DNA of 45,310 nt from a virus. Lineage: Duplodnaviria > Caudoviricetes. The stretch spans positions 1 to 45,310 of IMG/VR virus record IMGVR_UViG_3300014613_000009. The stretch is one strand, 5' to 3'. The translations under genes and the position numbers were made by a program. The notes under the pieces were generated by a model, which was given only the letters and a program-made list of their open reading frames with translations, did no database searches and was not told where the DNA came from. This document shows positions 1 through 45,310 of the stretch, one piece after another. Position 1 is the stretch's first letter, and each line of letters opens with the position of its first letter.

Positions 1-123
1 AACAAATTATAATAAGATTATTAAAAAGATTGAAGCAATAGAAGCAGAACTGAACGGATACCAAAGCATATTCAGGTGGCAAAGCGAGGTCTAATGGCAA
101 AAAGTAAATATGAAATTTGGCGA
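1..123. repeat. Terminal direct repeat (circular assembly overlap), copy 1
   Basis: 1-123 is identical to 45188-45310, and ORFs read through the junction. Confidence 0.97.
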
Positions 124-294
124 GAAAAGGTAAAAACAGGTTTGCATTTTTCTGTGATTGATTATCAGAAAGCCCTGCGAATGCTCGATATGGCAATGGA
201 CTTCATAGAGTGTATTCATTTAGATAAAATTGATGAACACGAAAGAAAAGAAACCCTCAACCAAATCAATGAGATAATCGATGGCAAAAAGTAA
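94..294 (+). CDS. Hypothetical protein, tandem paralogue 1
   Basis: ATG at 94 (=45281) overlaps the stop of the previous gene; shares MAKSKYE, MLDMA and TLNQINEIIDGKK with the next ORF. Confidence 0.75.
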   Translation: MAKSKYEIWREKVKTGLHFSVIDYQKALRMLDMAMDFIECIHLDKIDEHERKETLNQINEIIDGKK

Positions 295-508
295 ATACGA
301 AAAATGGAAGGTTAGAGTCTTAATGGAATATCGCAACGAAGGATTGTCGCAGGCAATAGATATGCTCGATATGGCAATAAAACGAATAATAGTAGATGGA
401 AATAGATTTATAAATGCCAAATTTGGTTGTAATTGGAAAGATGCTTCAGATGATTGCAATAGAACTCTTAACCAAATCAATGAGATAATCGATGGCAAAA
501 AAGACTGA
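281..508 (+). CDS. Hypothetical protein, tandem paralogue 2
   Basis: Paralogue of 94-294; a 32-nt block is identical at 259-290 and 470-501. Confidence 0.75.
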   Translation: MAKSKYEKWKVRVLMEYRNEGLSQAIDMLDMAIKRIIVDGNRFINAKFGCNWKDASDDCNRTLNQINEIIDGKKD

Positions 509-537
509 AAAACCAGTTTGTTGGCAGTTAAAGAAAA

Positions 538-864
538 ATGATAAATCCGCAGAAAAAAGGCAAAGCATACGAAAGGCAGATAGCGAAACTTCTGTCGAAG
601 GCGTTTGATTGTGACGTCAGGCGCACTCCCTGCTCCGGCGGGCTGGACATTAAAGGCGACCTGCGTAATCTGTATGGTGTCCTTGATAGATTTGTTATCG
701 AATGCAAAAAACAGGAGCATATAAATATCTGGAAAGCCCTCGACCAAACCACAAGACAAGGCGGCAGCAAAATAGGTCTATTGATATTCTCCCGCAATAA
801 CGAAAAAGATTACGTTTGTCTTGAATTAAATGATTTTATTGGATTATTACAAAAGGAGAAATAA
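538..864 (+). CDS. Holliday junction resolvase, archaeal Hjc-like PD-(D/E)XK family
   Basis: Motifs KGKAYERQIAKLL, GDL and IECKK. Confidence 0.85.
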   Translation: MINPQKKGKAYERQIAKLLSKAFDCDVRRTPCSGGLDIKGDLRNLYGVLDRFVIECKKQEHINIWKALDQTTRQGGSKIGLLIFSRNNEKDYVCLELNDFIGLLQKEK

Positions 865-1034
865 TGACTGAATATAAAATAAGAATTACGGTAGAATTGC
901 CTGATGATATACCAAGAGACAAAATTATCGAATGGGCAAACTATGTAACAGGTTATAGACCGTTTTTGCCTGATGATAATCCCTTAATGGGCACAGACCT
1001 TGAAGCGATAAGTTGTTCATTGGAGACATATTGA
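864..1034 (+). CDS. Hypothetical protein (56 aa, below ORF-track cutoff)
   Basis: AAGGAG RBS, TAATG coupling, translated by hand (MTEYKIRITVELPDD...). Confidence 0.65.
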   Translation: MTEYKIRITVELPDDIPRDKIIEWANYVTGYRPFLPDDNPLMGTDLEAISCSLETY

Positions 1035-1035
1035 A

Positions 1036-1194
1036 ATGATTGATTGCCCAAAATGTAAGAAGATAAGAGAGTTCATAAAAAACTTAACCGCCGGACAAGT
1101 TGCGTTTTATGACCTGACGGGATGCAAGTCGCCAAAAAGCGCTGACCTTATAGCCAAAAAAATTCTTCAAATTCTCAATGAGAAGGAGAAATAA
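1036..1194 (+). CDS. Hypothetical protein (52 aa, CPKC motif)
   Basis: GGAG RBS; fills the gap and is coupled to the next gene. Confidence 0.6.
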   Translation: MIDCPKCKKIREFIKNLTAGQVAFYDLTGCKSPKSADLIAKKILQILNEKEK

Positions 1195-1505
1195 TGACAC
1201 TGCCGGAAAATAAAATGCCAGAAGCAATAAATAATACGCCAGCAAATGAGTTGCGAATATCAGTAGAGTTACATTGGGAATTAGCGAAAAAAATAGCCAA
1301 ATTACTTGATGACCAGCAAGCCCTGATTCAGAAATTGGTGGAAGCATTAGAAAATAATCGCTCACGACTTGCTTGCAACAATGCAGGACTATTATCTATG
1401 AAAGAACAAGATATAGATGTTAGTGTTGATAGTGCTATTACAGCAAATAACGAAGCAATAGAAGAAGCAAATGCTGCCCTCGAAGCGGCGAAGGAGAAAA
1501 TATGA
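1194..1505 (+). CDS. Hypothetical coiled-coil protein
   Basis: AAGGAG RBS; helical composition. Confidence 0.7.
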   Translation: MTLPENKMPEAINNTPANELRISVELHWELAKKIAKLLDDQQALIQKLVEALENNRSRLACNNAGLLSMKEQDIDVSVDSAITANNEAIEEANAALEAAKEKI

Positions 1506-1678
1506 GCAGACAAAATGAACTAAAAATCGCCAAAGCAAAACTGGAAAAAGTAAGAGAATATGCCAATGATTTAATAATAAATCATCCCACAAGAGCCAGC
1601 ATTCTTGCAAAGCAAGGCGAAAATCTCCTTGCCATTCTTGGCGTTGGTAAGCCAATAACAAGAAATCCTAAAATATAA
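1502..1678 (+). CDS. Hypothetical protein (58 aa)
   Basis: AAGGAG RBS, ATGA overlap, translated by hand (MSRQNELKIAKAKLEK...). Confidence 0.6.
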   Translation: MSRQNELKIAKAKLEKVREYANDLIINHPTRASILAKQGENLLAILGVGKPITRNPKI

Positions 1679-1691
1679 GAAGGAGAAATAA

Positions 1692-2204
1692 ATGAGCAGA
1701 CCAAAGAATCCCCCTAAGGAAGTTTGTATGGTATTATCCCCCAAGACTGGAACGTGGGTTGGTTGCGATGTAAAACCTGCTTTATCGCTCGAATCTTTTG
1801 GCTTAAAGATTGTCTATTACGATTTGCGGCCAGAAACAGGCCAAAAACCCCGAAATCGGCGTCCAAAGCGGGAAAAAGGCAAAAAAGAGCCGAGAACAGA
1901 GGCCACAGTAAGCCCGCAGAGCGAAAAACCCCCTGCCACGACGACACAGCCAGAACGAGATAATGCACCACAAGCAACGCCAGACGCCTTAAACGCTATG
2001 CCACAGCGTAAAGGACGAAAACCAGAAGCCAAGCCAATCAGACAATGGCGATGTGATGATTGTGAATTGAAATTTAACATTGAACCCGTAGATGATAAAT
2101 GCCCGAAATGTGGCGGCGCTAATCTTTCCAGTCGCATAAAGCCACAACATAAGCCAGTTAAATTAAAAATCAAAAAAGTTAAAAAAGGCAAACCAAAGGA
2201 GTAA
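1692..2204 (+). CDS. Basic protein with C-terminal zinc ribbon
   Basis: CDDC...CPKCGG; strong RBS. Confidence 0.7.
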   Translation: MSRPKNPPKEVCMVLSPKTGTWVGCDVKPALSLESFGLKIVYYDLRPETGQKPRNRRPKREKGKKEPRTEATVSPQSEKPPATTTQPERDNAPQATPDALNAMPQRKGRKPEAKPIRQWRCDDCELKFNIEPVDDKCPKCGGANLSSRIKPQHKPVKLKIKKVKKGKPKE

Positions 2205-2206
2205 TT

Positions 2207-2446
2207 ATGAGAAAAAAAACATTAACAAGTCGGGAAAAACGGGCAAAAGAGCAGACAAAAGAATATGTTAAACTTTCAAAGGCGATAGGTTTTGAAAAAG
2301 CTGTCAAGAAATTCGGCCTTAATAAAACCATTTGGGCGATGAATCGCTTTGTCCACAGTCAGCAAGAAATTAAAAATCTCCGAAAACGAGCCGAAGAATT
2401 AAACAAAGATTTAGCTCAAATAGAAAAAAAGTTGGGAAAAAAATAA
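2207..2446 (+). CDS. Hypothetical basic protein
   Basis: AAGGAG RBS; operon position. Confidence 0.7.
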   Translation: MRKKTLTSREKRAKEQTKEYVKLSKAIGFEKAVKKFGLNKTIWAMNRFVHSQQEIKNLRKRAEELNKDLAQIEKKLGKK

Positions 2447-2474
2447 GACACTTTCTCTCCTCCTTAAAGAGATA

Positions 2475-2517
2475 TGTGGCGGGCAGACTGAACACTGCTC
2501 GCCACAGGAATTATAAA
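2475..2517 (+). promoter_or_regulatory. Intergenic stem-loop followed by GGAATTATAAA motif
   Basis: TGTGGCGGGCAG/CTGCTCGCCACA 12-bp stem; the motif recurs at 3405, 4631, 4862 and 4938. Confidence 0.6.
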
Positions 2518-2533
2518 ATAATTAGGAGCAAAA

Positions 2534-2719
2534 ATGAGCAGAAAAATTGATATGGCCTTGGTCATCATTCTTGGGACTCTTTTGATTTGTGCCTGTATCT
2601 ATATATCTTATCAACAGGGAATTATCAGCACACTGCGAATAAATCTGAAACAATCTGATTTTTCTTTCTGGCAGTTGGCCGAAAGGAAAGAGTCGAATGA
2701 GGTGCAAAATGAAAACTAA
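2534..2719 (+). CDS. Small membrane protein
   Basis: N-terminal hydrophobic helix; AGGAG RBS. Confidence 0.65.
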   Translation: MSRKIDMALVIILGTLLICACIYISYQQGIISTLRINLKQSDFSFWQLAERKESNEVQNEN

Positions 2720-3380
2720 AATCAAATTTATTTTGTTAATGCTTTTGTTTTTGAGCTCGTCTGCAGAGGCAAAAGCTCTTATGAGTTTAACAACATTGAA
2801 TCTGATTGACCTTGAAAACTTCGTGAGAATCGACCCAAACGCGCCGGCCAAAGAGCAAAAAGAAATGCAGATGAATGGACTGGACTTTTTTGCCCGAAAC
2901 TATTTGTCGCCTTTTTTCTACGTTCCTACGGGAAAACTCAATCCCTGTTTCGGTTACAGATTGCCAAAAAGAGTAATGGTAAAGGTAGGAGGAGTAAAAC
3001 CTTGTTTTGATTGGATGGACGGTTTATCACCGGATGGCACGTATATATTAGTAACGGATAATACGGCCGGTCATTGGACAAACCTCTATTATAACGAGGA
3101 AACGGAACAGTATGAGATTTTGGGTTTTTCAGGAGAGGGATGGGCGTGGGTTGTAGATTACTTTGCCGATGATTATGGCAGCGGGCTTACTATTAAATGC
3201 TATTATTTCCCGCCCGGCGAGGACTATTATTCTTTCATAGGTTATGCCTTTAATGTCCAGATAACGGGGCATTGCGTATATGATTTTCTTGAAAAAGACG
3301 TTAATGGCAGCATATACACGGGCTGGAAATATGGCTGGGCAATGGTAACTCCTGCTCCTGACAGGAGACGGTGGCGGTAA
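2697..3380 (+). CDS. Exported protein of unknown function (start probably 2709)
   Basis: Signal peptide MKTKIKFILLMLLFLSSSAEA; aromatic, beta-rich mature part. Confidence 0.75.
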   Translation: MRCKMKTKIKFILLMLLFLSSSAEAKALMSLTTLNLIDLENFVRIDPNAPAKEQKEMQMNGLDFFARNYLSPFFYVPTGKLNPCFGYRLPKRVMVKVGGVKPCFDWMDGLSPDGTYILVTDNTAGHWTNLYYNEETEQYEILGFSGEGWAWVVDYFADDYGSGLTIKCYYFPPGEDYYSFIGYAFNVQITGHCVYDFLEKDVNGSIYTGWKYGWAMVTPAPDRRRWR

Positions 3381-3436
3381 TTTGAAAACTTAATAAACTG
3401 CTTTGGAATTATAAACTTTATTTGAAAGGATAACTT

Positions 3437-4501
3437 ATGAAAAAACTATTAACAATTTGTTTGGTCCTGCTTGTTGCAGGAATGGTAAGGGCTGATTATC
3501 TGATTGACCCTTTTGTGATTTGTGAGAGGGCTGGAGTTCAGGTATGGCCTGATATCTATGGAGATTATGTGGTCTATTATGATGACCAGGGTGATGCCAA
3601 CACAAACATCTATGGCTTTAAGATTTCAACCGGGGAAGAGTTTTTAATTTGTGATGCTAATGACAGGCAATTTTGTCCGGTTATCGGTGGTGATATAGTA
3701 GTATGGTGTGATTATAGGAATTATTATACTACTGGTGCAGACATATATGGCTATAACTTATTGACTCAGGAAGAATTTATTGTCTGCAATGAGATAGGTG
3801 ACCAAGTATTTCCTGCTATAAGTGAAGATGGTCGGACTGTTGTGTGGTCGGATAGCAGGAATGATAGTTTCGATATTTATGGCAGATATTTATACGAACC
3901 AAATTCATTTATGATATGTAACGCAGTAAGAACGCAATATATGCCTGCTATAGATAATGGATTTGTAGTTTGGTATGACCTCCGATTTAATAATTGGGAT
4001 ATTTATGGGGTTGACCTTATGTCAGGTCAGGTTGTTAATATAAGCCACGCTGGAGGGCAGATGTATCCTGATATAAGTAATAACTGGATTGTTTATATGG
4101 ATGACCCAACAGGACAGTTTTTAGATACCAATATCTATAGATATAACATAGGCACAGGAGCGAGAACATTGATAACCAATGCGTTTGCTTATCAGACCGG
4201 AGTAGTTATAGACCGAAATATCATTGTTTGGGCTGATTGTCGAAATGACTTTGGTAATATATATGGTTATGATTTAGACACCAATCAAGAGTTTCCAATT
4301 TGTATGGCATCAGGTGAGCAGCTCTTACCTGCCGTAAGTGGTGATGTAGTAGTTTGGACGGATAAGAGAAATGGTAATGAAGATATAATGGGAGCGCGTC
4401 TTGTTAGGAAAGCAGACGTTGATGGTGATTTGGATTATGATAGTGATGTTGACTTCGATGACTTTGCAATAATGGCACAAAACTGGTTGAAAACTTATTA
4501 A
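3437..4501 (+). CDS. Exported beta-propeller repeat protein (Methanosarcina surface-protein-type repeats) with C-terminal dockerin/EF-hand-like tail
   Basis: Signal peptide; about 7 repeats of Q..PAI.G..VVW.D.RN...DIYGYDL; tail DGDLDYDSDVDFDDFAIMAQNWL. Confidence 0.85.
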   Translation: MKKLLTICLVLLVAGMVRADYLIDPFVICERAGVQVWPDIYGDYVVYYDDQGDANTNIYGFKISTGEEFLICDANDRQFCPVIGGDIVVWCDYRNYYTTGADIYGYNLLTQEEFIVCNEIGDQVFPAISEDGRTVVWSDSRNDSFDIYGRYLYEPNSFMICNAVRTQYMPAIDNGFVVWYDLRFNNWDIYGVDLMSGQVVNISHAGGQMYPDISNNWIVYMDDPTGQFLDTNIYRYNIGTGARTLITNAFAYQTGVVIDRNIIVWADCRNDFGNIYGYDLDTNQEFPICMASGEQLLPAVSGDVVVWTDKRNGNEDIMGARLVRKADVDGDLDYDSDVDFDDFAIMAQNWLKTY

Positions 4502-4548
4502 AAGGAGTGCCTATGGTCTAAAAAGTCAGTAATAACTCCAAATAGGTG

Positions 4549-4641
4549 GTGTGGCGGCTGACGAAACATTTTTATTCAGATTGACCTTAAAAAATAGGGC
4601 TTGTTAAAAATACACCAGCAGTCGCCACACGGAATCATAAA
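4549..4641 (+). other. Long stem-closed RNA element followed by GGAATCATAAA
   Basis: GTGTGGCGGCTG (4549-4560) pairs with CAGTCGCCACAC (4619-4630). Confidence 0.55.
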
Positions 4642-4657
4642 TCATTGAAAATTAAAT

Positions 4658-4860
4658 AAGCTGGCGGCGGCGTGGTGCGAACACGCTAAAACTTGGTTTT
4701 TACAGGCAAATGGTTTCCCGTAAACCGGTTACGAATTAAAAAAGTCAGGGCAACTCTTCGGAGCAATCCCGTGCCAAGTAGGAAACCAAGCAGGTAGCGG
4801 ATAGAGGGCCGAGAAATCGCCCCTTAACAAATAGCTATGCCAATCCTGCCCGCCCAGCTT
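4658..4860 (+). ncRNA. Candidate tRNA-shaped structured ncRNA, about 200 nt
   Basis: Closing stem AAGCTGGCGG/CCGCCCAGCTT; D-like arm GCGTG/CACGC; long arm CTTGGTTTT/GAAACCAAG with a UUCG hairpin; T-like arm GCAGG/CCTGC with an insert. Confidence 0.65.
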
Positions 4861-4866
4861 TGGAAT

Positions 4867-4946
4867 AAAGCCGACAGAGCGAGGTAAAAGAGTTGATTGG
4901 AATCGTATGTTCAATTAACATCCCTGATGTCGGCTTTGGAATCATA
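4867..4946 (+). other. Stem-closed RNA element followed by GGAATCATA
   Basis: AAAGCCGACA (4867-4876) pairs perfectly with TGTCGGCTTT (4928-4937). Confidence 0.55.
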
Positions 4947-4956
4947 GGATAAAATT

Positions 4957-5163
4957 ATGACAAAAACTAAAATAATACCTAAAAATAAATGCAATAAAAC
5001 AATATCATTCGGTGATGATTACGGAGATAATGAGACCACGTTTCATTGCCAGCTTGAAAAGAATCATAAGAGCAACCATCAAGAATGTGGGACATTATAT
5101 GGGTCAAAGTATAAAGTAGAATGGTGCGCCGAAGAAGATGTTAAAGAAAACACGATAGGATAA
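4957..5163 (+). CDS. Small Cys/His-containing hypothetical protein
   Basis: ORF flanked by the 16-nt direct repeat ATAGGATAAAATTATG. Confidence 0.65.
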   Translation: MTKTKIIPKNKCNKTISFGDDYGDNETTFHCQLEKNHKSNHQECGTLYGSKYKVEWCAEEDVKENTIG

Positions 5164-5167
5164 AATT

Positions 5168-5279
5168 ATGGATAGACAGATAAAATTTCGTGGATTAACG
5201 CTTGATAGAAAGCAATTGTATAGTTATCGGTAATGTCCAACAGAATCCAGAATTATTGAAGACAAAAAATGAAACATAA
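5168..5279 (+). pseudogene. YopX-family remnant with internal deletion
   Basis: N-terminal MDRQIKFRG joined out of frame to C-terminal VIGNVQQNPELL. Confidence 0.7.
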
Positions 5280-5377
5280 ACCGGACATATTAACAATCAT
5301 CATAGTCTCTATCGCTATTGTGGCGGCGGCTATTGCTATGATTCATCTGAAAAAATGCTGGGGAGCTTGGTAAGAAT

Positions 5378-5896
5378 ATGAGCATAGAAAAAACCAAAGA
5401 AAAACTGAAAGAAGCAGAAAAAATACTTGGAGAAGGCATTGAATTATTTGGAGCTATTCCTGATACTTGTCAAACAAGTATCAGGCACGACTGCTACCAT
5501 AAAATCAGTTGTGCCCACTCTCACGTAAAAGAAATTCTTGCGCTTCTCAAAGAGGTCAAGCAGAAGCCAGCTGAGCCGGAACCGACAGAGTTTACAAAAT
5601 TAGCAAGAAGTTGTATTCCACCAAGAGAATGTTTTGATAACATTCCAATTACAGATTTAAGTGAGCGTCCAACAACTTTAGAAAGCGTAGTTCATACTGC
5701 CTGCGATATTATCGACCGCCTCTCCGCCGAACTGGAACAGTTAAAAGCTCTGCTCATCAAACATAGAATATGCTCCACTTGCGGCAAACAGTTGAGCAAA
5801 GCCGAAGCCGAAAGCGTGCATACCTGCGAGGCCGACTCGGAAGCGAAAAGAATCGCCGGGGAAAATAAGACTGTTTTTAAGGAGATTGATAAATGA
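5378..5896 (+). CDS. Hypothetical protein with CxxC motif
   Basis: 172-aa ORF with GGAG RBS. Confidence 0.7.
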   Translation: MSIEKTKEKLKEAEKILGEGIELFGAIPDTCQTSIRHDCYHKISCAHSHVKEILALLKEVKQKPAEPEPTEFTKLARSCIPPRECFDNIPITDLSERPTTLESVVHTACDIIDRLSAELEQLKALLIKHRICSTCGKQLSKAEAESVHTCEADSEAKRIAGENKTVFKEIDK

Positions 5897-6465
5897 ACGA
5901 AGATACTTACAGATATGTTAAATTTGTATGTTTTGTTTTATTGCTTTTTATCACAGTATGGGCGATAAATATCTGGAAAAATAAATCTTCTCTACAAATC
6001 GGCAGTGTTAGTGGAATGACTTTAGAAAATGGAAATTATAGTTTTACAGTCAAGGCCACAAACGACCCAAATACCTTAAATGAAATCAACGGAATTGCTG
6101 ATGAAATGACCGAAAAAAATCTTATTGAACCGGACAAATATTGTTCCGTGTGCGGTAAATGCCTGACATATCACGGGCCAGATAACAAAATAATAACAAT
6201 TAACGGATGTTTTATAAGTTTTCAATATGACTCAAATAATTTGCGTTTTCACGAATTTTTCAAACAGGCATTTAGTCCTTATGAGCCAGATAAAGAATAC
6301 AATATATGTTTCGGTTGTTTCTTGAAAGCGATGGGCGTGCCAGAACCAAATGAATCAAAACCCAATATTCTAAAATCCGACAGAGGAATCCTAAAGGAAT
6401 GGGATATAAATGACGCTAATTTATGGAATGAAGATAGTCATAATTTTATTTATATGAAAAAATGA
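5893..6465 (+). CDS. Membrane-anchored protein with two CxxC motifs and D/E-x-N motifs
   Basis: N-terminal TM helix; CSVC...CFGC; NDPN, EPN, DAN. Confidence 0.75.
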   Translation: MNEDTYRYVKFVCFVLLLFITVWAINIWKNKSSLQIGSVSGMTLENGNYSFTVKATNDPNTLNEINGIADEMTEKNLIEPDKYCSVCGKCLTYHGPDNKIITINGCFISFQYDSNNLRFHEFFKQAFSPYEPDKEYNICFGCFLKAMGVPEPNESKPNILKSDRGILKEWDINDANLWNEDSHNFIYMKK

Positions 6466-6466
6466 A

Positions 6467-6538
6467 CAAAATAAAATACCGCCGACAGTCCTGCTCTTTA
6501 ATTCGTTTGAGTTTGCGGTCTTCGGCGGTATTATTTTG
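6467..6538. terminator. Probable bidirectional terminator where the early and late operons converge
   Basis: CAAAATAAAATACCGCCGA / TCGGCGGTATTATTTTG inverted repeat between convergent genes. Confidence 0.65.
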
Positions 6539-6698
6539 TAATTTCGTCAATTTCCTCAATCAATTTCGTCAGAAACTTCGCGTTTTGGCCGCAGCGATAC
6601 TTTCGGACGATTATCGAGGTGCGGCCATCAGACGCATCCTGAAATTCATCCCTGATTTTCGTCAGGATTTTCCGTATCTTTTTAAGAAGTTTTCTCAT
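6531..6698 (-). CDS. Small amphipathic protein (55 aa, not in ORF track)
   Basis: MRKLLKKIRKILTKIRDEF..., directly after the lipoprotein stop. Confidence 0.55.
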   Translation of the reverse strand: MRKLLKKIRKILTKIRDEFQDASDGRTSIIVRKYRCGQNAKFLTKLIEEIDEITK

Positions 6699-6700
6699 TA

Positions 6701-7015
6701 TCAGTGCGTCGTAGTCGCAGTTGCAGGTTGTATATAGGGCAGAATTGCCTTAAATAACTCAACCATACTTGCGATTGCATCAGCCGTCACCTGGCTGGTT
6801 TGCGTGTTGACCGCACCCGCTTTTATTGTGGTTTTGCCCGCAGGGTCAAGGGACGCCGCCAAATCACTGCCGGTAAGGTCTTGTCCCGCAATGTCCACTT
6901 TTACTTTGTAGGTTATTTTCGTGCCGTCCGGCAGGATTTTTGTAGTGGTCATCGTCGAGGTGGCACAGCCGGCAACAAACAAACATATCAACAATAATGT
7001 AATCAATCGTTTCAT
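6701..7015 (-). CDS. Lipoprotein, possible spanin-like lysis accessory
   Basis: Lipobox FVAG-C after a hydrophobic leader. Confidence 0.7.
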   Translation of the reverse strand: MKRLITLLLICLFVAGCATSTMTTTKILPDGTKITYKVKVDIAGQDLTGSDLAASLDPAGKTTIKAGAVNTQTSQVTADAIASMVELFKAILPYIQPATATTTH

Positions 7016-7224
7016 TTCAAATTACCTCTTAAAATATCGTCTTTCGTTTTTCTGTTTAACGCAACATATTTACTGATAAATTTAATAATTGGCAATAAAA
7101 AATTGTCATCGGATAACGTCGGGGTCAGTTTAACTATGACGCTCGCTATCGCCACGACATAGGCGATAATGGCCGATATTTCTTCGGCATATTGCTTTAA
7201 TTCAAGTAATGTTTTAATGCTCAT
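7012..7224 (-). CDS. Holin-like membrane protein
   Basis: TM helix followed by KLTPTxxDD and an amphipathic basic tail; end of late operon. Confidence 0.55.
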   Translation of the reverse strand: MSIKTLLELKQYAEEISAIIAYVVAIASVIVKLTPTLSDDNFLLPIIKFISKYVALNRKTKDDILRGNLK

Positions 7225-7236
7225 TTTATTCCCTTT

Positions 7237-7392
7237 CTAATAACCATCGAGCTTGTCGTCTATTTGTTCATATGTTTTATCGAGTTTCTTGCGCAAAGTA
7301 TATGCTCTTTTTTCTATTTCCGCAATATCGCCCAAAAGTTTCAATACCTCACGGACGGCATCCTGCAACTGTAGTTTTTCTTCTTCGGTCAT
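7237..7392 (-). CDS. Small coiled-coil protein (51 aa, not in ORF track)
   Basis: MTEEEKLQLQDAVREVLKLL...; GAGG RBS; ATGA overlap. Confidence 0.6.
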   Translation of the reverse strand: MTEEEKLQLQDAVREVLKLLGDIAEIEKRAYTLRKKLDKTYEQIDDKLDGY

Positions 7393-7724
7393 TTTTTAAC
7401 CTCTTCAAGAATTTTCTGTTGAATGGCCATCATATCATCCATTCTTTTGTTTGCGACTTTCTGCTCAATTTTAATGTCCGAAGTGTCCTGTTTGACGTAA
7501 TCAATGTCCTTTTGAATGCCTATAATGGCTTTTTCATTGATTTCGGCCTTCGTAGCGGCAGAATCCGCTTTTGTGCTATTGTTGTCAACCCTGGCGTAAA
7601 GTATTCCGATAGTAACCAAAATCGTTCCTATGGTGGTAATTATTCTCCAGTTCCTATTGAACCAATTTAGTCCGTTTTCATCTTTTCGCATTTTCATCGT
7701 CCTATAATAATTATACCATATCAA
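7389..7724 (-). CDS. Single-TM coiled-coil protein, holin-like or lysis-associated
   Basis: TM segment IITTIGTILVTIGILY followed by heptads. Confidence 0.6.
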   Translation of the reverse strand: MIWYNYYRTMKMRKDENGLNWFNRNWRIITTIGTILVTIGILYARVDNNSTKADSAATKAEINEKAIIGIQKDIDYVKQDTSDIKIEQKVANKRMDDMMAIQQKILEEVKK

Positions 7725-7730
7725 AAAATT

Positions 7731-9029
7731 TTACCAGTCTTCGTTTACAAAAATAACCTGTCCCGCCGCCGTTGGCGCAGGGGTCTCGTAACTATAGATT
7801 AGAATCATACAACTTGTGATATAGGCATTAGCGTCAGTAGAGGCAACTTTGTAGCCCCAATATCTGTCACCATCATCAAGCGTCAAGGCAACAGAGCGAA
7901 CCCTGTCTTTGCTTGCGCTATTCACATTTATTTCGCTGTCCGGCTCTGCCGCTCCGCCCGTGCCCGAATCGTTCGTGCTGTCGTCCTTCAAAAAGAATAT
8001 GTCATCGTCATCCGCACAAAGTCCCGTGAAGTCGTGATAGACAGCAGGATTGCTGTAATTTGAAGTGGTCATTAGGACACGACTGCGTATGCCTGTATTA
8101 GCCGCAGCAGCAGTTGCACCGGAATAAGTGGATGCCCGCCAGTAGATTTCTGTTTTGGTCAGAGTGGTAAGAGTAACGTATAAATCCGCTTTGTATAATT
8201 TAACATTTCCAGCCGGATTATCTATTTTTATATACACTTCAAATTCATCGCCATCATCAAAATTCGTGGCATTATTGGCAAAGTCGGTATTGGCAATAGT
8301 CGGAGTGGATGTTAGGCCAAGAATTATTACTTCAGAAGCAGCTATTTGAGCATTATCCGTTACATTCCATAAAGTGGCATAAAAGTCATCGCTTCCCCCC
8401 TCGCCCACTACAGTCAATGACCATCCGCTTATCGTAGCAAAATTACTTGCCGTTTTTAAGAATCTTGTGTAATATCCGGTTGTTCCCTGCGTATAAGAAT
8501 CGCTGCTGTGAGCATCCACGTATGCCTCATCATCAGAATTGGAATAGCCGGATGTACCAAGCATAGGTATCTGTATTCTTGTCTTGGTCGCATTAACCTG
8601 AACAACAATTATCCTTGCCGTATAAACACGGACAGTCCCGCTTCCGGTTGGTATGTCCGGCGTTCTCACGGCGTAAATATGATTGGCCGCATCAGGCGAC
8701 CAGGATGCAGAGCGTAACCGAGTTTCATTGGTCGTGCTGTTGGGAATCGTTATTGATGTCTTAACGTCAGAGTCAGTCACATCATACAAATCAACTGCAT
8801 AAGTGCCGGAAGCATTGGAGTTATAGCCCACTATCTCGAAGTAGTAAGTAGCCCCGTCGTAGTTAGATGGGTCTAAATATGTCTGGCTGCGAAGGAAGAT
8901 AATAGGGCCGGATGTGGTGCTGCCGAGTCCCCTGTCCACCATTTCAATCGGGACTTCGAGGTTCATTGCCCCGAAACTTATGGAGCAAAATAAAAATAAA
9001 ATCAAAAAAGTTCTAATTCTTGTTTGCAC
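7731..9029 (-). CDS. Signal-peptide-bearing beta-rich virion appendage-like protein
   Basis: Leader MQTRIRTFLILFLFCSISFGA; Thr/Ser/Asp-rich; tail-fibre position. Confidence 0.7.
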   Translation of the reverse strand: MQTRIRTFLILFLFCSISFGAMNLEVPIEMVDRGLGSTTSGPIIFLRSQTYLDPSNYDGATYYFEIVGYNSNASGTYAVDLYDVTDSDVKTSITIPNSTTNETRLRSASWSPDAANHIYAVRTPDIPTGSGTVRVYTARIIVVQVNATKTRIQIPMLGTSGYSNSDDEAYVDAHSSDSYTQGTTGYYTRFLKTASNFATISGWSLTVVGEGGSDDFYATLWNVTDNAQIAASEVIILGLTSTPTIANTDFANNATNFDDGDEFEVYIKIDNPAGNVKLYKADLYVTLTTLTKTEIYWRASTYSGATAAAANTGIRSRVLMTTSNYSNPAVYHDFTGLCADDDDIFFLKDDSTNDSGTGGAAEPDSEINVNSASKDRVRSVALTLDDGDRYWGYKVASTDANAYITSCMILIYSYETPAPTAAGQVIFVNEDW

Positions 9030-10128
9030 TGAGATACCCCACTATACATATTTTGATTTGGTCAAGGTCGTCCGCCGAAGCGTCAAAGATTATGCCGTGA
9101 TTGTCCTCTATTGTTGCGTGGTCTATGTCATTAGCACCTATTATTGCATAATCCAAACCCGTCCCGTCCGTTGACATAGTTATCGCCTCGATTGTCGTCA
9201 GGGCGGTATTGTCGGTCAAATCGGTGATTTCCTTAAGCGTGAAATCGCCATCATCTCCGGCTTGGTCATCGCAGCGGGCATAAATCCTCTCTATAACATA
9301 AGTGAATCCCGTATGATTCTCCCAGACTATGAAAGTATCGGTATCGGCAAGCTGGTCTGGATTGGAAATCGCTATATTTAATATCTTCAATTTTTGGCCG
9401 ATGACAACCTGATTGGTATCATCGAATCCTCGCAAGGCATAATCATTCGAGTCCCAGCTTATCTCGCCTGCCGCGTCCACGTCTGGGTCTGTGCCGTTGG
9501 GTATTTCAAGTGATGTTGCACTGCCCAAATCATAAGCGCCGGTCGAAGCCGTCCATCCTTCCGTTACAAAATCATAGACATTATCACAAGTTGGAATGTT
9601 CACATCGTCCCCGTTTGTAACCAGCGCAATAAGAACGTCCAGCGTATCGTCCGTCAGGGATAAATGAGTTCCCACGGCCAGATTCGTATTATCGGATATA
9701 TCAACCGTAGTTAAAAAACTTTGCGCATCTATGTAATCATAGACGTTATCGCAGGTCGGAACATTAACGTCATCGCCGTTTTCCACATCACCTATCAGGA
9801 CATCGAAAGTATCGTCCGTCAAAGATACGTGCGTTCCGGCAGTCAGATTGGTATAATCGCTTATATCCACCGCATCTGCGTTCCAGGCGCCCGTAGCAAT
9901 AGTGCCGAGAATGGTTATATTTGCCGAGCCAGTCCACGTATTATTAAGGGTAACCCACGTGACTTTCCTGTCAACAGGCGTATTATTGGGGTCAAGCACG
10001 ACGTAAAACATAGCATTGACATCAACCGTAGCCGTTTGTGTCTTATCAAGCAGGTTCGGGTCGGAATCCGCTTTTGCCGGAATGCCATAAAAACAAATTA
10101 TCGTAAATATCAAGATTAACTTTTTCAT
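9013..10128 (-). CDS. Signal-peptide-bearing fibre-like protein with 55-aa tandem repeat
   Basis: Leader MKKLILIFTIICFYGIPAKA; fibre-like motifs TGSANITILGTIATGAWNA and EIPNGTDPDVDAAGEI. Confidence 0.75.
   Translation of the reverse strand: MKKLILIFTIICFYGIPAKADSDPNLLDKTQTATVDVNAMFYVVLDPNNTPVDRKVTWVTLNNTWTGSANITILGTIATGAWNADAVDISDYTNLTAGTHVSLTDDTFDVLIGDVENGDDVNVPTCDNVYDYIDAQSFLTTVDISDNTNLAVGTHLSLTDDTLDVLIALVTNGDDVNIPTCDNVYDFVTEGWTASTGAYDLGSATSLEIPNGTDPDVDAAGEISWDSNDYALRGFDDTNQVVIGQKLKILNIAISNPDQLADTDTFIVWENHTGFTYVIERIYARCDDQAGDDGDFTLKEITDLTDNTALTTIEAITMSTDGTGLDYAIIGANDIDHATIEDNHGIIFDASADDLDQIKICIVGYLSANKN
9565..9870 (-). repeat. Two-copy 165-nt (55-aa) intragenic repeat
   Basis: VDISD.TNL..GTH.SLTDDT.DVLI..V.NGDDVN.PTCDNVYD occurs twice. 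Confidence 0.9.
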
Positions 10129-10140
10129 AAGTATTGTCCT

Positions 10141-11592
10141 TTATTGTTCTACAGTGGCAAATTCAGCCCCATCAACAAAATAAAAATCAGTTCCATCCAC
10201 AAAATTAAAATAAATTATCCATTCCGTCAATGGTATTATTTTCCACCTGTTATCTTGAACTGCCAAATATAAATTGTATTCATCGTAAGCCACATCGCCA
10301 GCGCTGCAAGCGCCTGTCGGACTGGTCGGCACGTCAGACCAGCTAAAACCGCCTCCGCCTGCTCCGTTTGCGGCGGCAGTCAGTCTGCCATCAGCATCAA
10401 CGGTTATATCGGCGTTCGTATATGCCCCTGCCACTACGGTAGTCGAGGCAAGCTCCGTAGCTCCGACTCCGCCTGTGGCTATTGTAACATTTCCGTTTGT
10501 AGCGTCAAAATTCGTATTATCAAAAGAGGCAAGCCCCTTTGTGGCACCATCATCATCGGCGTTTCGTATTTCAAAGGCGCCGTATCCTGTATTGACATCG
10601 GCGCAAATTAAAGAACCGCCGAAAAAAGATGGGGCAGAGCCGGACTGGTAAATACAATAATCCGGCGTTTCATCATATTCATTGAGATAAAGAATATATG
10701 AACTATCGCCTATCGTCGGGGTATTGATTAGTCGCAAGTCTATATAAACCCCATAGGCGTTCCTTCCGATGCTTGCTGCATTTATCGACGATGTTATCAA
10801 AGCGCCGGTAATATCGTAAGTTACAGTGGTTGTATTGTCTGTTGCGTAAGCACCTGTTGTAAGACCTTGAATATGCGAACTGTCTGCTCCATCCATTATA
10901 GTAGTTGAGCCAAGTATTCCATACATAGTATCCGTGAGATGGGAATTTGCGCCGGACGTGAAATTGGTAAATCTGAGGCCGTAACTGTTGTCGGCAGTTC
11001 CCTGTTCGATGTAAATATCCGCCGTAACGCCGCATATCCTGTCGATAATTCCGCCCGATTGATTGAAATTGCCAGCAATATCCAATCCGTAAAAAACGTC
11101 TGTTGCATCGGTAGCTCCCGAAGTTTTGTCAAGGTCTATATACAGTCCCTGATGTCCTGTTGTCCCTGCGGGGTCGGCGTTTATGAAGGCCGAATAAGTG
11201 CCGGACGTATTTGTAAGAGACAATTTTCCTCCGGTATACGTTCCGCTGCCTATATCAACGCTGTCGTTGGCGGTTTTCGGCGACAAGGTAGTGCCGGAAC
11301 GAGACCATAAATTACAAGGGTCTGTTTCCGGGGTTTCCGTTATCCAGCCAAGATTACCAGAACCATCCGTTTTTAACAACTGTCCACTTGTGCCGTCAGC
11401 ATAAGGCAAGACCCATATCTGATTGGCAATCAAAGCAGGGGCTTCAAATCCGACATAATTGCTGTCGCCAACATCGTAAAACCGCAATTCTCCACCGCTT
11501 TTTATCCAAAGCTCTGATACCTTCTGGGCTATCAAGCCCATACAAAGCAGGCAAACCAAAACCAAAAAGATTATTAAGAGCTTTCGCCCCAT
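10141..11592 (-). CDS. Tail fibre-like protein with N-terminal signal/TM segment
   Basis: Leader MGRKLLIIFLVLVCLLCMG; fibre motifs LPYADGTSGQLLKTDGSGNLGW and AGAYTNADITVDADGRLTAAANG. Confidence 0.75.
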   Translation of the reverse strand: MGRKLLIIFLVLVCLLCMGLIAQKVSELWIKSGGELRFYDVGDSNYVGFEAPALIANQIWVLPYADGTSGQLLKTDGSGNLGWITETPETDPCNLWSRSGTTLSPKTANDSVDIGSGTYTGGKLSLTNTSGTYSAFINADPAGTTGHQGLYIDLDKTSGATDATDVFYGLDIAGNFNQSGGIIDRICGVTADIYIEQGTADNSYGLRFTNFTSGANSHLTDTMYGILGSTTIMDGADSSHIQGLTTGAYATDNTTTVTYDITGALITSSINAASIGRNAYGVYIDLRLINTPTIGDSSYILYLNEYDETPDYCIYQSGSAPSFFGGSLICADVNTGYGAFEIRNADDDGATKGLASFDNTNFDATNGNVTIATGGVGATELASTTVVAGAYTNADITVDADGRLTAAANGAGGGGFSWSDVPTSPTGACSAGDVAYDEYNLYLAVQDNRWKIIPLTEWIIYFNFVDGTDFYFVDGAEFATVEQ

Positions 11593-11783
11593 TCTGCACC
11601 TGTTTCCCAAGAACCGGAAATCCTTATTTCAATTTTTATATTTCCTTCCGTTATATTAAATCTCACCGAGCCGTCAGTGTCGGCGTCGCCGCGCAAATAT
11701 ATATACTGTCCCGTGAAGGCAACAGAGCCGTCACGCTTGATATACTCCTGATAATCCGGGTCTTTAATCGGCCATATCTGCAC
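11574..11783 (-). CDS. Small tail-fibre-associated protein
   Basis: Fibre-like motif YIKRDGSVAFTG; GAGG RBS; no signal peptide. Confidence 0.6.
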   Translation of the reverse strand: MQIWPIKDPDYQEYIKRDGSVAFTGQYIYLRGDADTDGSVRFNITEGNIKIEIRISGSWETGAEWGESS

Positions 11784-11786
11784 ATC

Positions 11787-14700
11787 TTACCTCAACTGAA
11801 TCATTATGTCCCAGGGCAATTCACTGTCTTTTAATTCATTCATAATAACTAACTCTTTTGCTGTTCTGGGCATACCCTTAATGGCTTTTATTATACTTTG
11901 CTTCTGGATTTCCTGATATTGTTCTGCCAGAACTTTCTTTTCTTCATCCGTTTTCGCCCGTTCCAATCGCACTCTATACCATTTTTGCAAAGTTGATGGG
12001 TCAAGAAGTCGATTGCTTATACGTTCAGGTATTGATTTTTTAACAAAAGATGTTTTTATTTTTTTATCTACTTTTTTATCAAATCTTGAATCGAATTTCG
12101 ACCACATATTATATATCTTGACGAACTGCTTTTCGGCCTGTTCTGCTTTGATAAATTCCAATGGGCTTAATCCGCTTGCGACAAAATCATCCTCCATATT
12201 ACCAAGATATTTCATTTCCTTGCTTTCAATCAGGTGCATTTTGCCAACCGTCTGCCAGTTTATGCTACGCTTTTTGCCATCAACTTCAAGAACAATTTCG
12301 CCCTTTGGATTCATATCATAAATTCCAATAGCACCTTTCCCCGCTAAAGTATCGATGTATTTCTTCAATGCTATATCAACAGGAAGCCCCTTTTCGTAAG
12401 TTTGTATAGTTGCTCCCAAAAAAGGAATGGAGCATTTAACAAAATATAAAGTCCTATCAATTAGCTTTTCGTCCCAGTCCATTGTCATAACATCACGCCT
12501 GTAAATCGGCGCTTTGTCATAAGGGTCTTTGCGATTTTCGCTGGCAAGCCCCTGATAAAAACGAATCCAGGGATTCATTAAATATGCCACGCCTTCAACT
12601 TCTTTTATGCCCCAAGTTTTTAAGGTTTCTATCGCAGCTTCTTTTGGCGTCATTTCACCGTGAATAACCCGATTACTATAATCAGTAACTATAGAAAAAA
12701 TCTTCGTTCCGATAAGAACGTCCTGCGGAAGCTGCAATGAAAGAACTCTCGTAGTTCCATCTGGATTTCTGCCGAGAACAAAATGGGTTCTGTTTCTAAC
12801 GTAATCCGGTAATTTGGATTCCATTTCTTGAATATCATCTCTGCGATTATTGTATAACGTAGAAGCTATTGGCAATGCCATAAAAGCCAATAACGCTTTC
12901 AGTGGATGCTTGCCGAACCATTTCCATATTCTTGCAGAAGTCTTAAAGTAAAATGTCCCGAAAGGAGCAACTCCTCCGCTTACATACCTTCTAAACGGTT
13001 TTGATACGGCAGCATAATCAGTTAAAATCTCACGACTAATTTTGCCAAGAGCGTCTCCAGTCGATAATCCTTTGGTATTTATCCAGTCGTGTGCTGCAAC
13101 CATTGCTTCGCCTTCGCCTGCCTGTTGCGCCCTTAACATACTCGAAGCATACGCCACACGCATTATAGATTCTCTAAAATCGGACAATTTATATGATTTA
13201 TTGAGCAGCCAATATAAGGGGTTTCTGGATTTTCTGGCAAGAATCAATTCCGTTGTAGTAAAAGTCTGCTTTATATCGTGCTTTTTTATGAAATCATCAA
13301 GCTGTTCGGCATATTCAAAATCCAGTTTGCCTGTTAGATATTTAAGAGAAGTTTCTATTTCCTTCAAAAATGATAACGGGTCAGGATGCTGAATCAAAGC
13401 TATCCAAGTATCACCTACAAAGTTATTGATATTGAAACTCGGAAAATGTGAAAGTATAGCCATCGACTTCCATAAACTCGTTGCCCGATTGACAAGATAT
13501 ATTCCCCGACTTCCTCGTTGCGAAAAATCCCTGAATAGATTATACATCTCCTCCGGTATAAGAGCGACATTTTTATAATTTCCAAGAGCTGCTTCTCCGT
13601 TTTCAGTCAGATAAATCGCCCTCGAAAATGGTATATCAGGCGTATAGGCACGGTATCTTTTACCTCCGATGTCGTAAATTCTACCTGGACGTGGAGTTCT
13701 TATCCTTCCGCTTTCGGTTGTCCCAAATAGATTGGCACGTTCCGCTTTTGATAGATAAGGTTTCCCTGCCTGTTTTGCTAATTTCTTTTTGCCAAGCGCC
13801 TTTTTAATATCATATTTCGCAACCTGTGTCTCGACAAAATCCTCGACAAGATTATGGTATTCCATCTCCAGCAGAGAATCCAAAAGGGCTTCTTTGTCCT
13901 GCCTGTATTCTTTAGTTGTGCCAACCGCTTTTTTGGTATAACCCCTAAATGGTCTTTTAAGTTGCGTTGGTATATTGGCATAAGGCGCCCATTCAGGCGT
14001 GTAATCCTCTACGTAATGTCGGACGTGGTCTTCGATAAGCTGGTCTTTTCGCAAAACTCCACGCTCAACAAGTTTGTCGGTATAAGTCTGTTTTGTCTGT
14101 GACCATCTTTCGGCAGCTTCAATAGCTTTATCTGACGCCTTGCCTATTATATTATCAAGGATTTTTTGAGCTTCCTCGACCGATATTTCGGGATTGCCAA
14201 TTTCAAGTTTGGCTCTTGATAATTGGTCTTTGGCAAAAATTATCTCCACCGATTCTTCTACAACTTTTTCATCAAGGTCTTCCCAAATAGCTTTCTGAGC
14301 CGTTTCATAAACATTTGTTTTTGCTTTGGTCAATGCTCCTATCATATCCGTGCGAACGGCGTTTCTAAATTCCGGCGGTGCTTTCGGATAAAATCTCAAC
14401 TGGTCGAAATCCTCTTTAATATTCTTGCCTGCTTCGGCAATTTTCTCGCCCGCTTTTTTTGCCGCCTCCTGCACGCTTTCAGGTATCGGAGTTATAACTT
14501 TACCTGAAGGCATTTTGGGATTCTTAATATGCTCAATGTAAACTCCGGTCGGTTCGGCAGGAGAAGTTTGTTGTTTATACCACCACGCCTTAAAAGAACT
14601 ACGTGCTATTTTAGCAGTATCAAATTCACCTGTAAATTTATTACCAGTCGCAGGAAATTCAGGCGATTCTCCACCTTGATATTTAACTTCATATTTGCCG

Positions 14701-16370
14701 TTGAGATTCTTACTTGCCTTTACATAGTCCATTGGCGGTTTAATAAGTTTTATTGTTTCAGGAGCAGTTACAGTCGGTTTGGCAGGTGCTTCAATTCCGG
14801 CTTTAGAGACTATTTGTCTATGTTCCAAGTCTTTGTCTATCTCAGCAATTCGTTTCTTGTAATCTTTTACATTGATAACCGATTTGCCGCCAACTTTATC
14901 ACCCTTATATTCCTCCATCTCATTTAACAATCGTTGCTTTTCGTCCTTTAATAAACTGACGATATAATCTTCTTTAGGGGCAGTTACGGTCGGCTTGGCT
15001 GGGGCTTCGGGAACGGCAGGAGGAGCAGATTGAATATCATCAACACGTTTCTTCCAATTATTGTATCTATCCCGCATTTCTGGCGTTGCATTATCAGGTA
15101 TATTTTGCAAACCTCCATCGCCTTTTTGTGCATTACGTAATTGAAGATTTCCTTTTATATCAATAAGACCACGAAGTTTTTTGTCTGCAAGCATTTGAGC
15201 AATAATTTTGTTATGTGTTACAGCAGCTTCTTCTGGATTATTTATTCCTGTATAATCCATCACTTTTGATATTGGCATTTGAGGTTTATAAATAGTCCGA
15301 TTGGCAGTTTTATAAAAATCTTTTATAATTTGCTCTGTTTCAGGGACAATTACGGTCGGCTCGGCAATTTTCGCTGGTAAAGCCAAAGGTTTTGCTTTCT
15401 CAACGCCTGTGCCAAAATTCTCCCTCATCAAATCTATAAATTCCTGCGCATCTTTCTTGTAAATTTTCATCCATTGTTTTTTGGGCATACCAGACTGGGC
15501 ATCCCTGACAGCTTCATCCATTCTCAAAAGCAGTCTTTTCGGAAATTTTTTGAACTCTGGCCTTTCTCTCACGAAATCTCGATATTGCTTGAGTTTTATA
15601 AGTTTTCCTACTCCGACTTCCGCGGCGCCGAATAAAGTCCCCCATCCGGCCTCCGCCCATATCTGCTGCCAGTCTATCGGGTCATCTTTTGTTATCTTTT
15701 CAGCAGTTTCCTCAATAGCGCCACGAACTCCAAATTGAACTCCGGCACTTAAAATCATTCTTAAAGCCACTCGTGCCGGTATTTTATTGATAAGAGGGCC
15801 GACCAGCCGCAAGGATGTATAAAGACTTGTGATATATGAAGCTGCTTTGCCTGCCCTTTCTTCTTTTGAAGTCCTCTCTAAATTCACGGCATCTTCAAGA
15901 TATTCCGCAAGAGACGGTTCTTTTGTCAAAGCATAAGTTAAAACATCTGGAGCATATAAAGCAAGACCAGATATAGCATCGGCACTCTGCACAATAGCCA
16001 TTTTTCCTAAAGTTCTAAATGGCCTATCGCTTCTATCCCATCCACCTGGCGGCGGTGGAGTATAAAACCAATGTTTTATCTTTTCCCAAAGCGTAGGATT
16101 CCACGCCTGAATTTGCATCGGTTCATAATTGTCTTCAACATCAGAAATTGGCAATTCTAATTTATCCGCTATTGCCAAAACATCTTTTGCCCTTTTATCC
16201 GCCTTTTCGGGCGTAGTCGGTTGATTAAAATCGACTCTGTCCTTTATCCCGAAATGGGCGTTTATTTCCTGCTCCGAGAATCCAGCAAGGCGCAAAGTCT
16301 CTTTTTGCCTATCCATATATTCGGATATTTCTTCATCTGTAAAACCGGCCTGTTTAAGTTCGCCTATCAT
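11787..16370 (-). CDS. Large internal virion (DNA ejection) protein, polyvalent-protein-like
   Basis: 1527-aa helical protein in the T7 gp16-equivalent position; N-terminal AGF(T/S)DEEI repeats. Confidence 0.7.
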   Translation of the reverse strand: MIGELKQAGFTDEEISEYMDRQKETLRLAGFSEQEINAHFGIKDRVDFNQPTTPEKADKRAKDVLAIADKLELPISDVEDNYEPMQIQAWNPTLWEKIKHWFYTPPPPGGWDRSDRPFRTLGKMAIVQSADAISGLALYAPDVLTYALTKEPSLAEYLEDAVNLERTSKEERAGKAASYITSLYTSLRLVGPLINKIPARVALRMILSAGVQFGVRGAIEETAEKITKDDPIDWQQIWAEAGWGTLFGAAEVGVGKLIKLKQYRDFVRERPEFKKFPKRLLLRMDEAVRDAQSGMPKKQWMKIYKKDAQEFIDLMRENFGTGVEKAKPLALPAKIAEPTVIVPETEQIIKDFYKTANRTIYKPQMPISKVMDYTGINNPEEAAVTHNKIIAQMLADKKLRGLIDIKGNLQLRNAQKGDGGLQNIPDNATPEMRDRYNNWKKRVDDIQSAPPAVPEAPAKPTVTAPKEDYIVSLLKDEKQRLLNEMEEYKGDKVGGKSVINVKDYKKRIAEIDKDLEHRQIVSKAGIEAPAKPTVTAPETIKLIKPPMDYVKASKNLNGKYEVKYQGGESPEFPATGNKFTGEFDTAKIARSSFKAWWYKQQTSPAEPTGVYIEHIKNPKMPSGKVITPIPESVQEAAKKAGEKIAEAGKNIKEDFDQLRFYPKAPPEFRNAVRTDMIGALTKAKTNVYETAQKAIWEDLDEKVVEESVEIIFAKDQLSRAKLEIGNPEISVEEAQKILDNIIGKASDKAIEAAERWSQTKQTYTDKLVERGVLRKDQLIEDHVRHYVEDYTPEWAPYANIPTQLKRPFRGYTKKAVGTTKEYRQDKEALLDSLLEMEYHNLVEDFVETQVAKYDIKKALGKKKLAKQAGKPYLSKAERANLFGTTESGRIRTPRPGRIYDIGGKRYRAYTPDIPFSRAIYLTENGEAALGNYKNVALIPEEMYNLFRDFSQRGSRGIYLVNRATSLWKSMAILSHFPSFNINNFVGDTWIALIQHPDPLSFLKEIETSLKYLTGKLDFEYAEQLDDFIKKHDIKQTFTTTELILARKSRNPLYWLLNKSYKLSDFRESIMRVAYASSMLRAQQAGEGEAMVAAHDWINTKGLSTGDALGKISREILTDYAAVSKPFRRYVSGGVAPFGTFYFKTSARIWKWFGKHPLKALLAFMALPIASTLYNNRRDDIQEMESKLPDYVRNRTHFVLGRNPDGTTRVLSLQLPQDVLIGTKIFSIVTDYSNRVIHGEMTPKEAAIETLKTWGIKEVEGVAYLMNPWIRFYQGLASENRKDPYDKAPIYRRDVMTMDWDEKLIDRTLYFVKCSIPFLGATIQTYEKGLPVDIALKKYIDTLAGKGAIGIYDMNPKGEIVLEVDGKKRSINWQTVGKMHLIESKEMKYLGNMEDDFVASGLSPLEFIKAEQAEKQFVKIYNMWSKFDSRFDKKVDKKIKTSFVKKSIPERISNRLLDPSTLQKWYRVRLERAKTDEEKKVLAEQYQEIQKQSIIKAIKGMPRTAKELVIMNELKDSELPWDIMIQLR

Positions 16371-17845
16371 TCGACCACTAATACCCTTTTAAGATATTCT
16401 TCTACTGTTTCCCCCTGTCTTCTGGGTTTAACATCAACTATTTCCGGCACAGTAGATATTCTTTTCTCTTCAGTAGTTAATTCCGTTTTTAACTGTTCTG
16501 CGGGCTTACGGAAAAATACAAGGAGCTTCCTGCTTTCGGCATATATTTCATCAGAAGTTGCTTCCGGATGTTTTTTCTGCCAATCATTTAATGCCTTTAC
16601 GTATCGGGAATGATTCCATAATTGCAATTTGCGATTGTCTATAACTTTATCTTTATCCGACTGCGCCTCAAACGTCTTGAGAATTGCCTCTAAATCCATT
16701 GATGTTCTGTAATCTATAAGTTGTCCAGCGCCATAATCTTCTGCTTCCGATATAGCTTCCGATTGAGATTTCTCAAATTCCCTTCTCGTTAAATCCAAAA
16801 GCTCTTCGGTATCCTGTTTTGATAAATCATTTCTCGCGTCAACAATGGCTGTTTCGACTGCATCTACGCCGCCATAAGAATCAGGTTTATACGCCTTTCT
16901 CATTAAAGCTCTGTAAATATCCCTGTCGGACTGAACATCCTTGCCCTGCTCCCATTTCTCTATATAATCAAACCAAGTCCTCGCCTCTGTATCCGAAAAA
17001 TTACTTTGAGCAATCTGTTGTTTTAGCTGCAATGCGATATTCGCCCTTTCGGGAGCTGATACATTAGCCGATTTCAATATCGTAGAGAGAATCTCTTTGC
17101 CGAAACCATCATTAAGACCTTTTAATGTTTCATTTGCTATTCGCAATAATTTGTCTCTCTGGTCAAGTTGCTCGCCAGATAGTCCTTTTAAGTCCTGAAG
17201 CATTGTTATTGCGCCTTGCGGATTATTGTTGCCTATGGCTATTCTCGCCTGCGCCAATGCGGAATTTTTTTGAAAATCAGTTATCTTATTATCGGCCTCT
17301 TTCCGTCCCTGTTGGCCTGTGGCAACGAGAGAATTTTGCAATCTGGCAAATTTGAATACGTCTCCTGTTTCATAATAATACTGTTCAAGAGCAACTTTCT
17401 CATCTTCTACCTTACCGGCTCTTTTTTGTTCCAAAAGACCCTTGAATTTGGTGTCCCACTGGGCGTAATTGCCGTCATATCTCGCCTGCGAAGCTACGTT
17501 TACCTCTGAGTATTTTGATTGATACGAGAGCATCGATTCTTCGGTTTTCTGTTTCAATTTCGCTATAGAATCCTCGTCAAACGGGTCAAAGCTGGGCGAT
17601 TTAATAGTCTCAAAAGCGGCGTTCATAGATGTTTCATATTGTCTTTCAGCTTTGGCGTTTTCAAGAATCATATTGCTATTCTTGATTTTCTGGCCTATTT
17701 CAAACAGCGCCCCGCCGAGACCCGCCAGACCTGCTCCTATTTCTCCTGCGCCCGTGTCAACGTCAATATTCGCACGGGGCATCTCCGTCCCCCTCGGTGC
17801 CGCTTCGGTATATTGGATTGGGAAAGTTCCTGACATTCTATGCAA
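16367..17845 (-). CDS. Internal virion protein (gp15-equivalent position)
   Basis: Gly/Ala-rich N-terminal helix, all-helical composition, synteny. Confidence 0.65.
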   Translation of the reverse strand: MHRMSGTFPIQYTEAAPRGTEMPRANIDVDTGAGEIGAGLAGLGGALFEIGQKIKNSNMILENAKAERQYETSMNAAFETIKSPSFDPFDEDSIAKLKQKTEESMLSYQSKYSEVNVASQARYDGNYAQWDTKFKGLLEQKRAGKVEDEKVALEQYYYETGDVFKFARLQNSLVATGQQGRKEADNKITDFQKNSALAQARIAIGNNNPQGAITMLQDLKGLSGEQLDQRDKLLRIANETLKGLNDGFGKEILSTILKSANVSAPERANIALQLKQQIAQSNFSDTEARTWFDYIEKWEQGKDVQSDRDIYRALMRKAYKPDSYGGVDAVETAIVDARNDLSKQDTEELLDLTRREFEKSQSEAISEAEDYGAGQLIDYRTSMDLEAILKTFEAQSDKDKVIDNRKLQLWNHSRYVKALNDWQKKHPEATSDEIYAESRKLLVFFRKPAEQLKTELTTEEKRISTVPEIVDVKPRRQGETVEEYLKRVLVVE

Positions 17846-18389
17846 ACCCCTTTAAAAGTGTTGTTCCCGCATTTAAATATCCGCCAGTCCTGTATGCTCC
17901 TGCTTTCTGTCCGTATATTTTCGCCTGTATCCTGTCGAGGACTGCTTGAGACCTATATCTCTGTGCGCTTTCTGCACCTTCGTAACCTATCATAAGATTC
18001 TTAAGCTCCAGTTCCGACGCCTGCTTCGCCTGAACCAGTAACGGCGTTCCTTCAGTCGATACCACACCTGCCGCACCCATACCGGCACGCATAGTTCCCA
18101 TTACCCTTGCGCCTTCCTCGGCCTGTCGCCCCTGCTCGAATAAAGACCTCATCCTTTCCTGCTCGGCCTCTCGCTCGGCCAGTTTAGCATTGTATTCCAT
18201 CATTGCCTGCGCCGATTCGGCCTGAGCAGCGGCGGCGGAGGCCTGCTGAAGCTGACCAACAACAGTTAATATCGTCCCAAAACCTTTCAAAGTCAATAAT
18301 GGCGCTATTATCGCTCCCATCGTTACTCCATAAATTTCACATACAAAAATGCGTCTTTGCCATCGTCCGTAAATTTTTTCATTACACAC
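17838..18389 (-). CDS. Internal virion protein (gp14-equivalent; start probably near 18320)
   Basis: Ala/Gln-rich; AGMGAAGV...EGTPL motif; synteny. Confidence 0.7.
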   Translation of the reverse strand: MCNEKIYGRWQRRIFVCEIYGVTMGAIIAPLLTLKGFGTILTVVGQLQQASAAAAQAESAQAMMEYNAKLAEREAEQERMRSLFEQGRQAEEGARVMGTMRAGMGAAGVVSTEGTPLLVQAKQASELELKNLMIGYEGAESAQRYRSQAVLDRIQAKIYGQKAGAYRTGGYLNAGTTLLKGFA

Positions 18390-18739
18390 TCGATTTTGAA
18401 ACCGAGATGCTCAATCATCCTTATCGCTTCGGGAAAGTCCAGTCTCACATACGCCTGCAATCTCTTTAATTTGTGGATTTTTATAAGCTCATCCAGCCAT
18501 TCCTTGATTATCCTGTAACCCGATTTCATCATAGTCCTGCCGTATTCGCTTATATCTACCCATACCCAAGCTGTAACGGAGTTTATAAGCTGTATTCCGC
18601 CGACGCCGAGAACAACCCCATCCTGCTCTACGGCATAAGCGTAGGCAATCTGCGAAGGCATTTTATCGAATATGCCTTTTGACGCCGAATGAACAGCCAT
18701 AAACTCAATGTCCGATTCCGTCATTTCCCGAAACTTCAT
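18323..18739 (-). CDS. GNAT-fold protein (T7 gp13-equivalent position)
   Basis: GVGG...AWVW...RLQAYV...AIRMIEHLGFKIE pattern. Confidence 0.75.
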   Translation of the reverse strand: MKFREMTESDIEFMAVHSASKGIFDKMPSQIAYAYAVEQDGVVLGVGGIQLINSVTAWVWVDISEYGRTMMKSGYRIIKEWLDELIKIHKLKRLQAYVRLDFPEAIRMIEHLGFKIECVMKKFTDDGKDAFLYVKFME

Positions 18740-19161
18740 TACGCCTCCGATTTCACAAATACGGATATTAAAAAGGCATCCGTTACGCTCGCGGCATCTA
18801 TCGTCATCCCGTTGGCAGACGTTAAATCAGGATTCACGGGAATATAAAATCCTTCGCCTTCGTTGATTTCCAAATCAGCCGTTGTCTCATCAAAAGTAGT
18901 CGTTCCAGCCGTATTGAGCATAATGTAAATCGTGCCCGATGCACACTCTATATAAACTCCGTAAATAGCTCCCACGTCATATTGCGGAAACAAAGTCGAT
19001 AACTGCATCGCAGTTGTCCCCGCCGTTGAATGTATGATATACAAAGGCGAGCCGCTATGCTCCACAGGAACGGTCATCGTCACATCTTCGGTGTCCCAGT
19101 TAACATCGTCTCCAAGCCCCGTAACGCTCCATTTCGTCCTTAATTTTAATTCTCCACTCAT
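18739..19161 (-). CDS. Putative virion structural protein
   Basis: Acidic, beta-rich ORF within the tail operon. Confidence 0.65.
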   Translation of the reverse strand: MSGELKLRTKWSVTGLGDDVNWDTEDVTMTVPVEHSGSPLYIIHSTAGTTAMQLSTLFPQYDVGAIYGVYIECASGTIYIMLNTAGTTTFDETTADLEINEGEGFYIPVNPDLTSANGMTIDAASVTDAFLISVFVKSEA

Positions 19162-19163
19162 TG

Positions 19164-20921
19164 TTATCTCCCGCTTTTAGTCATTCTTGCCACTATTGCC
19201 CGAATCGTGCAGGGCAGCGACCCTGAACCCGTAATCAACATCTTATCTCTTACATCGAACCCGGCGTCGAAAGTGACAATTTTATCGCCTGTAAATAATT
19301 CACCAGCCGTCCAGCCAGCATCGTATAGATTATTGGCATCTTTGCCGTAATAAGCGCCGGCCGTTCTCAAAAAACTGATTACCAATTCGTGTATCTTTTT
19401 AATTGAGCCGTGAGTCGTGCCACCCTGAACGTCCACGTCAATCCTCATCGGCTCAAGTTTGTAAGTATATGATAGTCCGACTGCCGCTTTTGAAACAAGC
19501 GTTTCTACGCCGTCTAACTTGGTCGTTATCTGGCCTGAAGCAACGGTCGCATCGTCAAATTCCACACCATCGCCAAAAACCTTGACTGTCTCGCCTTCGA
19601 GATGATTAAGTTCCGTAATAGTGGAAGTTCCATCGCTGTCATAAACTATACCCGCATCAGCGAAATAGGCGTCCTCAATGTCTGCGAAATTCCGAGACAT
19701 CATTCTTTCTATATGAGTAACGTCCGCCTCATCTATAAGCCTTTGCGCCGACAGCCAGACCTTGTCCTCTTTTACCGAAGGCACAACGCATACGCTCAAA
19801 ACCGTTGCGTCCCCGCCAAGAGGATGTTTCGACCACGCCACAACGTTCTGCTCTCTCTCATAAGTCATTGAAATCAGCGAGCCATCCGAAAGAGTAAGCC
19901 ATAAAATAGAATCGGGATTTCTCTGGTGCGCTATGGACGTTATGCCGGACAGGGTTATATGTTCCGCCAGAGATGTCAGGTCTGGAGAAACATATTTGCC
20001 TTCGGGATATTCCCTGTAAACCAATTCCCTTACTTTTCTGCCCACGTAATCGATGAATAAAATGACATCGTTTACCCTTATCGGCTGAACCATACTGCTG
20101 CCGTAATTCGACTGCTGCTTTATGGAGACGTTGGTCGGCGTTATGGGCGTGTCCAGCTTGTTCGATTTTATGAGCCATTCGTCGCCGGAAGTTCCCACCA
20201 GAAGTGATTCAATCGCCTCTACCCATCGAATGTTGTTCATCGTGGGGACGACTATCCAGAAGGCGTCGTCATCCTCAACCCCCTCGCTGAAATTGTCGTA
20301 ATCGCCGGTCTTGCTGAACCAGACTATCTGCTGCTTTCGCTGGCGCAAAGCGACATACTCAACACCGCCTTCAACTTCTTCGTCCGGTGTTGTGCCTTCG
20401 GAATCCTCGCCTTCCGGCTCAATATCAGGCCAGCTTCCATCTTCTGGTATCATTTCTTCTTCTCCGTTTCCGCTGCCCTCTGCATCGATTGTAATTGGAT
20501 ATATTTCAGAACTTTTTATTTCCCAATAATCAGCAGGCCAGGGAATATGATTCAAGTATTGCCAAAAAAGAATATAAGAGCCTGCGTTTGCATCTTCAGG
20601 AACTTTAACTGTAACCGTAACCCATCCTTCTTCGATTCCGGCGCCCCATTCTATCCCGTCGTCAGTTGACGAGATAACATTGCTCGCTCCTATCGCTTCG
20701 GCAAGAGGCGTAACATCAGGATATTCAGCTATCCAACTATCTATGTATTCCTGAGTAAATACGCATTCCTCAACAAATCCTCCTTCTGTTACGCTTAAAG
20801 TGAGAGCGGCTTTTGTTGTTGTATTATCTGAATTTCTATCAGAGTAAAAATAAAATTCAAAAGTATAAGTTCCACCTTTCTTCCAGACACCATCAAGTTC
20901 TACATTACGAAAATAGCTCAT
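19164..20921 (-). CDS. Tail tubular protein B (nozzle), C-terminal half with an extra N-terminal domain
   Basis: QIVWFSKTGDYDNF, LLVGTSGDEW, DLTSLAEHIT, TYEREQNVVAWSKH; first ~190 aa are unrelated. Confidence 0.85.
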   Translation of the reverse strand: MSYFRNVELDGVWKKGGTYTFEFYFYSDRNSDNTTTKAALTLSVTEGGFVEECVFTQEYIDSWIAEYPDVTPLAEAIGASNVISSTDDGIEWGAGIEEGWVTVTVKVPEDANAGSYILFWQYLNHIPWPADYWEIKSSEIYPITIDAEGSGNGEEEMIPEDGSWPDIEPEGEDSEGTTPDEEVEGGVEYVALRQRKQQIVWFSKTGDYDNFSEGVEDDDAFWIVVPTMNNIRWVEAIESLLVGTSGDEWLIKSNKLDTPITPTNVSIKQQSNYGSSMVQPIRVNDVILFIDYVGRKVRELVYREYPEGKYVSPDLTSLAEHITLSGITSIAHQRNPDSILWLTLSDGSLISMTYEREQNVVAWSKHPLGGDATVLSVCVVPSVKEDKVWLSAQRLIDEADVTHIERMMSRNFADIEDAYFADAGIVYDSDGTSTITELNHLEGETVKVFGDGVEFDDATVASGQITTKLDGVETLVSKAAVGLSYTYKLEPMRIDVDVQGGTTHGSIKKIHELVISFLRTAGAYYGKDANNLYDAGWTAGELFTGDKIVTFDAGFDVRDKMLITGSGSLPCTIRAIVARMTKSGR

Positions 20922-22271
20922 TTATTCTTCCGCATCTAAAATCTGGGTCGGCACTTGAACCGTCCCGCCGTAAATGCACCTGTCCTCGAAAAACGTAACG
21001 CTCGACGGGTAGCCCCGCAATGGCGACCACGCCCCTTCCGCCCATCTTTTCGTGGCGTCAGTGGATTCAAGCTCGACTACGACCTCTATGGCCGCCTCCG
21101 TAGCACTGTTGACATCGGTAACTTTCACTATTCCTTTCGTAACGGCTTCATCGACCGTAATGTCCGCCTTTATTTTGCCCGACTCTCTTTCGCTTACCAC
21201 TGCCCGATACTGGACGTTGTCTGCCTCTTCCTCGCCCGAATATTGAACGTTATACGTATAAGTCCTGTAATTTTCCCAGCCCGCACTATTTTCATTTCTC
21301 TGTAAGGCGACCGTCGCCTTCCACGTTCCCTGTATGACAAAGTGAAAAGTCCCTTTCACGTCTATCGCATCGCAGACCGTCCCGTTATCGCTGATGCTTC
21401 CCTTTGATATCGTGTCCTCTCTCGGATGGGTAAGCTCGAAAATTGACCCGATATGCTCATCCACAAAATAATCATTGCTGCAAGTCAATGTTCCCGTTTC
21501 ACCCGCAGCCGTTTTACTGCTTGCCATTGTAGCCGTATCAGTAACGTCAGGGTCTAACAGGTCGTTTCTTGTAAGGAACGGGCCTTTTTTGAACTCTATA
21601 GCATCAAGCGAAAAAGATGTCGTCGTAGTCCTCGTCAGCTTTCTCGGAGCGTAAGAGGGATGAATTATCCACATAGTATCGGCTAATTGTTTAATATGGA
21701 GTTGAAACAAATGTGCCGTAAGATAGGGCGTCTCAACAAGAACTTCCAAATCGCTTCCGTCAACGAGAACCTCATCCTCATAGAAAAACCGCATATACTT
21801 ATTTCCCAGTTCTATCTTGTAGGAAATTGTCGATGAGTAAATGAAACTTATTATTCTCACCGTCTCAGCTTCATTCAGGGACACCAAAGGATAGTTCGCT
21901 CCGCAATCCCTGCTGTTTGTCCCATCTGAAATTATCTCGCCATCGGTAAAATCACCGTCCAGATTGGTTATAACGTATTCGGTAGAGGACGTAACTTCGA
22001 TTACCCGACAGGTAGTCCCACTTTCGGCGCCCGTAAGGGTCGCCCCGAAAGAAAAGGCAGCCGGAGCAGGCGAGGAGTCCAGCGTCAAAGTCCATAATTG
22101 AGAATTGTATATATGCTTTGTGCCGGGCCTGCGCTCAACGCCGCCGTAAATTCTTGGTAAAAAATTTTCAAGCTGTCGGCAGCCGGACGAATACTTTTCG
22201 ACATCGCTGCGGCAGTCTATCTGCGGAGTAAAAACCCCACCTGTAAAATTGACAAGTCCAACATTACTCAT
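20922..22271 (-). CDS. Tail tubular protein B (nozzle), N-terminal half
   Basis: NFTGG, ENFLPRIYGGVERRPGT, QLADTMWIIHPSYAPRKL, WAEGAWS..RGYPSSVTFFEDR. Confidence 0.85.
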   Translation of the reverse strand: MSNVGLVNFTGGVFTPQIDCRSDVEKYSSGCRQLENFLPRIYGGVERRPGTKHIYNSQLWTLTLDSSPAPAAFSFGATLTGAESGTTCRVIEVTSSTEYVITNLDGDFTDGEIISDGTNSRDCGANYPLVSLNEAETVRIISFIYSSTISYKIELGNKYMRFFYEDEVLVDGSDLEVLVETPYLTAHLFQLHIKQLADTMWIIHPSYAPRKLTRTTTTSFSLDAIEFKKGPFLTRNDLLDPDVTDTATMASSKTAAGETGTLTCSNDYFVDEHIGSIFELTHPREDTISKGSISDNGTVCDAIDVKGTFHFVIQGTWKATVALQRNENSAGWENYRTYTYNVQYSGEEEADNVQYRAVVSERESGKIKADITVDEAVTKGIVKVTDVNSATEAAIEVVVELESTDATKRWAEGAWSPLRGYPSSVTFFEDRCIYGGTVQVPTQILDAEE

Positions 22272-22275
22272 ATAA

Positions 22276-22626
22276 TCAGGTCTTTACTATCGTTTCGTCT
22301 ATTTTCGTTATTCTGTCGTCAAAAACATAAACTATTTTTTCTGTTATCATTTCGAGTATTTCCGTCAAATCGGCCTCTATGGTTACGAGGTCGCCGCTTA
22401 TACTGACTTCGGGAGAGTATTCTCCTGCCCCGACTACGGTAATGCTTTCCTTGACAATTACCCAGTCGCCGGCTTCTATATCGCCGTTATCAGCCACGTA
22501 GTAGCCGGTAGAGCCGATTTCCGGCAGCGACGTTCCGGCAGCCGTGCGCACCGAACCATCCGGCTCGTAAGCGCCGTAAGTGAGCGTCCTTCCGCTTGCC
22601 CATCCAAAATTTATTTCATTTGACAT
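22276..22626 (-). CDS. Putative virion structural protein
   Basis: Coupled ORF between tubular A and tubular B. Confidence 0.65.
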   Translation of the reverse strand: MSNEINFGWASGRTLTYGAYEPDGSVRTAAGTSLPEIGSTGYYVADNGDIEAGDWVIVKESITVVGAGEYSPEVSISGDLVTIEADLTEILEMITEKIVYVFDDRITKIDETIVKT

Positions 22627-23261
22627 TATGTATCCTGCGGATAATTATTGGTCGCTATTCCAAGAGGGGTAAACCTTGCCAAATTCCACGAACTGTAGCC
22701 GGAAGTGTTCATTTCCTGCCTGTCCACAGCCCTGACCTGCGGCATAAGAATATTCAACTCTTTCATTATTCCCTCTTTCAGGGAAGTCGCTTCCGTCCCC
22801 GCCACAGGATGAACCAGCTTCAGGGCAATCTGTAAAACAAGAACTTCCTTGAATAGCGGGTCGAACTCGTCGGGGTCGGTGACTTTCCTTATGTATTTCA
22901 GGTCGAAAGTCTCGTCGTTGCACATCAGCTTGTTCCCTTCTATGGCGCATCTTTTTGACGGCTCATCCATCTGGAAATTGTCGTTGTCCCTGTATAAAGG
23001 CCTCGTCCTTAAATAGTCATCCGGCAGGGAAAACTGATAGTCCCACTCGAAATCAGGGGTATTAGTTTCAGCCGACAGGGTTTTTCTCGCCCTTGCAAAA
23101 GGCCAGTCGTGGCTTCTCAAAAGAGCGTCTCTCGTCGGCTCGTAATGCGTATTGCATTTAAGAGCCACTATGGAAGTCTGCACGGCATAAGTAAAATTGG
23201 CAGCGCCTATCCTGTCGCAGGCCTGATTGCAAACAGTGACTTCTTTCGCAGTAAGAGACAT
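22626..23261 (-). CDS. Tail tubular protein A (adaptor, T7 gp11-like)
   Basis: CNQA..IGA, RDALLRSHDWPFA, YQFSLPDDYLR, FDPLFKEVL. Confidence 0.88.
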   Translation of the reverse strand: MSLTAKEVTVCNQACDRIGAANFTYAVQTSIVALKCNTHYEPTRDALLRSHDWPFARARKTLSAETNTPDFEWDYQFSLPDDYLRTRPLYRDNDNFQMDEPSKRCAIEGNKLMCNDETFDLKYIRKVTDPDEFDPLFKEVLVLQIALKLVHPVAGTEATSLKEGIMKELNILMPQVRAVDRQEMNTSGYSSWNLARFTPLGIATNNYPQDT

Positions 23262-23265
23262 TTGA

Positions 23266-23637
23266 TTATCTCCCGTCTATATATAAAACCACGTCAACGG
23301 TCATTGTGGACGTGCCGGGGTCGCCGGACGGAGTGACCTTAATCGTGATATTGCCGTCAACGCACACCGCAAGCGGCAAGTCCGTGCTGGACAGCGTCCA
23401 GTATTGAAATACCGTCGTGGCGGCTTCGGCAATGCCCGCCTCGCTCCACAAAGTAATACTGTCCTCATCGACTATGGCCGCCGTAGCCGTCTTATTGCCC
23501 GTATTGTCGTTCACCGTGACGGAAATCTGTCTTATTATGCCATTGAGCCGAAGCGCAGAGGAAGACACTGCCGCAGTCCCGCCGTTGGGTATGGTCACTC
23601 TCGGACATTCGTATCTTGATATTCTTTCCTGTCTCAT
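23266..23637 (-). CDS. Small beta-sandwich virion protein
   Basis: Beta-rich; AAGGA RBS; position after the head genes. Confidence 0.65.
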   Translation of the reverse strand: MRQERISRYECPRVTIPNGGTAAVSSSALRLNGIIRQISVTVNDNTGNKTATAAIVDEDSITLWSEAGIAEAATTVFQYWTLSSTDLPLAVCVDGNITIKVTPSGDPGTSTMTVDVVLYIDGR

Positions 23638-23650
23638 ATAATAATTCCTT

Positions 23651-23679
23651 AAAAAGGGGGCGAGTCCAGCCCGCCCCCC
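23651..23679 (-). terminator. Rho-independent terminator
   Basis: GGGGGCG/CGCCCCC stem followed by TTTTT on the minus strand. Confidence 0.8.
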
Positions 23680-23804
23680 TACTTTAACCAGTTATCAAAG
23701 AACATTTCTAACTCATCGGGACTTCTTCTGACCAAAACGAAAGCTGCATAATCGCAAAAATTCACAATCCCATTTTCGTCAAAGTCAAAGCGTCCCCTTA
23801 CTAT
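23679..23804 (-). other. Cryptic dockerin-like coding segment in the -1 frame of the 764-aa ORF
   Basis: Translates IVRGRFDFDENGIVNFCDYAAFVLVRRSPDELEMFFDNWLK-stop, ending at the terminator. Confidence 0.7.
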
Positions 23805-26095
23805 AAAGTTCCTCCGCCTCCTGCCACAACGTTTCCGGTGGCGTCAAGCGGAGTCCACCAGACGTGGAATACAATCGTTCCATCGGCAATGTCCTGCACC
23901 TGACAGTCGAGGCCGACATCGAGACCTCCGACAACGACAAAATCAAAGAACCCGCTTGCCCCGATTGCCGTATGCTCCGTCGGGGACGTATCAAGCCAGA
24001 TTTCGCCTGAATCAAGATTCGTATTGTCTGCGCCTTCGGTGTTAATGACGGTGGCCGCAAGAATAACGTCCTCACTGGTTCCCGCCCACAAAGCTATCGT
24101 GCCTCCGTCAGTTCCCGTGCAGGTATCGGTGCATTCCATTAAAAGCCGGATTCGCACCGCTCCGGTAACAGTAAGAACCTCGTCCGTCTCGCCTGAGAGA
24201 CCCCAGTGTCCGGCTCCGGTAGTGCCGTCAAAATCAACCGTAACGGCAAGATAGTGAGAAGTGTCATAGGCCGGAAGCGCAGCGCCCTCGAATCTTCCAA
24301 GCATCTGGGTTATGCGCCCATTGCAGTCGTCAACGTGATTGTTCGTCCAGAGATTGGAATCCTCAACTACGGACACGGCGTAATCGTTGCACTCTCCGAT
24401 ATAAGTCTTTGTATAGCTGTTGCAATCTTCCAAATTGTTGTTAGACCACAGATTAGAATCCTCGGCTATAGACACCGCATAATCATTACACTCGCTAATG
24501 TAAGTCTTCGTGTAGCTGTTGCAGTCGCTCAAATTGTTGTTAGACCATAAGTTGGAATCAACTATTAAGGACACTGAATAGTCATTACACTCGCCTATGT
24601 AAGTCCTTGTATAGCTATTGCAGTCTTCCAGATTGTTGTTCGTCCAGAGATTCACATCGACCACTCTGTCAGAAATGGCTTCCAGAGAGTCGGTCGTATT
24701 ATTATACGAAGTCTTTATCGGAGAGGCCGATTTGGACATCAAAAACGCCATTATCGACTCGGTGGCGACTGAATCGGGATACGTCAAAGACGCACTCCTG
24801 TCATCGGCGGCAATCAGTTTATCGAGAGAATCGGCCTCAATAGCGTCAGTTGCTTCGCCCTCTATCGCCGCAAGAGCGGTGGCGTTCCATGATGTTGTCC
24901 CTCCGCTCTGAGGAACCGTTGCAACGGCGTCTGCAATAGCTTGCAATGAATCGGTGGTATTATCGAAGGTCGATGCCGTTGCCGTAGTGCCAGAAACCAT
25001 AATAAAGGCGAAAAGCGAGTCCGGCTCTACATTGTCAGGATAGTTGTTTGTGGCAGCAGTCGCCTTTTTAAGCGCCCATCCAGGCCCTGCTTCCGCATCC
25101 TCGGCTGCGCCGTAATCCGCCTCGATATTCATGGCGTTCTCCATACTTCCGGGGTCAACAATCGTGCCTGGAGTATCGGATGCGCAGTAATTGGAATACA
25201 AAAGGCCTGTAGCCGTTGTGGAAAACTCTATGGCGTGGATTCCAGTATGGATATTCGTAATGACATTGTAGGCAATATAAGAATGCGTATCAATGTCGTC
25301 ACTGAATATCGCAGCGTCGGCATAATCGCCAAGCACGTAGTTATTAACAACTCTGATATTGTCAATCACTCCTACCGTCATATCCAGCCACGTATTGGCA
25401 CCATCAGATGTCGAGGAAACAGAGATTGCGATGCAGTTTGAAATAATCAAATCGTCTGCGGCGGCATCGGGTTGAATTGCATCTAGGAACTCATCGGTCG
25501 ATGCAGCCTCACCATCCATAAACTCGCAGTTGTCTATAATTGAACCGTCGGCGTCCGCCTCGATTTCTATGGCATGGACGACCTGGTTATAACCCGGCTG
25601 AAACGTAAGATTGTAAAGTTTCACGTTCGCAGCGCCTATTACCAGTTCCGCATCGGCATCATCGTAGTCAAATCTCGGCCTGTTGGAGCCGGTTCCAAGC
25701 CCTATAATCGTCACGCCGATAACGTCAATGTCGGCGCTGTCAGTCCCGGTCCAGTTCTCATTATGACCGGCTGCGACGTAAATAACGTCTCCATTATTGT
25801 CGCTGCACAGGGCAACGGCGGCGTCAAGGGTCGTCATGGCGTCCGTCAAGCTAATGCCGGTTCCAAGTCCCGTAGCGCCACTATCGACGTAAAAAGAGTT
25901 TCCCGTCCCCGCCCCTTCTCCGGTAACCTTGGAATGGAGAAGGTCGAGCGAGGCCTTGACGCTGTCGTCCTGAGCGTTGCCGCCATCGCCGGAAAATCCG
26001 CCTATCATATCATTGGTCTGCTTTATCCTTGTCGCGTAGCACGGCAAAACGAAAAGCAGAACCAGAACAATCATAAATATCTTTTTGGTATTCAT
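23801..26095 (-). CDS. Signal-peptide-bearing head-fibre/spike-like protein (beta-helix, hendecad stalk, C-terminal beta domain)
   Basis: Leader MNTKKIFMIVLVLLFVLPCYA; pectin-lyase-like start FYVDSG...TTLDAAV...GDVIYVAAGH. Confidence 0.75.
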   Translation of the reverse strand: MNTKKIFMIVLVLLFVLPCYATRIKQTNDMIGGFSGDGGNAQDDSVKASLDLLHSKVTGEGAGTGNSFYVDSGATGLGTGISLTDAMTTLDAAVALCSDNNGDVIYVAAGHNENWTGTDSADIDVIGVTIIGLGTGSNRPRFDYDDADAELVIGAANVKLYNLTFQPGYNQVVHAIEIEADADGSIIDNCEFMDGEAASTDEFLDAIQPDAAADDLIISNCIAISVSSTSDGANTWLDMTVGVIDNIRVVNNYVLGDYADAAIFSDDIDTHSYIAYNVITNIHTGIHAIEFSTTATGLLYSNYCASDTPGTIVDPGSMENAMNIEADYGAAEDAEAGPGWALKKATAATNNYPDNVEPDSLFAFIMVSGTTATASTFDNTTDSLQAIADAVATVPQSGGTTSWNATALAAIEGEATDAIEADSLDKLIAADDRSASLTYPDSVATESIMAFLMSKSASPIKTSYNNTTDSLEAISDRVVDVNLWTNNNLEDCNSYTRTYIGECNDYSVSLIVDSNLWSNNNLSDCNSYTKTYISECNDYAVSIAEDSNLWSNNNLEDCNSYTKTYIGECNDYAVSVVEDSNLWTNNHVDDCNGRITQMLGRFEGAALPAYDTSHYLAVTVDFDGTTGAGHWGLSGETDEVLTVTGAVRIRLLMECTDTCTGTDGGTIALWAGTSEDVILAATVINTEGADNTNLDSGEIWLDTSPTEHTAIGASGFFDFVVVGGLDVGLDCQVQDIADGTIVFHVWWTPLDATGNVVAGGGGTL
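24320..24658 (-). repeat. 99-nt (33 aa = 3 x 11) tandem repeat, about 3.4 copies
   Basis: Units of DSNLWSNNNLE-DCNSYTKTYIG-ECNDYAVSxxx. Confidence 0.92.
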
Positions 26096-26113
26096 TTTTA
26101 GTTCTCCTTTCGT

Positions 26114-26902
26114 TTATTGCTCAAGTTTCAAATCGACAATGGCATAATCAGCAGCAGCAGCGGCATACATAACAATTCCCCACTCGGTAGCGGTATGAGC
26201 ACCCATCGCCCCCACCGCACCGGCAGTATCGTGGGTCTCCGGCTCGCCGCAAGGGTCGCCAACAACAAGGGTCTCACTGCCATCTACTAATAGCGGAGCA
26301 GGGCCTTTGGTCTTCGCCCAGAAATAGTAACTCGCCGTTACGGTCACAAGCGGCACACCTATCGGCTGGCCTGTCTTGGTGGTCGGGGCGACAACCACGT
26401 CACGATACTTGTTCTTAACAAGAGTGATATTATCAGTAGCGGCAATAGCCGTCCTGATACCACCGGTATCGGCAATTTCGATGTTCAGAACCGTATCGGA
26501 AGTCGTCCAGATATTATCTTTAATCAGATACATATCTCCTGCGCCACTGCCCTGATTGACCAACATCCAGCCATCTATCAGGTCGTGGTCTGCAAGACCC
26601 GAAGCCGTAGTCACAAGACAGTCGAACTTAACTGCGTTGACGGCAACGCCATAAGCGGTTTGAAGCTCGTCCTCAAGCGTGGCCGTCACTACCGGCGATT
26701 GCGCCATAAGAGCCTTGGTAATGCCTGTGCCGGAATCCTTGCAATATCTGTATTTGCCGCCGTCACGGTCAGTATATAAAGCCCCTATCGGATACTTCTG
26801 GTCTGCCGTCGGATGAAACAAGTCCGAAGCGGCCTTTAGCTGCACCGGCTGGTTTATCATATAGTGTCCTCCTTGCGACCAGTTCAAATTTATGTAACTC
26901 AT
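26114..26902 (-). CDS. Probable capsid decoration/cement protein
   Basis: Directly downstream of the capsid gene; G.LY...DG.KYRYCK and YYFWAKTKGP motifs. Confidence 0.6.
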   Translation of the reverse strand: MSYINLNWSQGGHYMINQPVQLKAASDLFHPTADQKYPIGALYTDRDGGKYRYCKDSGTGITKALMAQSPVVTATLEDELQTAYGVAVNAVKFDCLVTTASGLADHDLIDGWMLVNQGSGAGDMYLIKDNIWTTSDTVLNIEIADTGGIRTAIAATDNITLVKNKYRDVVVAPTTKTGQPIGVPLVTVTASYYFWAKTKGPAPLLVDGSETLVVGDPCGEPETHDTAGAVGAMGAHTATEWGIVMYAAAAADYAIVDLKLEQ

Positions 26903-26977
26903 CTTAATTTCCTTTCAAAAAAGCTGTGCATTGCACAGTGCCCTTAACCGGCATACAAATTAGCCGCCGGGCTGTTA

Positions 26978-27940
26978 TTATTGACATTCGACGCACAAAA
27001 TTCTGTCCTCATCCATTCTCATTGCGCCCATATTCATATAGACGTAAACCTGTTGAGAGTAGGATTTGTCGACTCTCGTCGACATTTCGACGGTGACATC
27101 GTTCTGAACGCCTAAAATTATCCCGTCCTGCGCCCATGCCCAGCACTTATAGACGTTGGTATTGGCGTCAACATCGTTGCTTGTTCCCACGACCACCTTG
27201 TTGGACAGAATCCAGTTTATGCCGTGCCAGTTCTTTATTAACTGGCCTGTGGCAAGAGGTTTCTGGCCGTTGTAATCTATGCTGGTATATTCCTCCTGAC
27301 CGAACAAGTCCGTCCTCTGTGCGGGATTGATGGCACAAAATATGGGAGTCTGCTCATCCACTTCGTTTTTGGCGAAGTATTCGAGTATCAACTCCGCTTT
27401 TTCCACCGTCATTTTCGTATCGGAAGCTGAACAGTTCCCGATTGAGCAGTCGTGCGGAATCGTCCTGCCGCCGGAAGTCCTCGTATATTTGACGTTACCG
27501 GACTGTCCGGCCCACGTAATCGAGCCGCTGTTGGGATGCCTGCCGGAGGCGATTGTGGCGTTGAAGGACGCAAGAATTATGTCGTCCTTCTTGCGATTGA
27601 CCGCAGCGCGAAACGCGCGCACAAAATCGCTCGTCGGGTCAACAATCATCGACAAATCATCGTCCTTGTCGAAAAGGACTGCATTGTGATAGGGTGTGGT
27701 CGATACCCAGCGCCTTTGGGTGGACGGGTCTATCGTGGGAGTATCGACGTTCCGTCCCGTTTTTTCCTCAAGGACAAGTATGTCCATCATATCAAATGCC
27801 TTGTCCTCGGCGTTAAGAAGGGGCTCTACCCGAACCGCCTGACCAAAAAGGGACTCTCTCTGCTGACAGACGTGGTATAGAGTGTCCTTGAACTGGTCGA
27901 CGAAATATTCAGGAAGCCCCGCTGATAATGTTATGCTCAT
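26978..27940 (-). CDS. Major capsid protein
   Basis: FVDQF, DTPTIDPSTQRRW, AVNRKKDDIIL, MGAMRMDEDRI; follows the scaffold gene; start set at MSITL with GAAAGGA RBS. Confidence 0.9.
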   Translation of the reverse strand: MSITLSAGLPEYFVDQFKDTLYHVCQQRESLFGQAVRVEPLLNAEDKAFDMMDILVLEEKTGRNVDTPTIDPSTQRRWVSTTPYHNAVLFDKDDDLSMIVDPTSDFVRAFRAAVNRKKDDIILASFNATIASGRHPNSGSITWAGQSGNVKYTRTSGGRTIPHDCSIGNCSASDTKMTVEKAELILEYFAKNEVDEQTPIFCAINPAQRTDLFGQEEYTSIDYNGQKPLATGQLIKNWHGINWILSNKVVVGTSNDVDANTNVYKCWAWAQDGIILGVQNDVTVEMSTRVDKSYSQQVYVYMNMGAMRMDEDRILCVECQ

Positions 27941-28091
27941 TTTTGGTTTCCTTTCCAAAATAGTCTAATGTTCATTGTTCGTAGTTCATCGACGAACTCG
28001 CAACTCTCTTCGGAAAGGTTGTCCTTATCGGGGCTTCCCTTGCGTTTATCGTCCGCCTCGACGGCGTCCCTTTGACGTTAGCGGCAGGGCG

Positions 28092-28985
28092 CTATGGTTT
28101 AGCGGTTTTCTGCAATTCTGTTTTTTGTTTGTATAGTTTGGATAACTCATCCATCACGTATTTATGGTCTGGATGATTTCTCTGCATATAAGCAGGGTTC
28201 TGTTTAAACTCACTTATTTTCCTGTCTATGTCGGACATCGTCTCTGAAGGGGCTGGTTCAATGTCGGTTATGACGCCGTGCTCCTTGAATTTGCCCGCTA
28301 TGTCCGCCAGAAACTCCGCCGTTATCGGGTCGTTGCCGATTTTCTCAAGGAGCTTCTGTTTCTGCTCGTCGGATTTGACGTTCTCCTGAATCATCCTGTT
28401 GGCTAAATGGAGCTTTGCATCGTAGTCAACGCCCCATTTCTTTCTCAAGACCGTCTCGGCCTCGGATTTCTCCCTGTTTTCCATATCGGCCATCGCCTTT
28501 ATTCCGGCAAGCATTCTCTTGTTATCGAACTCCATCAGGGCATTGACCTCTTTTTTATTAAAGCCGAGCTTGTGAAAGAAACTCTTTGCCTCTTTCGTTA
28601 ATTCATCATCCCAAAATTCATCCGGCAAATCCTTTGGTTTTTCAATGACGTATTCGTCCGGCGTGTCAGGCCTGCCTTTTGCCCTGAAAAAATCGTCCCA
28701 TATTTCGGGCGGCGAAGTCTCGGTCGGCAGGGCTACTTTATCCATCGGAACTTGCTTGCGGACGTGGACGTAACTCTGCGCCAAGTCGTCGAGATTCTTG
28801 AATCTCGGCAAGGTCTCGTCTTTGTGAAGCGCCTCATTCTTTAGTTTCGTGTGCCAGTTCTCAATGAAAGTGCCGTCGGCGTTGACGATACTTTCGACCT
28901 TCGGCTCGCCTGAGGCCGGAGGCGATACTGGGACTCCAGTTGTCCCCGTTGCGGGGGGTGAAGGTTGTCCAGTTGGTTCAGCCAT
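28092..28985 (-). CDS. Capsid scaffolding protein
   Basis: Pro-rich N-terminus; FKNLDDLAQSY, GRPDTPDEY, LRKKWG, HPDHK motifs. Confidence 0.85.
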   Translation of the reverse strand: MAEPTGQPSPPATGTTGVPVSPPASGEPKVESIVNADGTFIENWHTKLKNEALHKDETLPRFKNLDDLAQSYVHVRKQVPMDKVALPTETSPPEIWDDFFRAKGRPDTPDEYVIEKPKDLPDEFWDDELTKEAKSFFHKLGFNKKEVNALMEFDNKRMLAGIKAMADMENREKSEAETVLRKKWGVDYDAKLHLANRMIQENVKSDEQKQKLLEKIGNDPITAEFLADIAGKFKEHGVITDIEPAPSETMSDIDRKISEFKQNPAYMQRNHPDHKYVMDELSKLYKQKTELQKTAKP

Positions 28986-28999
28986 TTTCTTTCCTTTCG

Positions 29000-29254
29000 T
29001 TAGTTAATTGTTATTGTTTGTCTTTTTTCTTTTATTTGCGTTTTCCTGATTATATGGACTACAACGGCTCTTTTGCCCTCGTTGCGCATAACGTCGTAAA
29101 TGTCCGTGTGGCCGTCGTTTCCCACCGGACAGACCGACAAATCGTAGTTGCTCAACCTGCGCAGGTCTTCGAGTATTAACTGGCCGTCATCAGAGTTAAA
29201 CACACTCCAATAGGCCTTGTTAAGCCGTTCTTGTTTTTCTTCTACATCTGTCAT
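29000..29254 (-). CDS. Bbp19-like head-module protein
   Basis: Y..VFNS.DGQLILEDL...NEGKRAVV between portal and scaffold. Confidence 0.75.
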   Translation of the reverse strand: MTDVEEKQERLNKAYWSVFNSDDGQLILEDLRRLSNYDLSVCPVGNDGHTDIYDVMRNEGKRAVVVHIIRKTQIKEKRQTITIN

Positions 29255-29481
29255 TTCTTCTTTTTTCTTACTTTCGCTCGGTTTGCGAGGACATATTTAC
29301 TTTTTGCAGTTCGCCAATATGCCTTTCCGGCAACGGCCTCCGGATTAGTTGCGCCGGCGGCAGCGGCTTTTCTTTTAATTGCCTCAAAAGTCGATGGTCT
29401 CATTATCTTGCCACGTTTTTGCCTGCTGCGCCAGGCGAGCATTCCTTTGCCTTTCCTCGGTTTTGGTTTTCCTCGCGCCAT
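29251..29481 (-). CDS. Small highly basic protein
   Basis: MARGKPKPRKGKG...; AAGGA RBS supports a start at 29481. Confidence 0.7.
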   Translation of the reverse strand: MARGKPKPRKGKGMLAWRSRQKRGKIMRPSTFEAIKRKAAAAGATNPEAVAGKAYWRTAKSKYVLANRAKVRKKKK

Positions 29482-29485
29482 AATT

Positions 29486-29620
29486 TTATCCTTCTTTTTT
29501 AGGTTTCCATCCGGTCTTCCGCATTGTCCCGTATATGAAAGCCCTCGCCCTTCTGCTCGTAATAGAGCCAAATCTTTTTCTCGCCTGAGCTTTTAATTTT
29601 CTTTCAAGTGCTTTAGGCAT
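29486..29620 (-). CDS. Small highly basic protein (44 aa, not in ORF track)
   Basis: MPKALERKLKAQARKRFG...IYGTMRKTGWKPKKEG; GGAG RBS. Confidence 0.7.
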   Translation of the reverse strand: MPKALERKLKAQARKRFGSITSRRARAFIYGTMRKTGWKPKKEG

Positions 29621-29622
29621 AA

Positions 29623-31251
29623 TTACACTCCCGTCAAACTTTCAGCCAGAGAGCCGCTTTCTGGGGCTTTTGAGGTTTTTTGATAACCTTCGGCCATCGT
29701 TTTGGCCGCTTCTGTCGCCATTTGAGCGGCGGCAAGCTGCGCCCTTTCCTGACGAACGGCGTCTATTTCCTCTTTGGTGGACAGGTGCTCCGCCTTCACG
29801 CCGAACGACGTCGCTATGTCCGGCATCGCACGGTCGATATTCACTACGTCCTTTGCGCCGGGGAACACGGGGTCGAGATTGGCCGTCAGCATCGCAAACT
29901 GCTGGAACGCCCTCGCCTGCTGGTCTCGCATCGCCAGAGCCAGCTCGCCCAAAAATTCTATCCCGAACCGCTGACCCTGAAGCTCCGCAGGGGGCGGCGG
30001 TATCCTGCCGTTGCGAATGAGCAGTAAAACGCTTCTCGTAATCACTGGAGAAAAAAGCTCGCTCTGCAACCTGTAAACCGGCAGAGCCAGCTTCTTCATC
30101 GCCTGCTTCACCCTCTCCATAATCTCAAGTGTCGTGCGCCTGTCGCCCGTGAGATTGGCCAGGGGAGCAAAGACATCCGTGAAAAACGCCCTGTGAACTA
30201 TCTCCTGCTGCATCGCTATAATCTTCTCCGTAATGGGGAAATTACCCAACAACTGCTGCTCAAGGGCGCGAATAGTCCCTTTTTCCTGAACGATATTGAC
30301 GGCGCCCGGAGTGACCCTGACAGTCCCGTCGAAATGCTGCAAGACCTCGCGGGGCGGGTCGTTGTGCTTCTGCCCGCATTCGACAAGGTCTTTGTGCATC
30401 TGCTGAAGTTCTTTCACCGCCGAAAGAGCCACCGTGCCCTGTCCCCTGCCGTATTTCTCGCTGGAGGTCTTCTGCCACCTCGGAACGGCAAAGGGCATCT
30501 CCTCAAAACCGCCTTCGTTTATGACAATTTTCTCTTTGGCGTTGACGTAAACGCTTTCAAAGGGATAATTAAGATTATCGCACAGCATCACGTTTCTTTC
30601 GATTCTCGGACGGACTACGTGAATGAACGGAAACTTCTCTGACTCCGTGCGCAATTCGCCCGCCTTCTCTAATACCATTGGCCCCGGACTGGCGAACTTT
30701 TCGACCGCCTGCCTCGCGGAAAACACGAATTTCAAAATTACCGTATCCACCATGCCAAGCGAATTTTCCTTGATTGTGTATAAGGCAACGTCCCAGTCCC
30801 TGAAATTCAGGCCGAGCAGCTTGTCGTCCCATTCGCTGTAAAGATTGCCCGTCCCGAAACCCACCAGAGAGCATAAGGTCTCATTTAGTTGGAGCATGAA
30901 ATTGCTGTCATATAGCTCATCATGGGCAATCTGGGTCGCAAGTGAAAGCCATCTTTTGACGGCGTCCCGCTCCGCCAGAGACCTGTTTCTGACCGTAATC
31001 CCGAACGCCTGCCTGCCGGGGGGAAAGAAAGCATTGGACAGTCCCGATACCATATCCTGCAAGTCCAGCATTGCCGTAGGGTCGTAAATGTCCCTCGACT
31101 TATCCATACCGGGCGCGGTCTTCGTGGTTATCTGGTTCTCGCGGGGGAACATCAAATTGGCAACCTGCTGGTATAAATTCCTGAAATTAGAGGCCTTGGA
31201 CTCCTCTTCCTCGGCCATTCGTATTATCTCTATGGCTCTTTTGTCTTCCAT
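29623..31251 (-). CDS. Portal protein (head-tail connector, T7 gp8/BPP-1-like)
   Basis: IYDPTA, LYDSNF, FGTG, PFAVPRW...EKYGRG, TTLEIMER motifs. Confidence 0.93.
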   Translation of the reverse strand: MEDKRAIEIIRMAEEEESKASNFRNLYQQVANLMFPRENQITTKTAPGMDKSRDIYDPTAMLDLQDMVSGLSNAFFPPGRQAFGITVRNRSLAERDAVKRWLSLATQIAHDELYDSNFMLQLNETLCSLVGFGTGNLYSEWDDKLLGLNFRDWDVALYTIKENSLGMVDTVILKFVFSARQAVEKFASPGPMVLEKAGELRTESEKFPFIHVVRPRIERNVMLCDNLNYPFESVYVNAKEKIVINEGGFEEMPFAVPRWQKTSSEKYGRGQGTVALSAVKELQQMHKDLVECGQKHNDPPREVLQHFDGTVRVTPGAVNIVQEKGTIRALEQQLLGNFPITEKIIAMQQEIVHRAFFTDVFAPLANLTGDRRTTLEIMERVKQAMKKLALPVYRLQSELFSPVITRSVLLLIRNGRIPPPPAELQGQRFGIEFLGELALAMRDQQARAFQQFAMLTANLDPVFPGAKDVVNIDRAMPDIATSFGVKAEHLSTKEEIDAVRQERAQLAAAQMATEAAKTMAEGYQKTSKAPESGSLAESLTGV

Positions 31252-31259
31252 CGCTTATA

Positions 31260-31451
31260 TTAACCCAATAAAGTCTTTTTGCCGCTTGGTTTCGGGGCTA
31301 ATGAGCCGGTGACCACCGTGCTCATATAACCCTTTCGCTTTCGAGCCATCTTCGCCGCATAGTCGCCCGTTTCCGCTCCGACCTCCGGTATCGGGGTCGG
31401 GGGAGGCGGCTGAGGCGTCTTGGGTTTCGGAGCTCCAAATAATCCGCCCAT
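31260..31451 (-). CDS. Small Pro-rich virion protein preceding the portal
   Basis: MGGLFG.PKP...RKG..ST...KTLLG pattern. Confidence 0.75.
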   Translation of the reverse strand: MGGLFGAPKPKTPQPPPPTPIPEVGAETGDYAAKMARKRKGYMSTVVTGSLAPKPSGKKTLLG

Positions 31452-31464
31452 AATCTTTTCTCCT

Positions 31465-31513
31465 AAAAAAAATGCCCCAGCGAGACCATAACCTTTCGGC
31501 CTCTACCGGGGCT
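31465..31513 (-). terminator. Terminator/attenuator-like branched hairpin
   Basis: GCCCCGG...CTGGGGC followed by T8, just before the RBS of the pre-portal gene. Confidence 0.6.
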
Positions 31514-31540
31514 GTATTCCAAGTTGTCCCAGATTTCTAT

Positions 31541-31726
31541 TTAGTTTTTAATCGGCTCTCTCTGCCTCACTAAATAATGAATGTCCACTTCGCCAACGGG
31601 CGAAAAGTGTATCTCTATCGTTATTGAAGCGCTCTTCAAATTGCCTTCCTTTGTCCTGATTCGATTCAATATATCACCAATCTTTTCCGTCAGCAAGTCA
31701 ATGTCCATATAATCAAATCCTCGCAT
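31541..31726 (-). CDS. Small hypothetical protein (DUF2292-like size and pattern; start probably 31708)
   Basis: Helix followed by beta-hairpin pattern ASITIEIHF...GEV. Confidence 0.5.
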   Translation of the reverse strand: MRGFDYMDIDLLTEKIGDILNRIRTKEGNLKSASITIEIHFSPVGEVDIHYLVRQREPIKN

Positions 31727-33341
31727 AATTATTATCGGTCACAAGCTGCCTTTGGGGAGTCGTGAAACTCTTTGCGCTCACTATCCGACCGCCGGAAGCA
31801 GCCAAATAAAAATAGTTCAACGCGTTGCGATAATGCTCGTCGCCCAGCTTCCTGTATCTGTAAACCGAATCGCCCGTCCTCTTGTTCATCTCCAGAACCT
31901 TCGCCGTGGCGCAAACCTGCTTCGCAAACTCCTTAATCTCAGGACATTCCCTCGGTATGCTCAGCCGGTGCTCGGATATGAGACGGTGGGTCGTGTCGAA
32001 TATCCCCGTCCGATACGCCCTGACCAGCATCGTCTTGTTGTCCCACACGGACTCCTGAGTCGGGTTCTCCGTGTATTCACAAAGAAATATCCTGTATGGC
32101 TCGGACTTCTGGAACATCCGGGCAGCAGACTCGTAAGGCCTTATGTCTATCACGGCGCTGTTGACGTTAAACTTCCGGGCAAGGTCGTGAATGTCCGGCC
32201 AGTCGCCCACGCAGGCGACCTTTAACAACTCAAACCTGTCCCTGCCCGTCCTTATGCCTATAATAACGTGGTAACCGTGCTTGCCAACGTCAACCCCCAT
32301 AGCGGTCGCCTGACCGCTCGACGTCGCCATTAAATCCCGATTGCAGCACTCCAAAACCTGCGAAATCTCTAATTTGTCCTCCTGCGATACGTGCGCCAAT
32401 CCCAGCCTCAGCCGGTAAACATCGTCCAGATTGCCCTTCGGCGGATTGGTGTAATTCTCCAGTATCTCCGCAGGGTCGTTGAACGAACTGGTCAAATGAC
32501 TCCACTGATAACCCTCCATATCATTCGACCTGTCAGGATAAGCCGGAACCCACTCGCCAATAGTCCGCTCCGTCACCTCCCGACCACACTTCATACACCG
32601 GACATATCCCGTCCCATCATCCCTGACCGCCACGCAATCGGGAAACGTCTCCAGCGCATTCACCCAATTACCGCAGGGACAGCGATGAAGATAACTACGC
32701 TGGTCAGACTCGTTCCATACCGCATCTATCCCGTAATCCGGCAAAGTGGGATTCGATATGTAAACCTCACGCTTCACCGTAGAATGACCCATCCGACCCA
32801 ACGCCTTCGTCCTCACGTCCTCCGCCATCAAATCCAACTCGTCAAACTTCACGCAATCCACCTGAATACTACGCAACTTGGCGCTCTCCTTCGCACTAAA
32901 TCCCTCGCCAACACGCTGAGTCAAAGTCGCACCCCTTAAATATAAAAAACTGTCCCCTATCCGCTTCAAACTCGCCATGTCAGTAGAACGAATAAAACTG
33001 CCTATCGCCCGACGATTCGCCGATATCAACGGATTAAAACGACTCTTCGAAAACTCCAACATGTCATCGTTCGTCGGAAATAAATATAATACCCCCTGAG
33101 GATAACGACCATACCGCATCCCATGTATCGAATCCAATATCTCTATCTCGCTAAACCCACCACCAGTCGCCTTCTTGTAACACTTACGCCTCGCCTTACT
33201 CATCATCGGGCCAAGCTGATACTCGTGCTTAATACCCGTAAATAAACCACTCTGCAACTTCAATGCACTTAAATTGCACCAATACCAACAATCCCTGCTC
33301 GCTACGTCCTGCGGACTTAATTTAATCTCTGTGCTATCCAT
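31713..33341 (-). CDS. Terminase large subunit, lambda gpA-like
   Basis: KATGGGFSE, YLFPT, FDELD, ISNPT, CPCG...CMKCG, nuclease MGVDVG, EHYRNALNY. Confidence 0.9.
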   Translation of the reverse strand: MDSTEIKLSPQDVASRDCWYWCNLSALKLQSGLFTGIKHEYQLGPMMSKARRKCYKKATGGGFSEIEILDSIHGMRYGRYPQGVLYLFPTNDDMLEFSKSRFNPLISANRRAIGSFIRSTDMASLKRIGDSFLYLRGATLTQRVGEGFSAKESAKLRSIQVDCVKFDELDLMAEDVRTKALGRMGHSTVKREVYISNPTLPDYGIDAVWNESDQRSYLHRCPCGNWVNALETFPDCVAVRDDGTGYVRCMKCGREVTERTIGEWVPAYPDRSNDMEGYQWSHLTSSFNDPAEILENYTNPPKGNLDDVYRLRLGLAHVSQEDKLEISQVLECCNRDLMATSSGQATAMGVDVGKHGYHVIIGIRTGRDRFELLKVACVGDWPDIHDLARKFNVNSAVIDIRPYESAARMFQKSEPYRIFLCEYTENPTQESVWDNKTMLVRAYRTGIFDTTHRLISEHRLSIPRECPEIKEFAKQVCATAKVLEMNKRTGDSVYRYRKLGDEHYRNALNYFYLAASGGRIVSAKSFTTPQRQLVTDNNYARI

Positions 33342-33528
33342 CTAAATCCAACTCACAAGCAAAAAACCACGCCGATACCGAATTGCCGTCAGGAGAAAAC
33401 CAGTTCACGTTATATCTGCATCCACCATCAGCGTAAGTCTGAATCGATACTATCTGACCACGCTGCGATGGATTCAATACAAACCGAACCATCTGACCCA
33501 ACTGAAACCTAACCTGCTCTATCTCCAT
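33334..33528 (-). CDS. Small SH3-like hypothetical protein
   Basis: FQLGQMVR...G.IV...Y.V.WF...WF...EL pattern. Confidence 0.6.
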   Translation of the reverse strand: MEIEQVRFQLGQMVRFVLNPSQRGQIVSIQTYADGGCRYNVNWFSPDGNSVSAWFFACELDLDG

Positions 33529-33636
33529 TGTGCATAACCTGTGGATAACTATAAAATCTTATCTATCTTAACATCCACAAAGCCAGTTGTATGGCGAGGG
33601 CGATAATACGATTTTGGCCGGCGGCGCCTTGGGGGC

Positions 33637-33777
33637 TTACCCCCTCTTTTTTTTGCCCTTTTTCGTTTTTTTCGCTGAAACTGGAGTTTCGACCGTCGGA
33701 GGTGCTATTACCTCTGGCTTCAGTATCTCTTTGACCGGCTCAACTGGCTTGCCCTTTAGTCTGTCAAGTAAGGTCAT
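33637..33777 (-). CDS. Small Lys/Pro-rich protein (46 aa)
   Basis: AAGGAG RBS; MTLLDRLKGKPVEPVKE...KKGKKKRG. Confidence 0.5.
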   Translation of the reverse strand: MTLLDRLKGKPVEPVKEILKPEVIAPPTVETPVSAKKTKKGKKKRG

Positions 33778-33851
33778 TTATGCTACTCCTTTCTCTCCCC
33801 ACGCACATGGCCCGCAACAGACAAGTCTATCGTCTATCTTGTCGCCGCCAT

Positions 33852-34286
33852 TTATCCTGCCTTCGTTAAGTTCTGCTCTAATAAGTGCTTACGATTCAAT
33901 TCAACGGCTATTTCCTCCGCCGCTTGTACCTCCCGCTCGTCCAACTCTCGCTGCTTCTGAAGGTCATTAGTGTTGAGATTCTCCGTAAAATCAGCTTCAG
34001 ACTTACCAAACAACTCACTTGCCTTCAATCTATAGACCATCGGCAAACTTGTATCCTTCATTGTTTTGGCCCAAAAACGCTGTCTTTCTTCTCTCGTTGT
34101 GGTATTTTCCGCTTTTATTTGTTCTAATCGTTTATTTATCGCGGTGGCTATGTAAGTATTTGTTAGTAGATTATGGGCTGTTTGCCTTAGGCCTTTAGGT
34201 GAATAACCTGCTTTTAATGCTGCTTGAGTAGCGTTTTGTCCGTTTGTGCAGTAGTTTTCGATAAATGTTATTTGTTTACCCGTCAT
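33852..34286 (-). CDS. Terminase small subunit
   Basis: KQ..F...Y...NATQAALKAGYS...A..LL and RLKASELFGK motifs. Confidence 0.92.
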   Translation of the reverse strand: MTGKQITFIENYCTNGQNATQAALKAGYSPKGLRQTAHNLLTNTYIATAINKRLEQIKAENTTTREERQRFWAKTMKDTSLPMVYRLKASELFGKSEADFTENLNTNDLQKQRELDEREVQAAEEIAVELNRKHLLEQNLTKAG

Positions 34287-34296
34287 TTTGAGTTAA

Positions 34297-34428
34297 TTAC
34301 CCAAGAAGATAGTTTTTAAGTCCGGTTCCTCTTGGCGGCAGTTTTGACGTTCCATGTAATCTTTTGTGCCTTGCACGCCTTTGGGCATTGGTTCTTGGCT
34401 TTCCGTAACGTCTTTTACCTGCTGCCAT
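34297..34428 (-). CDS. Small Arg/Lys-rich protein (43 aa)
   Basis: MAAGKRRYGKPRTNAQRRARHKRLHG... Confidence 0.5.
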   Translation of the reverse strand: MAAGKRRYGKPRTNAQRRARHKRLHGTSKLPPRGTGLKNYLLG

Positions 34429-34562
34429 AGTAGATTATTCGATTAAAAACACACTTTCTTTATTTTTTTACTAAAAACGCCGATTTAATTATTGCATAGT
34501 ATTGCATATAATCGACGAACTCGCTCTTAACCATACCAAACTACCCCTTTTTGCAATCTTGC

Positions 34563-34916
34563 CTATTTTACGGATTCAGCTTTAATTGAGCATAAATGCT
34601 GCAAATTAGTTTCGTCCATTGATTCTACTGTTTCGTGGTAATATTCGCAGCCGTTAGGCAAATAGTCAATGCAACTGCCTGTTATTTTATGTAAACACTT
34701 ATCACAATTAAACTTAAGATTAAATTTCTCCATTATTTTTATGGATTTTTTCCTTCTTTTTTGGGCTTTAACCTTATTATGATTTTTTATAAAGCAATCA
34801 TAGCAGTATTTATACTGATTATCTATTCGTTTACCACATACCAAACAGTTTCCTTTAAGATTGCCTTTGGTAAATGGTAGATACTTTAGATTGGTTATTT
34901 TTGTTGTTACTCTCAT
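34563..34916 (-). CDS. Zinc-finger-like basic protein
   Basis: CLVC...CYDC and CDKC...C...C motifs. Confidence 0.6.
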   Translation of the reverse strand: MRVTTKITNLKYLPFTKGNLKGNCLVCGKRIDNQYKYCYDCFIKNHNKVKAQKRRKKSIKIMEKFNLKFNCDKCLHKITGSCIDYLPNGCEYYHETVESMDETNLQHLCSIKAESVK

Positions 34917-35200
34917 ACTGCAGAGGGAGGTAGATTTGAGAGAGCAAGCCCTAACTATTTTAGGGCATTGTTAATACTGCATCGGTCGGTGAGTTCTCGG
35001 TCACAATTAGGCCACGTTTCACCCATTTTTGGGACAGTTAGCTCCAAGCTGTTCGGCCTATCAAAGCTCAAGTCGGTTTAACCGATACTTGGCATTAAGT
35101 AGGGTCGCTTAACGTCTTACTGTTGCCAGTTTTCAATGCCTCTGGCTTTGCAGCTTCCTTGCCCGCAGGCCAGTGCAGGTAGCAGCACTGAAATCAATTA
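34917..35200 (-). ncRNA. Candidate structured leader or ncRNA of the leftward transcript
   Basis: Non-coding and densely paired: TTTCAGTGCT/GGCATTGAAA, CGTTAAG/CTTAATG, TAGGCCG/TGGCCTA, GCCCTAA/TTAGGGC. Confidence 0.45.
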
Positions 35201-35207
35201 TGCTCTA

Positions 35208-35235
35208 AAAATACACTATCATTTTAGAAAGTCAA
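35208..35235 (-). promoter_or_regulatory. Sigma70-like leftward promoter
   Basis: TTGACT-16-TATTTT in the divergent intergenic region. Confidence 0.5.
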
Positions 35236-35338
35236 GCACAAAATTAAATTTTTTTTAGGTTTAATCGTTATAATCGCTAAAATCGGCATATTCAACCAAA
35301 AAAATTTAACAAATTCTATGATTTTGCTCAGATTTTTC

Positions 35339-35368
35339 TTGACGTGGTTATGGTCATTGTGGTAGACT
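35339..35368 (+). promoter_or_regulatory. Sigma70-like early promoter
   Basis: TTGACG-18-TAGACT with AT-rich upstream region. Confidence 0.7.
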
Positions 35369-35377
35369 GGGTATAGT

Positions 35378-35477
35378 TATGAATGATACAACGCTACAAT
35401 TAAACAGTCAAACTAACGCGGCCGGGCTGTCTTTGCACGCCGTGAGCGTTGTCTGTCATAACTGGCGGCCTGGCTGC
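35378..35477 (+). promoter_or_regulatory. Structured leader 1 (A-B-A'-B')
   Basis: ACAACGCT/AGCGTTGT interleaved with the 14-bp stem GCGGCCGGGCTGTC/GGCGGCCTGGCTGC. Confidence 0.6.
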
Positions 35478-35497
35478 TATTTTGGAAGGGTGAAAAG

Positions 35498-35656
35498 ATG
35501 ACAGTCAAAGAATTATATAATGAAGTTTCAAGGTTGGACGATTTTGGTGCAAACCGCAAAATCAAAATCAAAATGAGGCGAGGAAAAAAGATTATTGAAA
35601 AGGAATTAGTTTTGACTGGTTTGTATTCTGACGCAGTAGTATTAGAAACGAAGTAA
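35498..35656 (+). CDS. Early hypothetical protein (52 aa)
   Basis: GAAGGGTG RBS; MTVKELYNEV... Confidence 0.6.
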   Translation: MTVKELYNEVSRLDDFGANRKIKIKMRRGKKIIEKELVLTGLYSDAVVLETK

Positions 35657-35749
35657 CAGACCGCCTATCGGCCAAGGATGGCCTGCAATTATAAGCATTA
35701 AAGCTCTTTGACAAGTTAAGAATGGCTGGCGGAAAGTAAAGGGTGATTT

Positions 35750-36031
35750 ATGGCAAAATATAATCAATTTGCAGGGCGCACTGCCCAAAATTGGTGGGCG
35801 CGCTATAACGAAAGAATTGAAACCGCAAAAAAACAAATTATTGCTCTAAACCAAAAAGGAATTGCGATTACACTTAATCCGCCGCAAAAAATAGGCGGGC
35901 CGGGAGTGCCCGGAAATTGCACGAATCACATTACAGCAACTTTGGCCGGTAAAATTGTAACTCGCAAACAAATACGTAAACTTTGTTTGCAGGCAGGCGT
36001 AAAACTTAATGCTCACTCGCAACCAATTTAA
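35750..36031 (+). CDS. Early hypothetical protein
   Basis: AAGGGTG RBS. Confidence 0.65.
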   Translation: MAKYNQFAGRTAQNWWARYNERIETAKKQIIALNQKGIAITLNPPQKIGGPGVPGNCTNHITATLAGKIVTRKQIRKLCLQAGVKLNAHSQPI

Positions 36032-36129
36032 TTTTTTAGCTATAGAAAAATTAGCCAGCTATTCTTAATCTGCCACAGGGCAGGTTCTCTGAAAAGTTAA
36101 TAGCGGTCGGCAGATTGGAGGTATGATTT

Positions 36130-36312
36130 ATGATTAAGAAAAGCAAAATAGAAATTAAACAAAGAAAAGACGGCTGGTATTTGCACACGATTTCAACAAA
36201 AGGGAATGAATATGGGCAATTTTATTCTAACAACCCTGAAAAATCGAATTATGTGCCAGATGAAATTTATGCTGTTCAACGATTTATTAAGTTTTATAGT
36301 CAATTTGAATAG
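36130..36312 (+). CDS. Early hypothetical protein
   Basis: GGAGGT RBS. Confidence 0.65.
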   Translation: MIKKSKIEIKQRKDGWYLHTISTKGNEYGQFYSNNPEKSNYVPDEIYAVQRFIKFYSQFE

Positions 36313-36374
36313 CTGACCGCTATGCCCTTGCAGGTTATGGCCTGCTCTTGAGTCCGAGTCTCAAGCAAGGGTTT

Positions 36375-36611
36375 ATGAAAACCAAAGAATATAGAGGTAA
36401 TTGCGTTGATAATCCTTTTGGACGGATTGAAACACTTGTAGAAGTGGTCGAAAACGCCATTGAGATTACTAAGCAAACATTTTTTAAGCATTGTTTTATT
36501 CATTTAGATATTGCAAGACAAATGAGGCAGTTCCCAAATAATTATGAATTTTTCAAATATAAAGACATTTATTTTTATATTTGGTCTGCCATAGAGCATT
36601 TTTACTGGTAA
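36375..36611 (+). CDS. Early hypothetical protein
   Basis: Start at MKTKEY with AAGGG RBS; aromatic C-terminus YFYIWSAIEHFY. Confidence 0.65.
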   Translation: MKTKEYRGNCVDNPFGRIETLVEVVENAIEITKQTFFKHCFIHLDIARQMRQFPNNYEFFKYKDIYFYIWSAIEHFYW

Positions 36612-36653
36612 ATTGTATAAACTTTAACGGTTATTTGAGGATGAGGTGAAAAG

Positions 36654-36809
36654 ATGAAAACTGGATTATCAAAAAAGGAAAAGTTACAAATGCGAGAAAA
36701 GTATTGTGTAGCAGTTATTGCTTCGATAGACAGAGAATACTTTCGCAATAGAAAAATCTGGCAAAATAGATTACTAAAATGCCAGCAACAGCTTATTGAA
36801 ATTGCTTAA
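36654..36809 (+). CDS. Early hypothetical protein (51 aa)
   Basis: GAGGTG RBS. Confidence 0.55.
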   Translation: MKTGLSKKEKLQMREKYCVAVIASIDREYFRNRKIWQNRLLKCQQQLIEIA

Positions 36810-36827
36810 TATAGCGCAGCTTTTCTG

Positions 36828-36930
36828 TATGCCCCTGTCCCGGCAAAAGCGGGTGCTGATGCAGTATAAAAGTTGGGCAAATATCAGTTTGATTCTGATA
36901 GCCAAAAGCTGGCAGGACAGGGGCAGCAAC
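36828..36930 (+). repeat. Hairpin element TATGCCCCTGT...ACAGGGGCAGCAA, copy 1
   Basis: The same arms occur at 37626-37661 with a different loop. Confidence 0.7.
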
Positions 36931-36952
36931 TTTAATTCAGGAGGTATAAAAA

Positions 36953-37093
36953 ATGGACGCAGATAAACAGCATTATTATCAGGAACAGGAATTGGAAGAT
37001 TACGTTAGTTATGTTCAAGACAAAATTGATATGGACGAAATGCCTTTTACTTTTAAGGAATGGCAACAAGCAAATGTCGAGTGTGCTTATTAA
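36953..37093 (+). CDS. Early acidic hypothetical protein (46 aa)
   Basis: AGGAGGT RBS. Confidence 0.6.
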   Translation: MDADKQHYYQEQELEDYVSYVQDKIDMDEMPFTFKEWQQANVECAY

Positions 37094-37162
37094 AGATTTT
37101 GCCCGAAAAGTATAATAAGAATCAGATTGTTAAAGTTAAGTTTAATTTAGGAGGTATGAAAA

Positions 37163-37435
37163 ATGAGTAATTATACAAAAGGTAAATGGTTTAATAATGG
37201 CGGTCGAATATATGCTCAGCAAGGTGATGATATTCGGGAAATTTGTGATGTGGGCATAATAAATTCGCAAACGTTGGAAGATACAGCTAATGCCCGACTT
37301 ATAGCCGCCGCTCCAGATTTGTATGAGGCAACCAAAGCAGCCCAGATAATGTTATTGCAAACAAACTGGAATGGTGACGAAAGAATGAATATTATTGGGC
37401 AGGCCATCGCCAAGGCCGAAAAGGAGCAAAAATGA
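37163..37435 (+). CDS. Conserved phage protein of the ANARLIAAAP family
   Basis: YTKGKW...ANARLIAAAPDLYEA. Confidence 0.8.
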   Translation: MSNYTKGKWFNNGGRIYAQQGDDIREICDVGIINSQTLEDTANARLIAAAPDLYEATKAAQIMLLQTNWNGDERMNIIGQAIAKAEKEQK

Positions 37436-37596
37436 CTCATCAGGAATTTTTAGAGCAGCGATACGCAGACCTTGAGCGTTTGCAGCAAATCTACGGCGGC
37501 TTCATAGATACATTATTTGAGCTAATGCTGGGCGGCAAGATAGCCGAAGTTCAGTTGTATCAGATACTAAACCATTTGAAGGAAATTGAAGAATAA
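37432..37596 (+). CDS. Hypothetical protein (54 aa)
   Basis: AAGGAG RBS; ATGA overlap. Confidence 0.6.
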   Translation: MTHQEFLEQRYADLERLQQIYGGFIDTLFELMLGGKIAEVQLYQILNHLKEIEE

Positions 37597-37625
37597 TGCT
37601 TTTCATCACACCCTCCTAATCCGCT

Positions 37626-37667
37626 TATGCCCCTGTGCGGCGAAAAAAACAGGGGCAGCAATTATAA
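37626..37667 (+). repeat. Hairpin element TATGCCCCTGT...ACAGGGGCAGCAA, copy 2
   Basis: See copy 1; ends in GCAATTATAA. Confidence 0.7.
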
Positions 37668-37670
37668 TTT

Positions 37671-37901
37671 ATGAAAACTAAAAAACTGAAATTTAGAGTT
37701 GTAACTGGCCAACAAAATCCAGATATCAATAAGCTGCTGCGTTGCGCCGATTTAGCCAATGCCGCACTTATAGATGACGGCAGCGGATATATTGTTGAAT
37801 TAACCTGCAAGAAATCCGCAAGCGTCAAAAAAATAAAAGATGCCTTACAGAAAGCATTTGAGCAATACGGCTATTGCGTATTAGGAATTAAAAGGCGATA
37901 A
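37671..37901 (+). CDS. Hypothetical protein
   Basis: ORF directly after the hairpin element. Confidence 0.6.
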   Translation: MKTKKLKFRVVTGQQNPDINKLLRCADLANAALIDDGSGYIVELTCKKSASVKKIKDALQKAFEQYGYCVLGIKRR

Positions 37902-37902
37902 A

Positions 37903-38049
37903 ATGGATATAATTAGTTTATGGGTTGGTAGAGTTGTTATAATTTTTTGCTGTTTACTTACGATAGCCGTAGGAATAACAGCGGTATTTTATTGGATTGG
38001 CTACGCTATAGGCAGAGGTATTGCCGAATCCAAAAAAGAAACAGAATAA
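37903..38049 (+). CDS. Small membrane protein (48 aa)
   Basis: Hydrophobic stretch VVIIFCCLLTIAVGITAVFYWIGYAI. Confidence 0.55.
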   Translation: MDIISLWVGRVVIIFCCLLTIAVGITAVFYWIGYAIGRGIAESKKETE

Positions 38050-38075
38050 CCCCTGAAAATTTTTTCAAAAACCTC

Positions 38076-38103
38076 TTGCCTTGCGGCGGGGAGAAGGTAG
38101 AAT
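38076..38103 (+). promoter_or_regulatory. Sigma70-like promoter of the replication operon
   Basis: TTGCCT-16-TAGAAT. Confidence 0.6.
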
Positions 38104-38110
38104 TGAGGGC

Positions 38111-38206
38111 GATGAAGAATATAAGTTATAATTCAACAATATAAAGGCCAGAGGGTCAAACCCTTCAATTTGTATTCTTCATCCCCTTTGGCCTTTCTTT
38201 TTGTTT
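38111..38206 (+). promoter_or_regulatory. Structured leader 2 (A-B-A'-B'), attenuator-like
   Basis: 17-bp GATGAAGAATATAAGTT/AATTTGTATTCTTCATC interleaved with 13-bp AAAGGCCAGAGGG/CCCTTTGGCCTTT plus a U-tract. Confidence 0.7.
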
Positions 38207-38218
38207 ATAAATGCAACT

Positions 38219-38893
38219 ATGACGCAGGGATGGGCTTGCAATTGGCGGCAGATAAAAGACTGGGAATGGTATAAAACGCCTAATATGGCTCATTTATTTC
38301 AACATTTAATAAGAGAAGCCAATCACGAACCCAAAAAATGGCAAGGAATAATGATTGAAAGAGGCCAATTTGTAACAGGCCAATTAGTCTTATCTGCCGA
38401 AACGGGATTGAGCAGACATCAAATACGCACTTGTCTTGCTAATCTTAAATCTACTGGCGAAATCAAGATAAAATCAACCAACAAATATAGCATTGTAACT
38501 ATTTGTAATTACAATACTTATCAAGATAAACCACCAGCAGAGGGCCAGCAAGAGGGCCAGCAGAGGGCCAGCAGAGGGCCAGCAGAGGGCCACAACCAAC
38601 AATTAAACAATGAAAACAATGAGAACAAGTTTAACAAAACTATATATAGGAAAAAACCTACAAAAGAGGAATTTCTCCAGTATATTGAAGAAAATAAACT
38701 TAACATTTGGAGTCCCGAAGGACTCTATGACGGCTATAACGATGGTGGGTGGATTGATACGCGGGGCAAGCCGGTTAAGAACTGGAAACTAAAACTTCGG
38801 ACGTTAAGTAATTTGGCGGATGAAAAAAATGACAATAGAAAAGATAGGTCATTTAGTAAATCAAGTGCTATTGGACGCAGAATTGAAGTGTGA
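38219..38893 (+). CDS. Phage replication initiator (lambda O-like, HTH)
   Basis: W..W.WY...HLF.HL...ANH, RGQFVTG...LS.ETGLS...IRT.L..L; internal iterons; next to a DnaC-like gene. Confidence 0.85.
   Translation: MTQGWACNWRQIKDWEWYKTPNMAHLFQHLIREANHEPKKWQGIMIERGQFVTGQLVLSAETGLSRHQIRTCLANLKSTGEIKIKSTNKYSIVTICNYNTYQDKPPAEGQQEGQQRASRGPAEGHNQQLNNENNENKFNKTIYRKKPTKEEFLQYIEENKLNIWSPEGLYDGYNDGGWIDTRGKPVKNWKLKLRTLSNLADEKNDNRKDRSFSKSSAIGRRIEV
38534..38592 (+). repeat. Iteron array (5 x CCAGCAGAGGG), probable replication origin
   Basis: Five tandem 11/12-mers inside the initiator gene, followed by an A-rich tract. Confidence 0.8.
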
Positions 38894-39524
38894 GCGTTGC
38901 AGGACCCGGCTGGCATATAAGGGCAAAAAATGGTGCAAGCGTTGCCAGCAGTGGTGGTATCGGCGCAATCACAAAGAGGAAACATTGAAAAACCTGCAAA
39001 ATATGCTCGAATTAAGATATTATCAGGCAAAATTGTATCATCTGCACAAAAATATAATCAGGGAATTTCAGCAAATGCCCGATGAGCAGGGAGTTATGCT
39101 CTGGGGGGATATTGGTTGTGGGAAAACTTATGCCATATCCGCCCTTGCCAGACGATTTTATATACAGGGCTGGGATGTTATTTTTATTCGCTGGTATGAA
39201 TTGACCCTGCAAATAAGACAGGCATACAGCAAAAATCAGTCCGAATGGGATATAATTAAGCCGTTTTGCAGGGTGGACAAATTATTTATAGATGATATAG
39301 GCGTAACAGTAAGCAGGGATTCGCAGGAATCTGATTTTAGCGTGCGGACGCTGGACTTAATACTCGATAAGCGTCTTGCGAATTATAAGCCGACTTTTTT
39401 CACGTCTAATCACAATATCGAAGATTTATCAAAAACCTTTGATGAGCGAATTGCCAGCAGAATACAGCAAGATTGCTTAATCCTGCAATTAAAAGGCAAA
39501 GACAAACGTATTCTCGGTGCATAG
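38820..39524 (+). CDS. DnaC/IstB-like helicase loader ATPase
   Basis: Walker A GDIGCGKT, Walker B LFIDDIG, TSN, RIASRI; N-terminal CxxC pairs. Confidence 0.9.
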   Translation: MKKMTIEKIGHLVNQVLLDAELKCERCRTRLAYKGKKWCKRCQQWWYRRNHKEETLKNLQNMLELRYYQAKLYHLHKNIIREFQQMPDEQGVMLWGDIGCGKTYAISALARRFYIQGWDVIFIRWYELTLQIRQAYSKNQSEWDIIKPFCRVDKLFIDDIGVTVSRDSQESDFSVRTLDLILDKRLANYKPTFFTSNHNIEDLSKTFDERIASRIQQDCLILQLKGKDKRILGA

Positions 39525-39570
39525 AGCGATATATGCAAAAGAAAGATAAAGTTTAAGCGAAGGATAACCT

Positions 39571-40897
39571 ATGACCCTGACCGCACAAGAAGCGAAAGAG
39601 ATAGCCAAAGACGGCAGGATTGACGGTCTGGTCAATCAGATTATCGAAGGCAATGCCCTTGATGTTATGGCTGATATGCCGGCGGAGTCGGTGAATTGTA
39701 TGATTACTTCAGTTCCTTATTGGGGCTTACGAAAATATAATTGTCCCGTTCAATGGCCCGATGGCTGGTTTGGTGAGCTTGGCCTTGAGCCGACTATAGA
39801 ATTATACATCGAGCATTTAATGATGGTATTCGACCAAGCAAAAAGAGTCCTGCGAAAAGATGGAATCTGTTTTGTGAATATAGGAGATTCCTATGGCGGA
39901 CATAGAGTCAGTAAACAATGGGCAGAAAATGCTCCGAATAAGAAATTGGCCGATTCTGTTTGGCGAATGGATTGTCGAGATAATCAATATCTTGCAGCAA
40001 GCCAACCAATGCAAAAAGGATTACCTGATAAAGCAATGTGTAACATACCTGAAAAATTTTGTATTGCGATGGAGCAGCACGGTTGGATTAAACGCTGTAA
40101 TATCATCTGGGCGAAGGGATTATCCTTTTGTGATAAATATAGCGGTTCTTGTATGCCGGATTCTGCCAAAGACCGCCCGAACAAAAACAGCTTTGAATGG
40201 GTGTATATGTTCACTAAATCAAAGCATTACTGGTATGAGCAACAATTCGAGGAAGCCGCTTATGATGGACGAAACGATACTACATTAAAACCAACGGATA
40301 TGTATTCTGGCCGAAATTTTACTCCGCAAAAAATGGAACGGGAACCAATGGAGCGTTGGCCGAATGAATTAGGTCGCACAATCCGCAATGTCTGGGCGAT
40401 AAATCCTCAACCGTTTCCTGATGCCCATTTCGCAACTTTCCCTGAGAAGTTGGTTGAGCCGATGATTAAAATGGGCTGCCCTGAATTTGTCTGCAAGAAG
40501 TGTGGTAAGGCAAGAGAAAAGATTTATGATGTAGATTATATCTCTGCTGGCGGTAAAGGTCAGGAAAAATATGGAGATAATACGCCCAATGATGGTAGTA
40601 ATCCGGGCCCACAGGGAATGAAACACGGTAGAGCAAATGCACAAAGAATTGAAATGGGTTATACCGATTGCGGCTGCAACGCAGGATGGAGGTCGGGCGT
40701 TACGCTCGATTGCTTTCGGTGGTTCTGGAACAGTAGGTGTAGTGGCAGCCAGATTAAAACGAGATTATATCCTGATAGAATTGCAGCATAATTATATTAA
40801 AATGGCAGAGGAAAGACTAAAGGCAGTTGAACTTAATATCCCGGTTCAAGAGCAAAGAATCGGGCAGTTAGCGTTATTCGGCGAAAAGGAGAAATGA
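39571..40897 (+). CDS. N6A/N4C DNA methyltransferase (beta class), interrupted by a +1 frameshift near 40714-40719
   Basis: SVPY catalytic motif; HFATFP; motif I is split as LDCF | GGSGTVG across ORFs 39571-40791 and 40637-40897. Confidence 0.85.
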
Positions 40898-41580
40898 TGA
40901 AATCTAATATGTATTCTTTAAGTGTTAAAAGCTGGTCGCCTTTTGTTGGCTGTAATTATGATTGTTCCTATTGCAAAAAATCTTTTAAGGCACAAGCAAA
41001 GAGACAAAAGCATAATTGTAAGTTATGTTTTGAATATATTCCTCATTATCATCCAGAACGTCTTGACCAGCCGTTGCCAAAAACGGGTTATCTGCAATTT
41101 ATATTTTGTTGCCCCTTTGGTGATATTTCATTTTGTTCTACAGAGTATCTCTGGAAAATAATTGCCAGAATCCGTCACGAAAAAGATAAAACTTTTCTCA
41201 TTCAGTCCAAAAATCCGAAAACTTTTGAGCGGGTTAATTGGCCTGATAATGTGATTCTGGGGACAACAATAGAGACAAATCGGGACGTGTTTTATCAACT
41301 TAGTGATATTTCTAAAGCACCAAGACCTGATAGCCGTTGCAATGATTTTGTTAATATAAAACATTCTCGCAAAATGATTACCATAGAACCTGCTATAGAT
41401 TTTGATGTCAAAGAAATGATTTATAGAACAAATGCGTTAAACCCTTGTATAGTCTGGATAGGTTACGACTCAAAGAAAAACAATCTACCAGAACCGCCAC
41501 TCGAAAAAGTTAAAGAGCTATACTGGCAATTAGGCAATTTAGGAATCCCTGTTATTTTGAAGAAAATGCGGGTTTTATAA
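40894..41580 (+). CDS. DUF5131/Gp37Gp68-like radical SAM-fold protein
   Basis: WSPFVGCNYDCSYC; SKNP; WPDNVILGTTIE; ITIEP. Confidence 0.8.
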   Translation: MMKSNMYSLSVKSWSPFVGCNYDCSYCKKSFKAQAKRQKHNCKLCFEYIPHYHPERLDQPLPKTGYLQFIFCCPFGDISFCSTEYLWKIIARIRHEKDKTFLIQSKNPKTFERVNWPDNVILGTTIETNRDVFYQLSDISKAPRPDSRCNDFVNIKHSRKMITIEPAIDFDVKEMIYRTNALNPCIVWIGYDSKKNNLPEPPLEKVKELYWQLGNLGIPVILKKMRVL

Positions 41581-41619
41581 GTATTTATACTGATTTTTAA
41601 TAATCCAAGGATTTTTTTC

Positions 41620-41647
41620 TTGACTTTTGAGAATAATATGGTAAGTT
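41620..41647 (+). promoter_or_regulatory. Sigma70-like promoter
   Basis: TTGACT-16-TAAGTT with an upstream T-tract, as at 35339. Confidence 0.55.
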
Positions 41648-41667
41648 AAGATTACTATGATTAAAGA

Positions 41668-41749
41668 CCGAGAAGCAAATAATGAAATTAAGACCACCCG
41701 TTGCGGCTTCGACTCTATGCTTCTCGGCAACGATAGAGCTGCGACGGGT
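41668..41749 (+). promoter_or_regulatory. Structured leader 3 (A-B-A'-B')
   Basis: CCGAGAAGCA/TGCTTCTCGG interleaved with the 13-bp stem ACCCGTTGCGGCT/AGCTGCGACGGGT. Confidence 0.65.
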
Positions 41750-41887
41750 TTGCACGCTACAGGCGGTGCAGATTTCACCTTACTTATCTCTCCGCCTTTT
41801 AGTCAACGAACAGCCGGAACACCTTCCTCAAATATCTCGCTTTCCGCAATCTCCGGCTGTTCCTCTTTTTGACAGAAAGGATAATTT

Positions 41888-42115
41888 ATGAACATAGAGA
41901 CATTAAATAGTGTTTGTGTAGGAGATATTCCGCAAATAGTAAGGAATCAAATGAAAGATAAAATAGCAAACAAAGACGAATATAGAGACGCTATGAGATT
42001 AAAATTAGCTATCAATGACTTTCTGTGGGCATATTTGCCTATGAAAACCACTTTAAGAAAAGCAGAAATAATTGCTTGCAAGATATTTGGACTAATTCGT
42101 GAAAACTCTGACTAA
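41888..42115 (+). CDS. Hypothetical protein
   Basis: GAAAGGA RBS following a long hairpin (GAACAGCCGGA/TCCGGCTGTTC). Confidence 0.65.
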   Translation: MNIETLNSVCVGDIPQIVRNQMKDKIANKDEYRDAMRLKLAINDFLWAYLPMKTTLRKAEIIACKIFGLIRENSD

Positions 42116-42344
42116 TAACCTTTTCTGTTTTCGCAAGGATGGGCGGCCATCGGGACAAAGGAGTGTCCGTATTCTGTCGGTGGCCGCATTTTAAGGAATA
42201 AATTATGAGCAAAAAAATATATTGGGTGGGATTCAAAAGAAATAAGCCCATTCCGATATTATGGCGGAATAAAAAATTGGCAAAAATTGTTTTTGAAGAT
42301 GTCCGTCCTGTAGAAATTCGGGAAATTAAAAAGAGAAAATCCAA

Positions 42345-42629
42345 ATGCCCAAAAACGAAATAATAGCCACGCCGGTTAAGGTGGATGAAGGTTATGGAAA
42401 AATCATAGACCTTAAAGGGCAAGCAATAGCTCAAATTTTATATGAGGCGGGCAAAATGGATAAGCAGATAAATTGCCTTCGTTACATCGCCCGTTGCATA
42501 AACCAGCACGAAAAACTGATAGTTTTATTGGTTTTTATGCTTGATAAAGCAAGACTTTGTAGTTGCGAATTATGTCCTTTTCATAAAAAGCAGGCCGAGC
42601 AATTACTTGCCGAGGAGAAAAATGCCTAA
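42345..42629 (+). CDS. Hypothetical phage protein
   Basis: Contains YIARCINQHEKL; overlaps the next gene. Confidence 0.65.
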   Translation: MPKNEIIATPVKVDEGYGKIIDLKGQAIAQILYEAGKMDKQINCLRYIARCINQHEKLIVLLVFMLDKARLCSCELCPFHKKQAEQLLAEEKNA

Positions 42630-42984
42630 ATATGGAGTAAAATTTGATTATGATTTAGGGGCAAATCGTGAATCTTCTAAATTAGATAAATGCCTTATAT
42701 GTGATTCCGATTGGCAAGTAAGATGGACTGATTTTCACGGTGAGGCGGTATGTATAACCTGTGGCGCTCCTTATCAGTTGCGACAACCTTCTGGCGGAGA
42801 TTATAAATCTTTTCCCGCATTAAAAATTAAGGAAAACTGGATTCCTATATGTAAAGATTATTGGAACAAAACTCGTAAATTTGTTTTTGGCGGCAAGTCT
42901 TTTTCTGAATTTACAGGATTACAAGAATTTGACGATTGGATAAAGCAAAATCATCCAGAAATGATAGAGAAAAATGCCTCATAA
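42622..42984 (+). CDS. Zinc-binding hypothetical protein
   Basis: GAGGAG RBS before MPKY; CLIC...CITCG. Confidence 0.7.
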   Translation: MPKYGVKFDYDLGANRESSKLDKCLICDSDWQVRWTDFHGEAVCITCGAPYQLRQPSGGDYKSFPALKIKENWIPICKDYWNKTRKFVFGGKSFSEFTGLQEFDDWIKQNHPEMIEKNAS

Positions 42985-43294
42985 AGAAAAAACAACCGAA
43001 TACGATGCCCTGGAAGGCAAAAGCCATCCGGCGGAGGTTGTCGTCCCTGACGCCGATGAGACCAAATGCCCTCTGTGTGATTCGATAGCCAAGACGGATT
43101 CGTTTGAGCGATGCCTTTTGTGTGGGAAAGAGGTTTGTCCTGAATGTCGGACGAAATGGCACAATGAGATTTTTTGTCTCAATCACTCAGACGATTTAGT
43201 TAATGAAGTTATAGACAAAATTAAAGAATTATGCACGGAAATATATTACCTGAAAAACGATGTTGATAATTTGAAAAGGGAATTGAGAAAGTGA
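42974..43294 (+). CDS. Cys-rich zinc-finger protein with coiled-coil tail
   Basis: CPLC, CLLC, CPEC, CLNH. Confidence 0.7.
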   Translation: MPHKEKTTEYDALEGKSHPAEVVVPDADETKCPLCDSIAKTDSFERCLLCGKEVCPECRTKWHNEIFCLNHSDDLVNEVIDKIKELCTEIYYLKNDVDNLKRELRK

Positions 43295-43983
43295 GCAAAA
43301 ACAAGCCCCATATAATTTACCGTCTTGATAATGGCGACCGCGTGCCGGGCGTTACCACAATCGTAGGTGTTCTCGATAAACCCGCACTTTTAGCGTGGGC
43401 AAACAGAATCGGCCTCGAAGGTATCGAAATGCGTAAATTCGTGGACGATAAAGCAGACATAGGAACGCTCGGCCACCAGATGATTGTTGATTATCTTTCG
43501 GGTCTGGCAACCAATACATCAGATTATTCGGAAAATCAGATTAAGCAGGCACGATGGGCTTGCAATAGTTTTTACGCTTGGATGGAGAACCACAAAGTAA
43601 AACTTGTCTGGGCGGAAAAACCACTCGTTAGTGAGATTCATCGTTACGGCGGAACGATGGACATTTACGCTTCGATAGACGGCGTGAATGAATTGGTTGA
43701 CATAAAAACTGGCGGTGCGATTTACGATGAGCATCGCATACAGGTTGCAGGTGGATACTTAACGCTAATGCAGGAAAATAAACTTGATGTCCAAAAGATA
43801 CGGATACTCAATGTGCCGAGGGTGAATAATGAGGTCTGGGGCGAGGTCGTCCTACTGCCCGACCAGTGGAAACTTTATCAGGATATGTTTCTGGCGTGCC
43901 TGAATGTCTATAATCTAAAGAAACAGATGCGTGGCGAGACAATCTATCCGAGCAAGAAAAATGCAAAACGTAACCCTGAATGA
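43291..43983 (+). CDS. PD-(D/E)XK exonuclease (phage recombination nuclease-like)
   Basis: PGVTTIV, GTLGH, E..L.S...YGGTMD, VDIKT, QV..Y. Confidence 0.85.
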   Translation: MSKNKPHIIYRLDNGDRVPGVTTIVGVLDKPALLAWANRIGLEGIEMRKFVDDKADIGTLGHQMIVDYLSGLATNTSDYSENQIKQARWACNSFYAWMENHKVKLVWAEKPLVSEIHRYGGTMDIYASIDGVNELVDIKTGGAIYDEHRIQVAGGYLTLMQENKLDVQKIRILNVPRVNNEVWGEVVLLPDQWKLYQDMFLACLNVYNLKKQMRGETIYPSKKNAKRNPE

Positions 43984-44119
43984 CATACGCAAACTATCGC
44001 CGAAGGAGCAAGTAAAACTTCTTGAATGGGCAAATGACTTGATGTGGAAAAAACATAATTGTCGCAAAATAAAAATTGCCGCCGAAAGGCAGAAAGAAGA
44101 ATTGCAGGCGGATAAATGA
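43961..44119 (+). CDS. Small hypothetical protein
   Basis: MQNVTLNDIRKLSPKEQ...; overlaps both neighbours. Confidence 0.5.
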   Translation: MQNVTLNDIRKLSPKEQVKLLEWANDLMWKKHNCRKIKIAAERQKEELQADK

Positions 44120-44313
44120 CTATAAAAAATTTAACTAACGAAGATGTTTTGAAATACATAAAAGCCCAATATGATATTGCCAATGGTGAATTGGGCGAAG
44201 ACACAATGTTGGCACAAGCATTTTTGGATGATGTTGAAGATATTATTAAAGGCTATGAAACAAGAGAAAGGACAATAAATGCTAATATCGCAGCTAAAAC
44301 AACAGAAACTTGA
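44116..44313 (+). CDS. Hypothetical protein
   Basis: ATGA-coupled ORF. Confidence 0.6.
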   Translation: MTIKNLTNEDVLKYIKAQYDIANGELGEDTMLAQAFLDDVEDIIKGYETRERTINANIAAKTTET

Positions 44314-44845
44314 TACTTGGTATGACATCTCCGGCAATATAACGGAAACAAAAGAATTGAAACAGCGTGGCAGAGATAATCTTCTTATGCACAAACTGAA
44401 AGTCTGTGATGTGGATGGCAACGAAATTACTGTTTGGGCTTATACTATAGATAATCAGCCATTTCGACAAAATACCTTTTTCAATGGCAATGGTATCCTC
44501 AAGCAATATAATAATGTAATATATATGGATTACGTAAAACAGCCACAACAGCGTCAATCCGCTCCGCCACAGCGTCAGGAAGGCCGCCAGCAAGCCCCGT
44601 CGCCGAAAGCCCCTGAAAGGGTGTTGGGGCAGGATATTATAGAAAATCGCCGTTGGGCGTGGATGGGGGCTTGCACGGCATTTTCACATCAGCCGGAGAA
44701 AACCAATCAGGATATTGTAAAGCTGGCTCAAATGGGAGCACATTTCATTAAGACCGGCGAGGAAATGGTTGTCGAGGAAGGATACGAAACGCAGATTGAT
44801 GATTTCACTGAATCGCCGCAGGAGGTTGACTTGGCACCTTTTTAG
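44279..44845 (+). CDS. Single-stranded DNA-binding protein-like (OB-fold)
   Basis: OB-like N-terminal domain, Gln/Pro linker, acidic tail ending DLAPF; near the exonuclease. Confidence 0.6.
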   Translation: MLISQLKQQKLDTWYDISGNITETKELKQRGRDNLLMHKLKVCDVDGNEITVWAYTIDNQPFRQNTFFNGNGILKQYNNVIYMDYVKQPQQRQSAPPQRQEGRQQAPSPKAPERVLGQDIIENRRWAWMGACTAFSHQPEKTNQDIVKLAQMGAHFIKTGEEMVVEEGYETQIDDFTESPQEVDLAPF

Positions 44846-44855
44846 GAACAAGACA

Positions 44856-45281
44856 ATGACTGATAAAATCTCACAACTCGATAGTTATCAAGTAGCCAAA
44901 AAAATAGAAGAGAAAATTAAATTATTAGAATATGCCCGCACACAAGAGATTGATTCTGCTGCCGAAGAAAAGAAACAGACGAAAATAAACGAAGGTAATG
45001 CCGAAGCCGAATACGATAAACAAATGGCTATAATCTTAATCAAACTGGAAAACGGGGTAGAATTAGAACTGGCGGGACTGAAAATCAAGAATCCCAAAGC
45101 GTCTAATGCTGATAGAATCGCAAAAGGAATCTGTTGGGAACAAAAATTAAATCTTGGTAAAGCTACTGCTTTATTTAAGGCGTCTGAAACAAATTATAAT
45201 AAGATTATTAAAAAGATTGAAGCAATAGAAGCAGAACTGAACGGATACCAAAGCATATTCAGGTGGCAAAGCGAGGTCTAA
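44856..45281 (+). CDS. Coiled-coil hypothetical protein
   Basis: Start at MTDKISQ; helical; ends at the junction. Confidence 0.7.
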   Translation: MTDKISQLDSYQVAKKIEEKIKLLEYARTQEIDSAAEEKKQTKINEGNAEAEYDKQMAIILIKLENGVELELAGLKIKNPKASNADRIAKGICWEQKLNLGKATALFKASETNYNKIIKKIEAIEAELNGYQSIFRWQSEV

Positions 45282-45310
45282 TGGCAAAAAGTAAATATGA
45301 AATTTGGCGA
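45188..45310. repeat. Terminal direct repeat (circular assembly overlap), copy 2
   Basis: Identical to 1-123. Confidence 0.97.

Follow-up and report, generated by a model that had tools for sequence, protein, structure and literature searches.

The window, i.e. the whole stretch of 45,310 nucleotides that was analyzed, holds the complete 45.2-kb genome of an uncultured podophage from groundwater (Table 1). Its genes follow the order terminase–portal–scaffold–capsid–adaptor–nozzle–ejection proteins–fibres. The portal family (PF12236), the adaptor (phrog_394), the nozzle (phrog_376, PDB 8CK1) and the internal virion proteins after the nozzle (phrog_418, phrog_308) are those of T7-type, HTVC010P-like podophages. 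The last two families were matched by two small genes of the ejection block, while its two large genes were placed by position only. The gene following the capsid gene had neither a family nor a structure match. On indirect evidence, the host order is probably Sedimentisphaerales (planctomycetes). The intergenic element upstream of the capsid gene had matches in 12 of 401 genomes, the search covering host-order genomes only, and the best match was 28 nt at 100%. Rfam gave no match, and no CRISPR spacer was seen when positions 14001–34000 of the window were compared with the 401 genomes. The RNA run X9 contributed few contigs and a small share, which is not evidence of expression.

Table 1. Features of the window discussed in the text.
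Feature	Positions	Strand	Remarks
Orphan with signal peptide	2709–3380	+	Outside virion operon
Exported beta-propeller (TIGR04275) with host-style half-dockerin tail	3437–4501	+	Tail at 4424–4492; outside virion operon
Membrane-anchored protein	5893–6465	+	Outside virion operon
Lysis-like cassette	6531–7691	-	No recognisable endolysin
Lipoprotein	6701–7015	-	Lysis-like cassette; leader
Small TM gene	7012–7224	-	Lysis-like cassette
Single-TM coiled-coil gene	7389–7691	-	Lysis-like cassette
Signal-peptide gene, probable virion accessory	7731–9029	-	Best Atlas matches are viral clusters at 0.90; no motif excess
Fibre-like gene with signal peptide	9013–10128	-	Resembles viral clusters in Atlas, all <0.9 (lead only)
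Fibre-like gene with signal peptide	10141–11592	-	One D-P-C
Internal virion (ejection) proteins and acetyltransferase-like gene	11787–18739	-	Leaderless
Tail nozzle, two genes	19164–22271 (20922–22271, 19164–20921)	-	phrog_376; neither with leader
Head-tail adaptor (tail tubular A)	22626–23261	-	phrog_394; no leader
GC hairpin and U-tract, terminator-like	23650–23680	-	Directly after mini-ORF; z = -3.0
Half-dockerin-like ORF, 41 aa	23679–23804	-	Leaderless; -1 frame, overlaps spike stop
Spike with signal peptide	23801–26095	-	Two genes downstream of capsid gene
Repeat stalk of spike	24296–24661	-	11 copies of D/E-x-N, spaced exactly 11 residues apart
Leaderless core, whole block	26114–33341	-	Pfam and PHROGs
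Post-capsid gene	26114–26902	-	'Cement' is a guess from position; leaderless
Capsid	26978–27940	-	Leaderless
Intergenic element upstream of capsid gene	27952–28006	.	Matches short-repeat intergenic element of host-order genomes
Scaffold-like gene	28092–28985	-	Leaderless
Portal	29623–31251	-	Head-tail connector family PF12236; leaderless
Large terminase	31713–33341	-	Leaderless

Leaders were called with our own tripartite-leader heuristic and inspection, not with SignalP. Eight of the 62 window ORFs were flagged: the spike and the three genes at 7731–11592 within the virion operon, three genes (at 2534, 2709 and 3437) outside it, and the lipoprotein of the lysis-like cassette. By heuristic and inspection the leaders have the features of Sec (SPase I) signals, with a basic n-region, a hydrophobic h-region and small residues at -3/-1. 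The initial annotation had restricted signal peptides to appendage genes; this holds within the virion operon but not genome-wide. Leaders were found in 29 of 30 spike homologues versus none of the 249 homologues of nine core genes, and all 30 adaptor homologues were leaderless. The gene at 10141 has short segments in common with 286 proteins, some of them with PF03906 or PF13884, which is a lead to a fibre identity. The orphan at 2709 had no homologue among 70 candidates.

The spike consists of a leader (aa 1–21), a right-handed beta-helix head, helical repeats, the repeat stalk and a C-terminal domain. The model of aa 22–345 reached a pLDDT of 82.8, while the single-sequence fold reached 34. 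The Foldseek matches of the head were beta-helices of lyases and tailspikes, the best viral match having a TM score of 0.72, and the modelled head is accordingly described as a tailspike-like beta-helix. A virion-appendage fold was recovered in this way for the spike only, and for the genes at 10141, 9013 and 7731 there are leads. In L022, a spike homologue that lacks a leader, the alignment starts at spike residue 22, the predicted cleavage site. A reading of the spike as a broken gene was rejected because the stop sits at a C-terminus common to L023, L027, G259 and L225.

The two nozzle halves matched the tail nozzle 8CK1_A with E-values of 1e-22 and 5e-40, and the nozzle is 34–38% identical to the tail tubular B of Pelagibacter phage. 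Among relatives, 18 of the 36 distinct nozzle N-termini carry a leader of the order charged–hydrophobic–small, fused directly before the conserved start. Also the sole nozzle gene of the sister phages is itself leader-bearing, and so is that of a third, distant lineage (G087:C18, 35–38% identical), which has a leader-bearing tailspike/fibre in addition. A quick capsid tree of 29 rows rejected a single origin of the nozzle-leader phages (p-AU 0.001), so either the tail modules have been swapped or the leaders change repeatedly. Paired cysteines do not account for nozzle export, as the nozzles with a leader have 5–10 Cys and those without 3–13. At the level of compared sequences, four things are evident: the pattern of predicted leaders, its conservation, the fusion of a leader to the nozzle N-terminus of sister phages, and some lineages from which leaders are cleanly missing.

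Since the spike and fibre genes, and in sister phages the nozzle gene, carry leaders and the core genes do not, the outer parts are likely to be exported and added late. The spike and the three fibre-like proteins would use the Sec pathway of the host and be attached to the already DNA-filled head at a late stage, probably at the time when the holin-like protein opens the inner membrane. We give this reading a probability of about 0.6. Export of outer virion parts appears well supported by the comparative evidence, while we infer that leaders are cleaved, that the parts fold in the periplasm and enter virions, and when this happens. That heads of the sister clade would have to stay sealed before they receive a nozzle was counted against late joining. 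The initial annotation had proposed two-compartment maturation with host-glycosylated appendages; the leader pattern favors its export half, but the glycosylation half is a guess, with no PglB found and a weak motif in the fibre genes.

The exported proteins might instead be envelope factors that exclude superinfecting phages, mask receptors or remodel the wall as a substitute for an endolysin, the virion being built wholly in the cytoplasm. The three leader-bearing genes outside the virion operon, the resemblance of the spike head to polysaccharide lyases, the leaderless nozzle of the window and the lack of a recognised endolysin in a phage whose hosts have PBPs and FtsW/RodA would all fit such a role. 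It is nevertheless improbable, as the sole nozzle gene of the sister phages and also fibre and tailspike families are leader-bearing, and leaderless homologues occupy the same operon slot. Short hydrophobic N-termini can also serve as anchors, and the leaders could be uncleaved membrane anchors, or translation or folding leaders at the inner membrane face, with cytoplasmic assembly; the calls rest on a heuristic, and the cleavage is not from a trained predictor. However, an N-in topology would put the protein body outside, the last residues of the nozzle leaders are small and adjoin the homologous N-terminus exactly, and host exported-protein motifs accumulate in the leader-bearing and not in the leaderless nozzles. 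We consider anchoring quite improbable.

To our knowledge, tailed-phage assembly is regarded as wholly cytoplasmic. The window phage shares its gene order, and has a related nozzle, with HTVC010P-like, T7-type podophages (adaptor gp11, nozzle gp12, solved nozzle of PDB 8CK1), but the cultured relative HTVC010P has no leader on any of its 30 CDS and an annotated endolysin, whereas the window phage has leaders, a split nozzle and no recognised endolysin. M13 pIII/pVIII and the spikes of archaeal pleolipoviruses have a Sec leader, mature outside the cytoplasm and are added at the membrane, and the pleolipovirus spikes are glycosylated by a host enzyme. Those virions extrude or bud and their proteins are membrane-anchored, whereas here the parts are predicted to be soluble, lacking a TM anchor beyond the leader, and belong to a tailed icosahedral virion. 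If export is true, Caudoviricetes assembly would gain an export step through the secretion signal conserved on nozzle and fibres, and virion proteins could fold in the periplasm, be loaded with calcium and be modified by the host. More speculatively, tail parts could be hidden from cytoplasmic defence sensors.

The motif D/E-x-N had been described as concentrated in the exported proteins. The listed motifs are present, and the ten exported or membrane proteins pooled hold 43 versus 28.8 expected from shuffles (p = 0.006), the cytoplasmic proteins having 52 versus 56.4. However, the four virion-block genes have only 24 versus 19.6 (p = 0.16), and the excess comes from one stalk, without which the count is 13 versus 16.3. 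Gene by gene, only 5893–6465 was significant (8 vs 2.6, p = 0.001), the genes at 9013 (8 vs 4.7, p = 0.07) and 3437 (p = 0.15) being not. The narrower D/E-P-N occurs five times versus 0.7 in the exported proteins without the stalk and 0 versus 2.1 in the cytoplasmic ones. In 65 leader-bearing proteins of relatives there was no motif excess (191 vs 204 expected). The proposed co-occurrence of signal peptides, motif, dockerin-like tails and a missing endolysin failed in the comparison, as the motif is not in excess in most relatives with signal peptides and only one close relative has a dockerin-like module.

The exported nozzles of some relatives differ from this, with D-x-N observed/expected counts of 12/4.2 in L012, 12/4.4 in L037 and 11/2.9 in G087. 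The G087 nozzle has none of its sites in common with L012 and two with L037, and its sites are often at columns with a conserved Asp where the other nozzles have no Asn; by alignment, two distant lineages appear to have gained D-x-N at different sites. In 23 of 25 relative nozzles, most of the leader-bearing ones among them, there was no enrichment. The pooled count of G087 was 29 versus 14.0 expected; treating as exported both a leader gene that had been missed and the spike body truncated at the contig end (itself 1 vs 6.3) lowers this to about 33 versus 21.

An unbiased tripeptide scan of 66 host exported proteins placed DPC, EPN and DPN at ranks 1, 2 and 3, although 21 of the 25 DPC came from one genome. 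D/E-P-N was in excess in the exported proteins of three MAGs (48 vs 11.4), two single-contig hold-out genomes (15 vs 6.0) and the G087 chromosome (7 vs 0.9), and no excess was seen in host cytoplasmic proteins. Beta-propeller homologues with the host tail had 59 versus 9.3, those without it 20 versus 12.8. In the hold-out genomes neither plain D-x-N (83 vs 77.6) nor DAN, DVN or DPC was enriched. D/E-P-N in control planctomycetes outside the order was 9 versus 4.9 (1.9-fold, p = 0.06, a small control), and the E. coli control comprised only three leader proteins. N-x-S/T in hosts was 0.94-fold. By these counts the motif, weak in the window phage's own fibre genes, nevertheless appears to be really host-linked in the order and in the exported nozzles of some relatives. 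The exported parts would meet a host periplasmic system that apparently recognises D/E-(P/A/V)-N and perhaps D-P-C; most lineages do not exploit it, while some may do so by gaining an Asn two residues after an Asp.

The sequon of PglB/AglB (STT3) is D/E-x-N-x-S/T with x not Pro. The motif here is like it in the acidic residue at -2 of the Asn and in being confined to exported proteins, and unlike it in lacking S/T at +2, favoring Pro at -1 and having Cys for Asn in one genome. The four virion genes had 0 full sequons versus 3.6 expected, and relatives had 25 versus 34.8. The suggested search for PglB/STT3 in candidate hosts came back negative: the PglB core was found in 0 of 41 phylum genomes and 0 of 5 single-contig order genomes, with sensitivity limited because the core model rang in just 2–3 of 14 controls. 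Weak partial matches to STT3 numbered 9 of 121; none of 12 proteins had a WWD motif, and the seven scanned match PMT/PMT_2 best among transferase families. A GT-C/TPR candidate, L094, with clear orthologues in G016 and G087, was not convincing because it has no clear orthologue in the motif-rich G040.

Export may also be real and D/E-x-N structural, reflecting Asx-Pro turns, calcium loops or coiled-coil core asparagines, with no host modification. We regard this as a serious candidate at somewhat below even odds. The stalks of L012 and L037 have other repeat units in which D-x-N is nevertheless kept, and both are compatible with an I/V-x-x-N pattern that we take to be a core-asparagine coiled-coil motif, in which the Asn would be buried. 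The negative PglB search, the rise of both D/E-P-N and the reversed motif in the control planctomycetes and the lack of enrichment in the window fibre genes point the same way. On the other side, DPD/EPD, DPS/DPT and reversed motifs were not enriched in host exported proteins with calcium loops masked, the same beta-propeller fold differs fourfold by host lineage, and the nozzles gained Asn at separate sites yet are not coiled coils.

The short Asp-x-Asn motif is possibly the site of host sugar attachment, although glycosylation of the exported parts is a guess from motif counts; glycan transfer by a GT-C enzyme other than PglB is a tentative suggestion for the chemistry. The fullest form of the preferred reading would be a tailed phage family with a two-compartment virion, in which cytoplasmic heads take up the DNA and spikes, fibres and, in many members, the nozzle are exported, with these exported parts modified at D/E-x-N (and D-P-C) by an undescribed host glycosylation without Ser/Thr and without PglB, snapped on at lysis, and with lineages tuning the number of acceptor sites to the host. 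We consider this combination unlikely. The excess of D/E-P-N among the proteins that this planctomycete order exports suggests a protein-modification system not yet described, and could serve as a sequence marker when phages are assigned to hosts of the order. Mycobacteriophage virion proteins are modified by host-dependent methylation and, on a tail protein, HexNAc (PMC13445384, citing Freeman et al. 2023). The available part of that paper describes no export step, and the glycosyltransferase of Che8 is phage-encoded (PMC13445384); the window phage was said to encode none, and indeed none was recognised among its 61 ORFs with Pfam and PHROGs.

The most far-reaching proposal had host-glycosylated appendages on dockerin tails, shown on host cohesins and released without wall lysis. 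Both host-style tails, one direct and one cryptic, are real: the direct tail on the beta-propeller had E = 4e-7 with a custom HMM, and the relaxed pattern of the cryptic module had 0 matches in 300 shuffles. They are, however, half-domains, the cryptic copy is leaderless, and cohesin was found in just 1 of 41 order genomes. Neither window module matched PF00404/Dockerin_1, and the G259 copy, at 16.9 bits, remained under the Pfam cut-off of 22.9. At 12 of 21 inspected viral loci the module is in frame on a leader-bearing protein, and a -1 frameshift of the T7 gp10B type could make the cryptic module a spike tail; a canonical slippery heptamer stands before the G259 stop. Against this, the window, L222 and G259 modules have their own possible starts and the L224 module is attached to no gene; the traits do not co-occur across relatives, and the spanin/holin-like cassette points to ordinary lysis, its PHROG matches being weak (E about 0.002). 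No endolysin was recognised among the 61 window ORFs with Pfam and PHROGs, as had been noted initially, nor in 149 orphan ORFs of nine relatives, and a divergent enzyme is possible. A wall-less host as the reason was rejected, PBPs being present in 80 and FtsW/RodA in 81 of 81. A leader protein in G259 and G253, which we take to be lysozyme-like by impression, had no family match and no homologue in the window. Altogether, cohesin display of this kind is very improbable, and by sequence the modules look like borrowed host calcium-binding tags.

A type I dockerin-cohesin 'planctosome' is described for freshwater Phycisphaerae in the part of PMC6461901 available. It likewise has a calcium-loop-helix module on exported Phycisphaerae proteins (PMC6461901), whereas here the half-domain is single or degenerate, cohesins are nearly absent from the host order and one of the copies forms a mini-ORF without a leader. 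This cryptic module is most likely a 41-aa mini-gene, with a -1 frameshift extension of the spike as the alternative. In the window the slippery heptamer is absent, and a start codon with a strong Shine-Dalgarno (SD) site fits equally well: an ATA whose SD value of -10.3 kcal/mol places it in the top 5 of 602 ATA sites. Similar mini-ORFs occur in G259, L222 and L224, and two of the copies with their own possible starts have strong SD sites. An assembly error was rejected, as contigs of runs X4 and X5 span the region with no differences.

With a tripartite-leader heuristic, Sec-type signal-peptide-like N-termini (leaders) were flagged in 8 of the 62 ORFs of the window, four of them within the virion operon. 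The operon is of the T7 podophage type, lies on the minus strand and includes terminases, portal, a scaffold-like gene, capsid, adaptor, nozzle (tail tubular B-type protein) and internal virion proteins. The phage genome is complete and circular, with a terminal repeat of 123 nt and an IMG/VR completeness rating of 100%, and it is present in groundwater sequencing runs. The C-terminal half of the nozzle is 34-38% identical to the tail tubular B of Pelagibacter HTVC010P-like phages. In the group of the window (also L023, G259, L222 and L258) the nozzle is broken into two to four genes with inserted domains, and the locus L222 contains two additional-looking small ORFs, each corresponding to the first ~55 aa of the nozzle.

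Features of the window discussed in the text
Feature	Coordinates	Strand	Remarks
Two neighbouring small ORFs	76-508	+	near-duplicates, N- and C-termini alike
Direct half-dockerin tail	4424-4492	+	on 3437-4501
Lysis-like cassette	6531-7691	-	single-TM coiled coil, small TM protein, lipoprotein
Nozzle, two genes	20922-22271 and 19164-20921 (19164-22271)	-	both match PDB 8CK1_A 'Tail Nozzle'
Cryptic module	23679-23804	-	41-codon ORF in -1 frame; terminator-like hairpin next
Spike	23801-26095	-	
Gene without match to any family or structure	26114-26902		'cement' is a guess from position
First intergenic element	27952-28006		
Stretch upstream of capsid gene	28003-28074		kept in relatives; no Rfam match
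Second intergenic element	33551-33584		
DNA methylase	39571-40897	+	two overlapping ORFs, both PF01555; frameshift possible

Among the relatives compared (loci L004-L063, capsid identity 55-73%), 29 of the 30 distinct spike homologues carried a leader, and none of the 249 homologues of core genes did (capsid, post-capsid gene, portal, scaffold, terminase, adaptor, acetyltransferase-like and two ejection genes). HTVC010P had leaders on 0/30. For the sole leaderless spike homologue (L022), the alignment begins where cleavage is predicted, at residue 22 of the window protein. The strongest evidence came from the nozzle: a leader was fused directly ahead of the conserved start in 18 of 36 distinct N-termini, and the other 18 (12 close, 6 distant) began at that start. 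Cysteine pairing did not hold as an explanation for the nozzles, Cys counts being alike with a leader (5-10) and without one (3-13). Also a distant phage contig of 44.7 kb binned in a host-order genome (G087:C18) has leaders on both the nozzle and the tailspike or fibre. A single clade of nozzle-leader phages on the capsid tree was rejected (p-AU 0.001, quick tree), and the relatives L030 and L033-L036, with no leader on spike-slot or nozzle genes, are nested among leader-bearing phages. The head of the spike was modelled as a right-handed beta-helix (pLDDT 82.8) resembling tailspikes and lyases; the genes at 10141, 9013 and 7731 are linked to viral fibre proteins at lead level only. In several nozzles (L162, L048, L052, L046) the leader lacks ATG, GTG or TTG and has an apparent ATA, ATC or ATT start after a Shine-Dalgarno site; such leaders would be lost by standard gene callers. 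Lipoprotein-like leaders were also seen on a DNA methylase ORF, fused in frame (G253_34308, locus L147 of G253), and on a protein of similar size in G416 (L266:3142-4539).

The pattern and evolutionary behaviour of the leaders are documented at the sequence level. In T7-type assembly the nozzle and fibres come after packaging and adaptor binding, and the leader-bearing parts correspond to those that join last there. We suggest that the outer parts are exported and joined late (probability roughly 0.6): they would pass through Sec, lose their leaders and fold in the periplasm, and upon breaching of the inner membrane spikes and fibres would join heads built in the cytoplasm, as would the nozzle in the sister clade. 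In some lineages the host might also modify the exported parts at Asp/Glu-x-Asn (D/E-x-N). The integrated hypothesis of the initial annotation is partly supported, with strong sequence support for its export part. In titles and abstract openings, with few subscription papers, no signal peptides on tailed-phage virion proteins were described; supplements may list them. Passages of PMC5723332 give signal-peptide counts for Bacteroides phages without specifying the genes.

The host is probably a member of the Sedimentisphaerales, as judged from shared genes and elements. The exported beta-propeller 3437-4501 (TIGR04275) has a calcium-loop-helix C-terminal tail found also in 'Sedimentisphaerales bacterium' homologues; such tails occurred in 13 exported proteins of the five sampled genomes of the host order (that of the Planctomycetota genome G001) and in none of ten other Planctomycetota samples. 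Related phage contigs were binned in host-order genomes (capsid match in 4/251; also G087, G416 and G422), and the first intergenic element matched 12 of 401 genomes in a search within that order. The second is common to the chromosomes of 2/401. No CRISPR spacer against window 14001-34000 was seen in the 401 genomes.

The proposed concentration of D/E-x-N in exported proteins held in part, mainly as D/E-P-N in candidate hosts and as D-x-N in a few nozzles. In an unbiased ranking of all tripeptides in 66 exported proteins of candidate hosts, the top three were DPC, EPN and DPN, in that order, with DAN in seventh place and DVN in eighth. After masking of calcium loops, D/E-P-N exceeded expectation in exported proteins of three MAGs (48 vs 11.4), two hold-out genomes (15 vs 6.0) and the G087 chromosome (7 vs 0.9); 38 proteins of other planctomycetes gave 9 vs 4.9 (p=0.06). 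There was no excess in host cytoplasmic proteins or for the controls DPD/EPD and DPS/DPT. The excess of DAN, DVN, DPC and plain D-x-N was not replicated in the two hold-out genomes, and the trait is therefore variable within the order. Among propeller homologues of the same fold, D/E-P-N numbered 59 vs 9.3 in the 41 that bear the tail, compared with 20 vs 12.8 in the 78 that do not. One host genome (G016:C1, L102-L117) had 21 D-P-C vs 1.4 in exported proteins, in D-P-N-like contexts, with Cys as a possible acceptor. D-x-N was depleted in non-exported proteins of G087:C1 (4 vs 16.1) and G087:C18 (17 vs 30.2; ~13 vs 23 when two exported pieces are moved to the exported class), and in window cytoplasmic ORFs (16 vs 25.5).

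Use by the phages was patchy. The pooled D/E-x-N excess of the window (43 vs 28.8, p=0.006) came from 5893, 3437 and the spike stalk, which has 11 copies spaced by exactly 11 residues; minus the stalk, the virion genes had 13 vs 16.3. The complete PglB sequon occurred 0 times vs 3.6 in the virion genes. D/E-P-N in exported window proteins minus the stalk was 5 vs 0.7 (cytoplasmic 0 vs 2.1), the test not being blind as the motif had been named beforehand. Leader-bearing relatives mostly lacked an excess (191 vs 204). Among 25 relatives, nozzle D-x-N was enriched only in L012 (12 vs 4.2) and L037 (12 vs 4.4), sisters with 63% identity. The G087 nozzle (11 vs 2.9) has 0 and 2 sites in common with these, and its Asn often lies two residues past an Asp conserved in nozzles without the Asn, which looks like convergent gain. 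The L012 and L037 stalks carry D-x-N at 19/24 and 17/20 Asn in differing repeats; they fit the core-asparagine coiled-coil motif, however, and are weak evidence.

The PglB/STT3 oligosaccharyltransferase sought in candidate hosts did not appear: the PglB core was absent from 41 phylum and five host-order genomes, and STT3 gave weak partial matches in 9 of 121 genomes, all without WWD, the seven scanned being PMT-type GT-C proteins. The motif is tied to the host lineage by sequence, and some phage lineages probably use it, but glycosylation would be guesswork; host modification of any kind at D/E-x-N seems less likely than not. Glycosylation in Sedimentisphaerales was not described in titles and abstract openings, few subscription papers included. 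PMC6461901 presents the planctosome hypothesis, and PMC13445384 describes methylation that depends on the host as well as HexNAc on the tail protein of a mycobacteriophage.

Display of dockerin tails on host cohesins is unsupported because neither window module matched Pfam Dockerin_1 and cohesin was found in 1 of 41 host-order genomes; the full display model is very improbable. The cryptic module is identical in two other runs, and similar leaderless short ORFs occur in three other viral records (G259, L222, L224). It could be a -1 frameshift tail of the spike, and the G259 ORF has a canonical slippery heptamer as well as an ATG start. The spike stop codon sits at the natural C-terminus of the family, the Shine-Dalgarno of the window ATA is among the five strongest of 602 ATA positions, and that of the L222 TTG start is equally strong. 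A mini-gene is the favoured reading, the frameshift tail less so. Of 21 inspected viral loci, 12 have the module as an in-frame part of a protein flagged for a leader, and by eye three more are of this kind; the rest were three unrelated EF-hand-like proteins and three mini-ORFs. Proteins combining a leader with a half-dockerin are encoded by unrelated viral contigs (L228, L232, L234, L237, L240, L242, L243, L244, L245), in several apparently within a structural-gene block.

The reported lack of a recognisable endolysin was confirmed in 61 window ORFs, and none was found in nine relatives, five rated complete, for which 149 orphan ORFs out of 177 candidates (110-420 aa) were covered. The relatives that lack leaders have incomplete genomes. 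Wall-free release was not supported: candidate hosts carry peptidoglycan genes, the lysis-like cassette has weak spanin and holin matches, and the simplest reading is a lysin present in unrecognised form. G259 (L165:9724-10104) and G253 (L147:9353-9769) have a small protein, lysozyme-like by eye and without family match, with a leader in G259, which is a candidate secreted lysin.

What the first reader, a model, noticed from the sequence alone, without database searches (positions are those of the whole stretch)
23679..23844. Hidden dockerin-like tail in the -1 frame behind the head-appendage gene
The apparent intergenic gap after the 764-aa ORF encodes IVRGRFDFDENGIVNFCDYAAFVLVRRSPDELEMFFDNWLK-TAG in the -1 frame, the same DxDxxGxVxFxD...NWL pattern as the tail of 3437-4501. 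It ends exactly at the terminator and has no ATG/GTG upstream of the motif. The -1 frame is open only from about 23844. Candidate slip sites are C GGA AAC and T TTA TAG, next to GGAGG tracts. A programmed frameshift would give two isoforms, with and without a Ca-binding docking tag. Alternatives are an ATA start after GGAGG or a recently truncated ancestral tail. A prfB-like AAGGGG ACG CTT TGA C also lies at 23784-23799, but in the +1 frame.
Basis: partly seen in the sequence, partly recalled or inferred. Interest (0 to 1): 0.85.

Follow-up and report, generated by a model that had tools for sequence, protein, structure and literature searches.

The report
Out-of-frame dockerin tag behind phage gene
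A groundwater phage carries an intact 41-codon host-type dockerin-like module inserted out of frame right behind the stop of a putative head-fibre gene, which ribosomes may occasionally append by slipping back one base, although no related phage examined has it and expression is untested.

Summary
On the minus strand, the -1 frame behind the 764-aa gene encodes an intact compact dockerin-like (EF-hand loop) module. A host-derived profile scores it at E=3e-9; the next unrelated six-frame segment scores 1.6. It has no ATG/GTG/TTG start and stops at a terminator-like hairpin. It is not an assembly error: contigs of five non-source runs from four studies cross the junction unchanged. It is not a truncated ancestral tail: the family ends at the same residue, and 0 of 33 homologous loci carry the module. 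Compared with relatives it is a 119-nt insert between the stop and the terminator, starting at the domain boundary. The best reading (about 0.4) is low-level -1 frameshifting at the terminal A ACU UUA UAG, analogous to Ig-like domains appended to phage virion proteins. Support: an unusually slippery last codon pair, a UAG stop and one similar phage locus. Against: no conservation and no 3' stimulator. Rivals are a silent relic (0.28) and an AUA-started mini-protein (0.22). The prfB-like motif is probably a by-product of the junction G-run plus Phe-Asp codons.

The parts
23801..26095 (-). 764-aa gene X: second gene after the major capsid gene; signal-peptide-like N-terminus; C-terminal jelly-roll domain ending at the family's natural C-terminus; putative head fibre or decoration protein (inferred)
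   Evidence: model pLDDT 85.6; VIA-align Z 6.4-7.0, rmsd about 3 A, about 107 aligned, to TNF/C1q-type domains and capsid cement proteins (all Z<8); hydrophobic N-terminus 3.9
23817..23822 (-). SD-like AGGAGG, 10 nt before the terminal TTA codon and 6 nt before the heptamer
23811..23815 (-). second SD-like GGAGG, 6 nt before ATA (23804) and 4 nt before TTA
   Evidence: expected with p=0.47 from the Gly codons alone
23801..23810 (-). candidate -1 shift site A ACT TTA followed by the TAG stop (then TAA at 23800-23798)
23679..23804 (-). 41-codon compact dockerin-like module in the -1 frame (open from 23843), from ATA to TAG
23784..23799 (-). prfB-like AAGGGG-ACG-CTT TGA C in the +1 frame; also reads G-T-L-stop
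23794..23806 (-). 5' copy of a 13-nt imperfect direct repeat (11 of 13 identical) flanking the 119-nt insert
23675..23687 (-). 3' copy of the direct repeat: tail stop plus the start of the hairpin G-run
23651..23680 (-). terminator-like G/C hairpin with U tract, same layout as after gene X in capsid relatives
   Evidence: the consensus scan did not list it
3437..4501 (+). host-like beta-propeller protein with signal-like N-terminus and an in-frame C-terminal dockerin-like repeat; second copy of the motif in this phage
   Evidence: (TIGR04275, E 1.5e-53)

Best explanation
A 119-nt piece coding for one intact compact dockerin-like module sits between the stop codon of phage gene X and its terminator-like hairpin, and it is likely expressed at low level as a 41-residue C-terminal extension when ribosomes slip back one base at the terminal A ACU UUA UAG. 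Shown: sequence, frame, intactness, insert layout relative to relatives, absence of an indel. Inferred: origin by non-homologous capture from a Planctomycetota host gene or a host-like phage gene. Inferred: slippage either as a tandem shift (ACU UUA to AAC UUU, with a central P-site mismatch as in T7 G GUU UUC) or of the P-site Leu-tRNA (UUA to UUU) while UAG waits in the A site, possibly helped by AGGAGG 10 nt upstream. Inferred: the result is two isoforms, the minor one carrying the tag that host exported proteins carry in 44-94 copies per genome, which would let the fibre or exported protein dock on the host surface. Ca2+ binding and the partner are untested.
For: (1) The module is complete and matches compact host and phage forms L057, L058, L075, L085, and the insert starts within about two codons of the domain's first conserved residue; precise boundaries are unlikely for a neutral break. 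(2) The terminal codon pair is the only one of 19 late-gene ends with at most one re-pairing mismatch; background is 2.6% of late-gene codon pairs and 1.3% within gene X, and 1 of 33 homologous gene ends. (3) UAG stop here against TAA in 29 of 33 homologues. (4) AGGAGG lies 10 nt before the P-site codon; -1 stimulation needs 9-14 nt (PMC5009743, passages). (5) The tail has no signal peptide, gene X has a signal-like N-terminus, and fusion gives the host architecture. (6) A second phage, L084/L111, has a signal-peptide gene of about 490 aa ending in a perfect A AAT TTT TAG with a dockerin-like frame in -1 phase; L086 has a similar gene with the module in frame. (7) Precedent: Ig-like domains landing out of frame on phage proteins and expressed by frameshifting (PMC5009743, passages).
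Against: No conservation: 0 of 33 gene X loci, 0 of 2 in host MAGs (read by eye), including an 89% identical C-terminal domain (L045). The heptamer is imperfect. There is no 3' structure at stimulatory distance (z between +1.2 and -1.8). Measured to the heptamer the SD is only 6 nt away, and a second GGAGG 4 nt from the P-site codon has +1 or initiation geometry. The review says a slow A-site codon matters more for +1 than for -1 shifts. The signals were picked after the fact among several candidates, so p of 0.01-0.03 is weak. L084's frame also has its own ATG. -1 phase is also what translational coupling gives (L011, L022, L031). All sampled populations are identical, so selection cannot be measured.
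Confidence: 0.4

Rival explanations
1. Silent relic: an accessory gene ending in this module once lay between gene X and the terminator, or a fragment was captured there; a deletion removed its start, and the 41 codons are transcribed but not usefully translated.
For: The slot after gene X holds extra genes in several capsid relatives (L155, L165, L187, L209). Broken motif remnants occur in other phages: L143 with an in-frame stop, L114 split over two frames. No homologue has the tail. The similar 'stop + G-run' at both ends fits a deletion from a first terminator. One substitution at the second stop codon would give a canonical start 9 nt after GGAGG, the geometry seen in L080.
Against: The break falls at the domain boundary, about 1-2% of positions in a gene of several hundred codons (estimate). 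The domain has no stop or indel. The terminal codon pair is unusually slippery.
Confidence: 0.28
2. Coupled mini-gene: terminating or free ribosomes initiate at AUA (23804), 6 nt after GGAGG, making a free 41-aa cytoplasmic dockerin-like peptide at low level, perhaps a decoy or Ca2+-binding factor.
For: The SD is as strong as the best phage starts tested (-9.5 kcal/mol against a recalled generic anti-SD). The A-TAG overlap has the ATGA geometry used after gene X in L022 and L031. Tiny frames with the motif are enriched in phages: 4 of 21 matches lie in frames of 37 aa or fewer, against 1 of the 150 listed host matches. Some have real starts (L084 ATG, L080 TTG after GGAGG, L106 63 aa ATG). ESM Atlas neighbours are 28-41-aa clusters at 0.95-0.96 (they may be contig-edge fragments).
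Against: AUA gives only 1-2% (0.02-3%) of AUG initiation in E. coli (10.1101/063800, passages). The SD is expected from the Gly codons (p=0.47). The peptide has no signal sequence, while host and most phage copies sit on exported proteins. No stand-alone homologue of 22-72 aa was found.
Confidence: 0.22
3. prfB-type route: ribosomes that reach the +1 frame (internal start, an earlier +1 slip, or a hop over the double stop) shift +1 at CUU UGA C into the module; or the site is the relic end of an older gene X allele that used this shift.
For: Exact prfB geometry, unique in the window; p=0.023 given the tail peptide and 0.0015 with a random linker. The +1 frame reads G-T-L-stop like the family C-terminus and is open for 97 codons (p about 0.03; 0 of 31 homologues reach 97). 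Four of five host prfB loci show CTT TGA at the expected place.
Against: The site is not in frame with gene X and there is no good +1 re-pairing at TTA TAG. CTT TGA arises in 33% of synonymous codings of this peptide. The G-run is explained as the duplicated stop/terminator junction. The 96-aa +1 ORF looks like a shadow frame.
Confidence: 0.07
4. Assembly error or chance motif.
For: No Pfam, PHROG or NCBIfam hit for the peptide; no real relative among 1.84 billion representatives (2 hits; the one read is an unrelated repeat protein).
Against: Five non-source runs from four studies are identical across the junction; host-profile E=3e-9; 21 of 301 host-order genomes match at E<=0.01.
Confidence: 0.03

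Closest known systems
Frameshift-appended Ig-like domains on phage virion proteins (T3 gene 10, Lactobacillus phage A2, Listeria A118/A500/PSA; T7 10B G GUU UUC site)
   Same: An accessory domain lies out of frame at the 3' end of a virion-module gene, is reached by a shift in the last codons, and is sporadic among relatives; imperfect XXX in the heptamer as in T7 (PMC5009743, passages).
   Different: The domain is a Planctomycetota dockerin-like EF-hand module, not Ig-like; the carrier is a signal-peptide-bearing jelly-roll fibre-like protein, not the major capsid or tail protein; no product has been shown.
Dockerin type I (PF00404) and non-cellulosomal dockerins of Planctomycetota ('planctosome', PMC6461901; Limihaloglobus, PMC11557425)
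   Same: DxDxNGxVNFxD loop plus helix; 28 of 37 aligned relatives match Dockerin_1 at E<=1, best 5e-5.
   Different: One loop only (compact form); below all Pfam cut-offs; cohesin found in only 1 of 5 host genomes that hold 44-94 motif copies, so the partner is probably not a classical cohesin.
prfB (RF2) +1 frameshift cassette
   Same: SD-like G-run, 3-nt spacer, CUU UGA C.
   Different: Not in frame with any established upstream gene; probably a by-product of the junction.

Membership tests
Dockerin type I (PF00404) | Ca2+-binding loop consensus DxN/DxDGxVN/DxxD followed by a helix (definition recalled) | tested here: met
   DFDENGIVNFCDY; host-repeat HMM E=3.3e-9
Dockerin type I (PF00404) | two tandem loop-helix repeats (definition recalled) | tested here: not met
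   second loop absent; 7-residue linker to the FxxNWL helix, as in compact host forms
Dockerin type I (PF00404) | Pfam score above the gathering cut-off | tested here: not met
   0 families at E<=0.1; only EF-hand_8 at E=0.2
Dockerin type I (PF00404) | binds Ca2+ and a cohesin | not testable with these tools
   cohesin PF00963 in 1 of 5 host genomes
Programmed -1 frameshift extension of a phage virion protein | -1 frame open across the 0-frame stop and coding for a coherent domain | tested here: met
Programmed -1 frameshift extension of a phage virion protein | X XXY YYZ shift site inside the overlap | tested here: inconclusive
   A ACT TTA has YYY intact and one XXX mismatch; background 1.3-2.6%
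Programmed -1 frameshift extension of a phage virion protein | internal SD 9-14 nt upstream | tested here: inconclusive
   10 nt to the terminal codon, 6 nt to the heptamer
Programmed -1 frameshift extension of a phage virion protein | 3' stimulatory hairpin or pseudoknot (common, not universal) | tested here: not met
   z +1.2 to -1.8 for 30-80 nt after the stop; pseudoknots not searched
Programmed -1 frameshift extension of a phage virion protein | site and out-of-frame domain conserved in relatives | tested here: inconclusive
   0 of 33 homologous loci, but none is from a close genome; all near-identical runs are invariant
Programmed -1 frameshift extension of a phage virion protein | trans-frame product detected; carrier present in the virion | not testable with these tools
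   no proteomic or ribosome-profiling data
prfB-type +1 cassette | SD, 3 nt, CUU UGA C | tested here: met
   23799-23784
prfB-type +1 cassette | CUU UGA in frame with the upstream coding sequence | tested here: not met
   +1 relative to gene X

The most novel reading that the evidence does not exclude
Phages of dockerin-rich Planctomycetota use the host's surface-docking tag as a mobile module and attach it to a minority of their fibre or exported proteins by -1 frameshifting at a slippery last codon pair before UAG (this locus and L084). This is a dockerin counterpart of frameshift-appended Ig-like domains, letting virions or phage proteins plug into the host's surface docking system.
Probability: 0.3. 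Interest if true: 0.75.

Novelty: new variant of a known kind. Interest (0 to 1): 0.47.

Why it matters
If expressed, it would extend frameshift-made isoforms of phage structural proteins from Ig-like domains to a host-derived dockerin-like tag. It would also give a small probe for the unknown partner of a module found in 44-94 copies per genome in five host genomes with few cohesins. I found no paper linking dockerin, phage and frameshift: 0 hits; some searches listed only apparently unrelated papers, judged from the search listing. If silent, it is a neat snapshot of a domain landing out of frame, the step proposed to precede such recoding.

Tried and rejected
Assembly indel: rejected. Truncated ancestral tail: rejected, the family C-terminus is invariant. 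Decayed double dockerin: rejected, compact forms exist in frame in hosts. Library searches with the peptide led nowhere: Pfam, PHROGs, NCBIfam, PDB sequences (36, best E 0.53), word-index searches near and longer (20, 38), representatives (58), viral contigs (15, one hit to the first 17 residues only). C GGA AAC (23836) scores as well as the terminal heptamer on re-pairing but was not favoured. Host out-of-frame cases L149-L151 show several frame breaks and look like indels or pseudogenes; L152 and L153 are contig ends. Four extra hits are unrelated. Many of the 36 loci are unrelated EF-hand-like proteins; I counted only records re-scored (15 motif-bearing records plus 33 others). The single-sequence fold of gene X was unusable (pLDDT 35). 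Foldseek against PDB gave no E<=0.001; BFVD gave only uncharacterised or unnamed viral proteins at that level. An RNA-run contig (X9, 23512-23744) crosses the hairpin, but it has no strand and may be DNA, so it is not used. Contig breaks near 23624-23647 in three low-depth runs are not interpreted. Earlier-findings look-ups returned nothing. One search covered 50 of the 60 capsid-related loci's records; most are fragments (4 are at least 90% complete). No supplementary files were read.

Full report
Setting. The window is a complete virus record with direct terminal repeats. It is a podovirus-like phage with terminase, portal, capsid and T7-like tail tubular genes on the minus strand, found in groundwater metagenome runs. 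Gene order at the finding: capsid (27958-26978), a 262-aa gene, the 764-aa gene X (26095-23801), a 163-nt gap, a 123-aa gene, tail tubular A. A gene in the X slot follows the capsid and 262-aa genes in all 14 capsid relatives printed. Its C-terminal domain folds confidently with an alignment (pLDDT 85.6) as a jelly roll resembling TNF/C1q domains and capsid cement proteins (Z up to 7.0, all below 8). 'Head appendage' is therefore a reasonable inference, not a shown fact, and its signal-peptide-like N-terminus leaves export open.

Observation. The -1 frame is open from 23843 and encodes the 41-residue peptide from ATA 23804 to TAG 23679. That TAG is the start of a strong G/C hairpin with a U tract. 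Curated libraries do not recognise the peptide. The 3437-4501 protein led to two MAG loci titled Pirellulales and Planctomycetota; from recall, not from a call, the motif is typical of Sedimentisphaerales. In that order 21 of 301 genomes match the peptide at E<=0.01. An HMM of 34 host repeats finds only the tail (E 3.3e-9) and the 3437-4501 C-terminus (1.7e-6) among 1698 six-frame segments. Five host genomes hold 44-94 copies each. The tail equals a compact form found in frame in hosts and one phage (L057, L058, L075, L085), so it is intact. Contigs of five non-source runs from four studies cross the junction with no difference; study P3 also contains a possible source run.

Relatives. All 11 non-self homologous proteins end at the same C-terminus. 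None of 39 viral loci shows the motif. In a non-redundant set of 33 gene ends the best score is E=0.025, against 1e-10 for the window. The 89%-identical L045 has a stop and a hairpin only. None of 60 capsid-related loci or 50 whole records carries it. In 13 capsid relatives the gene X stop is followed within 5-97 nt by the next start, in most cases through a G-run hairpin, T tract and SD. The window has that layout plus 119 nt, flanked by an 11-of-13 direct repeat. The first four tail residues derive from the stop codons and the G-run; donor-like sequence starts at R-F-D-F-D. So a whole domain, and little else, was placed between stop and terminator.

How it could be read. (a) -1 shift. A ACT TTA is the only one of 19 late-gene ends with at most one re-pairing mismatch (background 1.3-2.6%; 1 of 33 homologues). 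It is followed by TAG where 29 of 33 homologues use TAA. AGGAGG lies 10 nt before the last codon. Passages of PMC5009743 give 9-14 nt for -1 stimulation and 3 nt for +1, an imperfect XXX in T7 gene 10, and the idea that domains landing out of frame are sometimes rescued by frameshifting. Against it: no 3' structure, a second SD at +1 or initiation spacing, the review's remark that slow A-site codons mainly aid +1 shifts, and post hoc choice of signals. (b) AUA start. The SD is strong but expected from the Gly codons (p=0.47); AUA yields about 1-2% of AUG (10.1101/063800, passages). (c) prfB-like site. It is unique in the window, the hosts use such a site in prfB (4 of 5 loci), and the +1 frame is open for 97 codons (p about 0.03). 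But CTT TGA follows from Phe-Asp codons in a third of codings, the G-run is the junction repeat, and there is no clear entry into the +1 frame. (d) Silent relic.

Other phages. DNA patterns found 7 and 36 viral loci. Re-scoring 48 records gave 21 matches in 18. Most are in frame, after a signal peptide or at a C-terminus. Four lie in frames of 37 aa or fewer, against 1 of the 150 host matches listed (of 345). L084 has both an ATG and a perfect A AAT TTT TAG at the end of an upstream signal-peptide gene; L080 has TTG after GGAGG and no shift site; L114 is split over two frames; L143 has an internal stop. The module is thus mobile in these phages and occurs in fused, miniature and broken states, which keeps all three main readings alive.

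Verdict. A real and intact out-of-frame domain. I put low-level -1 extension at 0.40, silent relic 0.28, AUA mini-protein 0.22, prfB-type route 0.07, artefact 0.03. It works like the Ig-like frameshift extensions if it works at all. It is not filed as a PF00404 dockerin because duplication and the Pfam cut-off are not met. Papers: passages read in PMC5009743, 10.1101/063800, PMC6461901 and PMC11557425; all others were seen as search listings only. Interest 0.47.

Noticed in passing
window 23801-26095, 7731-9029, 9013-10128, 10141-11610, 2697-3380, 3437-4501: Several virion-module and accessory genes begin with signal-peptide-like hydrophobic N-termini; most gene X homologues do too. This is unusual for virion proteins and may point to export or periplasmic assembly.
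   Followed up: partly
L084/L111 about 2444-2554 (record G318): 36-aa dockerin-like frame in -1 phase over the end of a signal-peptide gene of about 490 aa, with a perfect A AAT TTT TAG heptamer and also an ATG; the best second candidate for a frameshift-appended tag.
   Followed up: partly
L080/L090 about 2260-2575: Duplicated 5' fragment of a tail tubular B gene followed by a 30-aa dockerin-like mini-frame (TTG after GGAGG) that overlaps the next gene's start.
   Followed up: partly
L083, L085, L113, L118, L135, L139: Phage genes with 'signal peptide + dockerin-like module' at the N-terminus, often followed by a Met, as if a mini-gene had fused to the downstream gene.
   Followed up: no
window 19164-22271: Tail tubular B (phrog_376) is split into two adjacent ORFs of 449 and 585 aa with inserted segments; L173 shows a similar split.
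   Followed up: no
window 23785-24075 (-): The +1 shadow frame of gene X is open for 97 codons, the longest stop-free run of that frame in the gene, and contains an ATG after a GGAGGT.
   Followed up: partly
window about 24330-24690 (-): Gene X contains about four tandem 33-residue repeats (DSNLWxNNNLxDCNSYT...), not seen in the 11 homologues read.
   Followed up: no
G063, G023, G214, G229, G232: 44-94 dockerin-like repeats per genome but a Pfam cohesin in only one of five genomes; the partner of this module is unexplained.
   Followed up: partly

Follow-up and report, generated by a model that had tools for sequence, protein, structure and literature searches.

The window, the whole analysed stretch of 45,310 nucleotides, comes from an uncultured groundwater phage and carries leaders of about 95 bases 3' of three predicted early promoters. 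In each leader, a 5' segment A is complementary to a segment A' in the loop of a terminator-like hairpin formed by the arms B and B', and the same layout is found at promoters of distant phages. The second leader precedes the replication genes. The features are:

35339–35368 (+), predicted sigma70 promoter 1, TTGACG-18-TAGACT, extended TG; predicted start at about 35375
35375–35395 (+), leader 1 segment A, with ATG 35379 inside
35379–35501 (+), uORF 1, 40 codons, through the hairpin; its stop overlaps the ATG of the gene at 35498–35656
35418–35431 (+), leader 1 arm B; alternative long-range partner at 35673–35685, around the first gene
35445–35463 (+), leader 1 segment A', part of the hairpin loop and adjacent to B'
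35464–35484 (+), leader 1 arm B', ending at 35477, then a short tail rich in U (5 of 9 bases)
38076–38103 (+), predicted promoter 2, TTGCCT-16-TAGAAT
38111–38127 (+), leader 2 segment A, with ATG 38112 inside
38112–38144 (+), uORF 2, 10 codons; its stop overlaps the first bases of arm B
38143–38155 (+), leader 2 arm B
38167–38183 (+), leader 2 segment A', with B' directly after
38184–38206 (+), leader 2 arm B', ending at 38196, then a U-tract (7 of 9 bases are U)
38219–38893 (+), replication initiator (DnaD/O-like)
38528–38592, spaced repeats of 11–12 bp inside the replication initiator gene, likely origin iterons
38820–39524 (+), DnaC-like helicase loader
41620–41647 (+), predicted promoter 3, TTGACT-16-TAAGTT, extended TG
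41655–41677 (+), leader 3 segment A: core 41668–41677 and a weak 5' extension over the ATG, partner 41732–41735
41657–41872 (+), uORF 3, 71 codons, through all three hairpins; its stop lies at the end of the last U-run
41682–41891 (+), second leader 3 frame, overlapping the ATG of the gene at 41888–42115
41696–41709 (+), leader 3 arm B
41718–41727 (+), leader 3 segment A'
41736–41749 (+), leader 3 arm B', followed by no good U-tract
41761–41872 (+), two more predicted leader 3 hairpins with U-runs, 41761–41797 and 41808–41862 (33-base loop)
41777–41806 (−), antisense site resembling a promoter, TTGACT-18-TAAGGT, directed towards leader 3; not conserved in the family

The earlier note had seen no repressor gene, and neither PHROGs (63 ORFs) nor Pfam (50 ORFs) revealed one. 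The same searches found no integrase; one weak Pfam match to an integrase N-terminal SAM-like domain (E 0.003, below the cut-off) lies within an exonuclease.

Two interleaved helices in each leader

The A-B-A'-B' topology claimed for the three leaders holds for all twelve segments, in position as well as in pairing. Computed duplex energies for A/A' and B/B' are −21.3 and −29.8 kcal/mol in leader 1, −26.4 and −23.5 kcal/mol in leader 2, and −18.4 and −26.0 kcal/mol in leader 3. In leader 1, the A/A' pairing reaches further, joining 35375 with 35463, so that A' abuts B'. The duplexes are stronger on the + strand in five of six cases, the exception being A/A' of leader 3; as the helices contain G-U pairs, RNA of the + strand is favoured.

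The tails behind the hairpins differ: the nine bases after B' hold seven U in leader 2 (clear), five in leader 1 (marginal) and three in leader 3 (weak), where later U-tailed hairpins lie downstream. These two additional hairpins had not appeared in the earlier note. At least five U follow B' in 13 of 22 curated leaders and the U-tracts of the other nine are weak, so not all leaders would be good terminators; in leader 2 and most leaders of replication genes, the stem is clear and a U-tract comes after it.

In all three leaders of the window, it is the start-codon region that is complementary to the hairpin loop. The ATGs at 35379, 38112 and 41657 lie 9–11 bases past the −10 hexamers. An ATG near the predicted start, overlapping A or just before it, had been described for each leader: this applies to leaders 1 and 2, where the ATG is within A, while that of leader 3 lies 11 bases upstream of the core of A.

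Recurrence and relatedness of the leaders

How much of this would be expected by chance? A promoter-free scan of the window for the topology returned 56 helix pairs on the + strand and 47 on the − strand, with 22–37 loci in shuffled sequences, and the topology without a promoter was rejected as a criterion because it is common by chance and not specific. With a sigma70-like promoter required, the window yields the three leaders and one − strand mirror of leader 3; 40 shuffles scanned in this way gave a mean of 0.25 and a maximum of 2. The thresholds of the promoter scan were chosen after the leaders were known, which makes recurrence in other phages the real test. Of 31 related replication-initiator genes, 8 have the layout upstream, spelled in different letters, and it is also present at 5 of 126 unrelated viral promoter-plus-ATG sites, compared with 7 of 1260 shuffled ones. 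The curated set of 22 leaders was partly chosen by eye. No leader was found at three GenBank phage initiator regions, nor in the 520 bases upstream of eight loci that an initial single-sequence search had yielded, except for a weak match in L007 that ends inside the gene; searching with a degenerate DNA pattern of the initiator gave two known loci and four unrelated ones. The same module lies upstream of HNH genes elsewhere, which makes it look like a portable dosing unit.

The statement that the leaders share no sequence was too strong, as leaders 1 and 2 align collinearly and look related (score 61 against 35.9 in shuffles, 0 of 500 as high; 9 of 500 under a block-wise null). Selection on structure, which the earlier note had proposed, is supported by the recurrence of the layout with different letters and by a leader's own A' being the best partner of its A in 18 of 20 cases. 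A covariation check on a single pair of homologous leaders, L010 and L019, gave two compensated pairs and 3 of 54 cells unpaired, with 142 of 500 shuffles as high. Nine divergent leaders, which MAFFT did not bring into register, showed no conserved helix columns when aligned. A single-sequence terminase search in viral contigs found no relatives, leaving no close phage for column-wise covariation, and two RNA runs and two DNA runs showed no variants in their contigs, those of the RNA runs being sparse. Taken together, the leader is almost certainly a real, conserved RNA element.

A trans factor had also been suggested. In the form of a shared trans-acting RNA it finds no support: the leaders do not cross-pair (−18 to −21 kcal/mol with themselves, −4 to −10 kcal/mol with each other), and a search for a trans partner common to the three A segments yielded no outstanding candidate, with −18 to −23 as the best values beyond their own loci, near the cis value. 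Rfam 15 has no match in the window at gathering thresholds and none at E ≤ 1 in 34800–42200; across 12 loci it returned only a tRNA.

An open frame behind the start codon

An ATG lies 7–13 bases past the −10 box in 19 of the 22 curated leaders (it is missing from L032, L039 and L003) and in 16 of 19 among those that had not been selected for it, compared with 10 of 110 unselected promoter sites. It falls inside the A:A' helix in 18 of 19. The frame it opens is kept free of early stops: 1 of 19 ATG frames is closed by a stop ahead of codon 10, as opposed to 13 and 12 for the other two frames and 9.8 expected from shuffles, and with near-homologues and ATG-selected rows left out the count is 0 of 14 against 7.5 expected (0 of 2000 simulations). 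Twelve of the 19 uORFs stay open through B' (5.6 expected, P 0.001); in the other seven, which are short, the stop lies no more than 18 bases ahead of the first base of B and no more than 9 bases past it. Several long uORFs (window leader 1, L020, L030, L038 and L042) end at the next start codon or within about 20 bases of it.

The peptides of the 19 ATG frames have no common motif or residue and are not conserved. Among the eight commonest codons only AAT exceeds the shuffles (17 against 9, P 0.004 uncorrected), suggesting that the act of translation counts rather than its product. Rare-codon sensing through AUA was considered and is not supported (12 against 8.7, P 0.14). A ribosome that merely masked A would need no ten open codons. 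The rarity of early stops and the frames open through B' support the role that had been proposed for uORF translation.

Proposed ribosome coupling and its alternatives

The leaders are probably coupled to a ribosome, whichever the polarity. As the best explanation of the sequences, held tentatively, we propose that each leader is a ribosome-coupled transcription attenuator, composed of a predicted leaderless uORF, the hairpin B:B', which resembles a terminator, and the helix A:A', predicted to fold back over the start codon and hide it. Transcription would begin at the AUG or just before it, and the time for ribosome loading would end once A' exits the polymerase, some 70–90 bases later. A loaded ribosome would travel at least 10 codons and cover arm B, whether it halts at a stop next to B or passes through the hairpin; with B covered, no hairpin would form and the operon would be read through, long uORFs handing the ribosome on to the next gene. 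If no ribosome loads, A:A' would lock the AUG and B:B' would form, releasing a silent RNA some 95 bases long. The host's capacity for leaderless initiation would in this way set the dose of replication and other early genes, without a repressor.

There is precedent for some of these steps. In the pyrBI operon of E. coli, the leader frame pyrL of about 40 codons crosses the terminator, and the trailing ribosome is thought to prevent the hairpin. The phage uORFs likewise reach or cross the terminator stem, 12 of 19 crossing it and 7 stopping around B. Among ribosome-repressed terminators, an E. coli ribosome at a stop near a terminator represses it almost fully (PMC4824070). Structure around the start codon is reported to inhibit leaderless initiation (PMC9031893). 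Unlike pyrBI, the phage frame is predicted to be leaderless, its start-codon region pairs with the terminator loop, no conserved nucleotide-sensing pause motif is present, and the genes served are those for phage replication and HNH proteins.

The polarity could also be reversed, although we consider this unlikely. An early A:A' helix would then sterically block the terminator, as B', tethered to the polymerase, could not wind more than one turn around B inside a closed loop; readthrough would be the default, a ribosome on the first codons would free B:B' and stop transcription, a fast ribosome would reach B, and slow translation would turn the leader into a brake. An open frame fits this reading, A' emerges before B' and abuts it (the gap is at most 3 bases in 14 of 22 curated leaders), and A:A' is the earliest helix in co-transcriptional folding of all three window leaders. 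The predicted minimum of leader 1, which is the A:A' fold (−35.6, compared with −32.0 for the terminator fold), counts against the attenuator proposed above. The best B-to-A' linker for a pure blocker, however, would be very short, and the actual one has at least 6 bases in 19 of 20 leaders (median 11) and by our estimate is long enough to span the A:A' helix, so that both helices could coexist. The guanidine-IV (mepA) riboswitch, as outlined in PMC11611296, points both ways: at a similar length, its 5' segment pairs with the loop and not the stem of the terminator and hinders it, but the terminator wins with a longer stem unless ligand is bound. There the contact is a loop-loop kiss with conserved ligand-binding bases, whereas the phage A is an open 5' end that includes the start codon, forms a helix of 10–22 bp and comes with neither such bases nor an Rfam match. 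In the whiB7/wblC attenuators, too, the translation status of a uORF sets terminator against antiterminator, with efficient translation favouring the terminator (10.1101/2023.06.02.543512); in contrast to these, the phage leaders are much shorter and use loop pairing instead of arm exchange, and their uORFs lack the amino-acid bias, with no enrichment of regulatory codons as in trp or whiB7 leader peptides.

Less probable still is an autoregulation like that of P4 immunity, by which a released leader RNA, with A' exposed in its loop, would act in trans, pairing with the A segment of transcripts newly started at its own promoter, and promote termination, a delayed, phage-specific negative feedback or immunity. 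It would suit the missing repressor gene and the A:A' pairs, which are orthogonal between leaders and between phages, and it resembles P4 CI and P1 C4 RNA in that the leader of a phage transcript begins with the complement of a stretch further along it, with termination before replication genes; P4 CI RNA is described as cut from that transcript and pairing with seqA and seqC to bring about termination (PMC4825925). Here, by comparison, a second target like seqC was not seen, neither the C4-type fold nor its sequence matched (Rfam C4, c4-a1b1), three orthogonal copies occur per genome, and the P4 region itself gave one weak match, whose promoter is poor and whose geometry differs. Competition in cis would moreover come from the A segment of the RNA itself, and the conserved ATG and open frame would be left unexplained.

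We regard as similarly improbable a control of translation or stability without regulated termination, with A:A' hiding the AUG and protecting the 5' end and the uORF only delivering ribosomes to the next gene. The long uORFs that end at or near a start codon and the nine weak U-tracts agree with it; seven uORFs that end near B, far from the next gene, and the clear stem and U-tract of leader 2 and most replication-gene leaders argue against it. An antisense RNA binding A, as in the attenuation ahead of the replication initiators of plasmids pT181 and pIP501 (PMC5703833), is very improbable: leader 2 does precede a replication initiator and convergent promoter-like sites face leaders 1 and 3 (scores 11.5 and 11.3), but leader 2 falls below 11.2, a score reached in only 2 of 20 leaders, matching the background rate of 10.6%, so that no antisense promoter is conserved, and the pT181 pre-emptor pairs with a stem arm where A pairs with the loop.

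Finally, we would like to consider what the ribosome-coupled attenuator would mean for these phages. The leaders point to an uncatalogued family of regulatory RNA, and sequence-based catalogues would miss it because mainly geometry and an open ATG frame are kept. They stand before dose-sensitive genes, replication initiators and HNH nucleases, in uncultured phages, and in this one at the place where a repressor would be expected; as the earlier note put forward, they may be its main regulatory system. They would supply small, orthogonal switches that could be tested with standard sigma70 polymerase and a reporter. More speculatively, and with a good deal of doubt, they may represent a class of phage leader switches that is widespread and independent of sequence. 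A leaderless start site would there pair into the terminator loop of its own transcript and time the loading of ribosomes; in a phage lacking a repressor it would control every rightward early operon, so that host translation capacity would be read before commitment to replication. If leaderless initiation is indeed what is sensed, the commitment of the phage would be linked to the translation state of its host.

Three leaders behind predicted rightward promoters

The earlier note had proposed that three predicted rightward promoters are each followed by segments A, B, A' and B', in which A pairs with the hairpin loop A' and B with B' in a downstream stem. All of these segments were found and pair as described. 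The leaders and the gene downstream of the second are:

35378-35477 (+): core of leader 1
38111-38196 (+): core of leader 2
38219-38893 (+): DnaD/O-like replication initiator
41668-41749 (+): core of leader 3

In each leader, A starts close to the predicted start site, and A' runs up to the first base of B' or stops close to it; in leader 3, A/A' fits these boundaries only via a weak four-base extension. The claim that the leaders share no sequence goes too far for leaders 1 and 2, which align collinearly and are probably paralogous. By themselves, two crossing helices are frequent: the window's two strands give 56 and 47 pairs, and shuffles give 22-37 loci. When a sigma70-like promoter is required, the three leaders are left, plus a single mirror image, against an average of 0.25 in 40 shuffles, with scan thresholds that were fixed only after the leaders had been seen.

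Leader 3 extends further than first reported, with two additional U-tailed hairpins spanned by a 71-codon frame. The last hairpin has a 33-base pyrimidine-rich loop (41819-41851), for which no strong partner was found genome-wide except its own antisense strand. Within leader 1 lies a leftward 10/12 promoter match (35411-35383, - strand), whose predicted start falls on nearly the same base as that of the rightward promoter.

Recurrence and geometry of the leader

Relatives of the initiator were collected, and 520 bases upstream were scanned at each of 31 loci. The layout occurs upstream of eight (L010, L011, L020, L024, L027, L030, L032 and L038), at a match rate in shuffled controls of 0-20% per locus; a weak match in L007 ends within the gene. 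By eye, the layout was also spotted in L019, L026 and, less clearly, L039. L029 and L031, unscored by the scan, carry a long hairpin with a U-tract upstream of the initiator and an ATG ahead of the hairpin, possibly a variant leader. In L024 (2276-2386), a tRNA-like sequence (RF00005, 31.5 bits) stands between the leader and the initiator gene.

A stricter scan returned 11 sites in ~308 kb outside the window versus ~1.7 expected, and two records and one contig hold two copies apiece. Among independently sampled viral promoter-plus-ATG sites, 5 of 126 score versus 7 of 1260 shuffled; sampled without the ATG condition, 0 of 110 do. Three independent matches are convincing: one precedes a DnaB_2 replication-initiation domain protein, one an HNH nuclease, as the L038 leader also does, and the third a cut ORF without a Pfam match.

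Our curated set of 22 leaders comprises the three in the window, ten from the stricter scan (L041 dropped), four found by eye, three of the five promoter-plus-ATG matches (L071 and L085 dropped) and two from a further scan; L120, from the sample without the ATG condition, and five loose matches of the further scan were also excluded as irregular. Of 20 scored leaders, 18 have their own A' as the best partner of A (mean self -21.5, cross -8.5 kcal/mol), and the + strand forms the better helix in 14 for B (minus in 2) and in 16 for A (minus in 4). The predicted start lies 84-98 bases from the end of B' in 18 of 22. Covariation, named in the earlier note as a check, amounts to two compensated base pairs in the sole well-aligned homologous pair, too few for significance. 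The element is real and conserved in geometry. It has no match in Rfam and is absent from that catalogue.

Open reading frames and the proposed polarity of control

An ATG stands 7-13 bases past the -10 box in 19 of 22 leaders (16 of 19 among those not chosen for an ATG), against 10 of 110 background sites, and 18 of the 19 have it within the A:A' helix. Its frame meets a stop before codon 10 in only one of 19 leaders; the other frames do so in 13 and 12, and shuffles in 9.8 (for a reduced set, 0 of 14 versus 7.5). Twelve of the 19 frames run through the entire hairpin, where 5.6 are expected, and the remaining seven end around the start of B. The uORF peptides vary in sequence and length and share no codon signal. 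Because the ATG frame avoids early stops and reaches or crosses the hairpin, ribosomes appear to belong to the mechanism and would have to travel to arm B, beyond merely covering A; the open frame is the best evidence for this.

We favour translation-dependent readthrough as the polarity. A ribosome would load on the predicted leaderless AUG and then cover B, much as ribosomes close to a terminator act in E. coli (passages of PMC4824070). A:A' would shut the loading window at the AUG, since structure inhibits leaderless initiation (excerpted text of PMC9031893), and may also silence the released RNA, long-uORF versions of which would lack a stop codon.

The main rival reverses the signs: A:A' would block the terminator, and a ribosome stuck at the start would be the stop signal. 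Loop pairing blocks the guanidine-IV riboswitch's terminator, and whiB7 offers a parallel for the start-stalled ribosome (partial texts of PMC11611296 and 10.1101/2023.06.02.543512). Against all termination models, including the one we favour, stand the weak U-tracts of 9 of 22 leaders and the absence of an ATG from 3 of 22. P4-like action in trans (compared with sections of PMC4825925) is possible, but leaves the ATG frame without explanation. Antisense control, compared with portions of PMC5703833, is unlikely as a family-wide trait.

The leader is best filed as ribosome-coupled attenuation, its apparent novelty being a predicted leaderless start site paired to the terminator loop. A literature search over listings and abstract openings, with most subscription papers outside its reach, found no description of this layout in phages; an unnamed candidate in either of two motif surveys, compared by text passages (PMC2864571, PMC10690425), may overlap the family.

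The leaders in their phage genome

The window spans an entire circular phage genome, which has a 123-base terminal repeat and is present in groundwater metagenomes. Head, portal, tail and terminase genes occupy the - strand, and the + strand holds small early genes, the initiator, DnaC, a methyltransferase, an exonuclease and RusA. The DNA methyltransferase gene (39571-40897) runs on in a second frame, with PHROG 67 matching 39571-40791 as well as 40637-40897, and therefore appears frameshifted. The closest Atlas clusters of a secreted-looking protein (3437-4501) are mainly from Planctomycetota, a hint at the host. Two secreted proteins within 2697-4501 are probably host-derived; for the second, a propeller-like fold is predicted, and some of its Planctomycetota neighbours carry dockerin domains.

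Each of the first three small early genes is bracketed by a long-range stem resembling rRNA processing stems:

35423-35435/35673-35685: long-range stem
35715-35730/36054-36069: long-range stem
36100-36111/36312-36323: long-range stem

Two of these genes are preceded by what we take to be a boxA-like motif (35703-35714, 36084-36095), and stems and motifs together may serve antitermination or processing to single-gene RNAs. A repeated TGCCCCTG...CAGGGGCA hairpin with differing loop lengths lies between early genes (36828-36925, 37626-37660). On the - strand (35235-34917), a 285-base leader that has no long ORF comes after a leftward promoter-like site; this leader folds modestly more stably than shuffles (z -1.9) and lacks the A-B-A'-B' layout.

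As the earlier note had it, no repressor gene is visible: neither a repressor nor an integrase was found among 63 ORFs (PHROGs) or 50 ORFs (Pfam), a search that very short or divergent repressors could escape. Since the leaders head all three predicted rightward early operons, it is plausible that they constitute the phage's main regulator.
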